A stretch of DNA of 64,000 nt, taken from assembly GCA_036785375.1 (NCBI GenBank), contig JAWMAR010000471.1:1178001-1242000 (forward strand), written 5' to 3'. Under the pieces are notes generated by a model. It saw only the letters and a program-made list of their open reading frames with translations, had not been told where the DNA came from and did not search any database. Both the position numbers and the translations under genes were made by a program. This stretch comes from Leucoraja ocellata. Lineage: Eukaryota. Each line of letters begins with the position of its first letter. Within the stretch, counting starts at the first letter, position 1. Of the stretch, positions 1 through 64,000 are shown one piece after another.

Positions 1-129
1 AATCCCTGTCACTCGGTAGCTCTGTTACCATCATCATTGATCCAAATATGTTAAGAACTATTATATTTCATCCATTGCGGTTATGGTGCTGGCGTCAGAA
101 CCAAAGATCCTATAGCGGAACAAATGGAT

Positions 130-3100
130 CACTCCTAATTTGGGGAAAGACATCCTTGCTCTGGAATGAGTGTCGCGTACGTTCAAGGTAATCCCCGGTA
201 TGGCGGGACTGTCATATGAGGAAAGGTGGGAAGGACTGGTCTTGTATTCACAGGAATTTAGAAGGATGAGAGGGCATCTTGCTGAAACAGAAAGAATCAT
301 AAAAGGACTGGTCAATCTAGATGCAGGAACAATGGTCCAAATGCTTGAGTGGCCCAGAACCAGAGTCCACAGTCGAAGATTAAAGGGGAGGGCATTTCAA
401 ACTCAGATGAAAAAACGATTTTTCATCCAGACAGTTGTGAGTTTCTGGAATGATTTGTCACAGAAGGCAGTGGAGGCAATTCATTGGATGGAATGAAAAG
501 AGAGCGAGATTGAGCTCTTGGGGCTGCGAGAATCAATAGGCAGGAGGAAAAGACAGGCCTTGGTTACAGATAGTGGATGAGCAGCCATGGTCAATGTGCA
601 TGGTCAACTGCGAGCGGGGTGCGAGGGGGGGGGGGCGGGAATACTGAGGTCAAATTATTTGAATGCGCGACGTATAAGAAATAAAGTGGACAAGCTTGAG
701 GCTCATTTAGAAATTGGCAAGTATGATGTTGTGGGAAATACTGAGACATGGCTGCAAGAGGGCCAGGGCTGGTAACTGAATATTCAATCGTATGCCTCAT
801 ATTGAAAAGGCAGACAGGTTCAAGTTCAAGTCAAGTTCAAGTGAGTTTATTGTAATGTGTCCCTGTATAGGACAATGAAACTCTTGCTTTGCTGAAGCAC
901 ACAGAACATAGTAGGCATTTACTACAAAACAGATAAATGTGTCCATATACATTGATCTAAATATATACACACATGAATAAATAAATGTTAAAGTGCAAAT
1001 AACAGAAAGTGGTTGTTAATACTCAGAGTTTTGTCCGAGCCAGGTTCAATAGCCTGATGGCTGAGGGGAATTAGCTATTCCTGAACCTGGTTGTTGCAGA
1101 CTTCAGGCTCCTGTACCTTCTACCTGAAGGTAGCAGGGAGATGAGTGTGTGGCCAGGATGGTGTGGGTCTTTGAAAATACTGCCAGCCTTTTTGAGGCAG
1201 CGACTGAGATAAAACCCCTCGATGGAAGGAAGGTCAGAGCCGATGATGGACTGGGCAGTGTTTACTCCTTTGTAAAGTAGTGTGGGCAGAGGGCGTGGGG
1301 TGAGTCTGTTGGTGAGGAATGAAATTCAGTCCCTTGCAAGGGGTAACATTGAAACAGGAGATGTGGAGTCATTATGGATAGAACTAAAGATTTATAAGGG
1401 TATAAAGACTTGGGCTCTTAGTGGGACTAATCTACCGGCCCCAAAAGGGTAGCCTGGGCATAAGGTGCGTTGAATCAGGAGTTAAAATTGGCATGTAGCA
1501 AAGGTAATGCTGTGGTTGTTATGGGAGATTTCAACATGTAGGTAGACTGGGAAAATCAGGTTAGTACTGGATCCCAAGAAAGGGACTTTGTACAGTGTCT
1601 TCATGATGGATTGTTTGAGCAGCTTATATTGGAGCCTACCAGGGAGAAGGCAATTTTGGAGTTAGTGTTATGTGATGAACTGGATTTGATAAAGGAACTC
1701 GAGGTTAATGAGCCATTAGAAGGAAGTGGCCATAATATGGTCAGGTTTAATATACAATGGGAGAGGGAGAAGGATAGGTCGGAGGAGTCAGGGTTACAGT
1801 TGAATAAAGGTTACTATCGTGCCATGAAGGAGGAACTGGCCAAAGTTGACTGTAAAGATACCCTAGCAAGCATGGATGACAGTGGAACAACAATGGCAGG
1901 TATTTCCAAGAATAATACAGAAGGTGCAGGATCAGTTCATTCCTTGGAGGAAGAAACATTCCAAGGACAATAGGGGGCGACCGTGGCTGACAAGTGACGT
2001 CAGGGACAGTATAAAAATAACAGAGAAGAAGTACAACGTAGCAAAGATGAGCGGGAAGCAAGAGGATTGGTTAATGTTTAAAGCGCAACAAAGGATAACT
2101 TAAAATACAATACGGGGGGAAAAGATGTGGTACGTAGCCATCTTTCTCCCCGTATTGTCTTTTTAGTTACCTTCTGTTGCGCTTTAAACATTACCCAACC
2201 CTCTTGCTAGCCAAGAATATAAAGGTGGATAGTAAAAGCTTCTTTAGGTATTAGGTGGAGAGGAAAAAATAGCTGAGACCAAAGTTGGACACTTGAAGGC
2301 CGAAAAAGTTGAATTTATTATGGGAACAAGGAAACGGCAGATGAGTTGAACAGGTACTTTGTATCTGTCTTCACTAAGGAGGACACAAACAATCTTCCTG
2401 ATATAGTAGTGGCCAGAGGATCTGTGGTGACGGAGGAACTGAAGGAAATCCACATTAGGCAGGACATTGTGTTGGGTAGACTGGTGGGTCCGAAGGCTGT
2501 TAAATCCCCAGTGCCTGATGATCTGCATCCTTGAGTACTTAAGGAAGTGGCTCTAGAAATCGTGGATGCATTAGTGATAATTTTACATTGTTCTATAGAT
2601 TCAGGGTCAGTTCCTGTGGATTGTACGGTAGCTAATGTTATCCCACATTTTAAGAAAGGCGGGAGAGAGAAAACTGGGAATTATAGACGAGTTAGCCTGG
2701 CATCGGTGGTGGGGAAGATGCTGGAGTCAATTATAAAGGATGAGTTAACCGCACATTTGAAAAGCAGTAACAGGATCGGCCCGAGTCAGCATGGATTTAC
2801 GAAGGGGAAATCATGCTTGACTAATCTTCTGGAATTTTTTGAGGATGTAACTAGGAAAATGGACAAGGCAGAGTCAGTGCATGTAGTGCATTTGAACTTT
2901 CAGAAAGCATAGGATAAGATCCCACAGGAGAACGGTGGGCAAAATTAGGGCACGCGGTATTGGGGGTAGAGTGCTGACATGGATAGAAAATTGGTTGGCA
3001 GACAAGAAACAAAGAGTTGGGATTAACGGGTCCCTTTTAGAATAGCAGGTAGTGACTAGTGGGGTACCGTAAGGCTCGGTGCTGAGACCGCAGCTATTTT

Positions 3101-5760
3101 CAATATACATCAATGATTTGGATGAAGGTATTCAAAGTAACATTGACAAATTTGCAGATGACACAAAGCTGGGTGGCAGTGTGGACTTTGAGGAGGGTGC
3201 TATGATAATGCAGGGTAACAGGGACAGATTGGGTGAGTGGGCAGATGCATGGCAGATGAAGTTTAAAGTGGATAATGTGAGGTTATCCACTTAGGTATCA
3301 AATACAAGAAGGCAGATTACAATCTAAATTGCGTCAAATTGGGAAAAGGGGTAGTACAACGGGATCCTTGTTCGTCAGTAAAAGTAAGCATGCAGGTAAT
3401 AATAATGTATTTTATTGTCATTGCACATAAGTGCAACGAGATTTGGTATGCAGCTTCCATCCGATATCATAACTGAAATAACTAATAACATTTAGATTTA
3501 GATACCCCGAGAACATGGTTTGTAAACATACATAGAAACATAGACACATAGAAATTAGGTGCAGGAGTGGGTCATTCGGCCCTTTAGCCTGCACCGCCAT
3601 TCAATATGATCATGTCTGATCATCCAACTCAGTATCCCGTACCTGCCTTCTCTCCATACCCCCTGATCCCCTTAGCCACAAGGGCCACATCTAACTCCCT
3701 CTTAAATATAGCCAATGAACTGGCCTCAACTACCCTCTGTGGCAGAGAGTTCCAGAGATTCACCACTCTCTGTGTGAAAAAAAGTTCTTCTCATCTCGGT
3801 TTTAAAGGATTTCCCCCTTATCCTTAAGCTGTGACCCCTTGTCCTGGACTTCCCTAACATCGGGAACAATCTTTCTGCATCTAGCCTGTCCAACCCCTTA
3901 AGAATTGTGTAAGTTTCTATAAGATCCCCTCTCAATCTCCTAAATTCTATAGAGTATAAACCAAGTATATCCAGTCTTTCTTCATAAGACAGTCCTGACA
4001 TCCCAGGAATCAGTCTGATGAACCGTCTCTGCACTCCCTCTATGGCAAAATGTCCTTCCTCAGATTTGGAGACCAAAACTGTACGCTATTTAAAAGGCAC
4101 ATTAAAACAGTAAAACAGTCAAAACAGACAAAACAGACCAAAGTGCAGACGTGTCTGTGCGACGTACATGTACAGCAGGCAGTGAAGAAAGCGAATCACA
4201 TGTTAGCCTTTATAACAAGTGGAATCGAGTAGAAGAGCAAATAGATCATTTTGCAGTTGTACAGGGCCCTAGTGAGACCACACCTGGATTATTGTGTGCA
4301 GTTTAGTTCCCCTAATTTGAGGAAGGACATTCTTGCTATTGAGGGAGTGCAACGTAGGATTACAGGGTTAATTCGCGGGATGGCGGGACTGTCATATGCT
4401 GAGAGAATGGAGCGGCTGGGCTTGTACACTCTGGAGTTTAGAAGGATGAGAAACACCTTTTCATATAGGGAGTTGTGAGTCTGTGGAATTCTCTGGAGTG
4501 CGCTGGAGGTCGGTTCTCTGGATACTTTCAACAGAGAGCCATATAGGGCTCTTGAAGGAAGCGGAGTCAGGGGATATGGGGAGTAGGCAGGATCGGGGTA
4601 CTGATTGGCGATGATCAGCCATGATCGCAATGAATGCAACCTCAAAGGGCCGAATGGCCGTCTCCTGCGCCTATTATCTATTGTCTATTGTCTATTGCTG
4701 ACTCGAAGGGCCATATACCCTCTTCCTGCAAATATTTTCTATGTTTCGATGTTTCTATTTAAAATCAGTACCCCGTTCCTGCTTTATCCCCATATTCCTT
4801 GTTTCCTTTAGCCCTAAGAGCTAAATCTAATTATCTCGTGGAATCTTGCAGTGAATCGGTCTCCACTGCCTTATGTGGTAGAGTATTCCATAGATTCACA
4901 ACTCTCTGGGTGAAACAGATTTTCCTCATCTCAATCCAAAGTTGTTTTGGGCCCTTGTGGGACCGCATTTGTGAGCGGTTTTGGTCTCCTAATTTGTGGA
5001 AGGACTTGATTGCTATTGAAGAAGTGCAGCGTCTGTTCTCCAGGTTAGTTCCCGCTCTGTCGGAACTGACATGTGATGAAAAAATGGGTTGAGTGTGCTT
5101 GTATTCACTGGAATTTAGAAGGATGTGAGGGCATCTTATAGAACATATAACATTCTTAAAGGATTGGATAGGCTAGAAGCATGAAACATGTTCCCGATGT
5201 TGGGGGATCCTAGAACAAGGGATCAAAGTTTAAGAATAAGGATAGGACATTTAGGACAGATGAGGGGAAATCTCTTTCACACAGAGAGCTGTAAATCTGT
5301 GGAATTATCTGCCACAGTATGGAGTGGAGGACACTTCACTGGATGTTTCAAGAAATATTTAGATTTAGCTCTTGGGGCTAAAGGAATCAAGGGATATGGG
5401 GAAAACACAAAAACGTGGTATTGATTTTAGATGATCAGCCATGATCACATTGAATGGCAGTGCTGGTTCGAAGGACCGAATGGCCGACTCCTGCATCGAA
5501 TGTTCTGTTTCTATGCGTCTAAATGGCCTACCACTTATTCGTAAACTGGGACCTCTGTTTCTGGACATTTTACCTGCATCTAACCGGTCCAATGGTGAGA
5601 GAATGGGGGCGGGTGGACTTGTATACTCTGAAATTCAGAAGGATGAGAGGGATTCTTATTGAAACATGTAAGATTATTAAGGCTTTGGACACGCTAGGGG
5701 CATGAGCCATGTTCCCGAAATTGGGGGAGTCCAGAATCACGGGCAAACTGTTTAAGAATA
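130..5760. mobile_element. Mosaic of degenerate CR1 LINE fragments (endonuclease-RT body ~640-3400 on +; 3' fragments on both strands)
   Basis: ORF pieces YLNARRIRNK, FKKGGREKTGNYR, QHGFTKGKSCLTNL, KFADDTKL, RRLRGDLIE; (GAAACATA)n tails. Confidence 0.93.
821..1272 (-). mobile_element. 3' fragment of a Rex1/Babar-like non-LTR element nested in CR1
   Basis: (CAAGT)n-type tail at the left end; minus strand encodes an 'FRNS-FPSAIRLLN'-like RT C-terminus; CR1 resumes on both sides. Confidence 0.6.
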
Positions 5761-5951
5761 AGGTGAATCTGAGTATTACATGGAAAACAGTAGATGTTTG
5801 TTCAAAAGTGTGTAAGTAATGTCCACAGGGATGTAATCTAGTTGCCTGTTTTCCCCTTTGTCTACATTATAAATATCCCAGATATTTGTTTGTTTCGCTG
5901 ACAACCGCTGAGCGGCAGCACAAGGAGGATCGCCTGGACCGTCGCATTAAA

Positions 5952-8215
5952 ATGTATTATGAGGAGATCGCGGATATAGAAAATGTGTATTACCCGATTC
6001 TGGCAGTAATCGGTATATCTGGTGGGTAATTGTCGGTACATATCATGGAGCTAACAAAGACTGTTTTAAACGAGCAGAATATTAAAGGTTAAGAGAACAT
6101 ACCGAATAACTAGCAGGCGTTAGGGCTGCACGGCGGCGCAGCGTTAGACCAACTGTCTTACAGCGGATGTCTGTGCGGAGTTTGTACCTTGTCCCCACAA
6201 CCTTTTAGGTTTTCCACCAGATCTTCGGTTACCTCCCAGGCTCCATAAAAGTAAAATACATTGTCCCTGGTGTGTGTCGGCTCGTGTTAGTGTGCGCGAT
6301 CGGCGCGGATTACGTGGGCTGTTTTCCTGTTTTCGCGCTGTATTCCTAATCTAAAATAAACTAAACAATGTACATTTTAGGAGCGAGGAAGCGCGATGGT
6401 GTATGTGATGGATGCCGCTCATTGGCGTTGGCAGGAATGTAGTTTCGCGGCTTTTTACTGAAATCAATGCCGGTAGGTGAAGCGAAACTTCGTCCTCGCT
6501 GTGAGTGGCAGTTTCTGTTCCACTGTGCGTACTGCACTCGGCAGAACGAGAAATACACCCCGTCCAGTAATTTGACACTGCATTTTCTGTATCGCTCCCA
6601 AATTCTCATAGGGATAATTTCGCAGAGACAGGTTTGAAGGTCGTACGTACAACGTGCTCCACAAAAAACGGCGCACAGATAAAATAAACTACAAGTGCAG
6701 CAATCGTGCTGTGACAACAAGGAACTGGTTAACTCAACCAGTCTTGCAGCGTCTCTGGAGGACCGACGCAGTCTACGTATCGGGTGGGGAATATTCTTCC
6801 GATCGGAGTCTAAAGGAGGGTCTCGAGGTGATGCGTCGCATATCTATGTCCTGCAGAGTTATTGCTTGCGCCACTGAGATTCTCCAGAACTTTTTCTTGT
6901 CAGGTACAGTACATAGGCCCGCCCGCTGTTCGGCAGAAAATATTTGCCCGTTATGTTGTTATCCATGTTCGTGAAGGGTGTTTGTAGTCATATTTGCTGC
7001 GCTTCACTGAATCTCGTTCCTTGGCCTCATGTTCGGAAAAACAGACCGCGTTAATACAGACCTCGATTGACTCAATGCCCCGACGCAAAGGTTGCTCACG
7101 TCTCAGCAATAAAAACGATACTGCGCATTTGAATCTACCGTTATAAAAATAAATCACATATTTGATATTGGGAGGATCCCCTGTTCATTCTGATTTGATC
7201 GACGGTAATTTGGATTGTTAATTTCAGTTTTAGATACATTGTCTGACCTGTTGAAAATGTTCTATATTTCTGTTTTCATTCTTTCCCAGTGAATCTGATG
7301 GCGATTGTGATCCTGTCCCGTGGCAAGTGCGGCCTCTCCAAGTGCATCACTCGTTACATGGTAGCCATGGCGACCGCGGACCTCTCCGTGATTCTCTGTG
7401 AGGTGATATTTCGCCGGATTGCTGAGATGTATTGGTGGCATGCTTCCTTGCCCTACACTCCTGTGTGTAAAATGACAATCTACCTGGCATCAGTCTCTGT
7501 GAATTGTTCGGTGTGGTTCACAGTCGCTTTCACATTTGATCGCTTTGTTGCGATTTCTACTCAGAGAATGAAAACCAAATATTGTACCGAGAGAACCGCG
7601 ACGATTGTTATCCTGACCGTGAGCCCGTTCGTCTGCCTCAAAAATCTACCCTTGCCCTTTGCATACACTTCTTTTTACGGAACGGGTAGAGAACGGGTAG
7701 CGGGCTGCCTGATACTCGTATATTTCTACGTTGATCCCGAATGGATAGTGTTCTCTTGGGCCGAACAGTTGTTCACCCCGGTGATTCCATTCTGCCTGAT
7801 TTTGTTGTTTAACGCGCTCACCGTCAGACGTATTTCCGTGGCCAGTCGGGTCCGCAGGAACCTCCGGGACCTCAGCGGTGGCGAGAAAAAGAAAGACCAG
7901 GAGATGGTGAACCGCAGACGGTCGGTCGTTTTACTTCTGGCAATCTCGAGCTGCTTCATCCTGCTCTGGGCCACAAGTGTTGCACAGTTTATTGCGGTTC
8001 GATGTTTGAATGTGTTTATGCACAAGGCCTGGGGAAACCCCTTGGGTGGATTGGAAAGGGTTGGATTGATGCTTCAGCTGCTGAGCTCCTGTACCAACAC
8101 GGCCATTTACACCGTGACCCAGAGCAAGTTCAGAGAGGAGCTGTTTCGTGTACTAACATATCCGATCATTTGCACTGGAAAAATATTTAAATCGGTAAAG
8201 TGTAAGTTAAAATAA
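5952..8215 (+). CDS. GPR139/GPR142-like orphan class A GPCR, copy 1; join(5952..6021,7290..8215), 331 aa
   Basis: Exon 1 MYYEEIADIENVYYPILAVIGIS ends in a phase-1 GT donor. Acceptor tttcccag precedes 7290. Seven hydrophobic segments, DRF at TM3, Cys in PVCK and ECL2, NTAIY at TM7. Confidence 0.92.
6120..6363 (+). mobile_element. Degenerate V-SINE/HE1-like SINE in the GPCR intron (mirror ~14722-14965; paralog ~32560-32800)
   Basis: ggagtttgtacct...ggttttcc...ctccc central domain and ctaaa-type tail. Confidence 0.65.
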
Positions 8216-8910
8216 TATAACAAAAACCAGTGACCAGCTGGGCTTAATGCGTTGCTTTGCTGTAGGGTTTATGTGGAAAGACAGCATTTAATGTGTGACA
8301 GTTTATGTCCATTCGCCCTGTCGGACACGCCCAGCTGCTTAGTAGGTTCATGGGCTCAATTGAGTCTCACCTCGTTTACGTATTCCCATGTGCCCCGTTC
8401 AAGCATTCAACTTCTGTGTTTTCACGAATATGTATACATATGCCTGGAACAAATTGTTTTCAAAACGAGTGAAGATTTTCAGTTGAATAGGTTCATCGTG
8501 TTGTTTGATGATTTCCTTTCATCATTGAAAACACGTATCATTGCTCATTGACGAGGTTTTCGGTTTGAAGAGAATCTGCTGTTTCAGCAGCGGATGATGT
8601 GGATTGTGCAAAGTTCATACAGATACCGTGATTAAAATACCTTCTGTATGCGGAAGACTTCTATCGAATGTAAAGCTATAGGCGAGGAGAGCCAGAAATA
8701 CAAAATCATGCGATGAATATATCGGTTAGATGCACAGAGTCGTTTGCCCAGAGAATCGACTTCCAGAGGACATAGGTTGAAGGAGAAGGGAACATATTTA
8801 ATATGAATCCGTGGGGAAATATTTTCATATAAAGGGTTGTGGGTGTACGGGACAAGCTGCCACTGGAGCTACTCGAGGCTGGGACTATCCCATCGTTTAA
8901 GAAATAGTTA

Positions 8911-11114
8911 TAAACCGATGGCAAGAATTTTAACTAATAACATGTTATCTCAATAATTTCAACTATCAAGGGGTAATAGGCAGGGATGTGCACTATCACC
9001 CCTGCTATTTGCCCTTATGATAGAACCCCTGGCTGAAAGTATAAGAATTCATCCGAATATTCAGGGCTATAATACCAGGGACTCAAAGAATAAAATCTCA
9101 TTATATGCAGACGATATACTTTTATATATTACAAAGTCACAAACGAGCATACTAAATTTATTAAACTTAATAGAGGAATTTGGGTCTTTTTCTGGATATA
9201 GAATAAACTGGAACAAAAGCGAAATCATGACATTAAAACCTCAAGAACCTATACACTTGTTGAAGTTCCCCTTTAAAATCGCAACAGAAAAATTTAAATA
9301 TTTGGGTATTCAGATTACTAGAAAATATAAAGCATTATTCAATGCTAATTTCATACCTTTTTTAAATAAACTTAATACACGGATTAAATTTTGGAAAACA
9401 ACTTCCCTTATCATTATTAGGTAGAATAAATGCAATAAAAATGATCTTCCTACCACAATTAGAATACCTATTTCAGTCTATACCGGTATATATACCAAAA
9501 TATTTTTTTTTTTAAATTAGACTCTAACATTACAAATTATATTTGGGACTATAAATCACATAGAATCACAAAAAACACTTATGTAAACCAAAAGAGGTCG
9601 GGGGAATTTCACTTCCGAATTTTATGTATTATTACTGGGCAGTGCATATTAAGAATATGATTTATTGGTTGGATAGTTCTACCCAACAGACAGAATGGAT
9701 AAAAATGGAGAAGGAGGATTGCCATCCTTGTAATATAGGAACGATCCTCTTTCCCCCCAAAAAACTGAATAACACAATATATAAGAAGAACCCAATTATA
9801 TATGGTACAATAAGAATTTGGAAACAAATAAAATTATCTTTAAAATTAAGAAATCTATCACTGTTAATGCCAATAGCGAACAATCCTTTATATAAACCAT
9901 CTCTTATTGATAAGACATATAACCAATGGGAAAGTCTCGGAATTAGAAGGATCAGGGATATGTACGAAATGGGAAACCTGCTATCATTCCAACAACTACA
10001 ATTAAAATTTAAATTGAAAAACAACCAATATTTTAAATATCTTCAGATTTGCGACTTTGTGAAAAAATATATACAAGGATATCAAAAAGTAACTCCTGAC
10101 TTATTGGAAGAAGCAATGAATATTGAAGCTGACTCACAAAAAATAATATCCTATTTATATAATAGTATTCTAAATATAGACCTACCATCGACAGAGGTTC
10201 TTAGAGAAGAGTGGGAACGGGAATTAATGATAAAAATTACGAAGGTTAAATGGGAAAAATACCTGATATATAATCACAAATGTTCAATTAATGTAAGACA
10301 TAATCTAAATCAATTTAAAATTGTACATAGATTATATTATTCAAAAACAAGATTGAACAAATTTTATCCAAATATATCCGCCACTTGTGATAAATGTCTA
10401 GCCCAAAAGGCAACTATAACACACTCCTTAGTTTCCTGCATAAAACTTTATAGATTTTGGAATGATATTTTTGAAATACTTACAAAATTATTCAAGACAA
10501 GAATGGAACCTAATACTGAAATGATTATATTTTGGTGTAATGGAAGATGGGAATAAATTGAACACATCTCAAAATCTATTTCTTAACCATGGTTTAATAA
10601 TAGCAAAAAAATTAATACTTAAATTTTGGAAGGGTACATCAATACCAACGCTTAAAATGTGGATTGCAAGTATGTTGGACACCGCTCATCTTGAAGAAAT
10701 GCGATTCCTCCTAATGGATAAATCAGACCAATTCATAACGAGTTGGTCTCCATTCGTCGTTTTTTTGGAATCATATGGTGCAACACAATTGTAAAAAATA
10801 ACTGTTTCAGGACTGGACGAGGGTTGGTCAAGATTATAAATAATGATCTCCTTTTCTTTTTTATTTGATTTTCTTCTCACTAATTTTCTCTCTCAACTTT
10901 CTTCATTTACTCGTATTCTTTCTTCACACACTATATATTTCACATCTTTCTATCCTTTACTATCTAACTTCTTTTTCTTATTCTCATCTTTTTTCAATGT
11001 AACAAAAAAAAAAAGAAGTTGTACATAAAATGTATTATGAAAATATATATCAGGCACTTTGGTGCCATATGACTGTACTTACTTCTAATAAAATAAAATA
11101 TTAAAAAAAAAAAA
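8911..11114 (+). mobile_element. 5'-truncated L1-clade LINE (RT C-half and Cys-rich C-terminus), frameshifted
   Basis: ISLYADDILL, FSGYRINWNKS, FKYLGI, CDKC..H..C motifs; AATAAA plus poly-A; TSD aaatagtta at 8902-8910 and 11115-11123. Confidence 0.93.
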
Positions 11115-11545
11115 AAATAGTTAGACGGGTACATGGATAGGAGAGATTTGGAGGGATATGTACCAAGCGCAGGCAAGTGGGACTAGTGTATCTGGGATAT
11201 TGTTGGCCGGTGTGGGCGAGTTGAGACAAGCGGTCTGTTTCCGCACTGTATCACTCTATGACCCTGTGATTGTATGATCCTATGTACGGTAACAAATCAA
11301 TTTCCGCATTTGCCTTCACGTTCTTCCGGTGGGCAAACATTTTAACATCTCTTCCCATTCCCATATGAACCTTTCTGTCGTTGTCCTCCTCAACTGATCG
11401 AGCGAGGCCACGCCAAAAAATGGAGGAAAAAATGGAGGAACAGCATCTCGTATGTCGCTTGACTCCCTGAGAGAAAACGGTGAATTACAGACCAGTTAGT
11501 CTAACATCGGTAGTGGGGGAAACTGCTTGAAACGTTATTAAAGAT

Positions 11546-11745
11546 NNNNNNNNNNNNNNNNNNNNNNNNNNNNNNNNNNNNNNNNNNNNNNNNNNNNNNN
11601 NNNNNNNNNNNNNNNNNNNNNNNNNNNNNNNNNNNNNNNNNNNNNNNNNNNNNNNNNNNNNNNNNNNNNNNNNNNNNNNNNNNNNNNNNNNNNNNNNNNN
11701 NNNNNNNNNNNNNNNNNNNNNNNNNNNNNNNNNNNNNNNNNNNNN
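11546..11745. other. Assembly gap (200 N) at the inversion junction
   Basis: Run of Ns. Confidence 0.99.
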
Positions 11746-12869
11746 AATAATGCTTTATATTTTCTAGTAATCTGAATACCCAAATATTTAAATTTTTCTG
11801 TTGCGATTTTAAAGGGGAACTTCAACAAGTGTATAGGTTCTTGAGGTTTTAATGTCATGATTTCGCTTTTGTTCCAGTTTATTCTATATCCAGAAAAAGA
11901 CCCAAATTCCTCTATTAAGTTTAATAAATTTAGTATGCTCGTTTGTGACTTTGTAATATATAAAAGTATATCGTCTGCATATAATGAGATTTTATTCTTT
12001 GAGTCCCTGGTATTATAGCCCTGAATATTCGGATGAATTCTTATACTTTCAGCCAGGGGTTCTATCATAAGGGCAAATAGCAGGGGTGATAGTGCACATC
12101 CCTGCCTATTACCCCTTGATAGTTGAAATTATTGAGATAACATGTTATTAGTTAAAATTCTTGCCATCGGTTTATAACTATTTCTTAAACGATGGGATAG
12201 TCCCAGCCTCGAGTAGCTCCAGTGGCAGCTTGTCCCGTACACCCACAACCCTTTATATGAAAATATTTCCCCACGGATTCATATTAAATATGTTCCCTTC
12301 TCCTTCAACCTATGTCCTCTGGAAGTCGATTCTCTGGGCAAACGACTCTGTGCATCTAACCGATATATTCATCGCATGATTTTGTATTTCTGGCTCTCCT
12401 CGCCTATAGCTTTACATTCGATAGAAGTCTTCCGCATACAGAAGGTATTTTAATCACGGTATCTGTATGAACTTTGCACAATCCACATCATCCGCTGCTG
12501 AAACAGCAGATTCTCTTCAAACCGAAAACCTCGTCAATGAGCAATGATACGTGTTTTCAATGATGAAAGGAAATCATCAAACAACACGATGAACCTATTC
12601 AACTGAAAATCTTCACTCGTTTTGAAAACAATTTGTTCCAGGCATATGTATACATATTCGTGAAAACACAGAAGTTGAATGCTTGAACGGGGCACATGGG
12701 AATACGTAAACGAGGTGAGACTCAATTGAGCCCATGAACCTACTAAGCAGCTGGGCGTGTCCGACAGGGCGAATGGACATAAACTGTCACACATTAAATG
12801 CTGTCTTTCCACATAAACCCTACAGCAAAGCAACGCATTAAGCCCAGCTGGTCACTGGTTTTTGTTATA

Positions 12870-15133
12870 TTATTTTAACTTACACTTTACCGATTTAAAT
12901 ATTTTTCCAGTGCAAATGATCGGATATGTTAGTACACGAAACAGCTCCTCTCTGAACTTGCTCTGGGTCACGGTGTAAATGGCCGTGTTGGTACAGGAGC
13001 TCAGCAGCTGAAGCATCAATCCAACCCTTTCCAATCCACCCAAGGGGTTTCCCCAGGCCTTGTGCATAAACACATTCAAACATCGAACCGCAATAAACTG
13101 TGCAACACTTGTGGCCCAGAGCAGGATGAAGCAGCTCGAGATTGCCAGAAGTAAAACGACCGACCGTCTGCGGTTCACCATCTCCTGGTCTTTCTTTTTC
13201 TCGCCACCGCTGAGGTCCCGGAGGTTCCTGCGGACCCGACTGGCCACGGAAATACGTCTGACGGTGAGCGCGTTAAACAACAAAATCAGGCAGAATGGAA
13301 TCACCGGGGTGAACAACTGTTCGGCCCAAGAGAACACTATCCATTCGGGATCAACGTAGAAATATACGAGTATCAGGCAGCCCGCTACCCGTTCTCTACC
13401 CGTTCCGTAAAAAGAAGTGTATGCAAAGGGCAAGGGTAGATTTTTGAGGCAGACGAACGGGCTCACGGTCAGGATAACAATCGTCGCGGTTCTCTCGGTA
13501 CAATATTTGGTTTTCATTCTCTGAGTAGAAATCGCAACAAAGCGATCAAATGTGAAAGCGACTGTGAACCACACCGAACAATTCACAGAGACTGATGCCA
13601 GGTAGATTGTCATTTTACACACAGGAGTGTAGGGCAAGGAAGCATGCCACCAATACATCTCAGCAATCCGGCGAAATATCACCTCACAGAGAATCACGGA
13701 GAGGTCCGCGGTCGCCATGGCTACCATGTAACGAGTGATGCACTTGGAGAGGCCGCACTTGCCACGGGACAGGATCACAATCGCCATCAGATTCACTGGG
13801 AAAGAATGAAAACAGAAATATAGAACATTTTCAACAGGTCAGACAATGTATCTAAAACTGAAATTAACAATCCAAATTACCGTCGATCAAATCAGAATGA
13901 ACAGGGGATCCTCCCAATATCAAATATGTGATTTATTTTTATAACGGTAGATTCAAATGCGCAGTATCGTTTTTATTGCTGAGACGTGAGCAACCTTTGC
14001 GTCGGGGCATTGAGTCAATCGAGGTCTGTATTAACGCGGTCTGTTTTTCCGAACATGAGGCCAAGGAACGAGATTCAGTGAAGCGCAGCAAATATGACTA
14101 CAAACACCCTTCACGAACATGGATAACAACATAACGGGCAAATATTTTCTGCCGAACAGCGGGCGGGCCTATGTACTGTACCTGACAAGAAAAAGTTCTG
14201 GAGAATCTCAGTGGCGCAAGCAATAACTCTGCAGGACATAGATATGCGACGCATCACCTCGAGACCCTTCTTTAGACTCCGATCGGAAGAATATTCCCCA
14301 CCCGATACGTAGACTGCGTCGGTCCTCCAGAGACGCTGCAAGACTGGTTGAGTTAACCAGTTCCTTGTTGTCACAGCACGATTGCTGCACTTGTAGTTTA
14401 TTTTATCTGTGCGCCGTTTTTTGTGGAGCACGTTGTACGTACGACCTTCAAACCTGTCTCTGCGAAATTATCCCTATGAGAATTTAAGAGCGAATCATAA
14501 AATGCAGTGTCAAATTACTGGACGGGGTGTATTTCTCGTTCTGCCGAGTGCAGTACGCACAGTGGAACAGAAACTGCCACTCACAGCGAGGACGAAGTTT
14601 CGCTTCACCTACCGGCATTGATTTCAGTAAAAAGCCGCGAAACTACATTCCTGCCAACGCCAATGAGCGGCATCCATCACATACACCATCGCGCTTCCTC
14701 GCTCCTAAAATGTACATTGTTTAGTTTATTTTAGATTAGGAATACAGCGCGAAAACAGGAAAACAGCCCACGTAATCCGCGCCGATCGCGCACACTAACA
14801 CGAGCCGACACACACCAGGGACAATGTATTTTACTTTTATGGAGCCTGGGAGGTAACCGAAGATCTGGTGGAAAACCTAAAAGGTTGTGGGGACAAGGTA
14901 CAAACTCCGCACAGACATCCGCTGTAAGACAGTTGGTCTAACGCTGCGCCGCCGTGCAGCCCTAACGCCTGCTAGTTATTTGGTATGTTCTCTTAACCTT
15001 TAATATTCTGCGCGTTTAAAACAGTCTTTGTTAGTTCCATGAGATGTACCGACAATTACCTACCAGGTATACCGATTACTGCCAGAATCGGGTAATACAC
15101 ATTTTCTATATCCGCGATCTCCTCATAATACAT
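12870..15133 (-). CDS. GPR139/GPR142-like GPCR, copy 2; complement(join(12870..13795,15064..15133))
   Basis: Exon 2 protein identical to copy 1. Exon 1 ends ...VIGIP with a gtaggt donor (copy 1: ...VIGIS, gtgggt). Confidence 0.9.
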
Positions 15134-15324
15134 TTTAATGCGACGGTCCAGGCGATCCTCCTTGTGCTGCCGCTCAGCGGTTGTCAGCGAAACAAACAAA
15201 TATCTGGGATATTTATAATGTAGACAAAGGGGAAAACAGGCAACTAGATTACATCCCTGTGGACATTACTTACACACTTTTGAACAAACATCTACTGTTT
15301 TCCATGTAATACTCAGATTCACCT

Positions 15325-18300
15325 TATTCTTAAACAGTTTGCCCGTGATTCTGGACTCCCCCAATTTCGGGAACATGGCTCATGCCCCTAGCGTGTCCAA
15401 AGCCTTAATAATCTTACATGTTTCAATAAGAATCCCTCTCATCCTTCTGAATTTCAGAGTATACAAGTCCACCCGCCCCCATTCTCTCACCATTGGACCG
15501 GTTAGATGCAGGTAAAATGTCCAGAAACAGAGGTCCCAGTTTACGAATAAGTGGTAGGCCATTTAGACGCATAGAAACAGAACATTCGATGCAGGAGTCG
15601 GCCATTCGGTCCTTCGAACCAGCACTGCCATTCAATGTGATCATGGCTGATCATCTAAAATCAATACCACGTTTTTGTGTTTTCCCCATATCCCTTGATT
15701 CCTTTAGCCCCAAGAGCTAAATCTAAATATTTCTTGAAACATCCAGTGAAGTGTCCTCCACTCCATACTGTGGCAGATAATTCCACAGATTTACAGCTCT
15801 CTGTGTGAAAGAGATTTCCCCTCATCTGTCCTAAATGTCCTATCCTTATTCTTAAACTTTGATCCCTTGTTCTAGGATCCCCCAACATCGGGAACATGTT
15901 TCATGCTTCTAGCCTATCCAATCCTTTAAGAATGTTATATGTTCTATAAGATGCCCTCACATCCTTCTAAATTCCAGTGAATACAAGCACACTCAACCCA
16001 TTTTTTCATCACATGTCAGTTCCGACAGAGCGGGAACTAACCTGGAGAACAGACGCTGCACTTCTTCAATAGCAATCAAGTCCTTCCACAAATTAGGAGA
16101 CCAAAACCGCTCACAAATGCGGTCCCACAAGGGCCCAAAACAACTTTGGATTGAGATGAGGAAAATCTGTTTCACCCAGAGAGTTGTGAATCTATGGAAT
16201 ACTCTACCACATAAGGCAGTGGAGACCGATTCACTGCAAGATTCCACGAGATAATTAGATTTAGCTCTTAGGGCTAAAGGAAACAAGGAATATGGGGATA
16301 AAGCAGGAACGGGGTACTGATTTTAAATAGAAACATCGAAACATAGAAAATATTTGCAGGAAGAGGGTATATGGCCCTTCGAGTCAGCAATAGACAATAG
16401 ACAATAGATAATAGGCGCAGGAGACGGCCATTCGGCCCTTTGAGGTTGCATTCATTGCGATCATGGCTGATCATCGCCAATCAGTACCCCGATCCTGCCT
16501 ACTCCCCATATCCCCTGACTCCGCTTCCTTCAAGAGCCCTATATGGCTCTCTGTTGAAAGTATCCAGAGAACCGACCTCCAGCGCACTCCAGAGAATTCC
16601 ACAGACTCACAACTCCCTATATGAAAAGGTGTTTCTCATCCTTCTAAACTCCAGAGTGTACAAGCCCAGCCGCTCCATTCTCTCAGCATATGACAGTCCC
16701 GCCATCCCGCGAATTAACCCTGTAATCCTACGTTGCACTCCCTCAATAGCAAGAATGTCCTTCCTCAAATTAGGGGAACTAAACTGCACACAATAATCCA
16801 GGTGTGGTCTCACTAGGGCCCTGTACAACTGCAAAATGATCTATTTGCTCTTCTACTCGATTCCACTTGTTATAAAGGCTAACATGTGATTCGCTTTCTT
16901 CACTGCCTGCTGTACATGTACGTCGCACAGACACGTCTGCACTTTGGTCTGTTTTGTCTGTTTTGACTGTTTTACTGTTTTAATGTGCTTTTTAAATAGC
17001 GTACAGTTTTGGTCTCCAAATCTGAGGAAGGACATTTTGCCATAGAGGGAGTGCAGAGACGGTTCATCAGACTGATTCCTGGGATGTCAGGACTGTCTTA
17101 TGAAGAAAGACTGGATATACTTGGTTTATACTCTATAGAATTTAGGAGATTGAGAGGGGATCTTATAGAAACTTACACAATTCTTAAGGGGTTGGACAGG
17201 CTAGATGCAGAAAGATTGTTCCCGATGTTAGGGAAGTCCAGGACAAGGGGTCACAGCTTAAGGATAAGGGGGAAATCCTTTAAAACCGAGATGAGAAGAA
17301 CTTTTTTTCACACAGAGAGTGGTGAATCTCTGGAACTCTCTGCCACAGAGGGTAGTTGAGGCCAGTTCATTGGCTATATTTAAGAGGGAGTTAGATGTGG
17401 CCCTTGTGGCTAAGGGGATCAGGGGGTATGGAGAGAAGGCAGGTACGGGATACTGAGTTGGATGATCAGACATGATCATATTGAATGGCGGTGCAGGCTA
17501 AAGGGCCGAATGACCCACTCCTGCACCTAATTTCTATGTGTCTATGTTTCTATGTATGTTTACAAACCATGTTCTCGGGGTATCTAAATCTAAATGTTAT
17601 TAGTTATTTCAGTTATGATATCGGATGGAAGCTGCATACCAAATCTCGTTGCACTTATGTGCAATGACAATAAAATACATTATTATTACCTGCATGCTTA
17701 CTTTTACTGACGAACAAGGATCCCGTTGTACTACCCCTTTTCCCAATTTGACGCAATTTAGATTGTAATCTGCCTTCTTGTATTTGATACCTAAGTGGAT
17801 AACCTCACATTATCCACTTTAAACTTCATCTGCCATGCATCTGCCCACTCACCCAATCTGTCCCTGTTACCCTGCATTATCATAGCACCCTCCTCAAAGT
17901 CCACACTGCCACCCAGCTTTGTGTCATCTGCAAATTTGTCAATGTTACTTTGAATACCTTCATCCAAATCATTGATGTATATTGAAAATAGCTGCGGTCT
18001 CAGCACCGAGCCTTACGGTACCCCACTAGTCACTACCTGCTATTCTAAAAGGGACCCGTTAATCCCAACTCTTTGTTTCTTGTCTGCCAACCAATTTTCT
18101 ATCCATGTCAGCACTCTACCCCCAATACCGCGTGCCCTAATTTTGCCCACCGTTCTCCTGTGGGATCTTATCCTATGCTTTCTGAAAGTTCAAATGCACT
18201 ACATGCACTGACTCTGCCTTGTCCATTTTCCTAGTTACATCCTCAAAAAATTCCAGAAGATTAGTCAAGCATGATTTCCCCTTCGTAAATCCATGCTGAC

Positions 18301-20955
18301 TCGGGCCGATCCTGTTACTGCTTTTCAAATGTGCGGTTAACTCATCCTTTATAATTGACTCCAGCATCTTCCCCACCACCGATGCCAGGCTAACTCGTCT
18401 ATAATTCCCAGTTTTCTCTCTCCCGCCTTTCTTAAAATGTGGGATAACATTAGCTACCGTACAATCCACAGGAACTGACCCTGAATCTATAGAACAATGT
18501 AAAATTATCACTAATGCATCCACGATTTCTAGAGCCACTTCCTTAAGTACTCAAGGATGCAGATCATCAGGCACTGGGGATTTAACAGCCTTCGGACCCA
18601 CCAGTCTACCCAACACAATGTCCTGCCTAATGTGGATTTCCTTCAGTTCCTCCGTCACCACAGATCCTCTGGCCACTACTATATCAGGAAGATTGTTTGT
18701 GTCCTCCTTAGTGAAGACAGATACAAAGTACCTGTTCAACTCATCTGCCGTTTCCTTGTTCCCATAATAAATTCAACTTTTTCGGCCTTCAAGTGTCCAA
18801 CTTTGGTCTCAGCTATTTTTTCCTCTCCACCTAATACCTAAAGAAGCTTTTACTATCCACCTTTATATTCTTGGCTAGCAAGAGGGTTGGGTAATGTTTA
18901 AAGCGCAACAGAAGGGAACTAAAAAGACAATACGGGGAGAAAGATGGCTACGTACCACATCTTTTCCCCCCGTATTGTATTTTAAGTTATCCTTTGTTGC
19001 GCTTTAAACATTAACCAATCCTCTTGCTTCCCGCTCATCTTTGCTACGTTGTACTTCTTCTCTGTTATTTTTATACTGTCCCTGACGTCACTTGTCAGCC
19101 ACGGTCGCCCCCTATTGTCCTTGGAATGTTTCTTCCTCCAAGGAATGAACTGATCCTGCACCTTCTGTATTATTCTTGGAAATACCTGCCATTGTTGTTC
19201 CACTGTCATCCATGCTTGCTAGGGTATCTTTACAGTCAACTTTGGCCAGTTCCTCCTTCATGGCACGATAGTAATCTTTATTCAACTGTAACCCTGACTC
19301 CTCTGACCTATCCTTCTCCCTCTCCCATTGTATATTAAACCTGACCATATTATGGCTACTTCCTTCTAATGGCTCATTAACCTCGAGTTCCTTTATCAAA
19401 TCCAGTTCATCACATAACACTAAATCCAAAATTGCCTTCTCCCTGGTAGGCTCCAATATAAGCTGCTCAAACAATCCATCACGAAGACACTGTACAAAGT
19501 CCCTTTCTTGGGATCCAGTACTAACCTGATTTTCCCAGTCTACCTACATGTTGAAATCCCCCATAACAACCACAGCATTACCTTTGCTACATGCCAATTC
19601 TAACTCCTGATTCAACGCACCCTATGCCCAGGCTATCCTTTTGGGGCCTGTAGATTAGTCCCACTAAGAGCCCAAGTCTTTATACCCTTATAAATCTTTA
19701 GTTCTATCCATAATGACTCCACATCTCCTGTTTCAATGTTACCCCTTGCAAGGGACTGAATTTCATTCCTCACCAACAGACTCACCCCACGCCCTCTGCC
19801 CACACTACTTTACAAAGGAGTAAACACTGCCCAGTCCATCATCGGCTCTGACCTTCCCTCCATCGAGGGGTTTTATCTCAGTCGCTGCCTCAAAAAGGCT
19901 GGCAGTATTTTCAAAGACCCACACCATCCTGGCCACACACTCATCTCCCTGCTAACTTCAGGTAGAAGGTACAGGAGCCTGAAGTCTGCAACAACCAGGT
20001 TCAGGAATAGCTACTTCCCCTCAGCCATCAGGCTATTGAACCTGGCTCGGACAAAACTCTGAGTATTAACAACCACTTTCTGTTATTTGCACTTTAACAG
20101 TTATTTATTCATGTGTGTATATATTTAGATCAGTGTATATGGACACATTTATCTGTTTTGTAGTAAATGCCTACTATGTTCTGTGTGCTTCAGCAAAGCA
20201 AGAGTTTCATTGTCCTATACAGGGACACATTACAATAAACTCACTTGAACTTGACGAACTTGAACCTGTCTGCCTTTTCAATATGAGGCATACGATTGAA
20301 TATTCAGTTACCAGCCCTGGCCCTCTTGCAGCCATGTCTCAGTATTTCCCACAACATCATACTTGCCAATTTCTAAATGAGCCTCAAGCTTGTCCACTTT
20401 ATTTCTTATACTTCGCGCATTCAAATAATTTGACCTCCGTATTCCCGTCCCCCCCCCCCCCCCCCCCTCGCACCCCGCTCGCAATTGGCCATGCATATTG
20501 ACCATGGCTGCTCATCCACTATCTGTAACCAAGGCCTGTCTTTTCCTCCTGCCTATTGATTCTCGCAGCCCCAAGAGCTCAATTTCGCTCTCTTTTCACT
20601 TCATCCAATGAATTGCCTCCACTGCCTTCTGTGACAGATCATTCCGGAAATTCACAACTGTCTGGGTGAAAAATATTTTTTTTCATCTCAGTTTGAAATG
20701 CCCTCCCGTTTAATCTTCGACTGTGGACTCTGGTTCTGGGCCACTCAAGCATTTGGACCATTGTTCCTGCATCTAGATTGACCAGTCCTTTTATGATTCT
20801 TTCTGTTTATGCAAGATGCCCTCTCATCCTTCTAAATTCATGTGAATACAAGACCAGTCCTTCCCACCTTTCCTCATATGACAGTCCCGCCATACCGGGG
20901 ATTACCTTGAACGTACGCGACACTCATTCCAGAGCAAGGATGTCTTTCCCCAAAT
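15325..20955. mobile_element. CR1 mosaic, mirror of 130-5760
   Basis: Mirrored ORF fragments. Confidence 0.93.
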
Positions 20956-21164
20956 TAGGATTGATCCATTTGTTCCGCTATAGGATCTTTGGTTCTGACG
21001 CCAGCACCATAACCGCAATGGATGAAATACAATAGTTCTTAACTTATTTGGATCAATGATGATGGTAACAGAGCTACCGAGTGACAGGGATTCTTGGACT
21101 GCAGGGAAATCACCCAGCTCCCAATTGGTCACATCTACAGCATGTACAGTGCCAGGAAACATAG

Positions 21165-21570
21165 CAACATAGAAACATAGAAATTAGGTGCAGGAGTAGG
21201 CCATTCGGCCCTTCGAGCCTGCACCGCCATTCAATATGATCATGGCTGATCATCCAACTCAGTATCCCGTACCCGCCTTCTCTCCATATGCCCTGATCCC
21301 CTTAGCCACAAGGGCCACATCTAACTCCCTCTTAAATATAGCCAATGAACTGGCCTCAACTACCCTCTGTGACAGAGAGTTCCAGAGTGTCACCACTCTC
21401 TGTGTGAAAAAAGTTCTTCTCATCTCGGTTTTAAAGGATTTCCCCCTTATCCTTAAGCTGTGACCCCTTGTCCTTGACTTCCCCAACATCGGGAACAATC
21501 TTCCTGCATCTAGCCTGTCCAACCCCGTAAAAATGTTGTAAGTTTCTATAAGATCCCCCCTCAATCTCCT
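21165..21570 (-). mobile_element. CR1 3' fragment
   Basis: ORF 21259..21564 RGDLIETY...WNSL; GAAACATA tail. Confidence 0.92.
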
Positions 21571-22404
21571 AATGAAACCACGAGGCGGCTTCCCTTGTGA
21601 CCAGATAACTTGTCGACGGGGCGGCCTGTAATTAAGATTGAACCGTAAGAGACTACGACCAAACAGTCAGCTGATCAAATCGGTACCCGGTCGTGGCGCC
21701 GACAGACTAGAAGCCGATGCAAAGAAGTCGAAGCCCAAGAACCGAGTGAAAACGAGGCCGAAGCGCCAATAAACCGAAAGAGTCAATGTGAAACAGAGCA
21801 CACAGCATTTCCTCCTGTCTCTTTGATAAAGCAGGCTTGCTTTTGTCCCCAACCTACTTCTCCAGGGGCTGCGATTTGACCCGTGTGCGGACGTGGCGCC
21901 GACGGAAGAGAGGCCGAAGAAAAGAAATCGAAGCCAAAGAACCGAATGGAAATGAGGTCAAAACGACAATATACTTAAAGATTACGAAGGCGACACGCCT
22001 ACTAACCGACAGGATGCGACGACTAAAAGCCAATTTACCGGAAAGCTGCGTCGCCTAAAAGCAAACGGATCGAATGGCCGCTCTGTCGAAACGCCACCTA
22101 CCCGAAAGACGGCGTCGCCTACGCGCCAACGAACTGCTCAACAGAAAAGTCTAATAACGTCCATAACGTTGCCGGGGATGGGACTTGTCAGCGATTGGTC
22201 CAGACCCACGCGTCCATCACATCACTGTGAAGGCATGAACATTGTCCCAAACCTCCGCTCCCGCCGACCCGCAGCCCGCGGTGGGTGGCCGTGGGAGAAT
22301 GGGGGCTGCCCTGAGGGAAGCACACCTTCGGCCGATTTCAACTTGGTGATTGAGTTCAGATTGCGCAGTCACCTATGGCTTGTGTGGGAAAATGAACCCG
22401 ACGC

Positions 22405-22640
22405 TCCCGTCTCCCCCTTCACTCTCCCTTCTTCTCTCTCCCCCTCTCTCTTTCTCCTCTCTCTCGCTTCTATCTCCTCCTCTATCTCCCTTCTTCTCTC
22501 TCCTGCTCTCATGCCACTCATCTCTCTCTCCTCATCTCTCTGCGCTCTTCTCTCTCTCCACTCTTCTCTATCTCTTCCCCTCCTCTCCCCCCTCTCTCCC
22601 GTCTCTCTCCCTCCCTTGTCTCTCTCTCCCTTCTCTCTCT
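22405..22640. repeat. CT-rich low-complexity tract
   Basis: Imperfect (CT)n / pyrimidine run. Confidence 0.95.
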
Positions 22641-22689
22641 GTGGACAAAATCCATCCAGTGACCCCCCCCCCCCCCACTGCCCTCTGTG

Positions 22690-24080
22690 ACAGGGAATCC
22701 GCAAAATCACAACTCTCGGGGTGAAACGGTTTTTCTCACCTCAGTCTTAAATGGCCTCCCCTTTATTCTAAAACTGTGGCCCCTGGTTCTGGACTCGCCC
22801 AACAATGGAAACATTTTTTCACCACCATACCAGGAATCAATCTCGTGAGCCTACGCTGCACTGCCTCACTAGGATGTCCTTCCTCAAATTAGGATGTCAA
22901 AACTGTACACAATATTCCTGATGTCGTCTCATCAGAGCCTATACAACTGCAGAAGATCCTCTTTACTCCTATACTGAAATATTCTTGTTATGAAGGACAA
23001 CATTCCATTAACTCGCTTCACTGCCTGCTGCACCTATACGCCATCATTCAGTGACTGGTGTACAAGAACACCTAGGTCTCGCTGCACACCCCCCTTAACT
23101 AACCTAACCCCATTGAGATACTAATCTGCCCCTTAGTTTTGCCGCCAAAGTGGAGACCCTCTCATTTATCCATATTATACTGCATCTGCCGCGCATCTGC
23201 ACACTCACTCAACCTGTCCAGGTCACCCTGCAACCTCCTAACATCCTCTTCCCAGTTCACACTGCCACCTAACTTTGTGTCATCCGCAAAACTTGCTAGT
23301 ATTGTTCTTAATTCCCTCTTCCAAATCATGAATTGATATGGTAAACAGTTGCAGTCCCAACAACGAGTCCTGCGGCACTCCACTAGCCACTGCCTGCCAT
23401 TCTGAAATGGACCCGTTCACTCCTACACTTTGCTTCCGGTCTGCCAACCAATGTTCTATCCATGTCAATACCCCAACCCCAATACCATGTGCTCTAATTT
23501 TACTCACCAGTCTCCCGTGCGGGACATTATCAAAGGTTTTCTGAAAGTCTAGATACACTGCATCCACTGGCTCCCCTTCTTCAATTTTACTTATTACATC
23601 CTCAAAAAATAGTCAAGCATGATTTCACTTTCATAAATCCATGTTGACTTGGACTAATCCTTTTATTGCTATCCAAATGCCCCATTGTTACCTCTTTAAT
23701 ATTGGACTCTAGCATCTTTCCCACCACCGAAGTCAGGCTAACTGGTCTGTAATCCCAGATTTTCTTTGTCGCTCCGTTCTTGAACAGTGGGATAACATTA
23801 GCTAACGTCAAACCCACAGGAACTGATCCTCAATCTATTGAACATTGGGAAATGATCACCAATGCGTCCACTATTTCTAGAGCCACCTCCCTAAGGACCC
23901 TGGGATGCAGACCATCAGGCCCAGGGGATTATCATCCTATAGTCCCATTAGCCAACACAAAACTATTTCTCGCCTAATGAAAATATATTTCAGTACCTCT
24001 GAAGGATGATAAATCCCCTGCACCTGGTGGTCTGCAGTACTTCAGGTGTGGTCTCACCAAGACCCTGTACATCTGCAGGG
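22690..24080 (-). mobile_element. Degenerate CR1 RT region
   Basis: YRPVSLTSVVGK, VYLDFQKTFD, FADDTKLGG fragments. Confidence 0.9.
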
Positions 24081-24659
24081 TAGATGGATGGTAGAAGAAT
24101 GGTAGAACATCAGCAATATAAAGTGTTCAGCAGAGCTGCCACCTCCTGAAGTAGGCATGCCTGCATCGTGTCGCTGCTTATGGCGGACACGTTAATGAAA
24201 TGTAACGGCATGTTAGCCACGCTCACGGCCTGATAGAGAAAACGGCCTGGCGTAATTTCCTGCAGCTTCGGGATATCTGGCTGGGAAGTCAGAGGCACCA
24301 GGAAGGCCACCCCACTCGAATTTGTGCTGAGGTGGCTCTTCCCATTCCATGAGACAGGTGGTTTCATCACTGACAACAGTATGCGCCTCTTGCAGAAAAC
24401 TTACTGATATTTCCCCTCTTTGACGACTGACGGATGATGAAATCTGTGAAGGTCCCCCTTTCCGCCATTAATGGTTAGGCTATCAACTGCGATCTTCATG
24501 TTGAAGTAATACTAAGGGTTTTCCCTCACACTCTCGTAGGAGTTGGGCTCCACTCTCTTAGGAGCATGCAGGGTCCCCAAACTGACGCGTCTCAGACTCG
24601 GGAAGACCACTGTCTTTACTGCGAAGGATAGCATCAAGTGCCCGGTTAAGTTTCGGCAG

Positions 24660-25420
24660 GTACACAAACATGTTGGAGAAACTCAGCGGGTGCAGCAGCA
24701 TCTATGGAGCGAAGGAGATAAGTAACGTTTCGGGCCGAAACCCTTCTTCAGACTGAAAGGGGGTGGCGGGGAGAAGGAAGGAAAAAGGGTGGAGGAGGAG
24801 CCCGAGGGCTGGGGGATGGGAGAAGACAGCTCGAGGGCTAAGGAAGGGGAGGGGACAGCAAGGGCTAACACAATTGGGATAATTCAATATTCATGCCCGC
24901 CGGATGCAGGCTCCCCAAGCGGAATATGAGGTGATGTTCCTCCAATTCCCGGTGTTGCTCACTCTGGCAATGGCGGAGACCCAGGACCGAGAGGTCGGAT
25001 TGGGAATGGGAGGGGGAGTTGAAGTGCTGCGCCACCGGGAGGTCAGATAGGTTCTTGCGGACCGAGCGGAGGTGTTCGGCGAAACGATGGCCCAACCTCC
25101 GCTTAGTCTCACCGATGTAAATCAGCTGACATCTAGAGCACCGGATGCAGTAGATGAGGTTGGAGGAGCTACTGGTGAACCTCTGTCGCACCTGGAACGA
25201 CTGCTTGGGTCCTTGAATGGAGGCGTAAAGGGACAGGTGTTGCATTTCTTGCGGTTGCAACGGAAAGTGCCCAGGGAGCGGGTGGTACGGGAGGGAAGGG
25301 AAGAATTGACAAGGGAGTTGCGGAGGGAGCGGTCTTTGCGGAAGGCAGACATTGGGGGAGATGGGAAGATGTGGCTAGTGGTGGGGTTACGTTGGCGGTG
25401 GCGGAAATGACGTTGGATTA
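24660..25420 (-). mobile_element. Penelope-like element, GIY-YIG endonuclease end
   Basis: NLIYCIRCSRCQLIYIGETKRRLGHRFAEH; typical ctgaagaagggtttcggcccgaaacg terminus. Confidence 0.92.
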
Positions 25421-25779
25421 TATTAGTTTCGGCAACACACGCGGTAGGGGATCCCATCATGCTCCACGAACAAGCGCCCCTCTGCGCTCGACCCCGTTCA
25501 CACCTTCATAAGCACCCGCCTCTTAAACCTCAACGTCCCTTTAGAACGCCTTCACGCCAGGGCTGCGCAACCCCAGTCAGCCTAGACCGCACCTCCCCAA
25601 TCTTGGCCAGGTGTGGAAGGAGGAGTGCGTCCCGGGTGAAAGTGGGAATACAGTGCTGGAGAACCGGTCTCACGGTGGACACCCACGGTTCAATCTGATT
25701 GCAATCTGATTACAATCTGGTTTGGGAATTGCTCTGCCCAGGCCAAGAAGGTTCTGCAGAGAGTGGTGCGTTCGGCCGA

Positions 25780-26230
25780 ACGCTCTATGGGAACTTCACT
25801 CGTCCCTCGGCAGGAACTATACATCAGGAGGTGCAACTCCAGAGCCAGATCATGGGAGACCCCTTCCACCCCTGCAACAGACTGTTCCAGCTGCTGCGTT
25901 CATGCAAACGCCTCCGTTACCATGCTGTGAGAACGGGGAGCTTGAGAAGGAGTTTCTTCACCGAAGCCACTAGGACTTTAAACTCCTATCTCACCAGGGA
26001 CTAACTTAACTGTACCACTCTACTGCTTTTTTTTAAATTGCTGTTTTCCCCCCCTTTTTCTTTCCGCCCACAATATTTAATATGTAAAAGAATATGTGAT
26101 TCTGTTTGTAGTTTGTCTGGTTATTTGTTTGTTCGTTTGTTTTTGCACAAAGTCCGCGAGCCTTGCCACTTTTCATTGCATTGCACATGTCGTATATGTA
26201 TGTGACGAATAAACTTGACTTGACTTGACT
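25780..26230 (+). mobile_element. Rex1/Babar-like 3' fragment
   Basis: DPFHPCNRLFQLL...RTGSLRRSFF..A.RTLN; AATAAA followed by a (CTTGA)n tail. Confidence 0.75.
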
Positions 26231-26385
26231 GGACTTCCACGGGTACAAAGACCACCGACTGTGAGCCACTTCTCCAGAACTAGGGCCACATCCTGCCGTG
26301 AATTTAATATAATCTCACACTTCCCCCATGCAACCTCGGAGGAGGCAATCTCATCCTTCTCGAAAAGATCATGCAGACCTATTTC

Positions 26386-27522
26386 TATTGTATTGGGTGT
26401 TCAGAATTGATGTAGATAGAGAACTGGTTGGCAGACAGGAAGCAAAGAGTAGGAGTAAACGGGTCCTTTTCACAATGGCAGGCAGTGACTAGTGGGGTAC
26501 CGCAAGGCTCAGTTCTTGGACCCCAGCTATTTACGATATATATTAATGATTTGGAAGAGGGAATTGAATGCAACATCTCCAAGTTTGCGGATGACACGAA
26601 GCAGGGGGGCAGTGTTAGCTGTGAGGAGGATACTAGGAGGCTGCAAGGTGACTTGGATAGGCTGTGTGAGTGGGCCAATGCATGGCAGATGCAGTATAAT
26701 GTGGATAAATGTGAGGTTATCCACTTTGGTGGCAAAACAGGAAAGTAGATTATTATCTGAATGGTGGCCGATTAGGAAAGGGGGAGATGCAACGAGACCT
26801 GGATGTCATGGTACACCAGTCATTAAAAGTAGGCATGCAGGTGCAGCAGGCAGTGAAGAAGGCAAATGGTATGTTAGCATTCATAGCAAAATGATTTGAG
26901 TATAGGAGCAGGGAGGTTCTACTGCAGTTGTACAGGGTCTTGGTGAGACCACACCTGGGGTATTGCGTACAGTTTTGGTCTCCTAATCTGAGGAAATACA
27001 TTCTTTCCATAGCGGGAGTACAGAGAAGGTTCACCAGACTGATTCCTGGGATGTCAGGACTTTTATATGAAGAAAGACTGGATAGACTCGTTTTGTACTC
27101 GCTAGAATTTAGAAGATTGAGGGGGGGTCTTATAGAAATTTACAAAATTCTTAAGGGGTTGGACAGGCTAGATGCAGGAAGATTGTTCCCGATGTTGGGG
27201 AAGTACAGAACAAGGGGTAACAGTTTAAGGATAAGGGGGACATTTTTAAGACCGAGATGAGGAAAACGTTTTTCACACAGAGAGTGGTGAATCTCTGGAA
27301 TTCTCTCCCGTAGAAGGTAGTTGAGGCCAGTTCATTGGCTACATTTAAGAGGGAGTTAGATGTGGCCCTTGTGGCTAAGGGGATCAGGGGTTATGGAGAA
27401 AAGGCAGGTACAAGATACTGAGTTGGATGATCAGCCATGATCATATTGAATGTCGGTGCAGGCTCGAAGGGCCGAATGGCCTACTCCTGCACCTAATTAC
27501 TATGTTCTATGTTTATATGTTT
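26386..27522 (+). mobile_element. CR1 3' 1.1 kb
   Basis: SGVPQGSVLGP, KFADDTK, RPHL.YC motifs; ttctatgt tail. Confidence 0.94.
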
Positions 27523-28109
27523 CTGAACGCAGCTGCGTGGGTCCGAGCCCGAGACCGTGCCGCCGCTATCCTTACAGGGCTACAAACCAGCACCGCAGAT
27601 AACAGCAGTATCAGCTCAAGAGCGATGTTTGAGTCATTCCGCAGACGTTTTTCTCTCCAGCCGAGCAAGTAAATGCCCGCACGCCCATTTCTCTGCCGAG
27701 AGCATCTCTTGGGAGACGTTTCTCAAGCCTTCCGAGCCTCCGGTATCTGACGGATTCGAATAGTACATTCGCTTCCTTTAAGCCCAGGCGACCTGCTCTG
27801 GGCACATCGGTATGGGAGCAGGGTTATAGTGCTAGAAACGATATAAACACCGCCACTTTCCGACTCCCGATCTCCAGGTACGAGTGGCAATCCACCAGCC
27901 ACTGCTGCTCTCGCTGCCCTCCAGAAAAACGCTGGAATTCCCGCACTGAATGGAGATATCCCTTAAAAAGGAAAGTTTCCGCAGTCCAACGTTAGGTCAG
28001 ACTTCGAACTCTCGCTGCCTCTGTCCCCCTTCCTCCGGCAAAAAAACTTTTGAAAGGCCGTTTCGAAACTTCTCAGCGTCGGAGCAGAGATTGACACCAC
28101 GCCGTGGAG

Positions 28110-28370
28110 CCTGGCGACCGTGGATCTACGGAGAGAAGGTGACGTTTCGGGTCGAGACCCTTCTGCAGACTGATGTGGGGGTGGGGGTGCGGGAAGAAGA
28201 ATGGAAGAGGCGGAGACAGTGGGCTGTGGGGAGCTGGGAAGGGGAGGGGAGGGAGGGAGAAAGCAAGGACTACCTGAAATTGGAGAAGTCAATGTTCATA
28301 CCGCTGGGGTGTAAACTACCCAAGCGAAATATGAGGTGCCGCACCTCCAATTTGCGGTGGGACTCACTAT
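28110..28370 (-). mobile_element. Penelope-like terminal fragment
   Basis: Similar to 24700-24970 (gacgtttcgggtcgagaccctt...). Confidence 0.75.
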
Positions 28371-28434
28371 GTTCTGGGCCTCCCCCATGGCCAGAATGAG
28401 TTACGTAGATTAAGGCACAATAAATAAGACAGTT

Positions 28435-28478
28435 TCCCTCATGGTCCAGAGGTCCGGATTCGATTCCCGTTCAGTGAG
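28435..28478 (+). pseudogene. Internally deleted tRNA-Glu-like remnant (second copy 47130-47173 on -)
   Basis: TCCCTCATGGTCCAG followed directly by GGTCCGGATTCGATTCCCGTTCAG resembles the 5' end and T-arm/3' end of vertebrate tRNA-Glu, with no anticodon arm. Confidence 0.45.
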
Positions 28479-29663
28479 CCCCATTATGTTGGCAGAGTTG
28501 ACATATGGACACCTGGAGGAGTGTATCATCACTTCATTTATTAGCTGTTGGTTTGTGAACGAGAGTGCACGAGCAATGGTTGATTTTAGTACAAGATATC
28601 TTCATTTTAATTCATAATTGACAGAATATTTTATATTATTCACAGTTTGCGAGGGAAGAGGAGCAATAGGTAGATACAAAGTTAACCCCCAACCAGCCCC
28701 AATTTTGTAGTATCAGGGAACATTATGCGGCTTGCCGCCTCTTGAGTGCAAATGAACAGCAGGCAGTATCTCTACAGGAAAACGATAGATGACGTTTCTG
28801 GTCAGGATCCTTCTTCCGTCTGAAAGTAGGGCGAGGCTACTGGATGCAAGAGTAGGCCAGAACGAGGCAAGGGAGGCAACACGTGACTAGGAAATGAAGG
28901 AGCCCATAATGGCCCATTGTTGGCTGTGGAATAAGTGGTCACAAACAACTACAAAGATGCGAGCAGTACAACTAGCGTGATGACTATGTTGGGGGAGAGG
29001 GTGAGAGAAAGGGAGTCAAGCGACCTACGAGATGCTGTTCCTCCATTTTGTGCGTGGCCTCGCTCTAGCAGTTGAGGAGTACAACGACAGAATGGTTTAT
29101 ATGGGAATGGGTAGAGGTGTTAAAATGTTTGCCCACTGGGGAACGTAAAGGCCAATGTGGAAATTGATTTATTACCGTACATGGGAGCCACAGAGTCACG
29201 GAGTCACAGAGTGATACAGTGTGGTATCAGGACCTTCGGCCCAACTCGCCCACACCGGCCAACAATATCCCAGATACACCAGTCCCACTTGCCTGCGCTT
29301 GGTCCATATCCCTCCAAATCTCTCCTATCCAAGTAACTTTCTAACTGTTGCATAAACGACGGGATAGTCCCAGGCACAAGTACCTCTTGTCGCAGCTTGT
29401 TCCGTACATCCACCACCCTTTGTATGAAAATGTTTCCCCACCGAATCCTCTTAAATATGTTTCCCTTCTCCTTGATCCTATGTCCTCTGGTCGTAGATTC
29501 ACTGGGCAAACGACTCTGTGCATCTAACCGATATATTCATCTCGTGATTTTGTATTTCTGGCACTCCTCACATATAGCTTTACTTTCGGTAGAAGTTTTC
29601 CGAATACAGAAGGTATTTTAATCCCGGTATCTGTATGAAACTTTACACAATCTACATCATCCG

Positions 29664-30430
29664 GTAAATTTACATGGTAAATGGCAAGGGAATTGAAGAA
29701 TGCAGGTGAACAGAGGTATCTGGGGATAACTGTGTACAGTTCCCTGAAAATGGAATCTCATGTAGATAGGGTGGTAAAGAAAGCTTTTGGTGTGCTGGTC
29801 TTTACAAATCAGAGCATTGAGTATAGACGTTGGGATGTAATGTCAACATTGTACAAGGCATTGGTGAGGCCAATTCTGGAGTATGGTGTACAATTTTGGT
29901 CGCCTAATTATAGGAAGGATGTCAACAGAATAGAGAGAGTACAGTGGAGATTTACTAGAATGTTGCCTGGGTTTCAGCAACGAAGTTACAGAGAAAGGTT
30001 GAACAAGTTAGGGCTTTATTCTTTGGAGCGCAGAAGGTTAAGGGGAGACATGATAGAGGTCTTTAAAATGATGAGAGGGATATACAGAGTTGACGTGGAT
30101 AAGCTTTTCCCATTGAGAGTAGGGAAGATTCAAACAAGGGGACATGACTTGAGAATTAAGAGACTGAAGATTAGGGGTAACATGAGGGGGGACTTCTTTA
30201 CTCAGAGAGTGGTGGCTGTGTGGAATAAGCTTCCACTGAAGGTGGTGGAGGCAGGTTCGTTATTATCATTTAAAAATAAATTGGATAGTTATATGGACGG
30301 GAAAGGAATGGAGGGTTATGGTCTCAGCGCATGTATGTGGGACTAGGGGTGAATACGTGTTCGGCACGGACTAGAAGGGTCGAGATGGCCTGTTTCCGTG
30401 CTGTGATTGTTATATGGTTATTTGGTTATA
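29664..30430 (+). mobile_element. CR1 3' fragment (second subfamily), specific to duplicon A
   Basis: 221-aa ORF 29681..30346; inserted at catcatccg|ctgct with short atccg duplication; absent at the paralogous site ~49190. Confidence 0.92.
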
Positions 30431-30807
30431 TCCGCTGCTAAAACAGCAGATTATCCTCAAACCGAAAACCTCGTCAATGAGCAATGATACGTTTTTTTCA
30501 ATGATGAAAGGAAATCATCAAACAACACGATGCACCTATTCAACTGAAAATCTTCACTCGTTTTGAAAACAATATGTTCCAGGCATATGTATACATATTC
30601 GTGAAAACACATAAGTTGATTGAACGGGGCACATGGGAATGCGTACAAGAGGTGAGCCTCAATTGAGCCCATTAACCTCCGAAGCAGCTGGGCGTGTCCG
30701 ACAGGGCGAATGGACATAAAATGTCCACACATTAAATGCGGTATTTCCACATAAACCTTGCAGCAAAGCAACGCATGAAGCCCAGCTGGTCACTCGTTTT
30801 TGTTATA

Positions 30808-32961
30808 TTACTTTAACTTACACTTTACCGATTTAAATATTTTTCCAATGCAAATGATCGGATATGTTAGCACACGGAACAGCTCCTCTCTGAACTTGCT
30901 CTGGGTCACGGTGTAAATGGCCGTGTTGGTGCAGGAGCTCAGCAGTTGAAGCATATTTCCAACCTTTTCAAATTCTTCTGCGGGATTTTTCCATGCCTTG
31001 AACACAAACAGTTTCCAACTTCGAACCGCAATAAAATGTGCGACACTTGTGGCCCAGAGCAGGATGAAGGAGCTCGAGATTGCCAGAAGTAAACGACCGA
31101 CCGTCTGCGGTTCACCATCTCCTGGTCTTTCTTTCTCTCCCCACCGCTGAGGTCCCGGAGGTTCCTGCGGACCCGGCTGGCCACGAAAATACGTCTGACG
31201 GTGAGCGCGTTAAACAACAAAATCAGGCAGAATGGAATCACCGGGGTGAACAACTGTTCGGCCCAGGAGAACACCAACCATTCGGCATGAACGTAAAAAT
31301 CTACGAGTTTGAGGCAGCCCAGTTCTCCACCCATTCCGAGATAAGAAGTGTATGCAAAGGGCAAGGGTAGATTTTTGAGGCAGATGACCGGGCTCACCGT
31401 CAGGATAACAATCGTCGCGGTTCTCTCGGTGCAATATTTGTTTTTCATGTTCTGAGTAGAAATCGCAACAAAGCGATCAAAGGTGAAAGCGACCGTGAAC
31501 CACACAGAACAATTTACCGTGACCGATGCCAGGTAGATTGTTATTTTGCACACAGATGTGTAGGGCAAGGAGGCATGCCACCAATACATATCAGCAATCC
31601 GCTGAAATATCACCTCACAGAAAATCACAGAGAGGTCCGCGGTCGCCATGGCTACCATGTAACGAGTGATGCACTTGGAGAGGCCGCACTTGCCACGGGA
31701 CAGGATCAAAATCGCCATCAGATTCACTGGGAAAGAATGAAAACAGAAACTGATTAATTGTGTGGTGGGTGGGAGCAGATGCAGTCATTTAAACCTGTGT
31801 CGCCAGTGGTAGAGACTGTTTATTTAACGAATCAGTATTTGGGTCAATCATCCGTCAATCGTTTGCCAGAAAGATGTTCATTCAGTAACTTATTAAATTC
31901 CTGATTAGCAAAATTAGTGGGATTGCCTTATGTAGAAAATAATTACATAAAGCTGAAAATATTGGTACAAGAGGCAATCCGATTTTAGAAATCAGGAATT
32001 TAATCTGCAAATGGATAAAATACCGTTTACCAAGATTAGTGGGAGTTCCTTTTGTACTAATCTTCACAACATTATGCCAACCGTTTGATGTTGATGTAAA
32101 ATATATAATATTTTCAAGCGGTGAGTCAGTGTCTCTAATTTTTTTTTATTGCTGAGAAGTGGGCAACTTTTGAGTCGGGGCATGTAGTCAATCGCGGCCT
32201 GGATTAACGTGGTCTGTTTTCCATTGGGCCTTCGAGAATGCATCTCCCAACACGGGGCCAAGGAAAGGGATTCAGTGAAGCGCAGCAAATATAATTACAA
32301 ACCCCCTTCGCAAACACGGCTAACAACATAACGGGCAGATATTTTCTGCCGAGCAGCGGGCGGGCCTGTGTACTGCACCTGACAAGAGCCAATGGTGGTG
32401 TATCTCAGTGGCGCAAGTAATATCTCTGGAGGACATCGACAGGCGACGTAGTAAAATCAATACGGGCATTGATTTTAGTAAAAAAAGCCGTGAGGGCTAC
32501 ATTTCTGCCAGCTTGAATGAGCGGCATCCATCACATATCGCTCCTGAGGTGGATATCGCTTACTTTATTTTAGTTTAGGAATACAGCGCGAAAACACAAC
32601 ACCGGCCCACCTAATCCGCACCGATCGCGCACACTCACAACAGCCGGCACACACAAGGTACAATTTATTTTACTTATATGGAGCGTGGGAGCAAACCGAA
32701 GATCTCGGGGAAAACCCAAAAGGATACGGGGAGAACGTACAAACTCCGTACAGACAAGCGCTGTAAGACAGTTACTCTCGCGCCGCGCCAGCGTGCCGCC
32801 CGAACCCCCCGCTGGGCTACTCGCTATGTCCTCTTAACCTTTAATATTCTGCGCTCTTCAAACATGAGATGAACCGACGATTACCTACCAGGTATACCGA
32901 TTGCTGCCAGAATCGGATAATACACAAGTCCTATTTTTACCTCGATCGGAATATCGTGCAT
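30808..32961 (-). pseudogene. GPR139/142-like GPCR, copy 3; exons 32889..32961 and 30808..31726, single 1-bp frameshift near 31091
   Basis: Exon 1 MHDIPIEVKIGLVYYPILAAIGIP. Exon 2 is split into ORFs 30939..31727 and 30808..31005 by AAAA>AAA relative to the other copies. Confidence 0.85.
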
Positions 32962-33149
32962 TTTAATGCGACGGTCCAGGCGATCACTCCTTGTGCTGCC
33001 GCTCAGCGGTTGTCAGCGAAACAAACAAATATCTGGAATATTTATAATGCAAATAAATGGAAAAACAGGCAACGAGCTTACATCCCTGTGGACATTACTT
33101 ACACACTTCTGAACAAACATCTACTGTTTTCCGTGTAATACTAAAAATC

Positions 33150-36100
33150 ACCAGTCTTGAACTGTCCCCCCTGGGTCTGCACGCCCCCAACATCGGGAAC
33201 ATGGTTCGTGACTCTAGCGTGTCCAAACCCTTAATAACCTTATATATTTAAATAAGAACCCCTCTCATTCTTCCAAATTCCAGAGTATACAAGCTCAGTC
33301 GCTCCATTCTCTCAGCATGTAACAGCCCCAACATTCCGGGAATTAACCGTGTGAACTAACGCTGCATTCCCTCAGTAGCAAGACTGTTGGACCGGCTAGA
33401 TGCAGGAAAAATGTTCCGGATATTGACAGTCCAGAAACAGATGTCCCAGTTTAAGGATAAGTGGTAGGCCATTAAGAAACATAGAAACAGAAAATTCGAT
33501 GCCGGAGTAGGCCATTCGGTCCTTCGAGCCAGAACCGCCATTCAATGCGATCGTGGCAGATCATCTAAAATCAGTACCCCGTTCCTGTTTATTCCCCATA
33601 TCCTATGATTCCTTTAGCCCCAAGAGCTAAATCTAACTCTCTCTTGAAACATCCAGTGAATTGTCCTCCACTCTATTCTGTGGCAGAAAACTCCACAGAT
33701 TCACAAGTCTCTGGGTGAAATAGAATTCCCCTCATCTGAGTCCAAAATTACCTATCCTTATTCTTAAACGTTGACTCCCTGTTCTGGACACCCCCAACAT
33801 CGGGAACATGTTTCCTGCATCTAGCCCATCCAACCCTTTTAGAATTGTATGTTTCTATAAATCCCTCTCATCCTTCAAAATGCCCGTGAATACAAGCACA
33901 CTCAACCCATTCTTTCATCATATGTCAGTCCCGCCATCGCGGGAACTAATCTAGAGAACCGATGCTGAACTTCCTCAATAATAATCAAGTCCTTCCACAA
34001 ATTAGGAGACCAAAATCATTCACAAATGCGGCCTCAACAGGGCCCAAAACCACTTAGGACTGAGATAAGGAAAATCTATTTCACCCAGAGAGTTGTGAAT
34101 CGGTGGAATGCTCTAACAAAGAAGGCAATGGAGGGCAATTCACTGGAAGATTTCACGAGAGAGTTAGATTTAGCTCTTAGGGCTAATCGAAACAAGGGAT
34201 AGAAACATAGAAACATAGAAAATAGGTGCAGGAGTAGGCCATTGGGCCCTTCGAGCCTGCACCGCCATTCGATATGATCATGGCTGATCATCCAACTCAG
34301 TATCCCATCCCTGCCTTCTCTCCATACCCCCTGATCCCTTTAGCCACAAGGGCCACATCTAACTCCCTCTTAAATATAGTCAATGAACTGGCCTCAACTA
34401 CCTTCTGTGGCAAGGAGTTCCACAGATTCACCACTCTCGGTGTAAAACATGATTTTCTCATCTCGGTCCTAAAAGACTTCCCTCTTATCCTTAAACTGTG
34501 ACCCCTAGTTCTGGACTTCCCCAACATCGGGAACAATCTTCCTGCATCTAGCCTGTCCAACCCCTTAAGAATTTTGTAAGTTTCTATAAGATCCGCCCTC
34601 AATCTTTTGAATTCCAGCGTGTACAAGCCGAGTCTATCCAGTCTTTTTTCATATGAAAGTCCTGCCATCCCACGAATCAGTCTGGTTAACCTTCTCTGTA
34701 CTCCCTCTATGGCAAAAATGTATTTCCTCAGATTAGGAGACCAAAACTGTACGCAATACTCCAGGTGTGGTCTCACCAAGACCCTGTATAACTGCAGTAG
34801 AAACTCCCTCCTCTTATACTCAAAACGTTATGGGGGGAGAAAGCAGGAACGGGGTACTGATTTTAAATAGAAACATCGAAACATAGAAAAATAACTGCAG
34901 GAGGAGGGTATATGGCCCTTCGAGTCAGCACCGCCATGCATATTGATCGTGGCTGCTCATCCACTATCGGTAACGCGTGCCTGCCTCCTCATGTGTCTTG
35001 ATTCTCCCAGCCCCAATAGCTCTATCTCCCTCTCTTTTCATTTCATCCAGCGAATTGGCCTCCACTGCCCTTTGTGACAGAATTCCCCATATTCACAACT
35101 CTCTGGGTGAAAAAGATTTTTCTCATCTCAATTTTAAATGCCCTCCCCTTTACCCTTAGACGATGGCCCCTGGTTCTGGACTCCCATAGCAGTTGCAAAA
35201 AAAAATCCTGCATCTAGCGTGACCAGTCCTTTTATAATTGTTTCTTTTTCCACAAGGCGCCCTCTCATCTTTCTAAATTCCAGTGAATATATGCCCAATC
35301 TTTCTAATCTTTCCTCTTATGAGTCCCGCCATACCGTGGGTTACCCTTGTGAACCACGCTGCACTCCCTCCATAGCAAGGATTTCCTTCTCCAAATTGGG
35401 TGACCAAAACTGCACACAATACTGCCGATGTTGTCTCACCAAGGTCCTGCACAACAGCAGAAGGATCTGTACTACTATGCGCAAATCCTCACGTTATGAA
35501 GGCCAACATGCCATTAGCTTTCTTCACTACCTGGTGAACCTGAATGTTCGCATTAAGTGACTGGTGGACAAGGACACACAAGTCTCGTCGCACATCCCTT
35601 TTTCCCCAAATCTGACACAATTGAGATAATAATCACACACGTGTGAATGTGTGTGAATGTGTGTGAGTGTTTGGTGGTGGTCGGAGGGGCCGTAGGCGCA
35701 GATTAGCAGCCACGCTTCCGTCAGTCTGCCCCAGGGCAGCTGTGGCTACAGAAGTAGATCACCACCACCGAGTGTGACTGTGGAGTGAATGAATAATGCG
35801 ATGTAAAGCGCCTTGAGTATCTAGAAAGGCGCTATATAAATCCCATCCATTATTATTATTATTAATAATCTGCTTCCATGCTATTGCCGTCAAAGTGGAT
35901 AACCTCACATTTACCTACATTATGCAGCATCTGCCATGAATCTGCCCACTCACTCAATCTGTCCAGGTCATCTTACATCCACCTCGCATCCTCTTCGCAG
36001 TTCACACTGCATCCCGGCCTTGTGTCATCTGCAAATTTGCTCGTGTTACTTTTAAATGCATCAGATGTATCATTAATCTATATTGTCAATAGCTGCGGCC

Positions 36101-38000
36101 CCTGCATCGAGCCTTGCGGCATTCTACTCGCCACTGCCTGCCATTCTGAAGGTAACTCCTTCATCCATTTTACTTGTCACATTCTCAAAACATTCCAGAA
36201 GATTTGTCAAGCAGCATTTCCTCTTCATAAATCCATGCTGACTTGGACCAATCTTTTAATTGTGTGCAAATGCGCCGTTATTACGTCTTTGATAATTGAC
36301 TCCAGCATCTTCCCCAGCTCCGATGTCAGGCCAACTGTTCTCTAATTTCCCGTTTTCGCTCTCGCTCCTTTCTTGAAAAGTGGGATAACATCAACTACTC
36401 TCCAATCCACATGAACTGATCCTGAATCTATTGAACATTGGAAATGATCACCAATACGTCCACGGATTCTAGAACCACGACCTTGAGTCCCCTGAGATGT
36501 TGACCGTCAGATCCTAGGGATTTATCAGCCTTCAGTCCCAGCGGTTTACCCAATACTATTTATGGCCCAATGCAAATGTCTTTCAGTTTCTCCGTCTGTC
36601 TTATAGACAATAGACAATAAACAATAGGTGCAGGAGTAGGCCATTCGGCCCTTCGAGCCAGCAGCGCCATTCAATGTGATCATGACGGATCATCCCCAAT
36701 CAGCACCCCGTTCCTGCCTTCTCCCCATATCCCCTGACTCCGCTATTTTTAAGAGCCCTATCTAGATCACTCTTGAAAGCATCCAGAGAGCCCGCCTCCA
36801 CTGCCATCTGAAGTAGAGAATTCCATAGACTCACCACTCTCTGTGAGAAAAAGTGTTTCCTCGTCTCCGTTCTAAATGGCTTACTCCTTATTCTTAAATT
36901 GTGGCCCCTGGTTCTGGACTCCCCCAACATCGGGAACATGTTTCCTGCCTTTAGCGTGTCCAGGCCCTTAACTATCTTATATGTTTCAATGAGATCTCCT
37001 CTCATCCTTCTAAACTCCAGAGGGTACAAGACCAGCTGCTCTATTCTCTCAGCATATGAGAGTCCCGCCATCCCGGGAATTAACCTTGTAAACCTACGCT
37101 GTACTCCCTCAATAGCAAGAATGTCCTTCCTCAAATTAGGGGACGAAAACTGCACACAATACTGCAGATGTGGTCTCGCTAGGACTTTGTAATATGTCTC
37201 ACCAGTCTTCTAGTACATCTGGGAGATGTTTGTGTCTTAGTTAGCGAAAACGGAACTAAAGTACATGTACAACTCTTCTGACATTTCCTTGTTCCCCATA
37301 ATAATATCAACAGCTTCTGCTGTTAAGGGACCCACATCTGCCTTTCCTAATCTTTTTCTCTTAACATACCTAAATGTGTTTTTACAGCCCTTCTTTATAT
37401 TCCTGGCGAGCTTACCTTTATACTTCGTCTTTTCACACCGTATTGCCCTTTCTGTTACTTCTGATGTTTCCCAATCATCTAGCTTCCCGCCAGTCTTTGC
37501 TATTTTATTCATCTTTTCCTTTAGTTTTATACCGTCCGCAACATCCCTTGTCAGCCACGGTTGCCTCTTACTCCCCTTAGAATAGTTCTTCATCTTTGGA
37601 CTGAAATGATCCTGCATCTTCTGCATAATGGACAGAAATTCCTGCTATTGCTGTTTCTTCGTCATTACTGTTTGAATCATTTTCCAGTCGACCTTGGCCA
37701 GGTCTTCTCCCATGCCGTAATTCCCCTTTGTTCAACCGCAACACTGACAATTGTGATTTAACTTTCTCCCTCTCAAATTGCAGATTAAAACTTATCATAT
37801 GATGGTCACTACCTCCTTGCGGTTCCTTACCTAGATTTCCCCTACTAAATTTGGTGGATTAAACAACACTAAATCCAGAATTACCTTATCTCTTGTATGC
37901 ACCAATGCAAGTTGCTTTAAGAATCCATCTCAGAGGCACTCTACAAACTCCCTTTCTTGTGTTCCAGAACCAACCTGATTTCAGTCAGTCCCTCTGTCAA
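33150..38000. mobile_element. CR1 mosaic with nested younger CR1 3' ends (e.g. ~34200-34825, ~36605-37190)
   Basis: ORFs 34297..34779 and 36700..37155 are CR1 RT C-termini. Confidence 0.9.
35635..35862 (+). mobile_element. 5'-truncated SINE with Meta-domain-like core and L2-type tail
   Basis: ggtggtcggaggggcc...cagccacgcttccgtcagtctgccccagggcagctgtggctac core; gtaaagcgccttgag...aaggcgctatataaat; (TTA)n tail; TSD taataatc. Confidence 0.6.
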
Positions 38001-38419
38001 CCCTCGCAAGGGCGTCCATTTCACCCTCACCAACAGAGCTACCCCACCTCCAGTGCCCAAATGCCTGGATCATATTGAATGTCAGTGCTGTCTCGAAAGG
38101 AGAATGACCTACGCATACAGCTATTTTCTGTGGTTCTGTGTTTCACCATCCCTGCTGGTGACTGCATTCATTGCAATCTGTGTGTTACCTTTCACTGGGT
38201 CATTGACAGTCGGAATTATACCGGTACCCAACCCGACTGGGGCCTCGCGTTGACCTTTCGTCGATGTTATAAGCCGCGGTGCAGCAATTCCCACCACCTT
38301 TGGCCGTCCAGCCTCTCATCAAACAAACAAACAATAAAACAGGCCTTGCACTGGCCGTCCTGCATCATTGCGGAGTTGCACAGGGGAGCGGCTGCCTCGG
38401 CTGACAAAACACCTCCGCC

Positions 38420-38750
38420 ACCCGTTCAGTTTAGTTTATTTGTCACTTATACCAAGGTACAGAGAAAGACGTTTGTTGCATACTAACCAATCAGTGGAGA
38501 GAAAATACATGGTAACAATCGAACCATTCACAGTGTACAGCTATATAATAAGGGAATACAGTGCAAGATAAAGCCATCAGTCCGATAAGGTTAATCAGAG
38601 GGTCAGCGTTGAGATAGATAGTAGTGCAGGATTGCTCTCTAGTTGTGGCAGGATGGTTCAGTTGCCTGATAACCGCTGGGAAGACAATCTCCCTGAATCT
38701 GGAGGTGTGAGTTTGCACACTCCTATATATTCTGCCCGATTGGAGCGAGG
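38420..38750 (-). mobile_element. Rex1/Babar-like 3' fragment
   Basis: Minus-strand ORF contains THTSRFREIVFPAVIRQLN. Confidence 0.65.
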
Positions 38751-38829
38751 ACTGTGCGTTCACCCTATCCACTACCCCCCCCCCCCCCCCCCCCCCCCAA
38801 TATGTTCAGAAGCCTGAATTGTTCAAATT

Positions 38830-39111
38830 GTCTACTGAACGTCAGAGAAACGTCAGAACCACATCAGATGTTTCACATCAACTTCCAGGAACCAAACAAA
38901 TCAGCAGGCGTAACGGTCCCCTTCTCAAACTCTCCCTCTCCTCGCACATCGATTGGGATGTTTTCAAATATTCCCAGGACACCTCCCGCGCCTAAACCAA
39001 CAGGCCAGCAGAGGTTCCCGCTCAGTTCTCCGGGATAGGCTGCAGGATCTGTCTGGCGACCTGGTTTCCAGCCTCTCGTCACGCAAACTATTTATTCCCT
39101 GAGAAGGCGCG
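38830..39111 (+). promoter_or_regulatory. Putative NAR-TCR V promoter (paralogs ~53940-54220, ~58300-58740)
   Basis: Conserved non-repeat block upstream of each leader with clustered ACGTCA/CGTCA half-CRE sites and an AT-rich TATTTATT-like element. Confidence 0.5.
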
Positions 39112-39595
39112 ATGGGAATCATCCTGTTGTTTGTGCTGTCACTCTGCTTACGCCGTGAGTACCGGTCCCCTACTCCCACACAGTGCGGGTTTAACATAAA
39201 ACAACTCGAGTCCACTCCGACCTGAATTTCAAACGCTGCCCGCGATGTGTCCTTCTGCCATAGTTCGCCTCGAATTCCCACTCACCTCTCCCTGTGTTTA
39301 ATCTACAGACTCCTTCAGTCAGTCAGTGACCCAGAGCCCGAATGCGGTGGCTGGAAAAGAGTGTGAGTTCGTCACCATCACCTGCCTTTTCCAAGAAGGT
39401 TCCCGGGGTTACTACGAATTTAATGTAGGACATTTCTTCAAGCAAGCACAACCCGGTGCTAAACGGCAACGGATCACAACAGGTGGACGGTTTGTTGTGT
39501 CAACCAATAAATTTACATTTACGTTGAAAATTCTTGGTTTGAGAGTTGAGGACATGGCCACATATTACTGTCAAGCTGAGTACAGGTGGAGCATA
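39112..39595 (+). CDS. NAR-TCR (IgNAR-like) V gene segment 1: leader 39112..39154, V exon 39309..39595
   Basis: Leader MGIILLFVLSLCLR with phase-1 gtgagt. V: SVTQSP..GKECEFVTITC..HFFKQ..RITTGGRFVVS..FTLKILGLRVEDMATYYC. The short C-to-D region (no CDR2) is VNAR-like; extra FR1 Cys. Confidence 0.9.
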
Positions 39596-39633
39596 CACAG
39601 TGATGGGCGTGCGGTTCCAGCAATACAAAAACC
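39596..39633 (+). other. RSS of V1 (CACAGTG-22-ACAAAAACC)
   Basis: Consensus heptamer and nonamer. Confidence 0.97.
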
Positions 39634-39957
39634 CTGACGGCAGATTCTAGTAGCAACGTGAAGACGCGAGGTGAATCCACCGGGTAAACCCACGGGCCCG
39701 CTTTGTCCCGCCTGCCCTGCATTCTGGGTTACACCGGATGAAATGCGTGCGATTCAAACAATGGGGTTTCTCTATTTGGCGAGTGCGGCTGGATAATGCC
39801 CCCTGTACCGAAAATGGTGGAACCAACTGCCATCGAGAATGACTGACCCCTCTTCTGATGCACAACTCCAGACGGGATCCAGTTACACAAACTTCAATCT
39901 GAAAAATGCATTCGCTGAACGTTAATCTCCTGCCCGCCCGTCTCGCCGGGCGCCTGG

Positions 39958-40028
39958 GGATTTGAAAGTGACGTGTAACAACGTGTGGCAGCTGGATATC
40001 CACAGTGTAGGAGAGTCGAGTAAAAACT
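39958..40028 (+). other. D segment 1 (39986..40000 TGGCAGCTGGATATC) with 12/12 RSSs
   Basis: GGATTTGAA-12-CAACGTG on the 5' side; CACAGTG-12-GTAAAAACT on the 3' side; conserved in all three cassettes. Confidence 0.85.
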
Positions 40029-40339
40029 CACCCCATTCAAGATATATATTCTTGGGTTCCCCAACCAAAATCATACGATTATTGTTCGTGACGCTGTAGT
40101 CCAGATAAATTACACAGGGATTACCACATTCCGTTAACATTCCTTAATAATTGGTTCCCTGTTTGTCAAAGCACACAAGCCTGCGTGTGGGAGATCACTC
40201 TGCTCTTAGCTCTGTTTCTTAGCGGGAACCGGTCGACTCACCGAGGATTGTGGAGCAAGGACAGTAACTGGTTGGTCTGAGACTCCTGGAATAATTGGAC
40301 AGCGATTCTAATGGTAGCCGGGCAAATAGAGGTGAGGAC

Positions 40340-40435
40340 TGTTCTAGTACTGCGAGCATCGAGAGACGGGGCACTGTGGACCGTTGAGCACTTACTATCA
40401 GGATGGGACGGGGACTACGGCGACTGTCACAGCCG
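40340..40435 (+). other. J segment 1 (40379..40435, PLSTYYQDGTGTTATVTA) with 23-RSS
   Basis: TGTTCTAGT-23-CACTGTG; GxGT motif; phase-1 donor G|GTAAG. Confidence 0.9.
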
Positions 40436-41879
40436 GTAAGTACCCTAAACCTCTCTTATCCACGGTTGTTCTTGGAAATCTTCGGTTCCCTTTAACATTG
40501 GATCACGAGGCATCAATTGCTTTCCAATTGAAACAGATTCTAGTGCCAGAAACTTGGGCTAGATGTTACGATACACGTGGACCCAATGAGAGGATATGTC
40601 GGGCTCCCCGGGAGCACAACGTCAATCAGGTTGAAGAATACCGGCTTCCCCAAAACCCGTCAGGATCGGGAACACCATACCGCGCTAACCACAGCTATGA
40701 AATTCTATACAGACACAAATAAATGAGGACGCTGACATCGGATTCTGAAGTCTAGATTCCAAATGTCGGCTATCAATGTTCTCCTGAAATGCTGCCTGAC
40801 CCGCGGAGCTATTCCTACCACCAAACCGACGGCTTGCTCCAAAACACTGCGCCAATTCACCCTCTTGGTCTACCAGTTACTGCAGCACTTTGTGTTCATA
40901 AACTTTTCATAATTGTCTCTGGTTATACAAAGGATTTGTTTTTTTTTGTTGCTCTGGGATTGTGGCCATTAATTGATTCAAATCGTTTTGTATTATTATG
41001 AGAGGAATGGGGGTGATCGTGCGGAATCATTGGAGAATTGATCGGGTAGATACGCAGAGTCTCTTGTGCAGAGTAGCTGAGTCGATGACCGGCGGACGCA
41101 GGTTTAAGCTGAAGGGGAAGATTTATTAGGATTTCAGGGGTAACGTTTTCACACGGAGGGTAGTGGGTGAACAGAACAAGTTGTCAGAGTTACATAGCTG
41201 AAGGTGGCACTATCCCACTGTTTAAGAATCAGTTAGACAAGTACATGGACAGGACAGGTTTTTATGGATTGGACCCAACGCGGGTAGGTGAAACAATATT
41301 GCTGTGACATGTTTGCCGGTGTGTGCAACGTGAGCCGAAGAGCCTGTTTCCGCTTTATATTCCGCTCCATGACTCTATGACTCTGTTATCTGATGAAGCA
41401 TATTGCATTTCTAGGCCTGTGTGCATCTACAAGTAAGAATGTCACTGTTCCGTTGTCGGAACAGAATACATTTGAACAGCCTGTAATCGTCACTTTTGAT
41501 TCTAACGGGCAATGGCTGTTGGCCTTAATAGTTATGCCCACATCCAAAACAAAGACAAAGACCATGAGGCATAGAAGCAGAGTTAGGCCATTAGCCGGTC
41601 GTGGAAATTGAAATCCGCCTTTGGAAGTGAAAACGAAAAGTGCGCGGGTGAAGACTGCAATATGTAGCAAGGGTCAATTCAGAGAAAAGTGGGAAAGTAT
41701 CCGAGTTTGGAGCGTGAGGACGAAATGCCGATGTCAATGCTGCTCAAATCTCAATTAGAGTGACAGAGAGATCAGAACGTATCCTTCTCAAGTCCAGCGT
41801 GTGTAGGCTTGGAGTTAGCAAACGCTTCTGATGCGTGACCGAATGACCCCCCGCGTAAACCTCCGCTTGGCAATCTCCA

Positions 41880-42660
41880 AAACCACCTCATCCTTCCTCA
41901 GATACGGGACACAAATCTGCTCGCGATATTCCAAATGTGATCAAACCAGTGCCTAAAAAACATCTACCATTTACAGTAGATCCGTGTTTTTATATTCTAG
42001 TCGTCTCGAAATTAATGCTAACATTTAATTTGTCTCCCTGAACGACGATTTACACTGCAAATCCACAGTTTGGAGTTCCCGCACCTACATACACAAATCC
42101 CTTTGTACCGCCATTTCTGAATCCACTCCCCATTTAGAAAATAGAAAAGCGCCGTTAATCCTTCCGCCAAAGTGCATGCCCGTATAATGTGGTGTGTAGT
42201 ATTACATCTGTCACTTATTCCCCCCCCCCCCCCCCTCCCCTCCCCCTTCCAACGTGTTCCTGGAATTATTCAGTCTCCATGCTTACTCTACACTACCTGC
42301 CCCATCATCTATGTTTGGTATCGTCCGCGATATCAGCCGCAACAGCAATCAATTCCATCATCCAGATCATAAACATACAACGGGGAAAGTAGTGCACCCA
42401 ACATTGACCCATTAGTCAAAGGCAGCAAGCGGAAACAATCACTTTTATTCCAATATTTTGCCCTGCAACGGAAGCCTGTCCTCTGTCCAGGCTGAAACCT
42501 CATCTCTAACACCAATACTCCAATTTCAATTATCCGCTTCGCGTCCGGCACCAAGAAAGCTGCATTTCTGACTGTCCTTTGTCCATCCAGATAGCACTGA
42601 ACCGCATTTTTAATAATCGTTTCAAAAATCTTACCAATTATTGAAGCCATGCTAACCGCC
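41880..42660 (-). mobile_element. Old, diverged CR1-like RT remnant (paralog ~60890-61700)
   Basis: SIIGKIFETIIKN, GSMLGALL..LYVYDLD, ADDAK fragments. Confidence 0.7.
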
Positions 42661-43542
42661 TTATCATTACAACTGGCTTATCAATTTATCCCATAAAATC
42701 TATGGGATTGATCCACGCCCGCTGTGAGCGAAAGCCTGGGAAACAATCTATTTCTTACTCTAGGAAACAGAGGGAGGCTGGCGGGAGAGTAGATGGGCTG
42801 TGAGTGAAGCTGAACCGTCTGAAAACATTCCACTAACTGAAATCAAACGACAGCTGGCAGACCTGTTGAAACGGTTCTCTGGAGGGGGGAAATATGAACC
42901 ACAAGCAGCAAAAGGCGGGCATTCTAGATTAATAACCAAAACCGTTCTTCAATTCAATGAAAGTAAAATGTAGAAGGACGTTGCCCAGTGAAGGAAAAAA
43001 AACAACAACTCTTGATACATAAAGGGCAAAGCATTGATCCCGGGTTGTGTAAATTGGACTTAAAAGGTGACCTTCCAGTTGTTGAACCCAGAAGGCTGTG
43101 GAGGCCAAGTCAGGGGAAAATAAGGCAGGGTGAGATAGATTTTTGATTAGTCGAGGCGTCGGAGGTTTTGACATTGCGGAGAAGGCAGGAGAGCGGGGTT
43201 CGGAGGGTGACATAGTTCAGCCATTATTGAATGGCAGAGTGGGTCTGATGGGCCGAATGGCCTAATTGCACCGTTGAACCTTGACTATATCCAGGAAGGG
43301 ATACACTTCAGTCAAGCTGTGGGGAGAATGACTAGTTCTATTGTTTTAACGCCAAGAACCAATTAAAAAATATTAGAGAACCGAGTAAGGTAATTTATCT
43401 CATTCACCGAATCCCGACTCACTGAATCAGCTCCACTATTATTCCGTGCTCGCTTTGACTGTCCCCACAGCCTGGAATATTTCCAATTTCACTTTCATAA
43501 TCAGAGTTTGACCTCGCGGATATTCGTCAGTGATTGTCTCCA

Positions 43543-44500
43543 CGGTGGCACAACGGTAACGGTGCTGCCAAACAGCGCGTTTAGCACCAGAGACCCGAAT
43601 CCGATCCCGACTCCGAGTGTTGGCTGCACGGAGTTTGTATGTTCTCCCCATAATCTGTGTGGGTTTTCTCCGAGATAGAAACATAGAAACATAGAAAATG
43701 GGTGCAGGAGTTGGCCATTCGGCCCATCGATCCTGCACCGCCATTCAATATGATCATGACTGATCATCCAACTCAGAATACTGTACCTGCCTTCTCTCCA
43801 TACCCCCTGATCCCTTTAGCCACAAGGGCCACATCTAACTCCCTCTTAAATATAGCCAATGAACTGGCCTCAACTACCTTCTGCGGGAGAGACTTCCAGA
43901 GATTCACCACTCTCTGTGTGAAAAAAGTTTTCCTCATCTCGGTCATAAAAGATTTCCCCTTTATCTTTAAAATGTGACCCCTTGTTCTGGACTTCCCCAA
44001 CACCGGGAACAATCTTCCTGCATCTAGCCTGTCCAACCCCCTTAAGAATTTTGTAAGTTTCTATAAGATCCCCCCTCAATCTTCTAAATTCTAGCGAGTA
44101 CAATCCGAGTCTATCCATTCTTTCTTCTTATGAAAGTCCTGACATCCCAGGAATCAGTCTGGTGAACCTTCCCTGTACTCCCTCTATGGCAAAAATGTAT
44201 TTCCTCAAATTAGGAGACCAAAACTGAACGCAATAGTCCAGGTGTGGTCTCACCAATACCATGTACAACTGCAGTAGAACCTCCCTACTCCTATAATCTA
44301 GGGTTTCTTCCCACACTGCAAATACGGACAGTTTTGAAGGGTTATTGGCGCTCTATAAATGTAAATATTCCATCGTGTGTGTAGGATAGTGTTAATGTGC
44401 GGGGGTTGCAGGGCGGCGCGGACTTGGTGGGCCGAAGGGCCCGTTTCCGCGCTGTGTCCCTAAACTAAACTAAACTAAACTAAACTGAACTGAACTGAAC
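43543..44500 (+). mobile_element. V-SINE/HE1-like SINE interrupted by a CR1 3' fragment (43676-44296, -); uninterrupted paralog 62576-62905
   Basis: tRNA-like head, ggagtttgtatgttctcc core, (CTAAA)n tail. Confidence 0.8.
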
Positions 44501-44502
44501 TC

Positions 44503-45188
44503 CTTGAAGGTGGAATCGCATATAGACAGGGTGGTAAAGAAAGCTTTCGGTATGCTAGCCTTCATAAATCAGAGCATTGAGTATAGAAGCTGGGATGTAA
44601 TGTTAAAATTGTACAAGGCATTGTTGAGACCAAATCTGGAGTATGGTGTAGAATTTTTGTCACCCAATTGCCGGAAGGATGTCAACAAAATAGAGAGAGT
44701 ACAGAGGAGATTTACTAGAATGTTGCCTGGGTTTCAACAACAAAGTTACAGAGATAGGTTGAATAAGTTAGGTCTTTATTTTCTGGAGCGCAGAAGGTTA
44801 AGGGGGGACTTGATAGAGGTATTTAAAATGATGAGAGGGATAGACAGAGTTGATGTGGACAAGCTTTTCCCTTTGATAATAGGGAAGATTCAAACAAGAG
44901 GACGTGAATTCAGTATTAAGGGACAGAAGTTTAGGGGTAACATGAGGGGGAACTTCTTTACTCAGAGAGTGGTAGCTGTGTGGAATGAGCTTCCAGTGGA
45001 AGTGGTGGCGGCATGTTCGTTGGTATAATTTAAAAATAAATTGGATAGGCATATGGATGAGAAGAGAATGGAGGGTTATGGTATGAGTGCAGGCAGGTGG
45101 GACTAAGGGAAAACAAGTTGTTCGGCACGGACTTGTAGGGCCGACATGGCCTGTTTCCGTGCTGTAATTGTTATATCGTTATATGGTA
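44503..45188 (+). mobile_element. CR1 3' fragment just upstream of supporting Vdelta 1
   Basis: 174-aa ORF 44504..45028; absent from the paralogous site ~62905. Confidence 0.92.
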
Positions 45189-45403
45189 ATGTAAACTAAA
45201 CCAAACTATACTAAAGAAAACTAACCTAAACGAAATTAAATCTCCACTCGTCGAGGGAACAATTAAAGGATCCATAAATAACGTTTCCATACATTTTGCA
45301 AAAATGTGATGAACTACCGGAGACGGTAACTAGTTTCTGTGTGTGTCACAGTCTCCAACAGTCAATGTTAAAACAATAACTATTCCTCTGTTATTTTCCA
45401 CAG

Positions 45404-45709
45404 ATTCCATTTCCGCGAGTTCCCAGAGTCCGCCTCAACAATCCTCTCTTTCTGGTGACACTGCCACCCTTAACTGCGTATATTCCGGATTCTGCTCGTA
45501 CACAGTACACTGGTACCGACAGTTCCCAGGGCAGGCTCTGGAATTCCTGCTCCAAAGACACACTTCAGGAAAGCAAGATGAGGAAGAGGCTGCCGAAAGT
45601 CGTATTTCTGGTTCTCTCGATCCTGCCCAGAAAATCAGTCAGTTAACGCTCTCTGAAGTACTGCCGAGCGACGAGGCTGTTTATTACTGTGGGATGAGTC
45701 CGCGCATCG
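45404..45709 (+). CDS. TRDV: Supporting TCRdelta V exon 1 (leaderless, CDR1 Cys)
   Basis: Acceptor ttttccacag. DSISASSQSPP..GDTATLNCVYSGFCSYTVHWYRQFPGQALEFL..DEAVYYCGM. No leader exon seen upstream; phase matches the J donor. Confidence 0.88.
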
Positions 45710-45748
45710 CACAGTGGCACGGCGCAGTGAGATAGCTGTACCAAAACC
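45710..45748 (+). other. 23-RSS of supporting Vdelta 1 (CACAGTG-23-ACCAAAACC)
   Basis: Consensus heptamer; nonamer has one mismatch. Confidence 0.95.
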
Positions 45749-45910
45749 TCAGCGTTGCGGAATACAGGCACACAGCCCTGCAGAACATCTGGGGCGCTAA
45801 CCGAGAACCTCAGTGTAGTATGGATTGTTTACACGTTGCCACGGAAGGAGGGAAAGACAAAATTATAAAGATAAATTATGTTGAGACTTACAGAAACACA
45901 ATTAGTCTGG

Positions 45911-46051
45911 NNNNNNNNNNNNNNNNNNNNNNNNNNNNNNNNNNNNNNNNNNNNNNNNNNNNNNNNNNNNNNNNNNNNNNNNNNNNNNNNNNNNNNNNNN
46001 NNNNNNNNNNNNNNNNNNNNNNNNNNNNNNNNNNNNNNNNNNNNNNNNNNN
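45911..46051. other. Assembly gap (141 N)
   Basis: Run of Ns. Confidence 0.99.
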
Positions 46052-47108
46052 AGTCGACCCACCCCAAGGGGCTTGCCTGTTTTCTACCGGGATGTGTTAA
46101 GAGTGAGGAATCTGGTTGTTTTCAGCCAGCGTGTTGCTCCACGAGGGGAGGGGGATGTTGCGGCTGCGGGAGTGGCCGGTCCTCAACAAATCACGGCGGG
46201 TGTCGAGGAGAGGCGTGCGCCTAGAGTGGTTTTAAATGAGCTCTTACCCGCTCCGTCAGATCTGCTCATTGGGCCTCGGTTCCGGGATATATCTCGGGCA
46301 CCGGTTCCACACAACCTGAGCCGCCTTTCGGAGATGATTAGCGTGCCGTTTCGTGATGCGAAGAGACGCTCACTGTATAGAATGTTCCTGCACATTCTGC
46401 ACCTCCTTGCCTTCGTCTCCCGTCCCGACACACCATGGCGGACGGTGTTACCACCTGAAGGCGGGGAAAGTCCCCAGTGGGGGTCCCTCTACAAGGGAGT
46501 TGTCCCCCTTTACGTGGGGGACCTGGGGTGGAGAGTGCTGCACAGAGCGGTGGCGTGTAACAAACTTTCGAGTCGGTTCACGGACTCGTCCGCTGCCTGT
46601 ATTTTTTGTGGCGAGGAAGAGACCGTGTTCCACATTTATATGGAGTGTGAGAGGCTACTGCCCCTGTATCAATATCTGAAGGGGTTGTTCCTAAAGTTCT
46701 GGTTACATTTTAGTCCTACGATTCTTGTGTTTGGACACAAGGCAGGGTGTGGGGAGAGCCAAGTGGGAGGGTGGGACCTACCTGTCGGTCTACTCCTGGG
46801 CCTGGCCAAGATGGCCATACGCGGGTCCAGGCAGCAGGCGATGGAAGGTAAGGCAAGAGTCGGCTACTTGCCCCTCTTTCGGGCCTACGTCCGTGCACGT
46901 GTGTCCCTGGAGAGGGAACATGCGGTGCTCACGGGGACTTTGGAGGTATTCCGTGGGCGCTGGTCACCGCGTGGGGTTGAGAGTATTGTGAATAATGATT
47001 GTAACGTTGTACTATGATGGCACGATATATTGTAAGTTCGTTTTGTGTATGACTTGATCTGTTGTATTATTTGATGTGTTGAATAAAGTCTTTGAAAAAA
47101 GAAAAAAA
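46052..47108 (+). mobile_element. Tx1-like non-LTR retrotransposon 3' end (open ORF2 C-terminus)
   Basis: DLGWRVLHRA..CIFCGEEETVFHIYMEC zinc-binding motif; AATAAA and A-rich tail running into (GA)n. Confidence 0.88.
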
Positions 47109-49691
47109 GAGAGAGAGATAATCTCCCGCTTCCCTGAACGGAAATCGAATTCGTACCCCTGGAGCATGAGGGAAACTGGCTTAATTATTGTGCCTTAATC
47201 TACGTAACTCATCCTGGCCATGGAAGGGGAGAGAGAAGGGGAGAGAGATAAGAAAAAAGTTTCTCACAGAGAGAGTGGTGAATCTTTGTAATTCTCTGCC
47301 ACAGAAGGTAGTTGAGGCCATTTCCTTGGCTATATTTAAGTGGGTGTTACATGTAGCCTTATGGCTAAAGGGATGGAGAGAAGGCAGGAACAGGATACCG
47401 AGTTGAATGATCAGTCATGATCATATTGAATGGCGGTGCAGGCTCTAAGGGCCGAATGGCCTACTCGTGCACCTATTTTCTATGTTTCTATGTTTCTCTG
47501 AGAGACATAAGCTCCGGAGATATACATGCGATCGACACGGGAACCACCCCCTCAGACCTGCGCAAGAAAGCGTTGGAATCAGCGTGGAGCTGAAAGAAAA
47601 ACATTAAAGATTCATACAATAAATTTTCACTTTTATTTAGCTGGATAGAAACTTCCAAATTTGTTTCACGAGAGATCAGCAAATTTTAAAAAATCCCACG
47701 TAGTAAGGCTTTGTAGAGTTAATCGGGAGAATCATCAATATTGTTATGGGGCATACAATATACTTTCAATGGAGACAACAGCGGAGAAGGTAAGATTTTA
47801 GCAACTGAATTCAAGCCATTTGGACTAAGGAGCCTGCTGCATTCAAATAAACACACGAGTAGGAAAATGGACAATGGTCTTCGTTACGATTATCCCTACT
47901 AAATGGCGAGAAATATGGTTCAAAATTTTCCCCACCACACAGAATAATTCCGCTCACATTTACATGTCACGGAATGCGCGAATAAACATGTCCCTGTGAG
48001 GGGATGCTGCATGATAATGTTGGCAAAGTTGACATATGGACACCTGGAGGAGTTTAGTATCCTTTAATATATTAGACATTGGTTTGTGAACGACAGAGTG
48101 CACGAGCAATGTTTATTTTAGGACACGATAACGCCATTTTAATTCATAAATGGCAGAATATTTTCTTTTCTTCACAGTTTGCGAGGGAAGAGGAGAAATA
48201 GGTAGATACAAAGTTAACCACCCACCAGCCCCAATTTTGTAGTATCAGGGGAACATTATGCGGCTTGCCGCCTCTTGAGTGCAAATGAACAGCAGGCAGT
48301 ATCTCTACAGGAAAAGGATAGATGACGGTTCTGGTCAGGATCCTTCTTCCGTCTGCAAGTAGGGCGAGGCCACTGGATGCAAGAGTAGGCCAGAACGAGG
48401 TAGGGAAGGCAACACGTGACTAGGAAATGAAGGAGCCCATAATTGCCCATCGTTGGCTGTGGAATAAGTGGTCACACACAACTACAAAGATGCGAGCAGT
48501 ACAACTAGTGTGATGACTATGTTGGGGGAGAGGGTGAGAGAAAGGGAGTCAAGCGACCTACGAGATGCTGCTCCTTCATTTTGTGCGTGACCTCGCTCTA
48601 GCAGTTGAGGAGTACAACGACAGAATGGTTTATATGGGAATGGGTAGAGGTGTTAAAATGTTTGCCCACCTGGGAACGTAAAGGCCAATGTGGAAATTGA
48701 TTTATTACCGTACATGGGAGCCACAGAGTCACAGAGTCACAGAGTGATACAGTGTGGTATCAGGACCTTCGGCCCAACTCGACCATACCGGCCAACAATA
48801 TCCCAGACACACCAGTCCCACGCATGCGCTTGGTCCATATCCCTCCAAATCTCTCCTATCCAAGTAACTTTCTAACTGCTGCTTAAACGACGGGATAGTC
48901 CCAGGCACAACTACCTCTTGTCGCAGCTTGTTCCGTACACCCACCATCCTTTGTATGAAAATGTTTCCCCACCGAATCCTCTTAAATATGTTTCCCTTCT
49001 CCTTGATCCAATGTCCTCTGGTCGTAGATTCACTGGGCAAACGACTCTGTGCATCTAACCGATATATTCATCTCACGATTTTGTATTTCTGGCACTCCTC
49101 ACCTATAGCTCTACATTGGATAGAAGTTTTCCGTATACAGAAGGTATTTTAATCACGGTATCTGTATGAAACTTTGCACAATCCACATCATCCGCTGCTA
49201 AAACAGCAGATTATCTTTCAACCGAAAACCTCGTCAATGAGCAATTTTTAACGTTTTTTTTTAAATGATAAAAGGAAATCATCAAACAACACGTTGCACA
49301 TATTCATCTGAAAATATTCACTCGTTTTGAAAACAATATGTTCCAGGCTTATGTATACATATTCGTGAAAACACAGAAGTTGGATGATTGAACGGGGCAC
49401 ATGGGAATACGTACACGAGTTGAGACTCAGTTGAGCCCATGAACCCCCGAAGCCGTTGGGCGCGTCCGACAGGGCGAATGGACATAAAATGCTGTATTTC
49501 CATATTTAATTTTTATTTTTTATTTAACCTTTATTTAACCAGGAGAAGTCTCATTGAGATTAAAAATCTCTTTTACAAGAGAGTCCTGGCCAAGACAGAC
49601 AGCAGCACAGTTCCACAGTTCCACAGTTCCACATATAAACCATACAGCAAAGCAACGCATGAAGACCAGCTGGTCACTCGTGTGTGTTATA

Positions 49692-50949
49692 TTATTTTAA
49701 CTCACACTTTACCGATTTAAATATCTTTCCAGTGCAAATGATCGGATATTTTAGAACACGAAACAGCTCCTCTCTGAACTTGCTCTGGGTCACTGTGTAA
49801 ATGGCCGTGTTGGTGCAGGAGCTCAGCAGCTGAAGCATAAATCCAACCCTTTCCAATCCACCCAAGGGGTTTCCCCAGGCCTTGTGCATAAACACATTCA
49901 AACATCGAACCGCAATAAAGTGTGCGACACTTGTGGCCCAGAGCAGTATGAAGCAGCTCGAGATTGCCAGAAGTAAAACGACCGACCGTCTGCGGTTCAA
50001 CATCTCCTGGTCTTTCTTTTTCTCGCCACCGCTGAGGTCCCGGAGGTTCCTGCGGACCCGACTGGCCACGAAAATACGTCTGACGGTGAGCGCGTTAAAC
50101 AGCAAAATCAGGCAGAATGGAATCACCAGGGTGAACAACTGTTCGGCCCAAGAGAACACTATCCATTCGGGATCAACGAAGAAATATATGAATTTCAGGC
50201 AGCCCACTTCTCTACCCGCACCGTAAAAAGAAGTGTATGCAAAGGGCAAGGGTAGATTTTTGAGGCAGATGAGCGGGCTCACGGTCAGGATAACAATCGT
50301 CGCGGTTCTCTCGGTACAATATTTGGTTTTCATTCTCTGAGTAGAAATCGCAACAAAGCGATCAAAGGTGAAAGCGACTGTGAACCACACAGAACAATTC
50401 ACAGAGACTGATGCCAGGTAGATTGTCATTTTACACACAGGAGTGTAGAGCACGGAGGCATGCCACCAATACATATCAGCAATCCGGTGAAATATCACCT
50501 CACAGAGAATCACGGAGAGGTCCGCGGTCGCCATGGCTACCATGTAACGAGTGATGCATTTGGAGAGGCCGCACTTGCCACGGGACAGGATCAAAATCGC
50601 CATCAGATTCACTGAGAAAGAATGAAACGAGAAACGGATTAATTTTGAGGTGTACAGGTTGGTGGGTGGGAGCAGACGGAGAAAACCGAAGATTTCGGGG
50701 AAACCCCAAAAGGATACGGGGAGCAGTACAATCTCCGTACAGCCAAGCGCTGTAAGACAGTTACTCTAGCGCTGTACCAGCGTGCCGCCCGAACCCCCGC
50801 TGGGCTATTCGCTATGTCCTCTTAACCTTTAATATTCAGGGCTTTTCAAACATGAGATGCGCCGACAATTACCTACCAGGTATACCGATTGCTGCCAGAA
50901 TCGGATAATACACACGTCCAAATTTTACCTCGATCGGAATACCGTGCAT
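49692..50949 (-). CDS. GPR139/142-like GPCR, copy 4; complement(join(49692..50611,50877..50949)), 330 aa
   Basis: Intact ORF. Exon 1 MHGIPIEVKFGRVYYPILAAIGIP, gtaggt donor, tttctcag acceptor, 265-bp intron. Confidence 0.92.
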
Positions 50950-51139
50950 TTTAATACGGGGATCCAGCCGATCACTCCTTGTGCTGCAGCTCAGCGGTTG
51001 TCAGCCAAGCAAACAAATATCTGCCATATTTATAATGTAAATGAAGCGAAAAACAGGCAACGAGATTACATCCCTGTGGACATTACTTACACACTTTTCA
51101 ACAAACATCTACGGTTTTGCATGTAATACTCAAAATCAC

Positions 51140-53920
51140 CTTGTTCTTAAACTGTGCCACCCCCTGGCTCTGCACTCCCCAACATCGGGAACATGGTTCG
51201 CGATTCTAGCGTGTCCAAACCCTTAATAATCTGAAGAAGGGTTTCGGCCCGAAACGTCGCCTATTTCCTTCGCTCCATAGATGCTGCTGCACCCGCTGAG
51301 TTTCTCCAGCTTTTTTGTGTAACCCTTGATAATCATATATGTTTAAATACGAGCCCCTCTCATTCTTCTAAATTCCAGAGTATACAAGATCAGCCGCTCC
51401 ATTCTCTCAGCATGTAACAGCCACACCATCCCGGGAATTAACCTTGTGAACCTACGCTGCATTACCTCAGTAGCAAGAATATTGGACCGGCTAGATGCAG
51501 GAAAATGTTCCGGATATTGAGAGAGTCCAGAAACAGAGGTCCCAGTTTAAGAATAAGCGGTAGGCCATTTAGAAACATAGAAACAGAAAATTCGATGCAC
51601 GAGTAGGCCATTCGGTCCTTCGAGCCAGAACCGTCATTCAATGTCTTCATGGCTGAACATCTAAAATCAGTACCTCGTTCATGTTTGTACCCCATATCCC
51701 TTGATTCCTTTAGTCCCGAGAGCTTAATCTAACGTTCTCTTGCAACGTCCGGTGAAAATTCCTCCACTCTATTCTGTGCCTGAGAATTCCACAGATTTAC
51801 AACTCTCTGGGTGAAAGAGACGTGTCCTCATCTCAGTCCTAAATGGCCTATCCGTATTCTTAAACATTGAACCCTTATTCTCGACTCCACCAACATCGAG
51901 AACATGTTTCCTGCATATTGCCTTGCCAACCCTTTAAGAATTGTATATGTTTCTTTAACATACCCTCTCATCCTTCCAAATGCCAGTGAATACAAGCACA
52001 CTCAACCCATTCTTTCATCATATGGCAGTTCCGCCATCGCGGGAATTAACCTGGAGAACCGATGTTGCACTTCCTCAATAGAAATCATGTCCTTCCACAA
52101 ATTAGGAGGCCAAAATCATTGACAAATGCGGTCTCACAATGGCCCAAAACAACTTAGGACTGAGATGAGGAAAATCTGTTTCTCCCAGAGAGTTGTAAAT
52201 CTGTGGAATGCTCTACCAAGAAGGCCGTGGAGTCCAATTCACTGGAATATTTCACACGAGAGTTAGATTTAGCTCTTCGGGCTAAACGAAACAAGGGATA
52301 TGGGGAGAAAGCAGGAACGGTGTACTGATTTTAAATAGAAACATCGAAACATAGAAATATAGGTGCAGGGAGAGACTATAAGGCCCTTCCAGTCCGCACC
52401 GCCACGATCATAGCTGCTCATCCACAAACAAATACCCGTGCCTTTCTTCTTCCCATGCCCCTGCATTCCGCTAGCCCCAAGACCTCTCGCTGTCTTTTAA
52501 TTTCATCCAGTGAATTGGCCTCCATTGTCTTCTGTGGCAGAGATTTCCACAAATTCACAACTCTCTTGGTGAAAGAGATAATTCTCATCTCAGTTTTAAA
52601 TGACCTCCCCTTTCTTCTAAGACTTTGGCCCCTTTTGCTCCCCCAGCATTAGGAACATTTTTCCTGCATCTAGCTTGTCCAGTACTTTTATAATTTTATA
52701 TGTTTCTATAAGATATTCCCTTCATCCTGCTGAATTCGAATGAATACATGCCCAGTCTTTCTCATATTCCTCAAATGACAGACCTGCCATACCTGGGATT
52801 AACCTTGTAAACTCCGTCAATAGCAAGGAAGTCCTTCCCCTAATTAGGAGACATAAACTGCACACAATATTCAACATGTTGTCTCACCAGTGCCGTGTAC
52901 AACTGCAGAAGGACCTCCTTACTCGTGTAGTCAAATCCGCTCATTATGAAGGCCAACATGCCATTACATTTCTTTACTACCTGCTGTAGAACACCCAGGT
53001 CACGTTCCACTTCCCATTTTCCCCAATTGAAACCATTGAGATAATAATCTACCTCGATGTTCTTGCCGTCAATGTGTATAATCTCGCATTTACCTGCATT
53101 ATACAGCATCTGCCACGTATCTGCCCACTCACTCAACCTATCCAAGTCACCCCGCAACGACCTGACATCCTTTCCGCAGTTCAAACTGTCACCCAGCGTT
53201 GCGTCATCTGCAAATTTGCTCGTGTTTCTTTTAATTCCATAATCTAAATCATTAATATATATTGTCAATAGTTACGGCCCCTGCACCGAGCCTAGCGGCA
53301 CTCCACTCGCCACTGCCTGCCATTCTAACAGGGACCTTCTTGTTCCATTTTACTTGTCACATTCTCAAACATTCCAGATCGGAGTCAAGCAGGATTTCAC
53401 TTCCATAACTCCATGCTGACTTGGACTAATCATTTTACCGCTATCCAAATGCGCCGTTGTTACTATAAAAATTGACTCTGGCATCTTCCCCAGTTCCGAT
53501 ATCAGGCTAACAGGTCTCTAATTTCCCGTTTTCTCTCTCCCTCCTTTCTTGAAAAGTGGGGTAACATTAGCTCCCCTCCAATACACAAGAACTCATCCTG
53601 AAGCTCTAGAACATTGGAAATGATCAAAAAATACGTCCACGATTTCTAGAGCCACTTCCTTGAGTAGTTGTGATGCAAACCATCACACCCTGGGTATTTA
53701 GCAGGCTACAGTCCCATCAGTTTACCCAATGCTATTTCTTGCCCAATGCAAATTTATTTCAGTTCCTCTTTCTCCAGAGACCCTCTGTCCTCTAGTATAC
53801 CTGGGAGATTGTTGTGTCTTCCCTAGCGAAGATAGAACCAAAGTACCTATTCAACTCTTCTGCCATTTCCTTGTTCCCATAATTAATTCACCTGTTTCTG
53901 CCTTCTATGGACTGACATCT
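51140..53920. mobile_element. CR1 mosaic paralogous to 33150-36600, with a short Penelope terminus at ~51231-51320
   Basis: KFADDATL and other CR1 fragments in the same order as duplicon A. Confidence 0.88.
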
Positions 53921-54220
53921 GACTGAATGGTTCAGATGCTCTACTGAACGTCAGAGAAACGTCAAAGCCACGTCAGACGTTTCACATCAGTTTCTGGGCC
54001 ACCAAACAAATCAGCACATTTAACGGACCCCGCCTCTAACTCTCCGTCTATTCGCACATCGATTGGGATTTTTTCAAAAATCCCCAGGACAACGCACTCA
54101 CCGAAACGAACAGACCAGCTGTTGCTCCAGCTCAGTTCTCCGGGATAGGCTGCAGGATCTGTCCGGCGACCTGGGATCCAGACTCTCGTCAAGTAAACCA
54201 TTTATCCCGGAGAAGGCGCG

Positions 54221-54704
54221 ATGGGAATCCTCCTGTTGTTTGTGCTGTCACTCTGCTTACGCCGTGAGTACCGGTCCCCTACTCCCACACAGTGCGGGTT
54301 TAACATAAAACTACTCGCGTCCACTCCGACCTGAATTTCAAACACTGCTCGCGATGTATCCTTCTGTCATGGTTCGCCTGGAAATCCCACTCACCTCTCC
54401 CTGTGTTTTATTTACAGACTCCGTCAGTCAGTCAGTGACCCAGAGCCCGAATGCGGTGGCTGGAAAAGAGTGTGAGCCCGTCACCATCACCTGCCGTTTC
54501 CAAGAAGATTCCAGTGGCAGGTGCGTACGTCGTCAAACACATTTCGTCAAGCGAGCACAACCCGGTGCTGAACCGCAGCAGATCAAAAGAGTTGGACGGT
54601 TTGTTGTGTCGGCCAATAAAAGGAGAATTACCTTGAAAATTCTTGGTTTGAGAGTTGAGGACCTGGGCACATATTACTGTCGAGCTGTGTTAATGTGCAG
54701 GGGG
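54221..54704 (+). CDS. NAR-TCR V gene segment 2: leader 54221..54263, V exon 54418..54704
   Basis: Leader MGILLLFVLSLCLR; open V exon with five Cys; RSS CACAGGG-22-ACAAAAACC at 54705-54742. Confidence 0.88.
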
Positions 54705-55068
54705 CACAGGGATGGGCCAGCGCTTCGCGCAGCACAAAAACCCTCACTGCACATTCTGCTAGCAACGTGAAGACCGGAGGTGAATCCACCGGGTAAACCC
54801 ACGGGCCCGCTTTGTCTCGCCTGTCCTGCATTATGGGTTACACCCGATGAAATGCGTGCGATTGAAACAATGGGGTTTTCTCCATTTGGCGAGTGCGGCT
54901 CGATAATGCCCCCTGTACCGAATATGGTGTAAACGAACTGCCATCGAGAATGACTGTCCACTCTTCTGATGCACAACTCCAGACTGGATCCAGTTACAGA
55001 AACTGCAATCTGAAAAATGCATTCGCTGAACCTTAATCTCCTGCCGGCCCGTCTCGCCGGACGCCTGG

Positions 55069-55140
55069 GGATTTGAAAGTGACGTGTAACAACGTGTGGC
55101 AGTCGGGCTATCCACAGTGTAGGAGAGTCGAGTAAAAACT
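55069..55140 (+). other. D segment 2 (55097..55112 TGGCAGTCGGGCTATC) with 12/12 RSSs
   Basis: Same RSS pair as D1. Confidence 0.85.
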
Positions 55141-55451
55141 CACCCCATTCAAGATATATATTCTTGGGTTCCGGAACCAAAATATAACGATTATTGTTCG
55201 TGACGCTGTAGTCCAGATAAATTACACAGGGATTACCACATTCCTTTAACATTCCTTAATAATTGGTTCCCTGTTTCTCAAAGCACACAAGCCTGCGTGT
55301 TGGAGATCACTCTGCTCTTAGCTCTGTTTCTTAGCGGGAACCGGTCGACCCACCGAGGATTGGAGAACAAGGCCAGTAACTGGTTGGTCTGAAACTCCTG
55401 GAATAATTGGACACCGATTCTAATGGTAGCCGGGCAAATAGAGGTGAGGAC

Positions 55452-55533
55452 TGTTCTTGCACTACGAGCATCGAGAGACGGGGCACTGTGCGCTATCAGT
55501 ATGGGTCGGGGACTACGGTGACTGTCACAGCCG
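55452..55533 (+). other. J segment 2 (55491..55533, RYQYGSGTTVTVTA) with 23-RSS
   Basis: TGTTCTTGC-23-CACTGTG; IgNAR-like YGxGT motif; G|GTAAG donor. Confidence 0.92.
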
Positions 55534-56027
55534 GTAAGTACCGTAAACCTCTCTTATCCACGGTTGTTCTTGGAAATATTCGGTTCTCTTTAAAATTGTA
55601 TCACGAGGCATCAATTGCTTTCCAATTGAAACAGATTCCAGTGCCAGAAACTTGGGCTAGATGTTACGGTACACGTGAGTCCAATGAGAGAATATGTCGG
55701 GCTCCCCGGGAGCACAAAGTTAATCAGGTTGAAGAATAGCTTCTTCCCCAAAATCATCAGGATCGGGAACACCATACCGTGCTAACCACAGCTATGGATT
55801 CTAGGCAGCCACAAGCAAATGCGGACGCTGACATCGGATTCTGAAGTCTAGATTCTAAATTTCGGCTATCAATGTTCTCCTGAAATGCTGCCTGACCCGC
55901 GGAGTTATTCCTACCACCAAACCGCCGGCTTGCTCCAAAACACTGCGCCAATTCACCCTCTTGGTCTACCAGTTACTGCAGCACTTTGTGTTCATAAACT
56001 TTTCATTATTGTCTCTGGTTATACAAG

Positions 56028-57040
56028 CATAGAAACATAGAAATTAGGTGCAGGAGTAGGCCATTCGGCCCTTCGAGCCTGCACCGCCATTCAATATCAT
56101 CATGGCTGATCATCCAACTCAGTATCCCGTACCTGCCTTCTCTTCATACCCTCTGATCCTCTTGGCCATAAGGGCCACATCTAACTCCCTCTTAAATATA
56201 GCCAATGCACTGGCCTCAACTACCCTCTGTGGCAGAGAATTCCAGAGATGCACCACTCTCTGTGTGAAAAAAGTTCTCCTCATCTCGGTTTTAAACGATT
56301 CCCCACTTATCCTTAAGCTGTGACCCCATGTCCTGGACTTCCTCAACATCTGGAACAATCTTCCTGCATCTAGCTTGTCCACCCCCTTAAGAATGTTGTA
56401 AGTTTCTATAAGATCCCCTCTCAATCTCCTAAATTCTAGAGAGTATAAACCAAGTCTATCCAGTCTTTCTTCATAAGACTGTCTAGACATCCCAGGAATC
56501 AGTCTGGTGAACCTTCTCTGCACTCCCTCTGTGGCAATAATGTCCTTCCTCAGATTTGGAGACCAACACTGTACGCAATACTCCAGGTGTGGTCTCACCA
56601 AGACCCTGTACAGCTGCAGTAGAACCGCCCTGCTCCTATACTCAAACCCTTTTGCTATGAAAGCCAACATACCATTCGCTTTTTTTACTGCCTGCTGCAC
56701 CTGCATGCATACCTTCAATGACTGGTGTACCATGACACCCAGGTCTCGCTGCATCTCCCCCTTTCCCAATCGGCCACCATTTAGATAATAGTCTGCTTTC
56801 CCGTTTCTGTACCAAAATGGATAACCTCGCATTTATGTAGGTAGTTGAGGACAGTTAATTGGCTATATTTAAGAGGGAGTTACATGTGGACCGTGTGGCT
56901 AAAGATATCAGGGGGTATTGAGAGAAGGCAGGTACAAGATACTGTGTTGGATGATCAGCCTTGATCATATTGAATGGCGGTGTTGGCTTGCGGGGCCGAA
57001 TGGCCTACTCCTGCACCTATTTTCTATGTTTCTATGTTTC
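56028..57040. mobile_element. Young CR1 3' fragment (-, 237-aa ORF 56119..56832) abutting a + strand CR1 tail
   Basis: RPHLEYCVQ, RRLRGDLIE; GAAACATA tails at both outer ends. Confidence 0.92.
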
Positions 57041-58486
57041 TAGCAGAAAATTTGATACAGGATTAGGCCATACTGTCCTTCGAGCCAGCGCCACCATTCA
57101 ATGTCGTCATGGCTGATCATCTAAAATCAGTACCTCGTTCCTGTTTTTACCCCATATCCCTCGATTCCTTTTCGTCCCAAGAGCTAAATCTAACTCTCTT
57201 GAAACATCCAGTGAATATTCTGTGCCAGAGAATTCCACAGATTTACAACTCTCTGGGTGAAAGATATGTGCCCTCACCTCAGTCCCAAATGGCCTATCCT
57301 TATTCTTAAACTGTGAATCCTTATTCTGGACTCCACCAACATTGGGAACATGTTTCCTGCATCTAGCCTATCCAACCCTTTAAGAATTGTATATGTTTCT
57401 ATAAAATCCCCTCTCGTCCTTCAAAATCCCCTCTCGTCCTTCGGTGAATACAAGCCCTATCATCCTATTCATTCATCATATGTCAGTCCCGCCATCGCGG
57501 GAATTATCCTGGAGAACCGATGCTGCACTTCCTCAATAGCAATCATGTCCTTCCACAAATTAGGAGACCAAAATCGCTCACAAAAGCGGTCTCATAAGGG
57601 CCCAAGACAACTTAGGACTGATATGAGGAAAATCTGTTTCACCCAGAGAGTTGTGAATCTGTGGAATGCTCTACCACAGAGGCAGTAGAGGAAAATTCAC
57701 TGGAAGATTTCACGAGACAGTTAGATTTAGCTCTTTGGGGCTAAAATAAACAAGGGATATGGGGAGAAAGCAGGAACGGGGTACTGATTTTAAATAGAAA
57801 CTTCAAAACACAGAAGATAGGTGCACGAGGAGGCTATATGGCCCTTCGAGTCAGCACCGCCATGCATATTGATCATGGCTGCTCATCCACTATCAGTAAC
57901 ACGTGCCTGCCTTCTCCTCATTCCTCTTGGTTCACCCAGCCCCAAGAGCTCTATCTGGATCTATTTTAATTTCATCCAGCGAATTGGCCTCCATTGCCTT
58001 CTGTGGTAGACATTTCCACAAATTCACAACTCACTGGGTGAAAAAAGATTTTCCCCATCTCAGTTTTAAATGATCTCCCCTTTACTCTTAGTCTGTGCAT
58101 TCTGGTTCTGGACCCCGCCAGCATTTTGAACATCGTTCCTGCATCTAGCTTGACCAGTCCTTTTATAATTGTTTCTGTTTCTGCAAGATATCCCCTCATC
58201 CTTCTAAATTCCAGTGAATACATAGAAACATAGAAAATAGGACTGTGCGTCCACCCTATCTACTCCCCTCATTGTTCAGCTGCCTGAATGGTTGAGATGG
58301 TCAACTGGACGTCAGAGAAACGTCAGAGCCACATCAGATTCTAGGCCACCAAGCAAAGCAACAGGTTTAAGGATCCCCTTCTCAAACTCTCTGTCTCCTC
58401 GCACATCGATTGGGATTCTTTCAAACGTTACCAGTACACCCCCCGCAGCGAAACGAACAGGCCATCTGAGGTGCCCGCTCAGTTCT

Positions 58487-58657
58487 AAGAGGGAGTTAGA
58501 TGTGGCCCTTGTGGCTAAGGGGATCAGGGGATATGGAGAGAAGGCAGGTACGGGATAGTGAGTTGGATGATCAGCCATGATCATATTGAATGGCGGTCCA
58601 GGCTCGAAGGGCCGAATGGCCTACTCCTGCACCTAATTTCTATGTTTCTATGTTTCT
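58487..58657 (+). mobile_element. Short CR1 tail inserted in the cassette-3 promoter region
   Basis: Interrupts ctcagttct|ccgggatagg, which is contiguous in cassettes 1 and 2. Confidence 0.92.
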
Positions 58658-58740
58658 CCGGGATAGGCTGCAGGATCTGTCGGGAGACCTGGTTTTCCAG
58701 CCTCTCGTCACGTGAACCATTTATTCCCGGATACGGTGCG

Positions 58741-58776
58741 ATGGGAATCATCCTGTTGTTTGTGCTGTCGCCATGA
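58741..58776 (+). pseudogene. Inactivated leader exon of NAR-TCR cassette 3
   Basis: 11-bp deletion (actctgcttac) and donor GTGAGT>ATGAGT; reads MGIILLFVLSP*. Confidence 0.9.
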
Positions 58777-58926
58777 GTACCGGCCCCCTACTCCCACACA
58801 GTGCGGGTTTAACATAAAACAACTCGAGTCCAGTCCGACCTGAATTTCAAACACTGCCCGCGATGTATCCTTCTGCCGTGGTTCGCCTGGAATTCCCACT
58901 CACCTCTCCCTGTGTTTCATCTACAG

Positions 58927-59219
58927 ACGCCGTCAGTCAGTCAGTGACCCAGAGCCCGAATGCGGTGACTGGAAAAGAGTGTGAGTCCGTCACCATCACC
59001 TGCCTTTTCCAAGAAGGTTCCAGTGGCAGCTACGAATTAAATGTAGGACATTTCTTCAAGCAAGCACAACCCGGTGCTAAACGGCAGCGGATCACAACAG
59101 GTGGACGGTTTGTTGGGTCAACCAATAAAACGGAAAATACGTTTACGTTGAAAATTCTTAGTTTGAGAGTTGAGGACACGGCCACATATTACTGTCAAGC
59201 TGAATACAGGTGCAAAACA
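58927..59219 (+). CDS. NAR-TCR V exon 3 (open frame, no functional leader)
   Basis: Acceptor ctacag; ..GKECESVTITC..EDTATYYCQAEYRCKT; RSS CACAGTG-22-ACAAAAACC at 59220-59257. Confidence 0.85.
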
Positions 59220-59582
59220 CACAGTGATGGGCCTGCGGTTCCAGCAATACAAAAACCCTGACGGCAGATTCTAGTGGCAACGTGAAGATACGATGTGAAT
59301 CCACCGGGTAAACCCACGGGCCCGCTTTGTCCCGCCTGCCCTGCATTCTGGGTTGTACCGGATGAAATGCGTGCGATTCAAACAATGGGGTTTCTCTATT
59401 TGGCGAGTGCGGCTGAATAATGCCCCCTGTACCGAATATGGTGTAAACGAACTGCCATCGAGAATGACTGACCACTCTTCTGATGCACAACTCCAGACGG
59501 GATCCAGATACGCAAACTCCAATCTGAAAAATGCATTCGCTGAACGTTAATCTCCTGCCCGCCCGTCTCGCCGGGAGCCTGG

Positions 59583-59654
59583 GGATTTGAAAGTGACGTG
59601 TAACAACGTGTGGCAGTTGGGATATCCACAGTGTTGAAGAGTCGAGTAAAAACT
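59583..59654 (+). other. D segment 3 (59611..59626 TGGCAGTTGGGATATC) with 12/12 RSSs
   Basis: Same RSS pair as D1 and D2. Confidence 0.85.
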
Positions 59655-59965
59655 CACTCCATTCAAGATATATATTCTTGGGTTCCGGAACCAAAATCAT
59701 ACGATTATTGTTCGTGACGCTGTCGTCCAGATAAATTACACAGGGATTACCACATTCCATTAACATTCCTTAATAATTGTTTCCCTGTTTGTCAAAACAC
59801 ACCGGCCTGCGTGTGGGAGATCATTCTGCTCTTAGCTCTGTTTTTTAGCTGGAACCGGTCGACCCACCGAGGATTGGGGAGCAAGGACAGTAACTGGTTG
59901 GTCTGAAAGTCCTTGAATAATTGGACAGCGATTCTAATGGTTGCCGGGCAAATCGCGGTGTGAAC

Positions 59966-60061
59966 TGTTCTTGTACGGCGAGCATCGAGAGACGGGGCAC
60001 TGTGGACGATTGGGACACTACTATCAGGATGGGACGGGGACGATGGTGACTGTCACAGCCG
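59966..60061 (+). other. J segment 3 (60005..60061, RLGHYYQDGTGTMVTVTA) with 23-RSS
   Basis: TGTTCTTGT-23-CACTGTG; G|GTAAG donor. Confidence 0.9.
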
Positions 60062-63000
60062 GTAAGTACCCTAAACCGTCTCGATTAATATTGGATAATG
60101 AGGCATGAATTGCTTTCCAATTGAAACAGATTCTATTGATAAAAGTTTCCAGCAACTTGGTCAAGATGTTACGGTACGCGTGAGTCCGATGAGAGGATAT
60201 GTGGGGCTCGCCTACATCAGGTTCAAGAATAGCTTATTCCCCAAAAGCATCAGGGTCTGGAACATCACACAGAGCTAACCACAGCTGTGGATTTCCAGGC
60301 AGACACAAGGATGCTGATATTGGGCTCTGAAATCTAGAAACCAAATGTCGGCTACCAATGTTCTCCGGAAATGCTGTCTGACCTGCGGAGTTATTCCTAC
60401 CCACAAACCGCCGACTTGCAACCTGTCACCACGCTGGCTCCAGAGCACTATCCAGAGGTGCGCGAATCCACGCTGAATCTCAATCAAATCTCAATCAGAG
60501 TGATAAGTAATGTGGGATATTTTCTGTTGGGAACAGTTAATAAGATCACAAGACATAGAAGCAGAATCTGTTTATTCGGATAATTGTGTCTGATCCGCCA
60601 TTCGATCATGGCTTAATATTTTACTCCTCCCAACCTCATTCGCTTGCCTTCTGCCTGTAACGTTTGACGCCGTTATTATCAAGAAACTGTTAATCTCGGC
60701 TTTCAAAATACCCACTGAATTAACTTCTCCAATTTCTGGTCCCAGCTTTCTCCTCCTCTTCCCATCTCTCCCTCAGCCCACTGTCTCCACCTCTTCCTTT
60801 CTTCAACGCCCCCCCCCCCCCCCCCCCCCCATCACAGATTAGCCTGAAGAAGGATCTCGAACCGAAACATTGCCTATTTCCTTCGCTCGCTTCACCAAAT
60901 GTGATCAAATCGGTGCATTAATAACATCGACATTACATCCCGGCTTTTATATTCTAGTCATCTCGAAATAAATGCCAACATTTAAAGAGTCTCCCTCACC
61001 GCCGATCCACTCTACAAAGTCACATTTTGGAATTCCCGCACCAACATTCCCAAGTCCCTTTGAACCTCCATTTCTGAATTCCCTCCCCATTTAGAAAATT
61101 ATCGACGTCGGTATTCCTTCCGCCAAAGTGCATGCCCCTATAGTGTGCTGTGTAGTATTCCATCTGCCACTTATTTACCCCCCTCTCCCACCCTGTTCAA
61201 GTAACTCTGCAGACTCCATGCTTACTGTACACTACCTGCCCCTTCACCTATTTTTGGCATCGTCCGCGAGATCAGCCGACAATCCATCAATTTCATCATC
61301 CAGATCGTAAACATACAACGGGGAAAGTAGTGGACCCAACATTGACCCATTAGTCAAAGGCAGCAAGCGGAAAATATCACTTCTATTCCAATATTTTGCC
61401 CTGCAACAACAGCCTATCCTCTGTCCAGGCTGAAACCTCATCTCTAACACCAATACTCCAATTTTAATTATCCGCTTCGCGTCCGGCACCAAGAAAGCTG
61501 CATTTCTGACTTTCCTTTGTCCATCCTGCTTGTTGCTATCACAGACAATTTCAACAGGGGCAAGGACCCCCCCCCCCTGACTAGTTCTCGCTGACTTGCA
61601 AATTGTATCATGTGCTTCCAGATAGCACTGAACCGCATTTTTAATAATCGTCTCAAAAATCTTACCAACTATTGAAGTCATGCTAACCGCCTTATAATTA
61701 CAACTGGCTTATGAATGTATCCCATAAAATCTATGGGATTGATCCACGCCCGCTGTGAGCGAAAGCCTGGGAAACAATCTATTTCTTACTCCAAGAAACA
61801 GAGGGAGGTTGGCGGGAGAGTAGATGGGCTGTGAGTGAAGCTGAACCCTCTGTAAAGATTCCACTAACTGAAATCAAACGACAGCTGGCAGACTTGTTGA
61901 AACGGTTCTCTGGAGGGGGGAAATATGAACCGCAAGCAGCAAAAAGCGGGCGACCAAGATTGAAAACCAAAACTGTTCTTCAATTAAACGAAAGTAAAAT
62001 GTAGAAGGACGTGGCCCAGTGAAGCAAAAAAAACAAAACAACTCTTGATACATAAAGGGCAAAGCATTTATCCCGGGTTGTGTAAATTCCACTTAAAATA
62101 TGACCTTTCAGTTGTTGAACACAGAAGGCTGTGGAGGCCAAGTCAGGGGGAAAATAAGGCAGCGATAGATATATTTTTGATTAGTCGAAGCGTCGGAGGT
62201 TTTGACATTGCGGAGAAGGCAGGAGAATGGGGTTCGGAGGGTGACATTGTTCAGCCATTATTGAAAGGCTGAGTGGACCTGATGGGCCGAATGGCCTAAT
62301 TACACCGTTGAAACTTGACTATATCCAGGAAAGGATACACTTCAGTCAAGCTGTGGGGAGAATGACTAGTTCTATTGTTTTAACGCCAAGAACCAATTAC
62401 AAAATGCTAGAGAACCGACAAAGGTAATTTGTCTCATTCACCGGATCCCGACTCACTGAATCAGCTCCACTATTATCCCGTGCTCGCTTTGATTGTTCCC
62501 ACAGCCTGGAATATTTCCAATTTCACTTTCATAATCAGAGTTTGACCTCGCGGATATTCGTCAGTGATTTTCTTCACGGTGGCACAACGGTAACGGCGGA
62601 GGTGCTGCCTAACAGCGCGTTTAGCACCAGAGACCCGAGTCCGATCCAGACTCCGGGTGTTGTTGGTACGGAGTTTGTATGTTCTCCACATAATCTGTGT
62701 GGGTTTTCTCCGAGATCTAGGGTTTCTTCCCACACTCCAAATATGGACAGTTTTGAAGGGTTATTGGCGCTCTATAAATGTAAATATTCCATCGTGTGTG
62801 TAGGATAGTGTTAATGTGCGGGGATTGCAGGGAGGCGCGGACTTGGTGGGCCGAAGGGCCCGTTTCCGCGCTGTGTCCATAAACTAAACTAAACTGAACT
62901 GAACTAATGTAAACTAAACCAAACTATACTAAAGTAAACTAACCTAAACGAAATTAAATCTCCACTCGTCGAGGGAACAATTAAAGGATCCATAAATAAC

Positions 63001-63121
63001 GTTTCCATATATTTTGCAAAATGTGATGAACTACCGGAGACGGTAACTAGTTTCTGTGTGTGTCACAGTCTCCAACAGTCAATGTTAAAACAATAACTAT
63101 TCCACTGTTATTTTTCCACAG

Positions 63122-63466
63122 ATTCGATGTCCGCGGTTTCCCAGAGTACGCCTCAACAATCCTCTCTTTCTGGTGACACTGCCACCCTTAACTGCGTATA
63201 TTCCGGAATCTGCTCGTACACAGTACACTGGTACCGACAGTTCCCAGGGCAGGCTCTGGAATTCCTGCTCCAAAGACACATTTCAGGAAAGCAAGATGAG
63301 GAAGCGGCTGCCGAAGGTCGTATTTCTGGTTCTCTCGATCCTGCCCAGAAAATCAGTCAGTTAACGCTCTCTGAGGTTCTGCCGAGCGACGAGGCTGTGT
63401 ATTACTGTGGGATGAGTCCGCGCATCGCACAGTGGCACAGCGCAGTGAGATAGCTGTACCAAAACC
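63122..63466 (+). CDS. TRDV: Supporting TCRdelta V exon 2 (63122..63427) with 23-RSS (63428..63466)
   Basis: Acceptor tttttccacag; CVYSGICSYTVHWYRQ..DEAVYYC; CACAGTG-23-ACCAAAACC; no leader seen upstream. Confidence 0.88.
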
Positions 63467-63634
63467 TCAGCGTGGCGGGATACAGGCACACAGCACTGCA
63501 GAACATCTGGGGCGCTAACCGAGAACCTCAGTGTAGTATGGATTGTTTACACGTTGCCACGGAAGGAAAGAAAGAAAACATTACAAAGATAAATTATGTT
63601 GAAACTTACAGAAACACAATTAGTCTGGGAAGAG

Positions 63635-63865
63635 NNNNNNNNNNNNNNNNNNNNNNNNNNNNNNNNNNNNNNNNNNNNNNNNNNNNNNNNNNNNNNNNNN
63701 NNNNNNNNNNNNNNNNNNNNNNNNNNNNNNNNNNNNNNNNNNNNNNNNNNNNNNNNNNNNNNNNNNNNNNNNNNNNNNNNNNNNNNNNNNNNNNNNNNNN
63801 NNNNNNNNNNNNNNNNNNNNNNNNNNNNNNNNNNNNNNNNNNNNNNNNNNNNNNNNNNNNNNNNN
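63635..63865. other. Assembly gap (231 N)
   Basis: Run of Ns. Confidence 0.99.
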
Positions 63866-64000
63866 TCCGACGCTGAGAAGTTTCGAAACGCCCGTTCAAA
63901 AGTTTTTGTCGGAGGGAAGAGGTACAGAGGCAGCGAGAGTTCGAAGTCTGACCTAACGTCGGACTGCGGAAACTTTCCATTTTAAAGGATATCTCCATTC

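Follow-up and report, generated by a model that had tools for sequence, protein, structure and literature searches.

We consider it probable that the GPCR linked to NAR-TCR genes in batoids is a passenger, co-duplicated in homology units, under selection of its own and subject to birth-and-death. The window, i.e. the whole stretch of 64,000 nt that was analyzed, appears from its homologues to be skate-type TCR alpha/delta DNA; D-J-C delta is absent from these 64,000 nt. The window contains four two-exon class A GPCR genes and two duplicated blocks (Table 1), both ordered GPCR (-), NAR L-V-D-J (+) and leaderless supporting Vdelta (+). This order, which had been read from the sequence in the original prediction, is real by coordinates and RSS, and so is the head-to-head spacing of the start codons, which is 6151 bp in unit A (GPCR 32961 to leader 39112) and 3272 bp in unit B (GPCR 50949 to leader 54221). 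The content of block B had been described in part: one L-V-D-J and the Vdelta are present as claimed, but a second, leader-broken V-D-J (B2) had been overlooked, and B1 and B2 both precede the single Vdelta of the block.

Table 1. Coordinates of the features in the window.
Feature	Position	Strand	Details
Inverted duplication, left arm	1..9339	.	99.3% identical to partner 11746-21092
GPCR L1	5952-8215; exon 1 5952-6021, exon 2 7290-8215	+	331 aa, open frame
200-N assembly gap between inverted arms	11546..11745	.	
GPCR L2	15133-12870; exon 1 15133-15064, exon 2 13795-12870	-	open frame
Duplicon A	28483..45910	.	collinearity with B
GPCR A	32961-30808; exon 1 32961-32889, exon 2 31726-30808	-	frameshifted
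Spacer A	33241..38813	.	nested CR1-type LINE fragments (presumed CR1)
Spacer A mosaic	33488-34201	.	orthologous to L1, L2, B, B2
Leader exon A	39112..39154	+	GT donor intact
NAR-TCR V A	39309..39633; exon 39309-39595	+	perfect heptamer and nonamer, 22-bp spacer
D segment A	39986..40000	+	3' 12-RSS by scan; 5' RSS weak, read by eye
J segment A	40379..40435	+	5' 23-RSS, GT donor
Supporting Vdelta A	45404..45748; exon 45404-45709	+	leaderless, splice acceptor, CDR1 cysteine, 23-RSS
Duplicon B	48014..63628	.	collinearity with A
GPCR B	50949-49692; exon 1 50949-50877, exon 2 50611-49692	-	330 aa, open frame
Spacer B	51233..53922	.	CR1-type mosaic and LINE fragments
Cassette B1	54221..55533	+	leader 54221-54263, V 54418-54704, D 55097-55112, J 55491-55533
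Third spacer-mosaic copy	57044..58223	.	upstream of B2, without GPCR
Cassette B2	58741..60061	+	broken leader, V 58927-59219, D 59611-59626, J 60005-60061
Supporting Vdelta B	63122..63466; exon 63122-63427	+	23-RSS

The assignment of the cassettes to NAR-TCR with supporting Vdelta is backed by homologues, V features and RSS. In the part of PMC1845163 available to us, a NAR-TCR cassette is defined by a leader, a NAR-type V that has the a-b loop cysteine but not the WYRK tryptophan, its own D and J, and a Vdelta that is leaderless and has a cysteine in CDR1. Such a cassette would be expected to join D-J-C delta and give a V-V-C chain. All three V exons have the a-b loop cysteine and lack the canonical WYRK tryptophan, and the leader is intact in two of the three cassettes, that of B2 having an 11-bp deletion and having lost its donor GT. 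The V (22-bp spacer), D-3' (12) and J (23) RSS stand at the expected ends in 3/3 cassettes, with one heptamer mismatch in the divergent V of B1; the D-5' RSS, below the pass mark of the scan, was read by eye. The set would allow V23-12D12-23J joining. The Vdelta is leaderless with a CDR1 cysteine and a 23-RSS in both instances. Homologue matches include Carcharodon LOC121270138, labeled NARTCR in Table S1 of PMC12227049, which lists antigen-receptor and marker genes only; no GPCR term occurs in the main text or supplement PDF of that paper. We also asked whether gaps in the LOC numbering of that table betray interleaved genes, but they could not be interpreted and the idea was given up. The left GPCRs had no remnant of a V, D, J or Vdelta near them in 1-28480 (blastn word 7, nhmmer and tblastn; 13 V models), and a leader-like ORF at 38107, considered as a V relic, was rejected as a CR1 3' tail. 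In the other regions, blastx against 63 proteins returned only chimeric models, matched in their LINE parts, and a single weak match reaching into the V of B2, and Pfam on 83 of the 204 candidate ORFs (3 LINE ORFs among the 83) returned only retroelement domains and sub-threshold matches.

Judged by sequence, the window GPCRs are members of a chondrichthyan GPR139-like family, which is very large, with 1697 clusters. A search of 50% representatives gave 1142 matches at E 1e-10 and 136 at 1e-30, and Heptranchias contributed 45 of the 120 matches listed, spread over 23 contigs. Pfam 7tm_1 scored above cut-off in the three GPCRs scanned, of which L1 is mirrored by the fourth, and the seven helices of class A (rhodopsin) receptors are present, with the DRY-like and NPxxY-like motifs read in the window GPCRs. 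An AlphaFold model of GPCR B exon 2 (pLDDT 75) resembles peptide-receptor folds (TM 0.62-0.73); the fold search singled out no single subfamily, and GPR139 was not among its listed matches. With the family profile, GPR139 was the best solved-structure match (E 2e-18; next 1.6e-12), and olfactory receptors did not occur among the 60 profile matches listed. Atlas neighbours were named GPR139 and FMRFamide receptor-like, which agrees with the part of PMC8514136 available to us, and source names likewise pointed to GPR139. On profile search, source names and Atlas, the GPR139/142-like label originally given was right, though distant; one-to-one orthology to human GPR139 was rejected, a single window protein having no match to GPR139 at E 0.001 and the family being multicopy.

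Three of the four frames are open, as had been stated, with A as the exception: a 1-bp deletion near 31090 causes loss of the frame where TM6 begins, and represents either a recent pseudogene or a base error. The two further GPCRs to the left do have the mosaic in common with A and B, but possibly represent one locus in two assembled copies. The L2 protein differs from L1 by 1 aa, the two arms show zero differences over 6817-9339, and the inverted arms may be a haplotype false duplication; if L1 and L2 are one locus, the count of intact GPCRs would be two of three.

The two blocks, A 28483-45910 and B 48014-63628, are collinear over 13 segments with 78-96% identity. The LINE fragments between the genes are of a type which we take to be CR1, and Pfam found an RT domain in one copy. 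L1, L2, A, B and B2 have the CR1 fragment of the mosaic at a mutual identity of 82-86%, vs. 69-76% for the 13 other window copies listed, and the nested junction of this fragment occurs at these five places only. All units have this one junction, so they descend from one old block. Mosaic divergence is 11.5-15.0% in 6/6 pairs of L2, A, B and B2. The upstream spacer of L2 is collinear with that of A up to 19802/38059, beyond which L2 has no V cassette. It is extremely improbable that the arrangement is neutral debris or an assembly artefact, i.e. dying duplicates or mis-assembled repeats, as one frameshift, three N gaps and an L1/L2 pair resembling a false duplication might suggest. Divergence between A and B varies by module from 1.9% to 18.5%, a patchwork, with independent insertions in each; the receptor core has a dN/dS significantly below 1; and orthologues co-occur in independent skate assemblies. 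For A and B, this reading is already largely refuted.

The claim that GPCR and cassette were amplified together held for the co-duplication itself, which is evident from the collinear blocks and the unique junction, but the two have since been separated both ways. L has a GPCR without a cassette and B2 a cassette without a GPCR, and two of the four mosaic descendants (L taken once) carry both, which is not an obligately co-amplified unit. Pseudogenisation is uncorrelated as well: the V-RSS is perfect in the cassette next to the frameshifted GPCR A, and the leader of B2 is broken. A non-immune gene that was copied as part of TCR V-region blocks and variably retained in this way behaves as a passenger, and the hitch-hiking first inferred fits the two-way uncoupling, the separate promoter-like regions and the separate selection. 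The history also differs between exons: in exon 2, B is 3.5% from L2 vs. 8.6% from A, and exon 1 groups A with B (5.5% apart; 24-29% from L2). In the V-linked copies A and B, a derived exon 1 stands in place of the N-terminus that other skates have conserved, and its presence in both would fit joint selection, a point against the passenger reading.

Bidirectional gene pairs start about 1 kb apart or less and have one promoter in common. The genes here are not such a pair: the ATGs are 3.3 and 6.2 kb apart, the spacer is filled with LINEs and the promoter-like regions are separate. With a repeat cover between them (at least 5 repeat matches) of 57% in A and 75% in B, the notion of one divergently transcribed unit is not supported. 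LINE debris between the promoter-like regions amounts to 5.6 kb in A vs. 2.7 kb in B, varying in length and content. A presumed TATA box lies 84-85 bp upstream of the ATG in 3/3 GPCR promoters scanned, and presumed CRE half-sites were found upstream of the V leaders only, being absent from the GPCR promoters scanned. The proximal promoter of GPCR A is 5.4% from that of the V-less L2 and 11.1% from that of B.

These results bear on the proposal that cassette choice is paired with expression of a specific GPCR. Strict pairing does not fit because uncoupling occurred both ways and the best cassette (A) adjoins the frameshifted GPCR, and because the promoter of GPCR A is nearer to L2 than to B and the counts in Amblyraja are unequal, with 6 NAR V-Vdelta clusters (10 member sequences) vs. 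2 clade GPCRs on the chromosome; in Pristis there are 6 NAR clusters vs. 1 clade GPCR. One-to-one pairing is thus unlikely. A regulatory form of it, in which Vdelta-to-Ddelta joining places the chosen unit beside the TCR delta enhancer and activates the adjoining GPCR, giving each clone a matched receptor, would account for the head-to-head order in both complete units and the derived exon 1 common to A and B; deletional joining would drop the downstream GPCRs and leave the cassette's own GPCR nearest the enhancer. We regard this form as very unlikely, given the uncoupling, the frameshift, the model counts in both species, a spacer free to vary between 2.7 and 5.6 kb, and a promoter similarity independent of V linkage.

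Mapping in relatives, suggested with the original prediction, did not find the linkage absent: subclade GPCRs and NAR-TCR models share a contig in 3/3 testable batoids and 0/4 sharks, linkage being scored as a shared contig, scaffold or chromosome, whatever the gene order or distance. Both models lie on one 208-kb scaffold in Leucoraja and on one chromosome in Amblyraja and Pristis, and both other skates retain two paralogue types there. Chimeric GPCR-V models were considered as proof of adjacency elsewhere and gave 0 matches between 268 GPCR and 59 V proteins. In a quick tree of 73 of the 120 listed relatives and the 4 window proteins, with A cut at the frameshift, the skate branch is long and distinct with 100% SH-aLRT support. 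The linkage is old, and its long retention could reflect function, which also speaks against the passenger reading.

The dN/dS comparison indicated that neutral decay of the GPCRs did not occur. The transmembrane and intracellular core is under purifying selection, with dN/dS of 0.32-0.38 in 3/3 pairs (Fisher p 0.0002-0.011). Extracellular dN/dS is 1.2-1.8; the excess over 1 is not significant (p 0.48-0.83) and does not establish positive selection on the outer loops; dS is elevated there too, so gene conversion may contribute to loop divergence. Loop hypervariability was observed in 6/6 clade groups tested, 4 of which are sharks that were not seen on NAR-TCR contigs or were not testable.

In thymocytes, transcription may extend to genes that lie between V segments, regardless of their origin. 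A locus-level co-option, with putative thymocyte or gamma-delta expression from the open TCR delta domain and the receptors acting as germline-encoded sensors without one-to-one pairing, would agree with the linkage in all testable batoids, the distinct skate branch, the conserved core with diversifying exterior and the two paralogue types retained in both other skates. We nevertheless consider it unlikely, since shark relatives that were not seen on NAR-TCR contigs have diversified in the same way, and the scanned GPCR promoters are without the CRE half-sites found before V leaders.

We therefore favor the passenger reading, for which the following course may be envisaged. In a batoid ancestor, a member of the GPR139-like family would have landed among the TCR alpha/delta genes; in skates it came to adjoin a NAR-TCR cassette head to head. 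The unit of GPCR, CR1 mosaic, L-V-D-J and Vdelta was then copied, presumably by unequal crossing-over, with different parts retained at each copying, and the patchy identity would reflect later gene conversion. The receptors would be passengers of this birth-and-death process, as are trypsinogens in TRB. They retain a TATA-containing promoter region of their own and are under separate selection, with a conserved signaling core and fast-changing ligand-facing loops. An orthologue of GPR139 would respond to aromatic amino acids or related peptides. For the receptors here, kinship to GPR139/142 and FMRFamide receptors suggests small peptides or amino acids as likely ligands. The receptors would work independently of the NAR cassette used by the T cell.

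In the literature searched, we found no description of the GPCR/NAR-TCR arrangement and no paper on the chondrichthyan GPR139-like family, which is apparently undescribed and, with its conserved cores and variable outer loops, is the larger lead. Should NAR-TCR cells express the receptors, V(D)J choice would be tied to a GPCR repertoire, and they would offer a first handle on what these cells sense. Quite improbably, a batoid GPR139-like branch may have been recruited to the TCR delta locus such that V(D)J deletion keeps the GPCR of the chosen NAR-TCR unit nearest to the enhancer. The cassette chosen would thereby set which germline sensor, with diversified ligand loops of its own, a gamma-delta clone carries, and rearrangement of an antigen receptor would amount to the selection of a GPCR.

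The cassettes resemble the NAR-TCR of cartilaginous fishes, a doubly rearranging TCR delta, in their leader, NAR-type V, own D and J, and leaderless Vdelta, and the shark models P0130 and P0131 also have several NAR V per one Vdelta; unlike those, a GPCR gene lies here 3-6 kb upstream on the opposite strand and is duplicated with the cassette. Of human GPR139 and GPR142, GPR139 is the nearest characterized relative by profile, but the match is distant and, with very many copies per genome here, it is a relative rather than an orthologue. Mammals offer a parallel in the olfactory receptor genes, a multigene family of class A GPCRs that lies next to and among the TRA/TRD V genes; the genes described here differ in being two-exon and GPR139-like, with Pfam 7tm_1 only. 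In mammalian TRB, according to the part of PMC2685407 available to us, non-immune passengers, trypsinogen and DBH-like multigene families, lie inside the TCR V region and block duplications left copies retaining different components. Unlike these passengers, which are shared across mammals, the passenger here is seemingly batoid-only, shares one duplicated block with the V-D-J cassette, and is a receptor with diversifying loops.

The three NAR-TCR L-V-D-J cassettes and two leaderless supporting Vdelta exons of the window (table below) display the hallmarks given in the consulted section of PMC1845163, namely a cysteine in the a-b loop, no WYRK tryptophan, and leaderless Vdelta with a CDR1 cysteine. 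NAR-TCR is already known (PMC1845163, PMC6795676 and PMC5931798, in the sections consulted), and among the cassette homologues is a Carcharodon model that Table S1 of PMC12227049 labels NARTCR, supporting the NAR-TCR V-D-J/Vdelta identification of the original prediction. An RSS is present at V, D-3', J and Vdelta; the D-5' RSS is a weak one, identified by eye. The V domains fall inside a skate clade with 97% support, and we infer that the window is a skate TCR alpha/delta region.

Features of the window
Feature	Position	Strand	Remarks
GPCR L1	5952-8215	+	two exons, open frame
GPCR L2	15133-12870	-	two exons, open frame
GPCR A	32961-30808	-	two exons, 1-bp deletion near 31090
GPCR B	50949-49692	-	two exons, open frame
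NAR-TCR cassette A	39112-40435		L-V-D-J
NAR-TCR cassette B1	54221-55533		L-V-D-J
NAR-TCR cassette B2	58741-60061		L-V-D-J, broken leader
Leaderless Vdelta exon	45404-45709
Leaderless Vdelta exon	63122-63427
N gap	11546-11745
N gap	45911-46051		about 200 bp past Vdelta RSS, unit A
N gap	63635-63865		same spot, unit B

The V of cassette B1 (54418-54704) has a long tree branch and a dN/dS of 2.75 versus A (p 0.03). It carries two additional cysteines, one in CDR1 and one where the germline CDR3 begins, a pattern that recalls type II IgNAR. The B1 J (55491-55533) is shorter than the A and B2 Js, with a G-x-G motif starting tyrosine-glycine. In B2, the leader (58741-58780) shows an 11-bp deletion and loss of the donor, and the promoter contains a CR1 insertion (58486-58657); V-B1 could still make use of the B2 J, and the B1 J could splice past B2 to Vdelta. 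In three Mustelus gene models (P0152, P0154, P0157), NAR V-Vdelta is fused to a constant region, which in two of them is named TCR alpha; these may be annotation chimeras.

All three receptors scanned, of the four genes, matched Pfam 7tm_1, and the predicted structure of GPCR B exon 2 (pLDDT 75) suggests a peptide-receptor fold. Human GPR139 was the top solved-structure match to a 34-sequence profile of the GPCRs (E 2e-18; next 1.6e-12), and was not matched at E 0.001 by a single window protein. Since only the profile matched, orthology to GPR139/142 was rejected, and the predicted GPR139/142-like label stands as distant kinship, judged from sequence. The Atlas neighbours of these receptors agree with the consulted part of PMC8514136, which groups GPR139/142 with the MIP and FMRFamide receptors of protostomes. 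The closest named relatives of the window's GPCR come from two skates, Leucoraja erinacea (88%) and Amblyraja radiata (82%).

Duplicons A and B, each comprising a GPCR, NAR-TCR and Vdelta, are collinear across 13 blocks, and the predicted start-codon spacing was reproduced (6151 bp in A, 3272 bp in B). The spacer mosaic, made of nested CR1-type LINE fragments, is 82-86% identical among units versus 69-76% for 13 other copies, and its junction is confined to five places, for which reasons a chance meeting of similar LINEs was rejected. The mosaic was thus inherited, and together with its star-like pairwise divergence (11.5-15.0%) this shows that L (the L1/L2 pair counted once), A, B and B2 derive from one old block. 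L retains the GPCR and a spacer that reaches to within ~750 bp of the V promoter, and lacks a cassette; B2 has spacer and cassette with no GPCR. The joint amplification originally proposed therefore holds for the shared old block and the collinear duplicons, but only two of the four descendants carry both gene kinds. Depending on the module, A and B diverge by 1.9% to 18.5%, and the most similar copy changes along the GPCR gene, suggesting conversion or recurrent unequal crossing-over. Two short segments at the left-hand end of duplicon A have inverted counterparts of 90-92% identity, 27948-28083 at 63866-64000 (after Vdelta B) and 28385-28477 at 47131-47223 (before duplicon B); they may mark duplication breakpoints or the beginning of another inverted unit.

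The left pair lies in inverted arms (1-9339 and 11746-21092) that are 99.3% identical, differing at 63 strongly clustered columns with none within 6817-9339. The right arm ends at a round 200-N gap; the left arm runs on into a LINE and 3' flank, and the left contig, if flipped, would overlap the right one and extend it. In our judgement the arms are rather likely to be a haplotype false duplication, a real palindrome with conversion being possible. In a tract matching 6018-6104, L2 has A/B-like bases at several differing sites. Other retroelement remains are a LINE matching RT and zf-RVT, located in the L1 3' flank (8915-11115), a 321-aa zf-RVT reading frame (46052-47014), and a GIY-YIG match (24868-25374), presumably a Penelope-like element.

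One divergently transcribed unit had been predicted, but the promoter-like regions of GPCR and cassette are separate, 5.6 kb (A) and 2.7 kb (B) apart, with 57% and 75% of the intervening DNA under at least five repeat hits, and a bidirectional gene pair was rejected on these grounds. A TATA box matched 84-85 bp before the ATG in all three GPCR promoters scanned, and the two V promoters scanned had 2-3 CRE half-sites each and no TATA match; all these motif matches are putative elements. The proximal promoter of GPCR A is nearer to that of V-less L2 than to B. Expression of the GPCRs in T cells, set at the level of the locus, is a doubtful reading.

By Nei-Gojobori counts with helix bounds set by eye, transmembrane and intracellular codons gave dN/dS of 0.38, 0.32 and 0.33 (p 0.002, 0.011, 0.0002), and extracellular codons 1.17, 1.76 and 1.20, with no value significantly exceeding 1. 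Of 69 extracellular positions 33 are variable, compared with 25 of the 262 core positions (p 1e-11). As predicted, three of the four GPCRs have open frames, and GPCR A appears to have died recently. Neutral decay of the copies, which the prediction had named as part of the evidence against itself, is refuted (core dN/dS 0.32-0.38). That the copies are debris or an artefact is hardly credible. Extracellular loop excess recurred in all six GPCR groups tested, four of them shark, and is thus a family trait, no sign of TCR linkage.

Cassette-paired GPCR expression after deletional joining is favoured by a derived exon 1 common to A (32889-32961) and B (50877-50949), which differs from the N-terminus conserved in L and in other skates. 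This exon is 24-29% from L2, whereas the flanking promoter differs by just 5-11%; either strong N-terminal change or conversion from an unseen paralogue would account for it. In relatives, however, NAR and GPCR counts do not pair: among the matches listed, NAR clusters versus GPCRs number 6 (10 members) versus 2 in Amblyraja, 6 versus 1 in Pristis and 1 versus 2 in Leucoraja, as annotated models, which would miss unannotated pseudogenes. Such pairing is very improbable, and a paired GPCR-cassette unit is unlikely.

The window GPCRs nest in a clade (100% support) with two Leucoraja proteins, encoded on a 208,102-bp scaffold, and two Amblyraja proteins, on a 59,888,763-bp chromosome; NAR V-Vdelta models lie on the same scaffold and chromosome. 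Co-location was deduced from GPCR and NAR matches of one species having contigs of equal length. The wider clade (98% support) includes seven species with both gene kinds among the matches listed, leaving Heptranchias, Pristiophorus and Hypanus outside the score. The predicted linkage extended to a common contig in all three batoids (chromosome level only in Pristis) but in none of four sharks, among the best 120 of 1697 GPCR clusters; two shark negatives are weak because the genes lie on small scaffolds. Against a clean split, the Heterodontus NAR chromosome carries a non-clade family member, and Amblyraja and Leucoraja clade members also occur on other contigs. In Mobula, the sole GPCR among the matches listed lies outside the clade and off the NAR contig.

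We consider it probable that a passenger receptor family, with its own promoter and selection, resides inside TCR homology units; the shared block, uncoupling, selection pattern and contig sharing were shown. Unequal crossing-over would have multiplied the blocks, and the receptors, with small peptides or amino acids as the presumed ligand class, would act independently of cassette choice. The very large chondrichthyan GPR139-like family, with 1697 clusters, species-specific groups and variable extracellular loops, may represent a so far unrecognised repertoire of chemosensory or immune receptors.

Text searches found no GPCR terms in PMC12227049 or PMC10620051 and nothing relevant in the main text of PMC11979771. 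The literature searched, with subscription papers on shark TCR loci outside its scope, described neither GPCRs in NAR-TCR units nor expansion of this family. The arrangement is real, kept at least across skates, and probably unreported. Olfactory receptors are found at TRA. The GPCR/NAR-TCR arrangement is of a known kind; passengers and homology units of TCR loci have been described before (PMC2685407, in the part consulted).

Follow-up and report, generated by a model that had tools for sequence, protein, structure and literature searches.

This locus raises the question of whether positions 39112..45748 of the window (the whole 64,000-nt stretch of Leucoraja ocellata DNA analysed here) encode a receptor chain with two V domains and, if so, to which family that chain belongs. 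On its sequence, the region is very probably a germline NAR-TCR cassette in the TCR alpha/delta locus of a rajid skate, whose parts would be spliced into a single chain carrying two separately rearranged V domains. This cassette (cassette A) is an ordinary member of the known NAR-TCR family. The receptor type has reportedly been known since Criscitiello et al. 2006. With that history, and with stingray NARTCR V genes already listed in table S1 of PMC12227049, a skate copy comes as no surprise to a specialist. Cassette A and its likely promoter consist of the following features.

38839..38855, + strand: tandem CRE-like half-sites, 273 and 262 nt 5' of the cassette A ATG (likely promoter)
39112..39154, + strand: leader exon, 14 codons plus 1 nt (43 nt), phase 1, GT donor; N-terminus matches skate and shark models
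39309..39595, + strand: NAR-TCR V exon (V1), CDR2-less, AG acceptor, open, Pfam V-set E 5.5e-6
39596..39633, + strand: V 3' RSS, heptamer and nonamer perfect, 22-bp spacer (23 class)
39957..39985, − strand: D 5' RSS, weak, 13-bp spacer, two heptamer and three nonamer mismatches
39986..40000, + strand: the only D segment, 15 nt, free of stops in each of the three forward frames
40001..40028, + strand: D 3' RSS, perfect heptamer, 12-bp spacer, three nonamer mismatches
40340..40378, − strand: J 5' RSS, inverted, 23-bp spacer, three nonamer mismatches
40379..40435, + strand: NAR-type J, D-G-x-G motif shared with relatives, GTAAGT donor in phase 1
45404..45709, + strand: Vdelta, leaderless, canonical Trp kept, phase-1 acceptor, open, V-set E 3.6e-15
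45710..45748, + strand: Vdelta 3' RSS, 23-bp spacer, one mismatch

All of the coding segments lie on the + strand, are open and are in splice phase, and the leader, CDR2-less V, D and J with their RSSs were present as an earlier note on this DNA had described them, the D 5' RSS being weak. The same note had the J donor fitting the Vdelta acceptor in frame and the Vdelta bearing its own 23-RSS and no leader; both points were confirmed, with donor and acceptor in phase 1 on either side of a 4968-nt intron and an Asp codon at the junction. The V and J signals (22- and 23-bp spacers) belong to the same spacer class, which would make the D, flanked by 12-class signals on both sides, obligatory; this 23-12/12-23 order is IgH-like. 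A search allowing up to five mismatches found no second D-like RSS pair in the V–J interval. When an RSS-like site was defined as a perfect heptamer with at most three nonamer mismatches, positions 39112-45748 contained five, one of them cryptic and located in the leader intron (39179), whereas 300 dinucleotide shuffles of the same region averaged 0.02 and never had more than one, so that none reached five. A crude leader scan, which recovered the true leader as a control, gave two leader-like matches in the 5-kb intron of cassette A (41393 and 45146) and none in the matching introns of cassettes B and C described below. Both were judged to be chance matches, that at 45146 lying in the tail of a repeat insertion without a counterpart in C.

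The translated domains were compared with known NAR-TCR. V1 has an A–B-loop cysteine, Cys18 (codon 39362), which is also found in cassettes B and C, and carries Phe at position 42, the canonical Trp site, the WYRK Trp being absent. Counted on the translations, the stretch between the Trp site and the second canonical cysteine measures 45 residues in V1 and 59 in Vdelta A, making V1 14 residues shorter over this interval. The CDR1 cysteine of Vdelta is Cys30 in both copies (A and C; codon 45493 in A). PMC1845163 describes nurse and elephant shark NAR-TCR as having a leader on the NAR V, an A–B-loop cysteine and no WYRK Trp, together with a leaderless Vdelta with a CDR1 cysteine; cassette A has all five of these hallmarks. 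An alignment census showed that they recur among relatives, with the A–B cysteine in 71 of 72 aligned domains, a residue other than Trp in 73 of 73 and the Vdelta CDR1 cysteine in 73 of 75. V1 and Vdelta were respectively 57% and 56% identical to great white shark LOC121270138, to which table S1 of PMC12227049 gives the label NARTCRdV, and V1 was 84–86% identical to models of the thorny skate (Amblyraja radiata). The protein search matches included neither a named NAR-TCR cDNA (nurse shark included) nor IgNAR, and so the hand-labelled genome model LOC121270138 served as reference and IgNAR was compared by structure only. In a tree of 103 columns, without rows for IgNAR or for ordinary shark TCR V, V1 fell into a NAR-TCR V clade of 28 rows (100/99) and Vdelta into a clade of 27 rows (100/98), each containing the hand-labelled great white sequence. 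The assignment to NAR-TCR made in the earlier note thus stood. The outcome that would have refuted it, V1 grouping with IgNAR or conventional TCR V, did not occur within the limits of that tree, and V1 was 26–37% identical to IgNAR V structures compared with 57% to labelled NARTCR.

The predicted model of V1 had a V-domain fold (mean pLDDT 79), and VNARs filled the top 22 of its 33 Foldseek rows. VIA Z-scores reached 9.8 for VNARs compared with 8.8 for TCR and light-chain V domains, a margin of only about 1. Among the best 60 matches of each PDB sequence search, with V1 and with Vdelta, there was no NAR-TCR and there were mainly multi-domain antibody constructs. The expectation that automated annotation probably misses such a unit did not hold, as 71 of 76 named chondrichthyan models, from sharks and rays, join a NAR V to a Vdelta; the names given are wrong (for example 'Ig gamma-1 heavy chain-like' or 'uncharacterized'). 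The two-V RefSeq models LOC116981485 and LOC116981479 of Amblyraja radiata and LOC129716318 of Leucoraja erinacea are near-orthologous to cassette A, with the Vdelta at up to 95% and the leader and J-to-Vdelta junction as here, but they are misnamed or unnamed, have a full-length D–E loop, read through the RSSs and leave D and J unmarked.

No Ddelta, Jdelta or constant exon was found within the window, and none of the 37 + strand ORFs of at least 78 aa between 40.3 and 64 kb, downstream of the J of cassette A, matched a C1-set domain; an Ig constant exon 3' of J, which would speak for another receptor, was thus not seen there. The description of the unit as complete therefore applies to the V-encoding cassette and not to the Jdelta and constant exon. 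In five Mustelus models and one Heptranchias model (automated gene models, not cDNAs), this Vdelta type runs on into a constant region, and the one such region tested had human TCR delta constant as its best match (E 1e-11, compared with 2e-4 for full alpha chains).

From these elements, a pathway to a receptor can be proposed. RAG would join V, D and J within the cassette and would separately join the Vdelta, through its 23-type signal, to a Ddelta-Jdelta outside the window. A transcript from the promoter 5' of the leader would then be spliced from leader to NAR-VDJ to Vdelta-DJ to Cdelta, with all junctions in phase 1. In the resulting chain, the NAR domain would form an unpaired, outermost single-domain binding site, tethered by a predicted disulfide between its A–B-loop cysteine and the CDR1 cysteine of Vdelta, and the Vdelta-Cdelta part would pair with a TCR gamma chain. 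As the Vdelta lacks a leader, it would be expected at the surface only beneath a NAR domain. Between cassettes A and C, Vdelta is the more conserved domain, diverging by 3.9% compared with 7.7% for V, as expected for a support domain.

The earlier note had treated the region as a single unit, but the window holds three tandem NAR-TCR cassettes (A, B at 54.2-55.5 kb and C at 58.7-63.5 kb), interleaved with GPR139-like genes.

30811..32961, − strand: GPR139-like copy, frameshifted, head-to-head with cassette A
49692..50949, − strand: GPR139-like orphan GPCR gene, two exons (exon 1 50949-50877, exon 2 50611-49692), open, head-to-head with cassette B
54221..55533, + strand: cassette B overall, intact L-V-D-J
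54221-54263, + strand: cassette B leader, intact
54418-54704, + strand: cassette B V, one heptamer mismatch, an extra Cys in CDR1 and another at the 3' end
55097-55112, + strand: cassette B D
55491-55533, + strand: cassette B J, short
58486-58657: repeat inserted in the cassette C promoter
58741..60061, + strand: cassette C L-V-D-J
Cassette C leader, + strand: dead (11-bp deletion, in-frame stop, donor GT lost)
58927-59219, + strand: cassette C V, intact, acceptor intact
59611-59626, + strand: cassette C D, intact
60005-60061, + strand: cassette C J, intact; V, D and J of cassette C have RSSs
63122..63466, + strand: Vdelta C with 23-RSS, protein 93% identical to Vdelta A

The GPR139-like gene, NAR L-V-D-J and Vdelta form one block that is duplicated in tandem, and the gene at 49692..50949 belongs to it. 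The name GPR139-like was taken from ESM Atlas cluster names; searches against PDB sequences (best E 5e-6, GPR139 at 2e-3) gave no name. A literature search, with subscription papers mostly outside its reach, found nothing linking GPR139, cartilaginous fish and immunoglobulin. Seven of the 20 CRE-like half-sites in the window sit in the three cassette promoters, with the same spacing in B as in A and a spacing shifted by the repeat insertion in C. Cassette A has a TATA-like element at −21 and no Ig octamer within 500 nt upstream. One octamer does occur 475 nt 5' of B, but it was set aside as lying in a repeat-derived block and having no counterpart in the 500 nt before A.

Could cassette A be a true homologue that no longer yields a receptor, because its weak D 5' signal keeps V from being joined to D, its short D–E loop destabilizes the domain or it is an orphon far from Ddelta-Jdelta-Cdelta? 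We consider this unlikely, although it is the alternative that best survives the evidence. The D 5' RSS, with its 13-bp spacer and five mismatches, is far from consensus. The D–E loop of V A and V B is two residues short, and is full length in copy C and in 71 of 71 homologous domains parsed; in addition, the J of cassette A has Ala where Val is usually conserved, and loop and Ala could impair folding. Between A and C, V has a near-neutral pN/pS of 0.92 and an exon divergence not above that of non-coding DNA (p 0.32), and the demonstrably dead leader of cassette C shows that decay occurs in the array. Against this, cassette A is free of stops, frameshifts and broken splice sites, its V1 is predicted to fold as a V domain, and the weak D 5' signal is identical in A, B and C while the D cores differ. 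Moreover, B has a loop just as short, and its V has diverged from V A by 17.4% compared with 6.5% in non-coding DNA (p 4e-7); pN exceeds pS in this pair by a ratio of 2.3, which alone is not significant (p 0.06).

Far less room is left for an assembly artefact of a repeat-rich locus as the source of the J A–Vdelta A pairing or of the B–C arrangement. Such an error would be in keeping with the three N gaps, with the ends of both Vdelta segments 160–170 nt before a gap, with the 9.3-kb inverted duplication (99.3%) that flanks the first gap and with the multi-copy repeats that fill the introns. However, 39112-45748 and 46052-63634 are both gap-free, the introns of A and C are collinear over several blocks at 83–98% identity, the V-J-Vdelta order is the same in related genomes, and the copies differ by 5–9% in non-coding DNA, more than the two haplotypes of a single locus would. 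Finally, the reading of the L-V-D-J as an IgNAR cluster or stray Ig V-D-J, with an unrelated leader-lost TCR V pseudogene downstream, agrees with the VNAR-like fold, NAR-type J and signal order, but is almost certainly wrong given the single D (IgNAR clusters have three, according to PMC4279169), the failure to find a constant exon after J, the absent Trp and present A–B cysteine as NAR-TCR marks, the mere 36% identity to skate IgNAR V 8ht3, the recurrent V-J-Vdelta linkage, and the CRE-like sites with no octamer near leader A.

In the NAR-TCR of nurse, elephant and great white shark, as here, a NAR V with a leader has a D and a J of its own and is followed by a leaderless Vdelta, but the present array belongs to the skate lineage, has the shorter D–E loop in A and B, and contains a B without Vdelta, a C without leader and the interleaved GPR139-like genes. 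VNAR, the V of IgNAR, shares the CDR2-less single-domain fold with V1, and the CDR1 and CDR3-edge cysteines of type II VNAR resemble those of the cassette B V. IgNAR differs in its three D segments followed by Ig constant exons, compared with one D per cassette and a Vdelta here, and relative to IgNAR V, V1 has lost the Trp and gained the A–B cysteine. TCR mu of marsupials and monotremes is likewise a three-domain TCR chain, in which a supporting V carries an N-terminal V that is unpaired and diversified somatically (PMC3457774). It resembles NAR-TCR convergently, but its top V is VH-like and the supporting V of marsupials is germline-joined.

No Vdelta was found after the J of cassette B. Because B has lost its Vdelta and C its leader, B most likely uses Vdelta C, and such borrowing is likely on the present layout. 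Cassettes B and C might instead encode a triply rearranging TCR delta chain with three variable domains, which we regard as improbable. B would then provide the sole working promoter and leader, and V C, having no leader, would act as another supporting domain, so that the step from which NAR-TCR arose would have happened again. In its favour, the J donor of B is in frame with the intact V C acceptor (junction Asp) and the J of C with Vdelta C, B and C share one gap-free stretch, and V B is fast-diverging. Two shark gene models (P0014 and P0015) chain V-V-Vdelta, with the first V partial in both, and table S1 of PMC12227049 lists the P0015 locus as 'NARTCR V(gj)V(gi)V'. Against it, three in-frame rearrangements would be needed on one allele, and V C has no CDR1 cysteine to partner the A–B-loop cysteine of B. 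Simple skipping to Vdelta C, or joining of V B to the D-J of C, would account for the layout with less difficulty. Our literature search, which left most subscription papers outside, found no report of triply rearranging receptors or of NAR-TCR with three V domains.

The practical value of the locus lies in base-level germline coordinates of L, V, D, J and RSSs, which automated models blur and misname and from which primers for repertoire work can be designed. The cassette array shows birth-and-death in progress. With the B–C pair it can be tested whether a NAR V-D-J is restricted to the Vdelta of its own cassette or can use the D-J or Vdelta of a neighbour; three-V chains, if true, would be a new receptor architecture.

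Cassette A is a real, well-formed germline copy of an already known receptor type, NAR-TCR. Its anatomy was exactly as the earlier note had described it, with a leader, V, D, J and Vdelta, all coding parts being open frames, and with their recombination signals (RSSs).

Parts of cassette A
39112-39154, + strand, leader exon (43 nt)
39309-39595, + strand, NAR V exon (V1) with a consensus RSS (22-bp spacer)
39986-40000, + strand, D (15 nt)
40379-40435, + strand, J, preceded by an inverted 23-RSS
4968 nt, + strand, J–Vdelta intron
45404-45709, + strand, second V exon (Vdelta A) with its own 23-RSS at the 3' end

The J donor fits the Vdelta acceptor as claimed: the leader–V and J–Vdelta junctions are both in phase 1, and the codon at the latter is Asp. 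Scanning with consensus motifs from textbook knowledge revealed five RSS-like sites in the cassette A interval against 0.02 expected, a number reached in 0 of 300 shuffles. The 12/23 rule governs which RSS pairs may join, and since V and J share one spacer class, D is obligatory. On its 3' side D carries a signal with a 12-bp spacer. The one on its 5' side, with a 13-bp spacer and five mismatches, is weak yet identical in all three window copies, whereas the D cores vary. A cryptic RSS-like site with no evident role (39179-39206; perfect heptamer, 12-bp spacer) lies in the leader intron and is also present in the tandem copies B and C, with three nonamer mismatches in A and C. A 13-codon hydrophobic ORF (45146-45191) with a phase-1 GT donor, 218 nt 5' of the Vdelta A acceptor, arose from the end of a repeat insertion confined to the A intron; its likeness to a leader is probably due to chance, though it could be used accidentally as one. 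In the likely promoter, two CRE-like half-sites stand in tandem at -273 and -262, and the Ig octamer is absent from the vicinity of the leader, features that fit a T-cell promoter.

The assignment to NAR-TCR was also borne out. All five marks given in the 2007 elephant shark paper (PMC1845163) were present in cassette A, namely a leader, an a-b loop Cys and absence of the WYRK Trp for the NAR V, and absence of a leader and a CDR1 Cys for the associated Vdelta. V1 and Vdelta A were 57% and 56% identical, respectively, to the great white gene model P0034 (LOC121270138), labelled NARTCRdV in Table S1 of PMC12227049, in which one stingray has three NARTCRV genes. The V1 protein search matched 13 longer proteins, every one a gene model (229-282 aa) from a skate, sawfish or shark, and near-orthologous models of cassette A exist in thorny skate. 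A profile search gave 127 matches, and among the 120 listed the first 79 form a NAR-TCR-like family; the census took the 76 named models, leaving out three unnamed. Their domain order was NAR V–Vdelta in 71, V–V–Vdelta in two, Vdelta alone in two and NAR V alone in one. Among the aligned domains of these relatives the A-B Cys was retained in 71/72, the canonical Trp was missing from 73/73 NAR V domains, and the Vdelta CDR1 Cys was retained in 73/75. In a 65-row tree (103 columns; IgNAR and ordinary shark TCR V not among the rows), the three window NAR V and all NAR-TCR V formed one clade (100/99), so V1 did not group elsewhere, an outcome that the earlier note had set against its own reading; both window Vdelta clustered with Amblyraja and Leucoraja (100/100), which makes a rajid skate the likely source. 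For IgNAR the comparison was structural: with the V1 model (mean pLDDT 79), VNARs took all of the top 22 places among 33 Foldseek rows, with 26-37% identity, and VIA ranked VNARs top by a margin of only ~1 Z. An Ig constant exon after J, likewise held to be incompatible, was not found, with no C1-set match among the 37 + strand ORFs 3' of J. Neither a Jdelta nor a constant exon was found in the window, and tblastn of six constant-region queries against the whole window gave no credible match (best E 0.03, 18 residues). Six shark models, automated gene models and not cDNAs, extend into a constant region, and the one examined best matched TCR delta constant.

The sequence shows the parts, signals and phases; the mechanism beyond them is inferred from V(D)J rules and from the receptor as described in PMC5931798, PMC6795676 and PMC3457774. 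RAG would join V, D and J inside the cassette and, separately, Vdelta to a Ddelta–Jdelta located further on; splicing would then give a chain with the NAR V atop Vdelta atop Cdelta. The NAR domain would be an unpaired antigen binder anchored by a pair of extra cysteines; below it, Vdelta–Cdelta would pair with TCR gamma. Cassette A very probably works in this way; that this copy is silent seems unlikely.

Automated annotation had been expected to miss such a unit, which was not the case. In related genomes RefSeq reads through the RSSs and so connects leader, V, J and Vdelta, under names such as 'uncharacterized', 'Ig gamma-1 heavy chain-like' or 'lachesin-like'; these units are misnamed, not missed. 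In Mustelus asterias, five models, each from a different small scaffold (P0023, P0031, P0037, P0038 and P0078) and all named 'TCR alpha chain-like', terminate in a delta-like constant region. This region comes in at least two sequence types, a hint that the shark has several constant genes linked to NAR-TCR, or haplotigs.

A near-perfect 9.3-kb inverted duplication at the window start (1-9339 and 11746-21092, 99.3% identity, adjoining the N gap 11546-11745) is probably an artefact of scaffolding or else a palindrome of very recent origin, and points to a draft assembly. Vdelta A and Vdelta C each end shortly 5' of an assembly gap; no gap lies inside A or between B and C. Remnants of non-LTR retrotransposons that include a zf-RVT domain (46052-47017 and 9564-10556) adjoin gaps, and many more multi-copy LINE-like fragments fill the cassette introns.

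The window also contains four two-exon GPR139-like orphan GPCR genes with a DNA likeness of 91-95%.

GPR139-like genes
5922-8215, + strand
12870-15163, - strand
30811-32961, - strand, frameshifted, head-to-head with A
49692-50949, - strand, open, head-to-head with B

The sequences 5' of A (28.5-39.1 kb) and 5' of B (48.0-54.2 kb) align collinearly, and each includes such a gene on the opposite strand; the gene is therefore part of the duplicated block.

Two additional cassettes, overlooked in the earlier note, lie downstream of A, with a non-coding divergence of 5-9%.

Cassettes B and C
54221-55533, + strand, B: leader, V, D and J intact, no Vdelta
58741-63466, + strand, C: leader dead; V acceptor, V, D, J and Vdelta intact

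The introns of B and A match over 500 nt, beyond which the B intron gives way to repeats. V B differs from V A at 50/287 sites, compared with 51/788 in flanking non-coding DNA (p 4e-7), mainly by non-synonymous changes (pN/pS 2.3, p 0.06), a pattern that suggests diversifying selection on V B rather than decay. Its branch in the tree is long (0.5), and its extra cysteines at positions 35 (CDR1) and 93 (CDR3 edge) resemble the pair of type II VNARs (CDR1 and CDR3 edge; PMC12907318). The D-E (HV4) loop of V A (39309-39595) and V B (54418-54704) is two residues short; it is full length in copy C and 71/71 homologous domains.

The leader of C carries an 11-bp deletion and a stop and has lost its donor, and a repeat sits in its promoter. 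The losses of B and C are complementary and lie on one gap-free stretch. Because B has no Vdelta and C is leader-dead with an intact Vdelta, B would most likely use Vdelta C, either by splicing past C or through joining of V B to D–J of C, which the 12/23 rule permits. A three-V chain (B, C, Vdelta C) is in frame, and its production is very improbable; the literature searched contained no report of three-V chains or of GPR139 linkage. The shark models P0014 (Heterodontus) and P0015 (Carcharodon LOC121270133) contain a partial NAR V–J, a full NAR V–J and one Vdelta. Two NAR V–J units before a single Vdelta may be a recurring arrangement in sharks, and the interest of the present locus rests mostly on the B–C arrangement.
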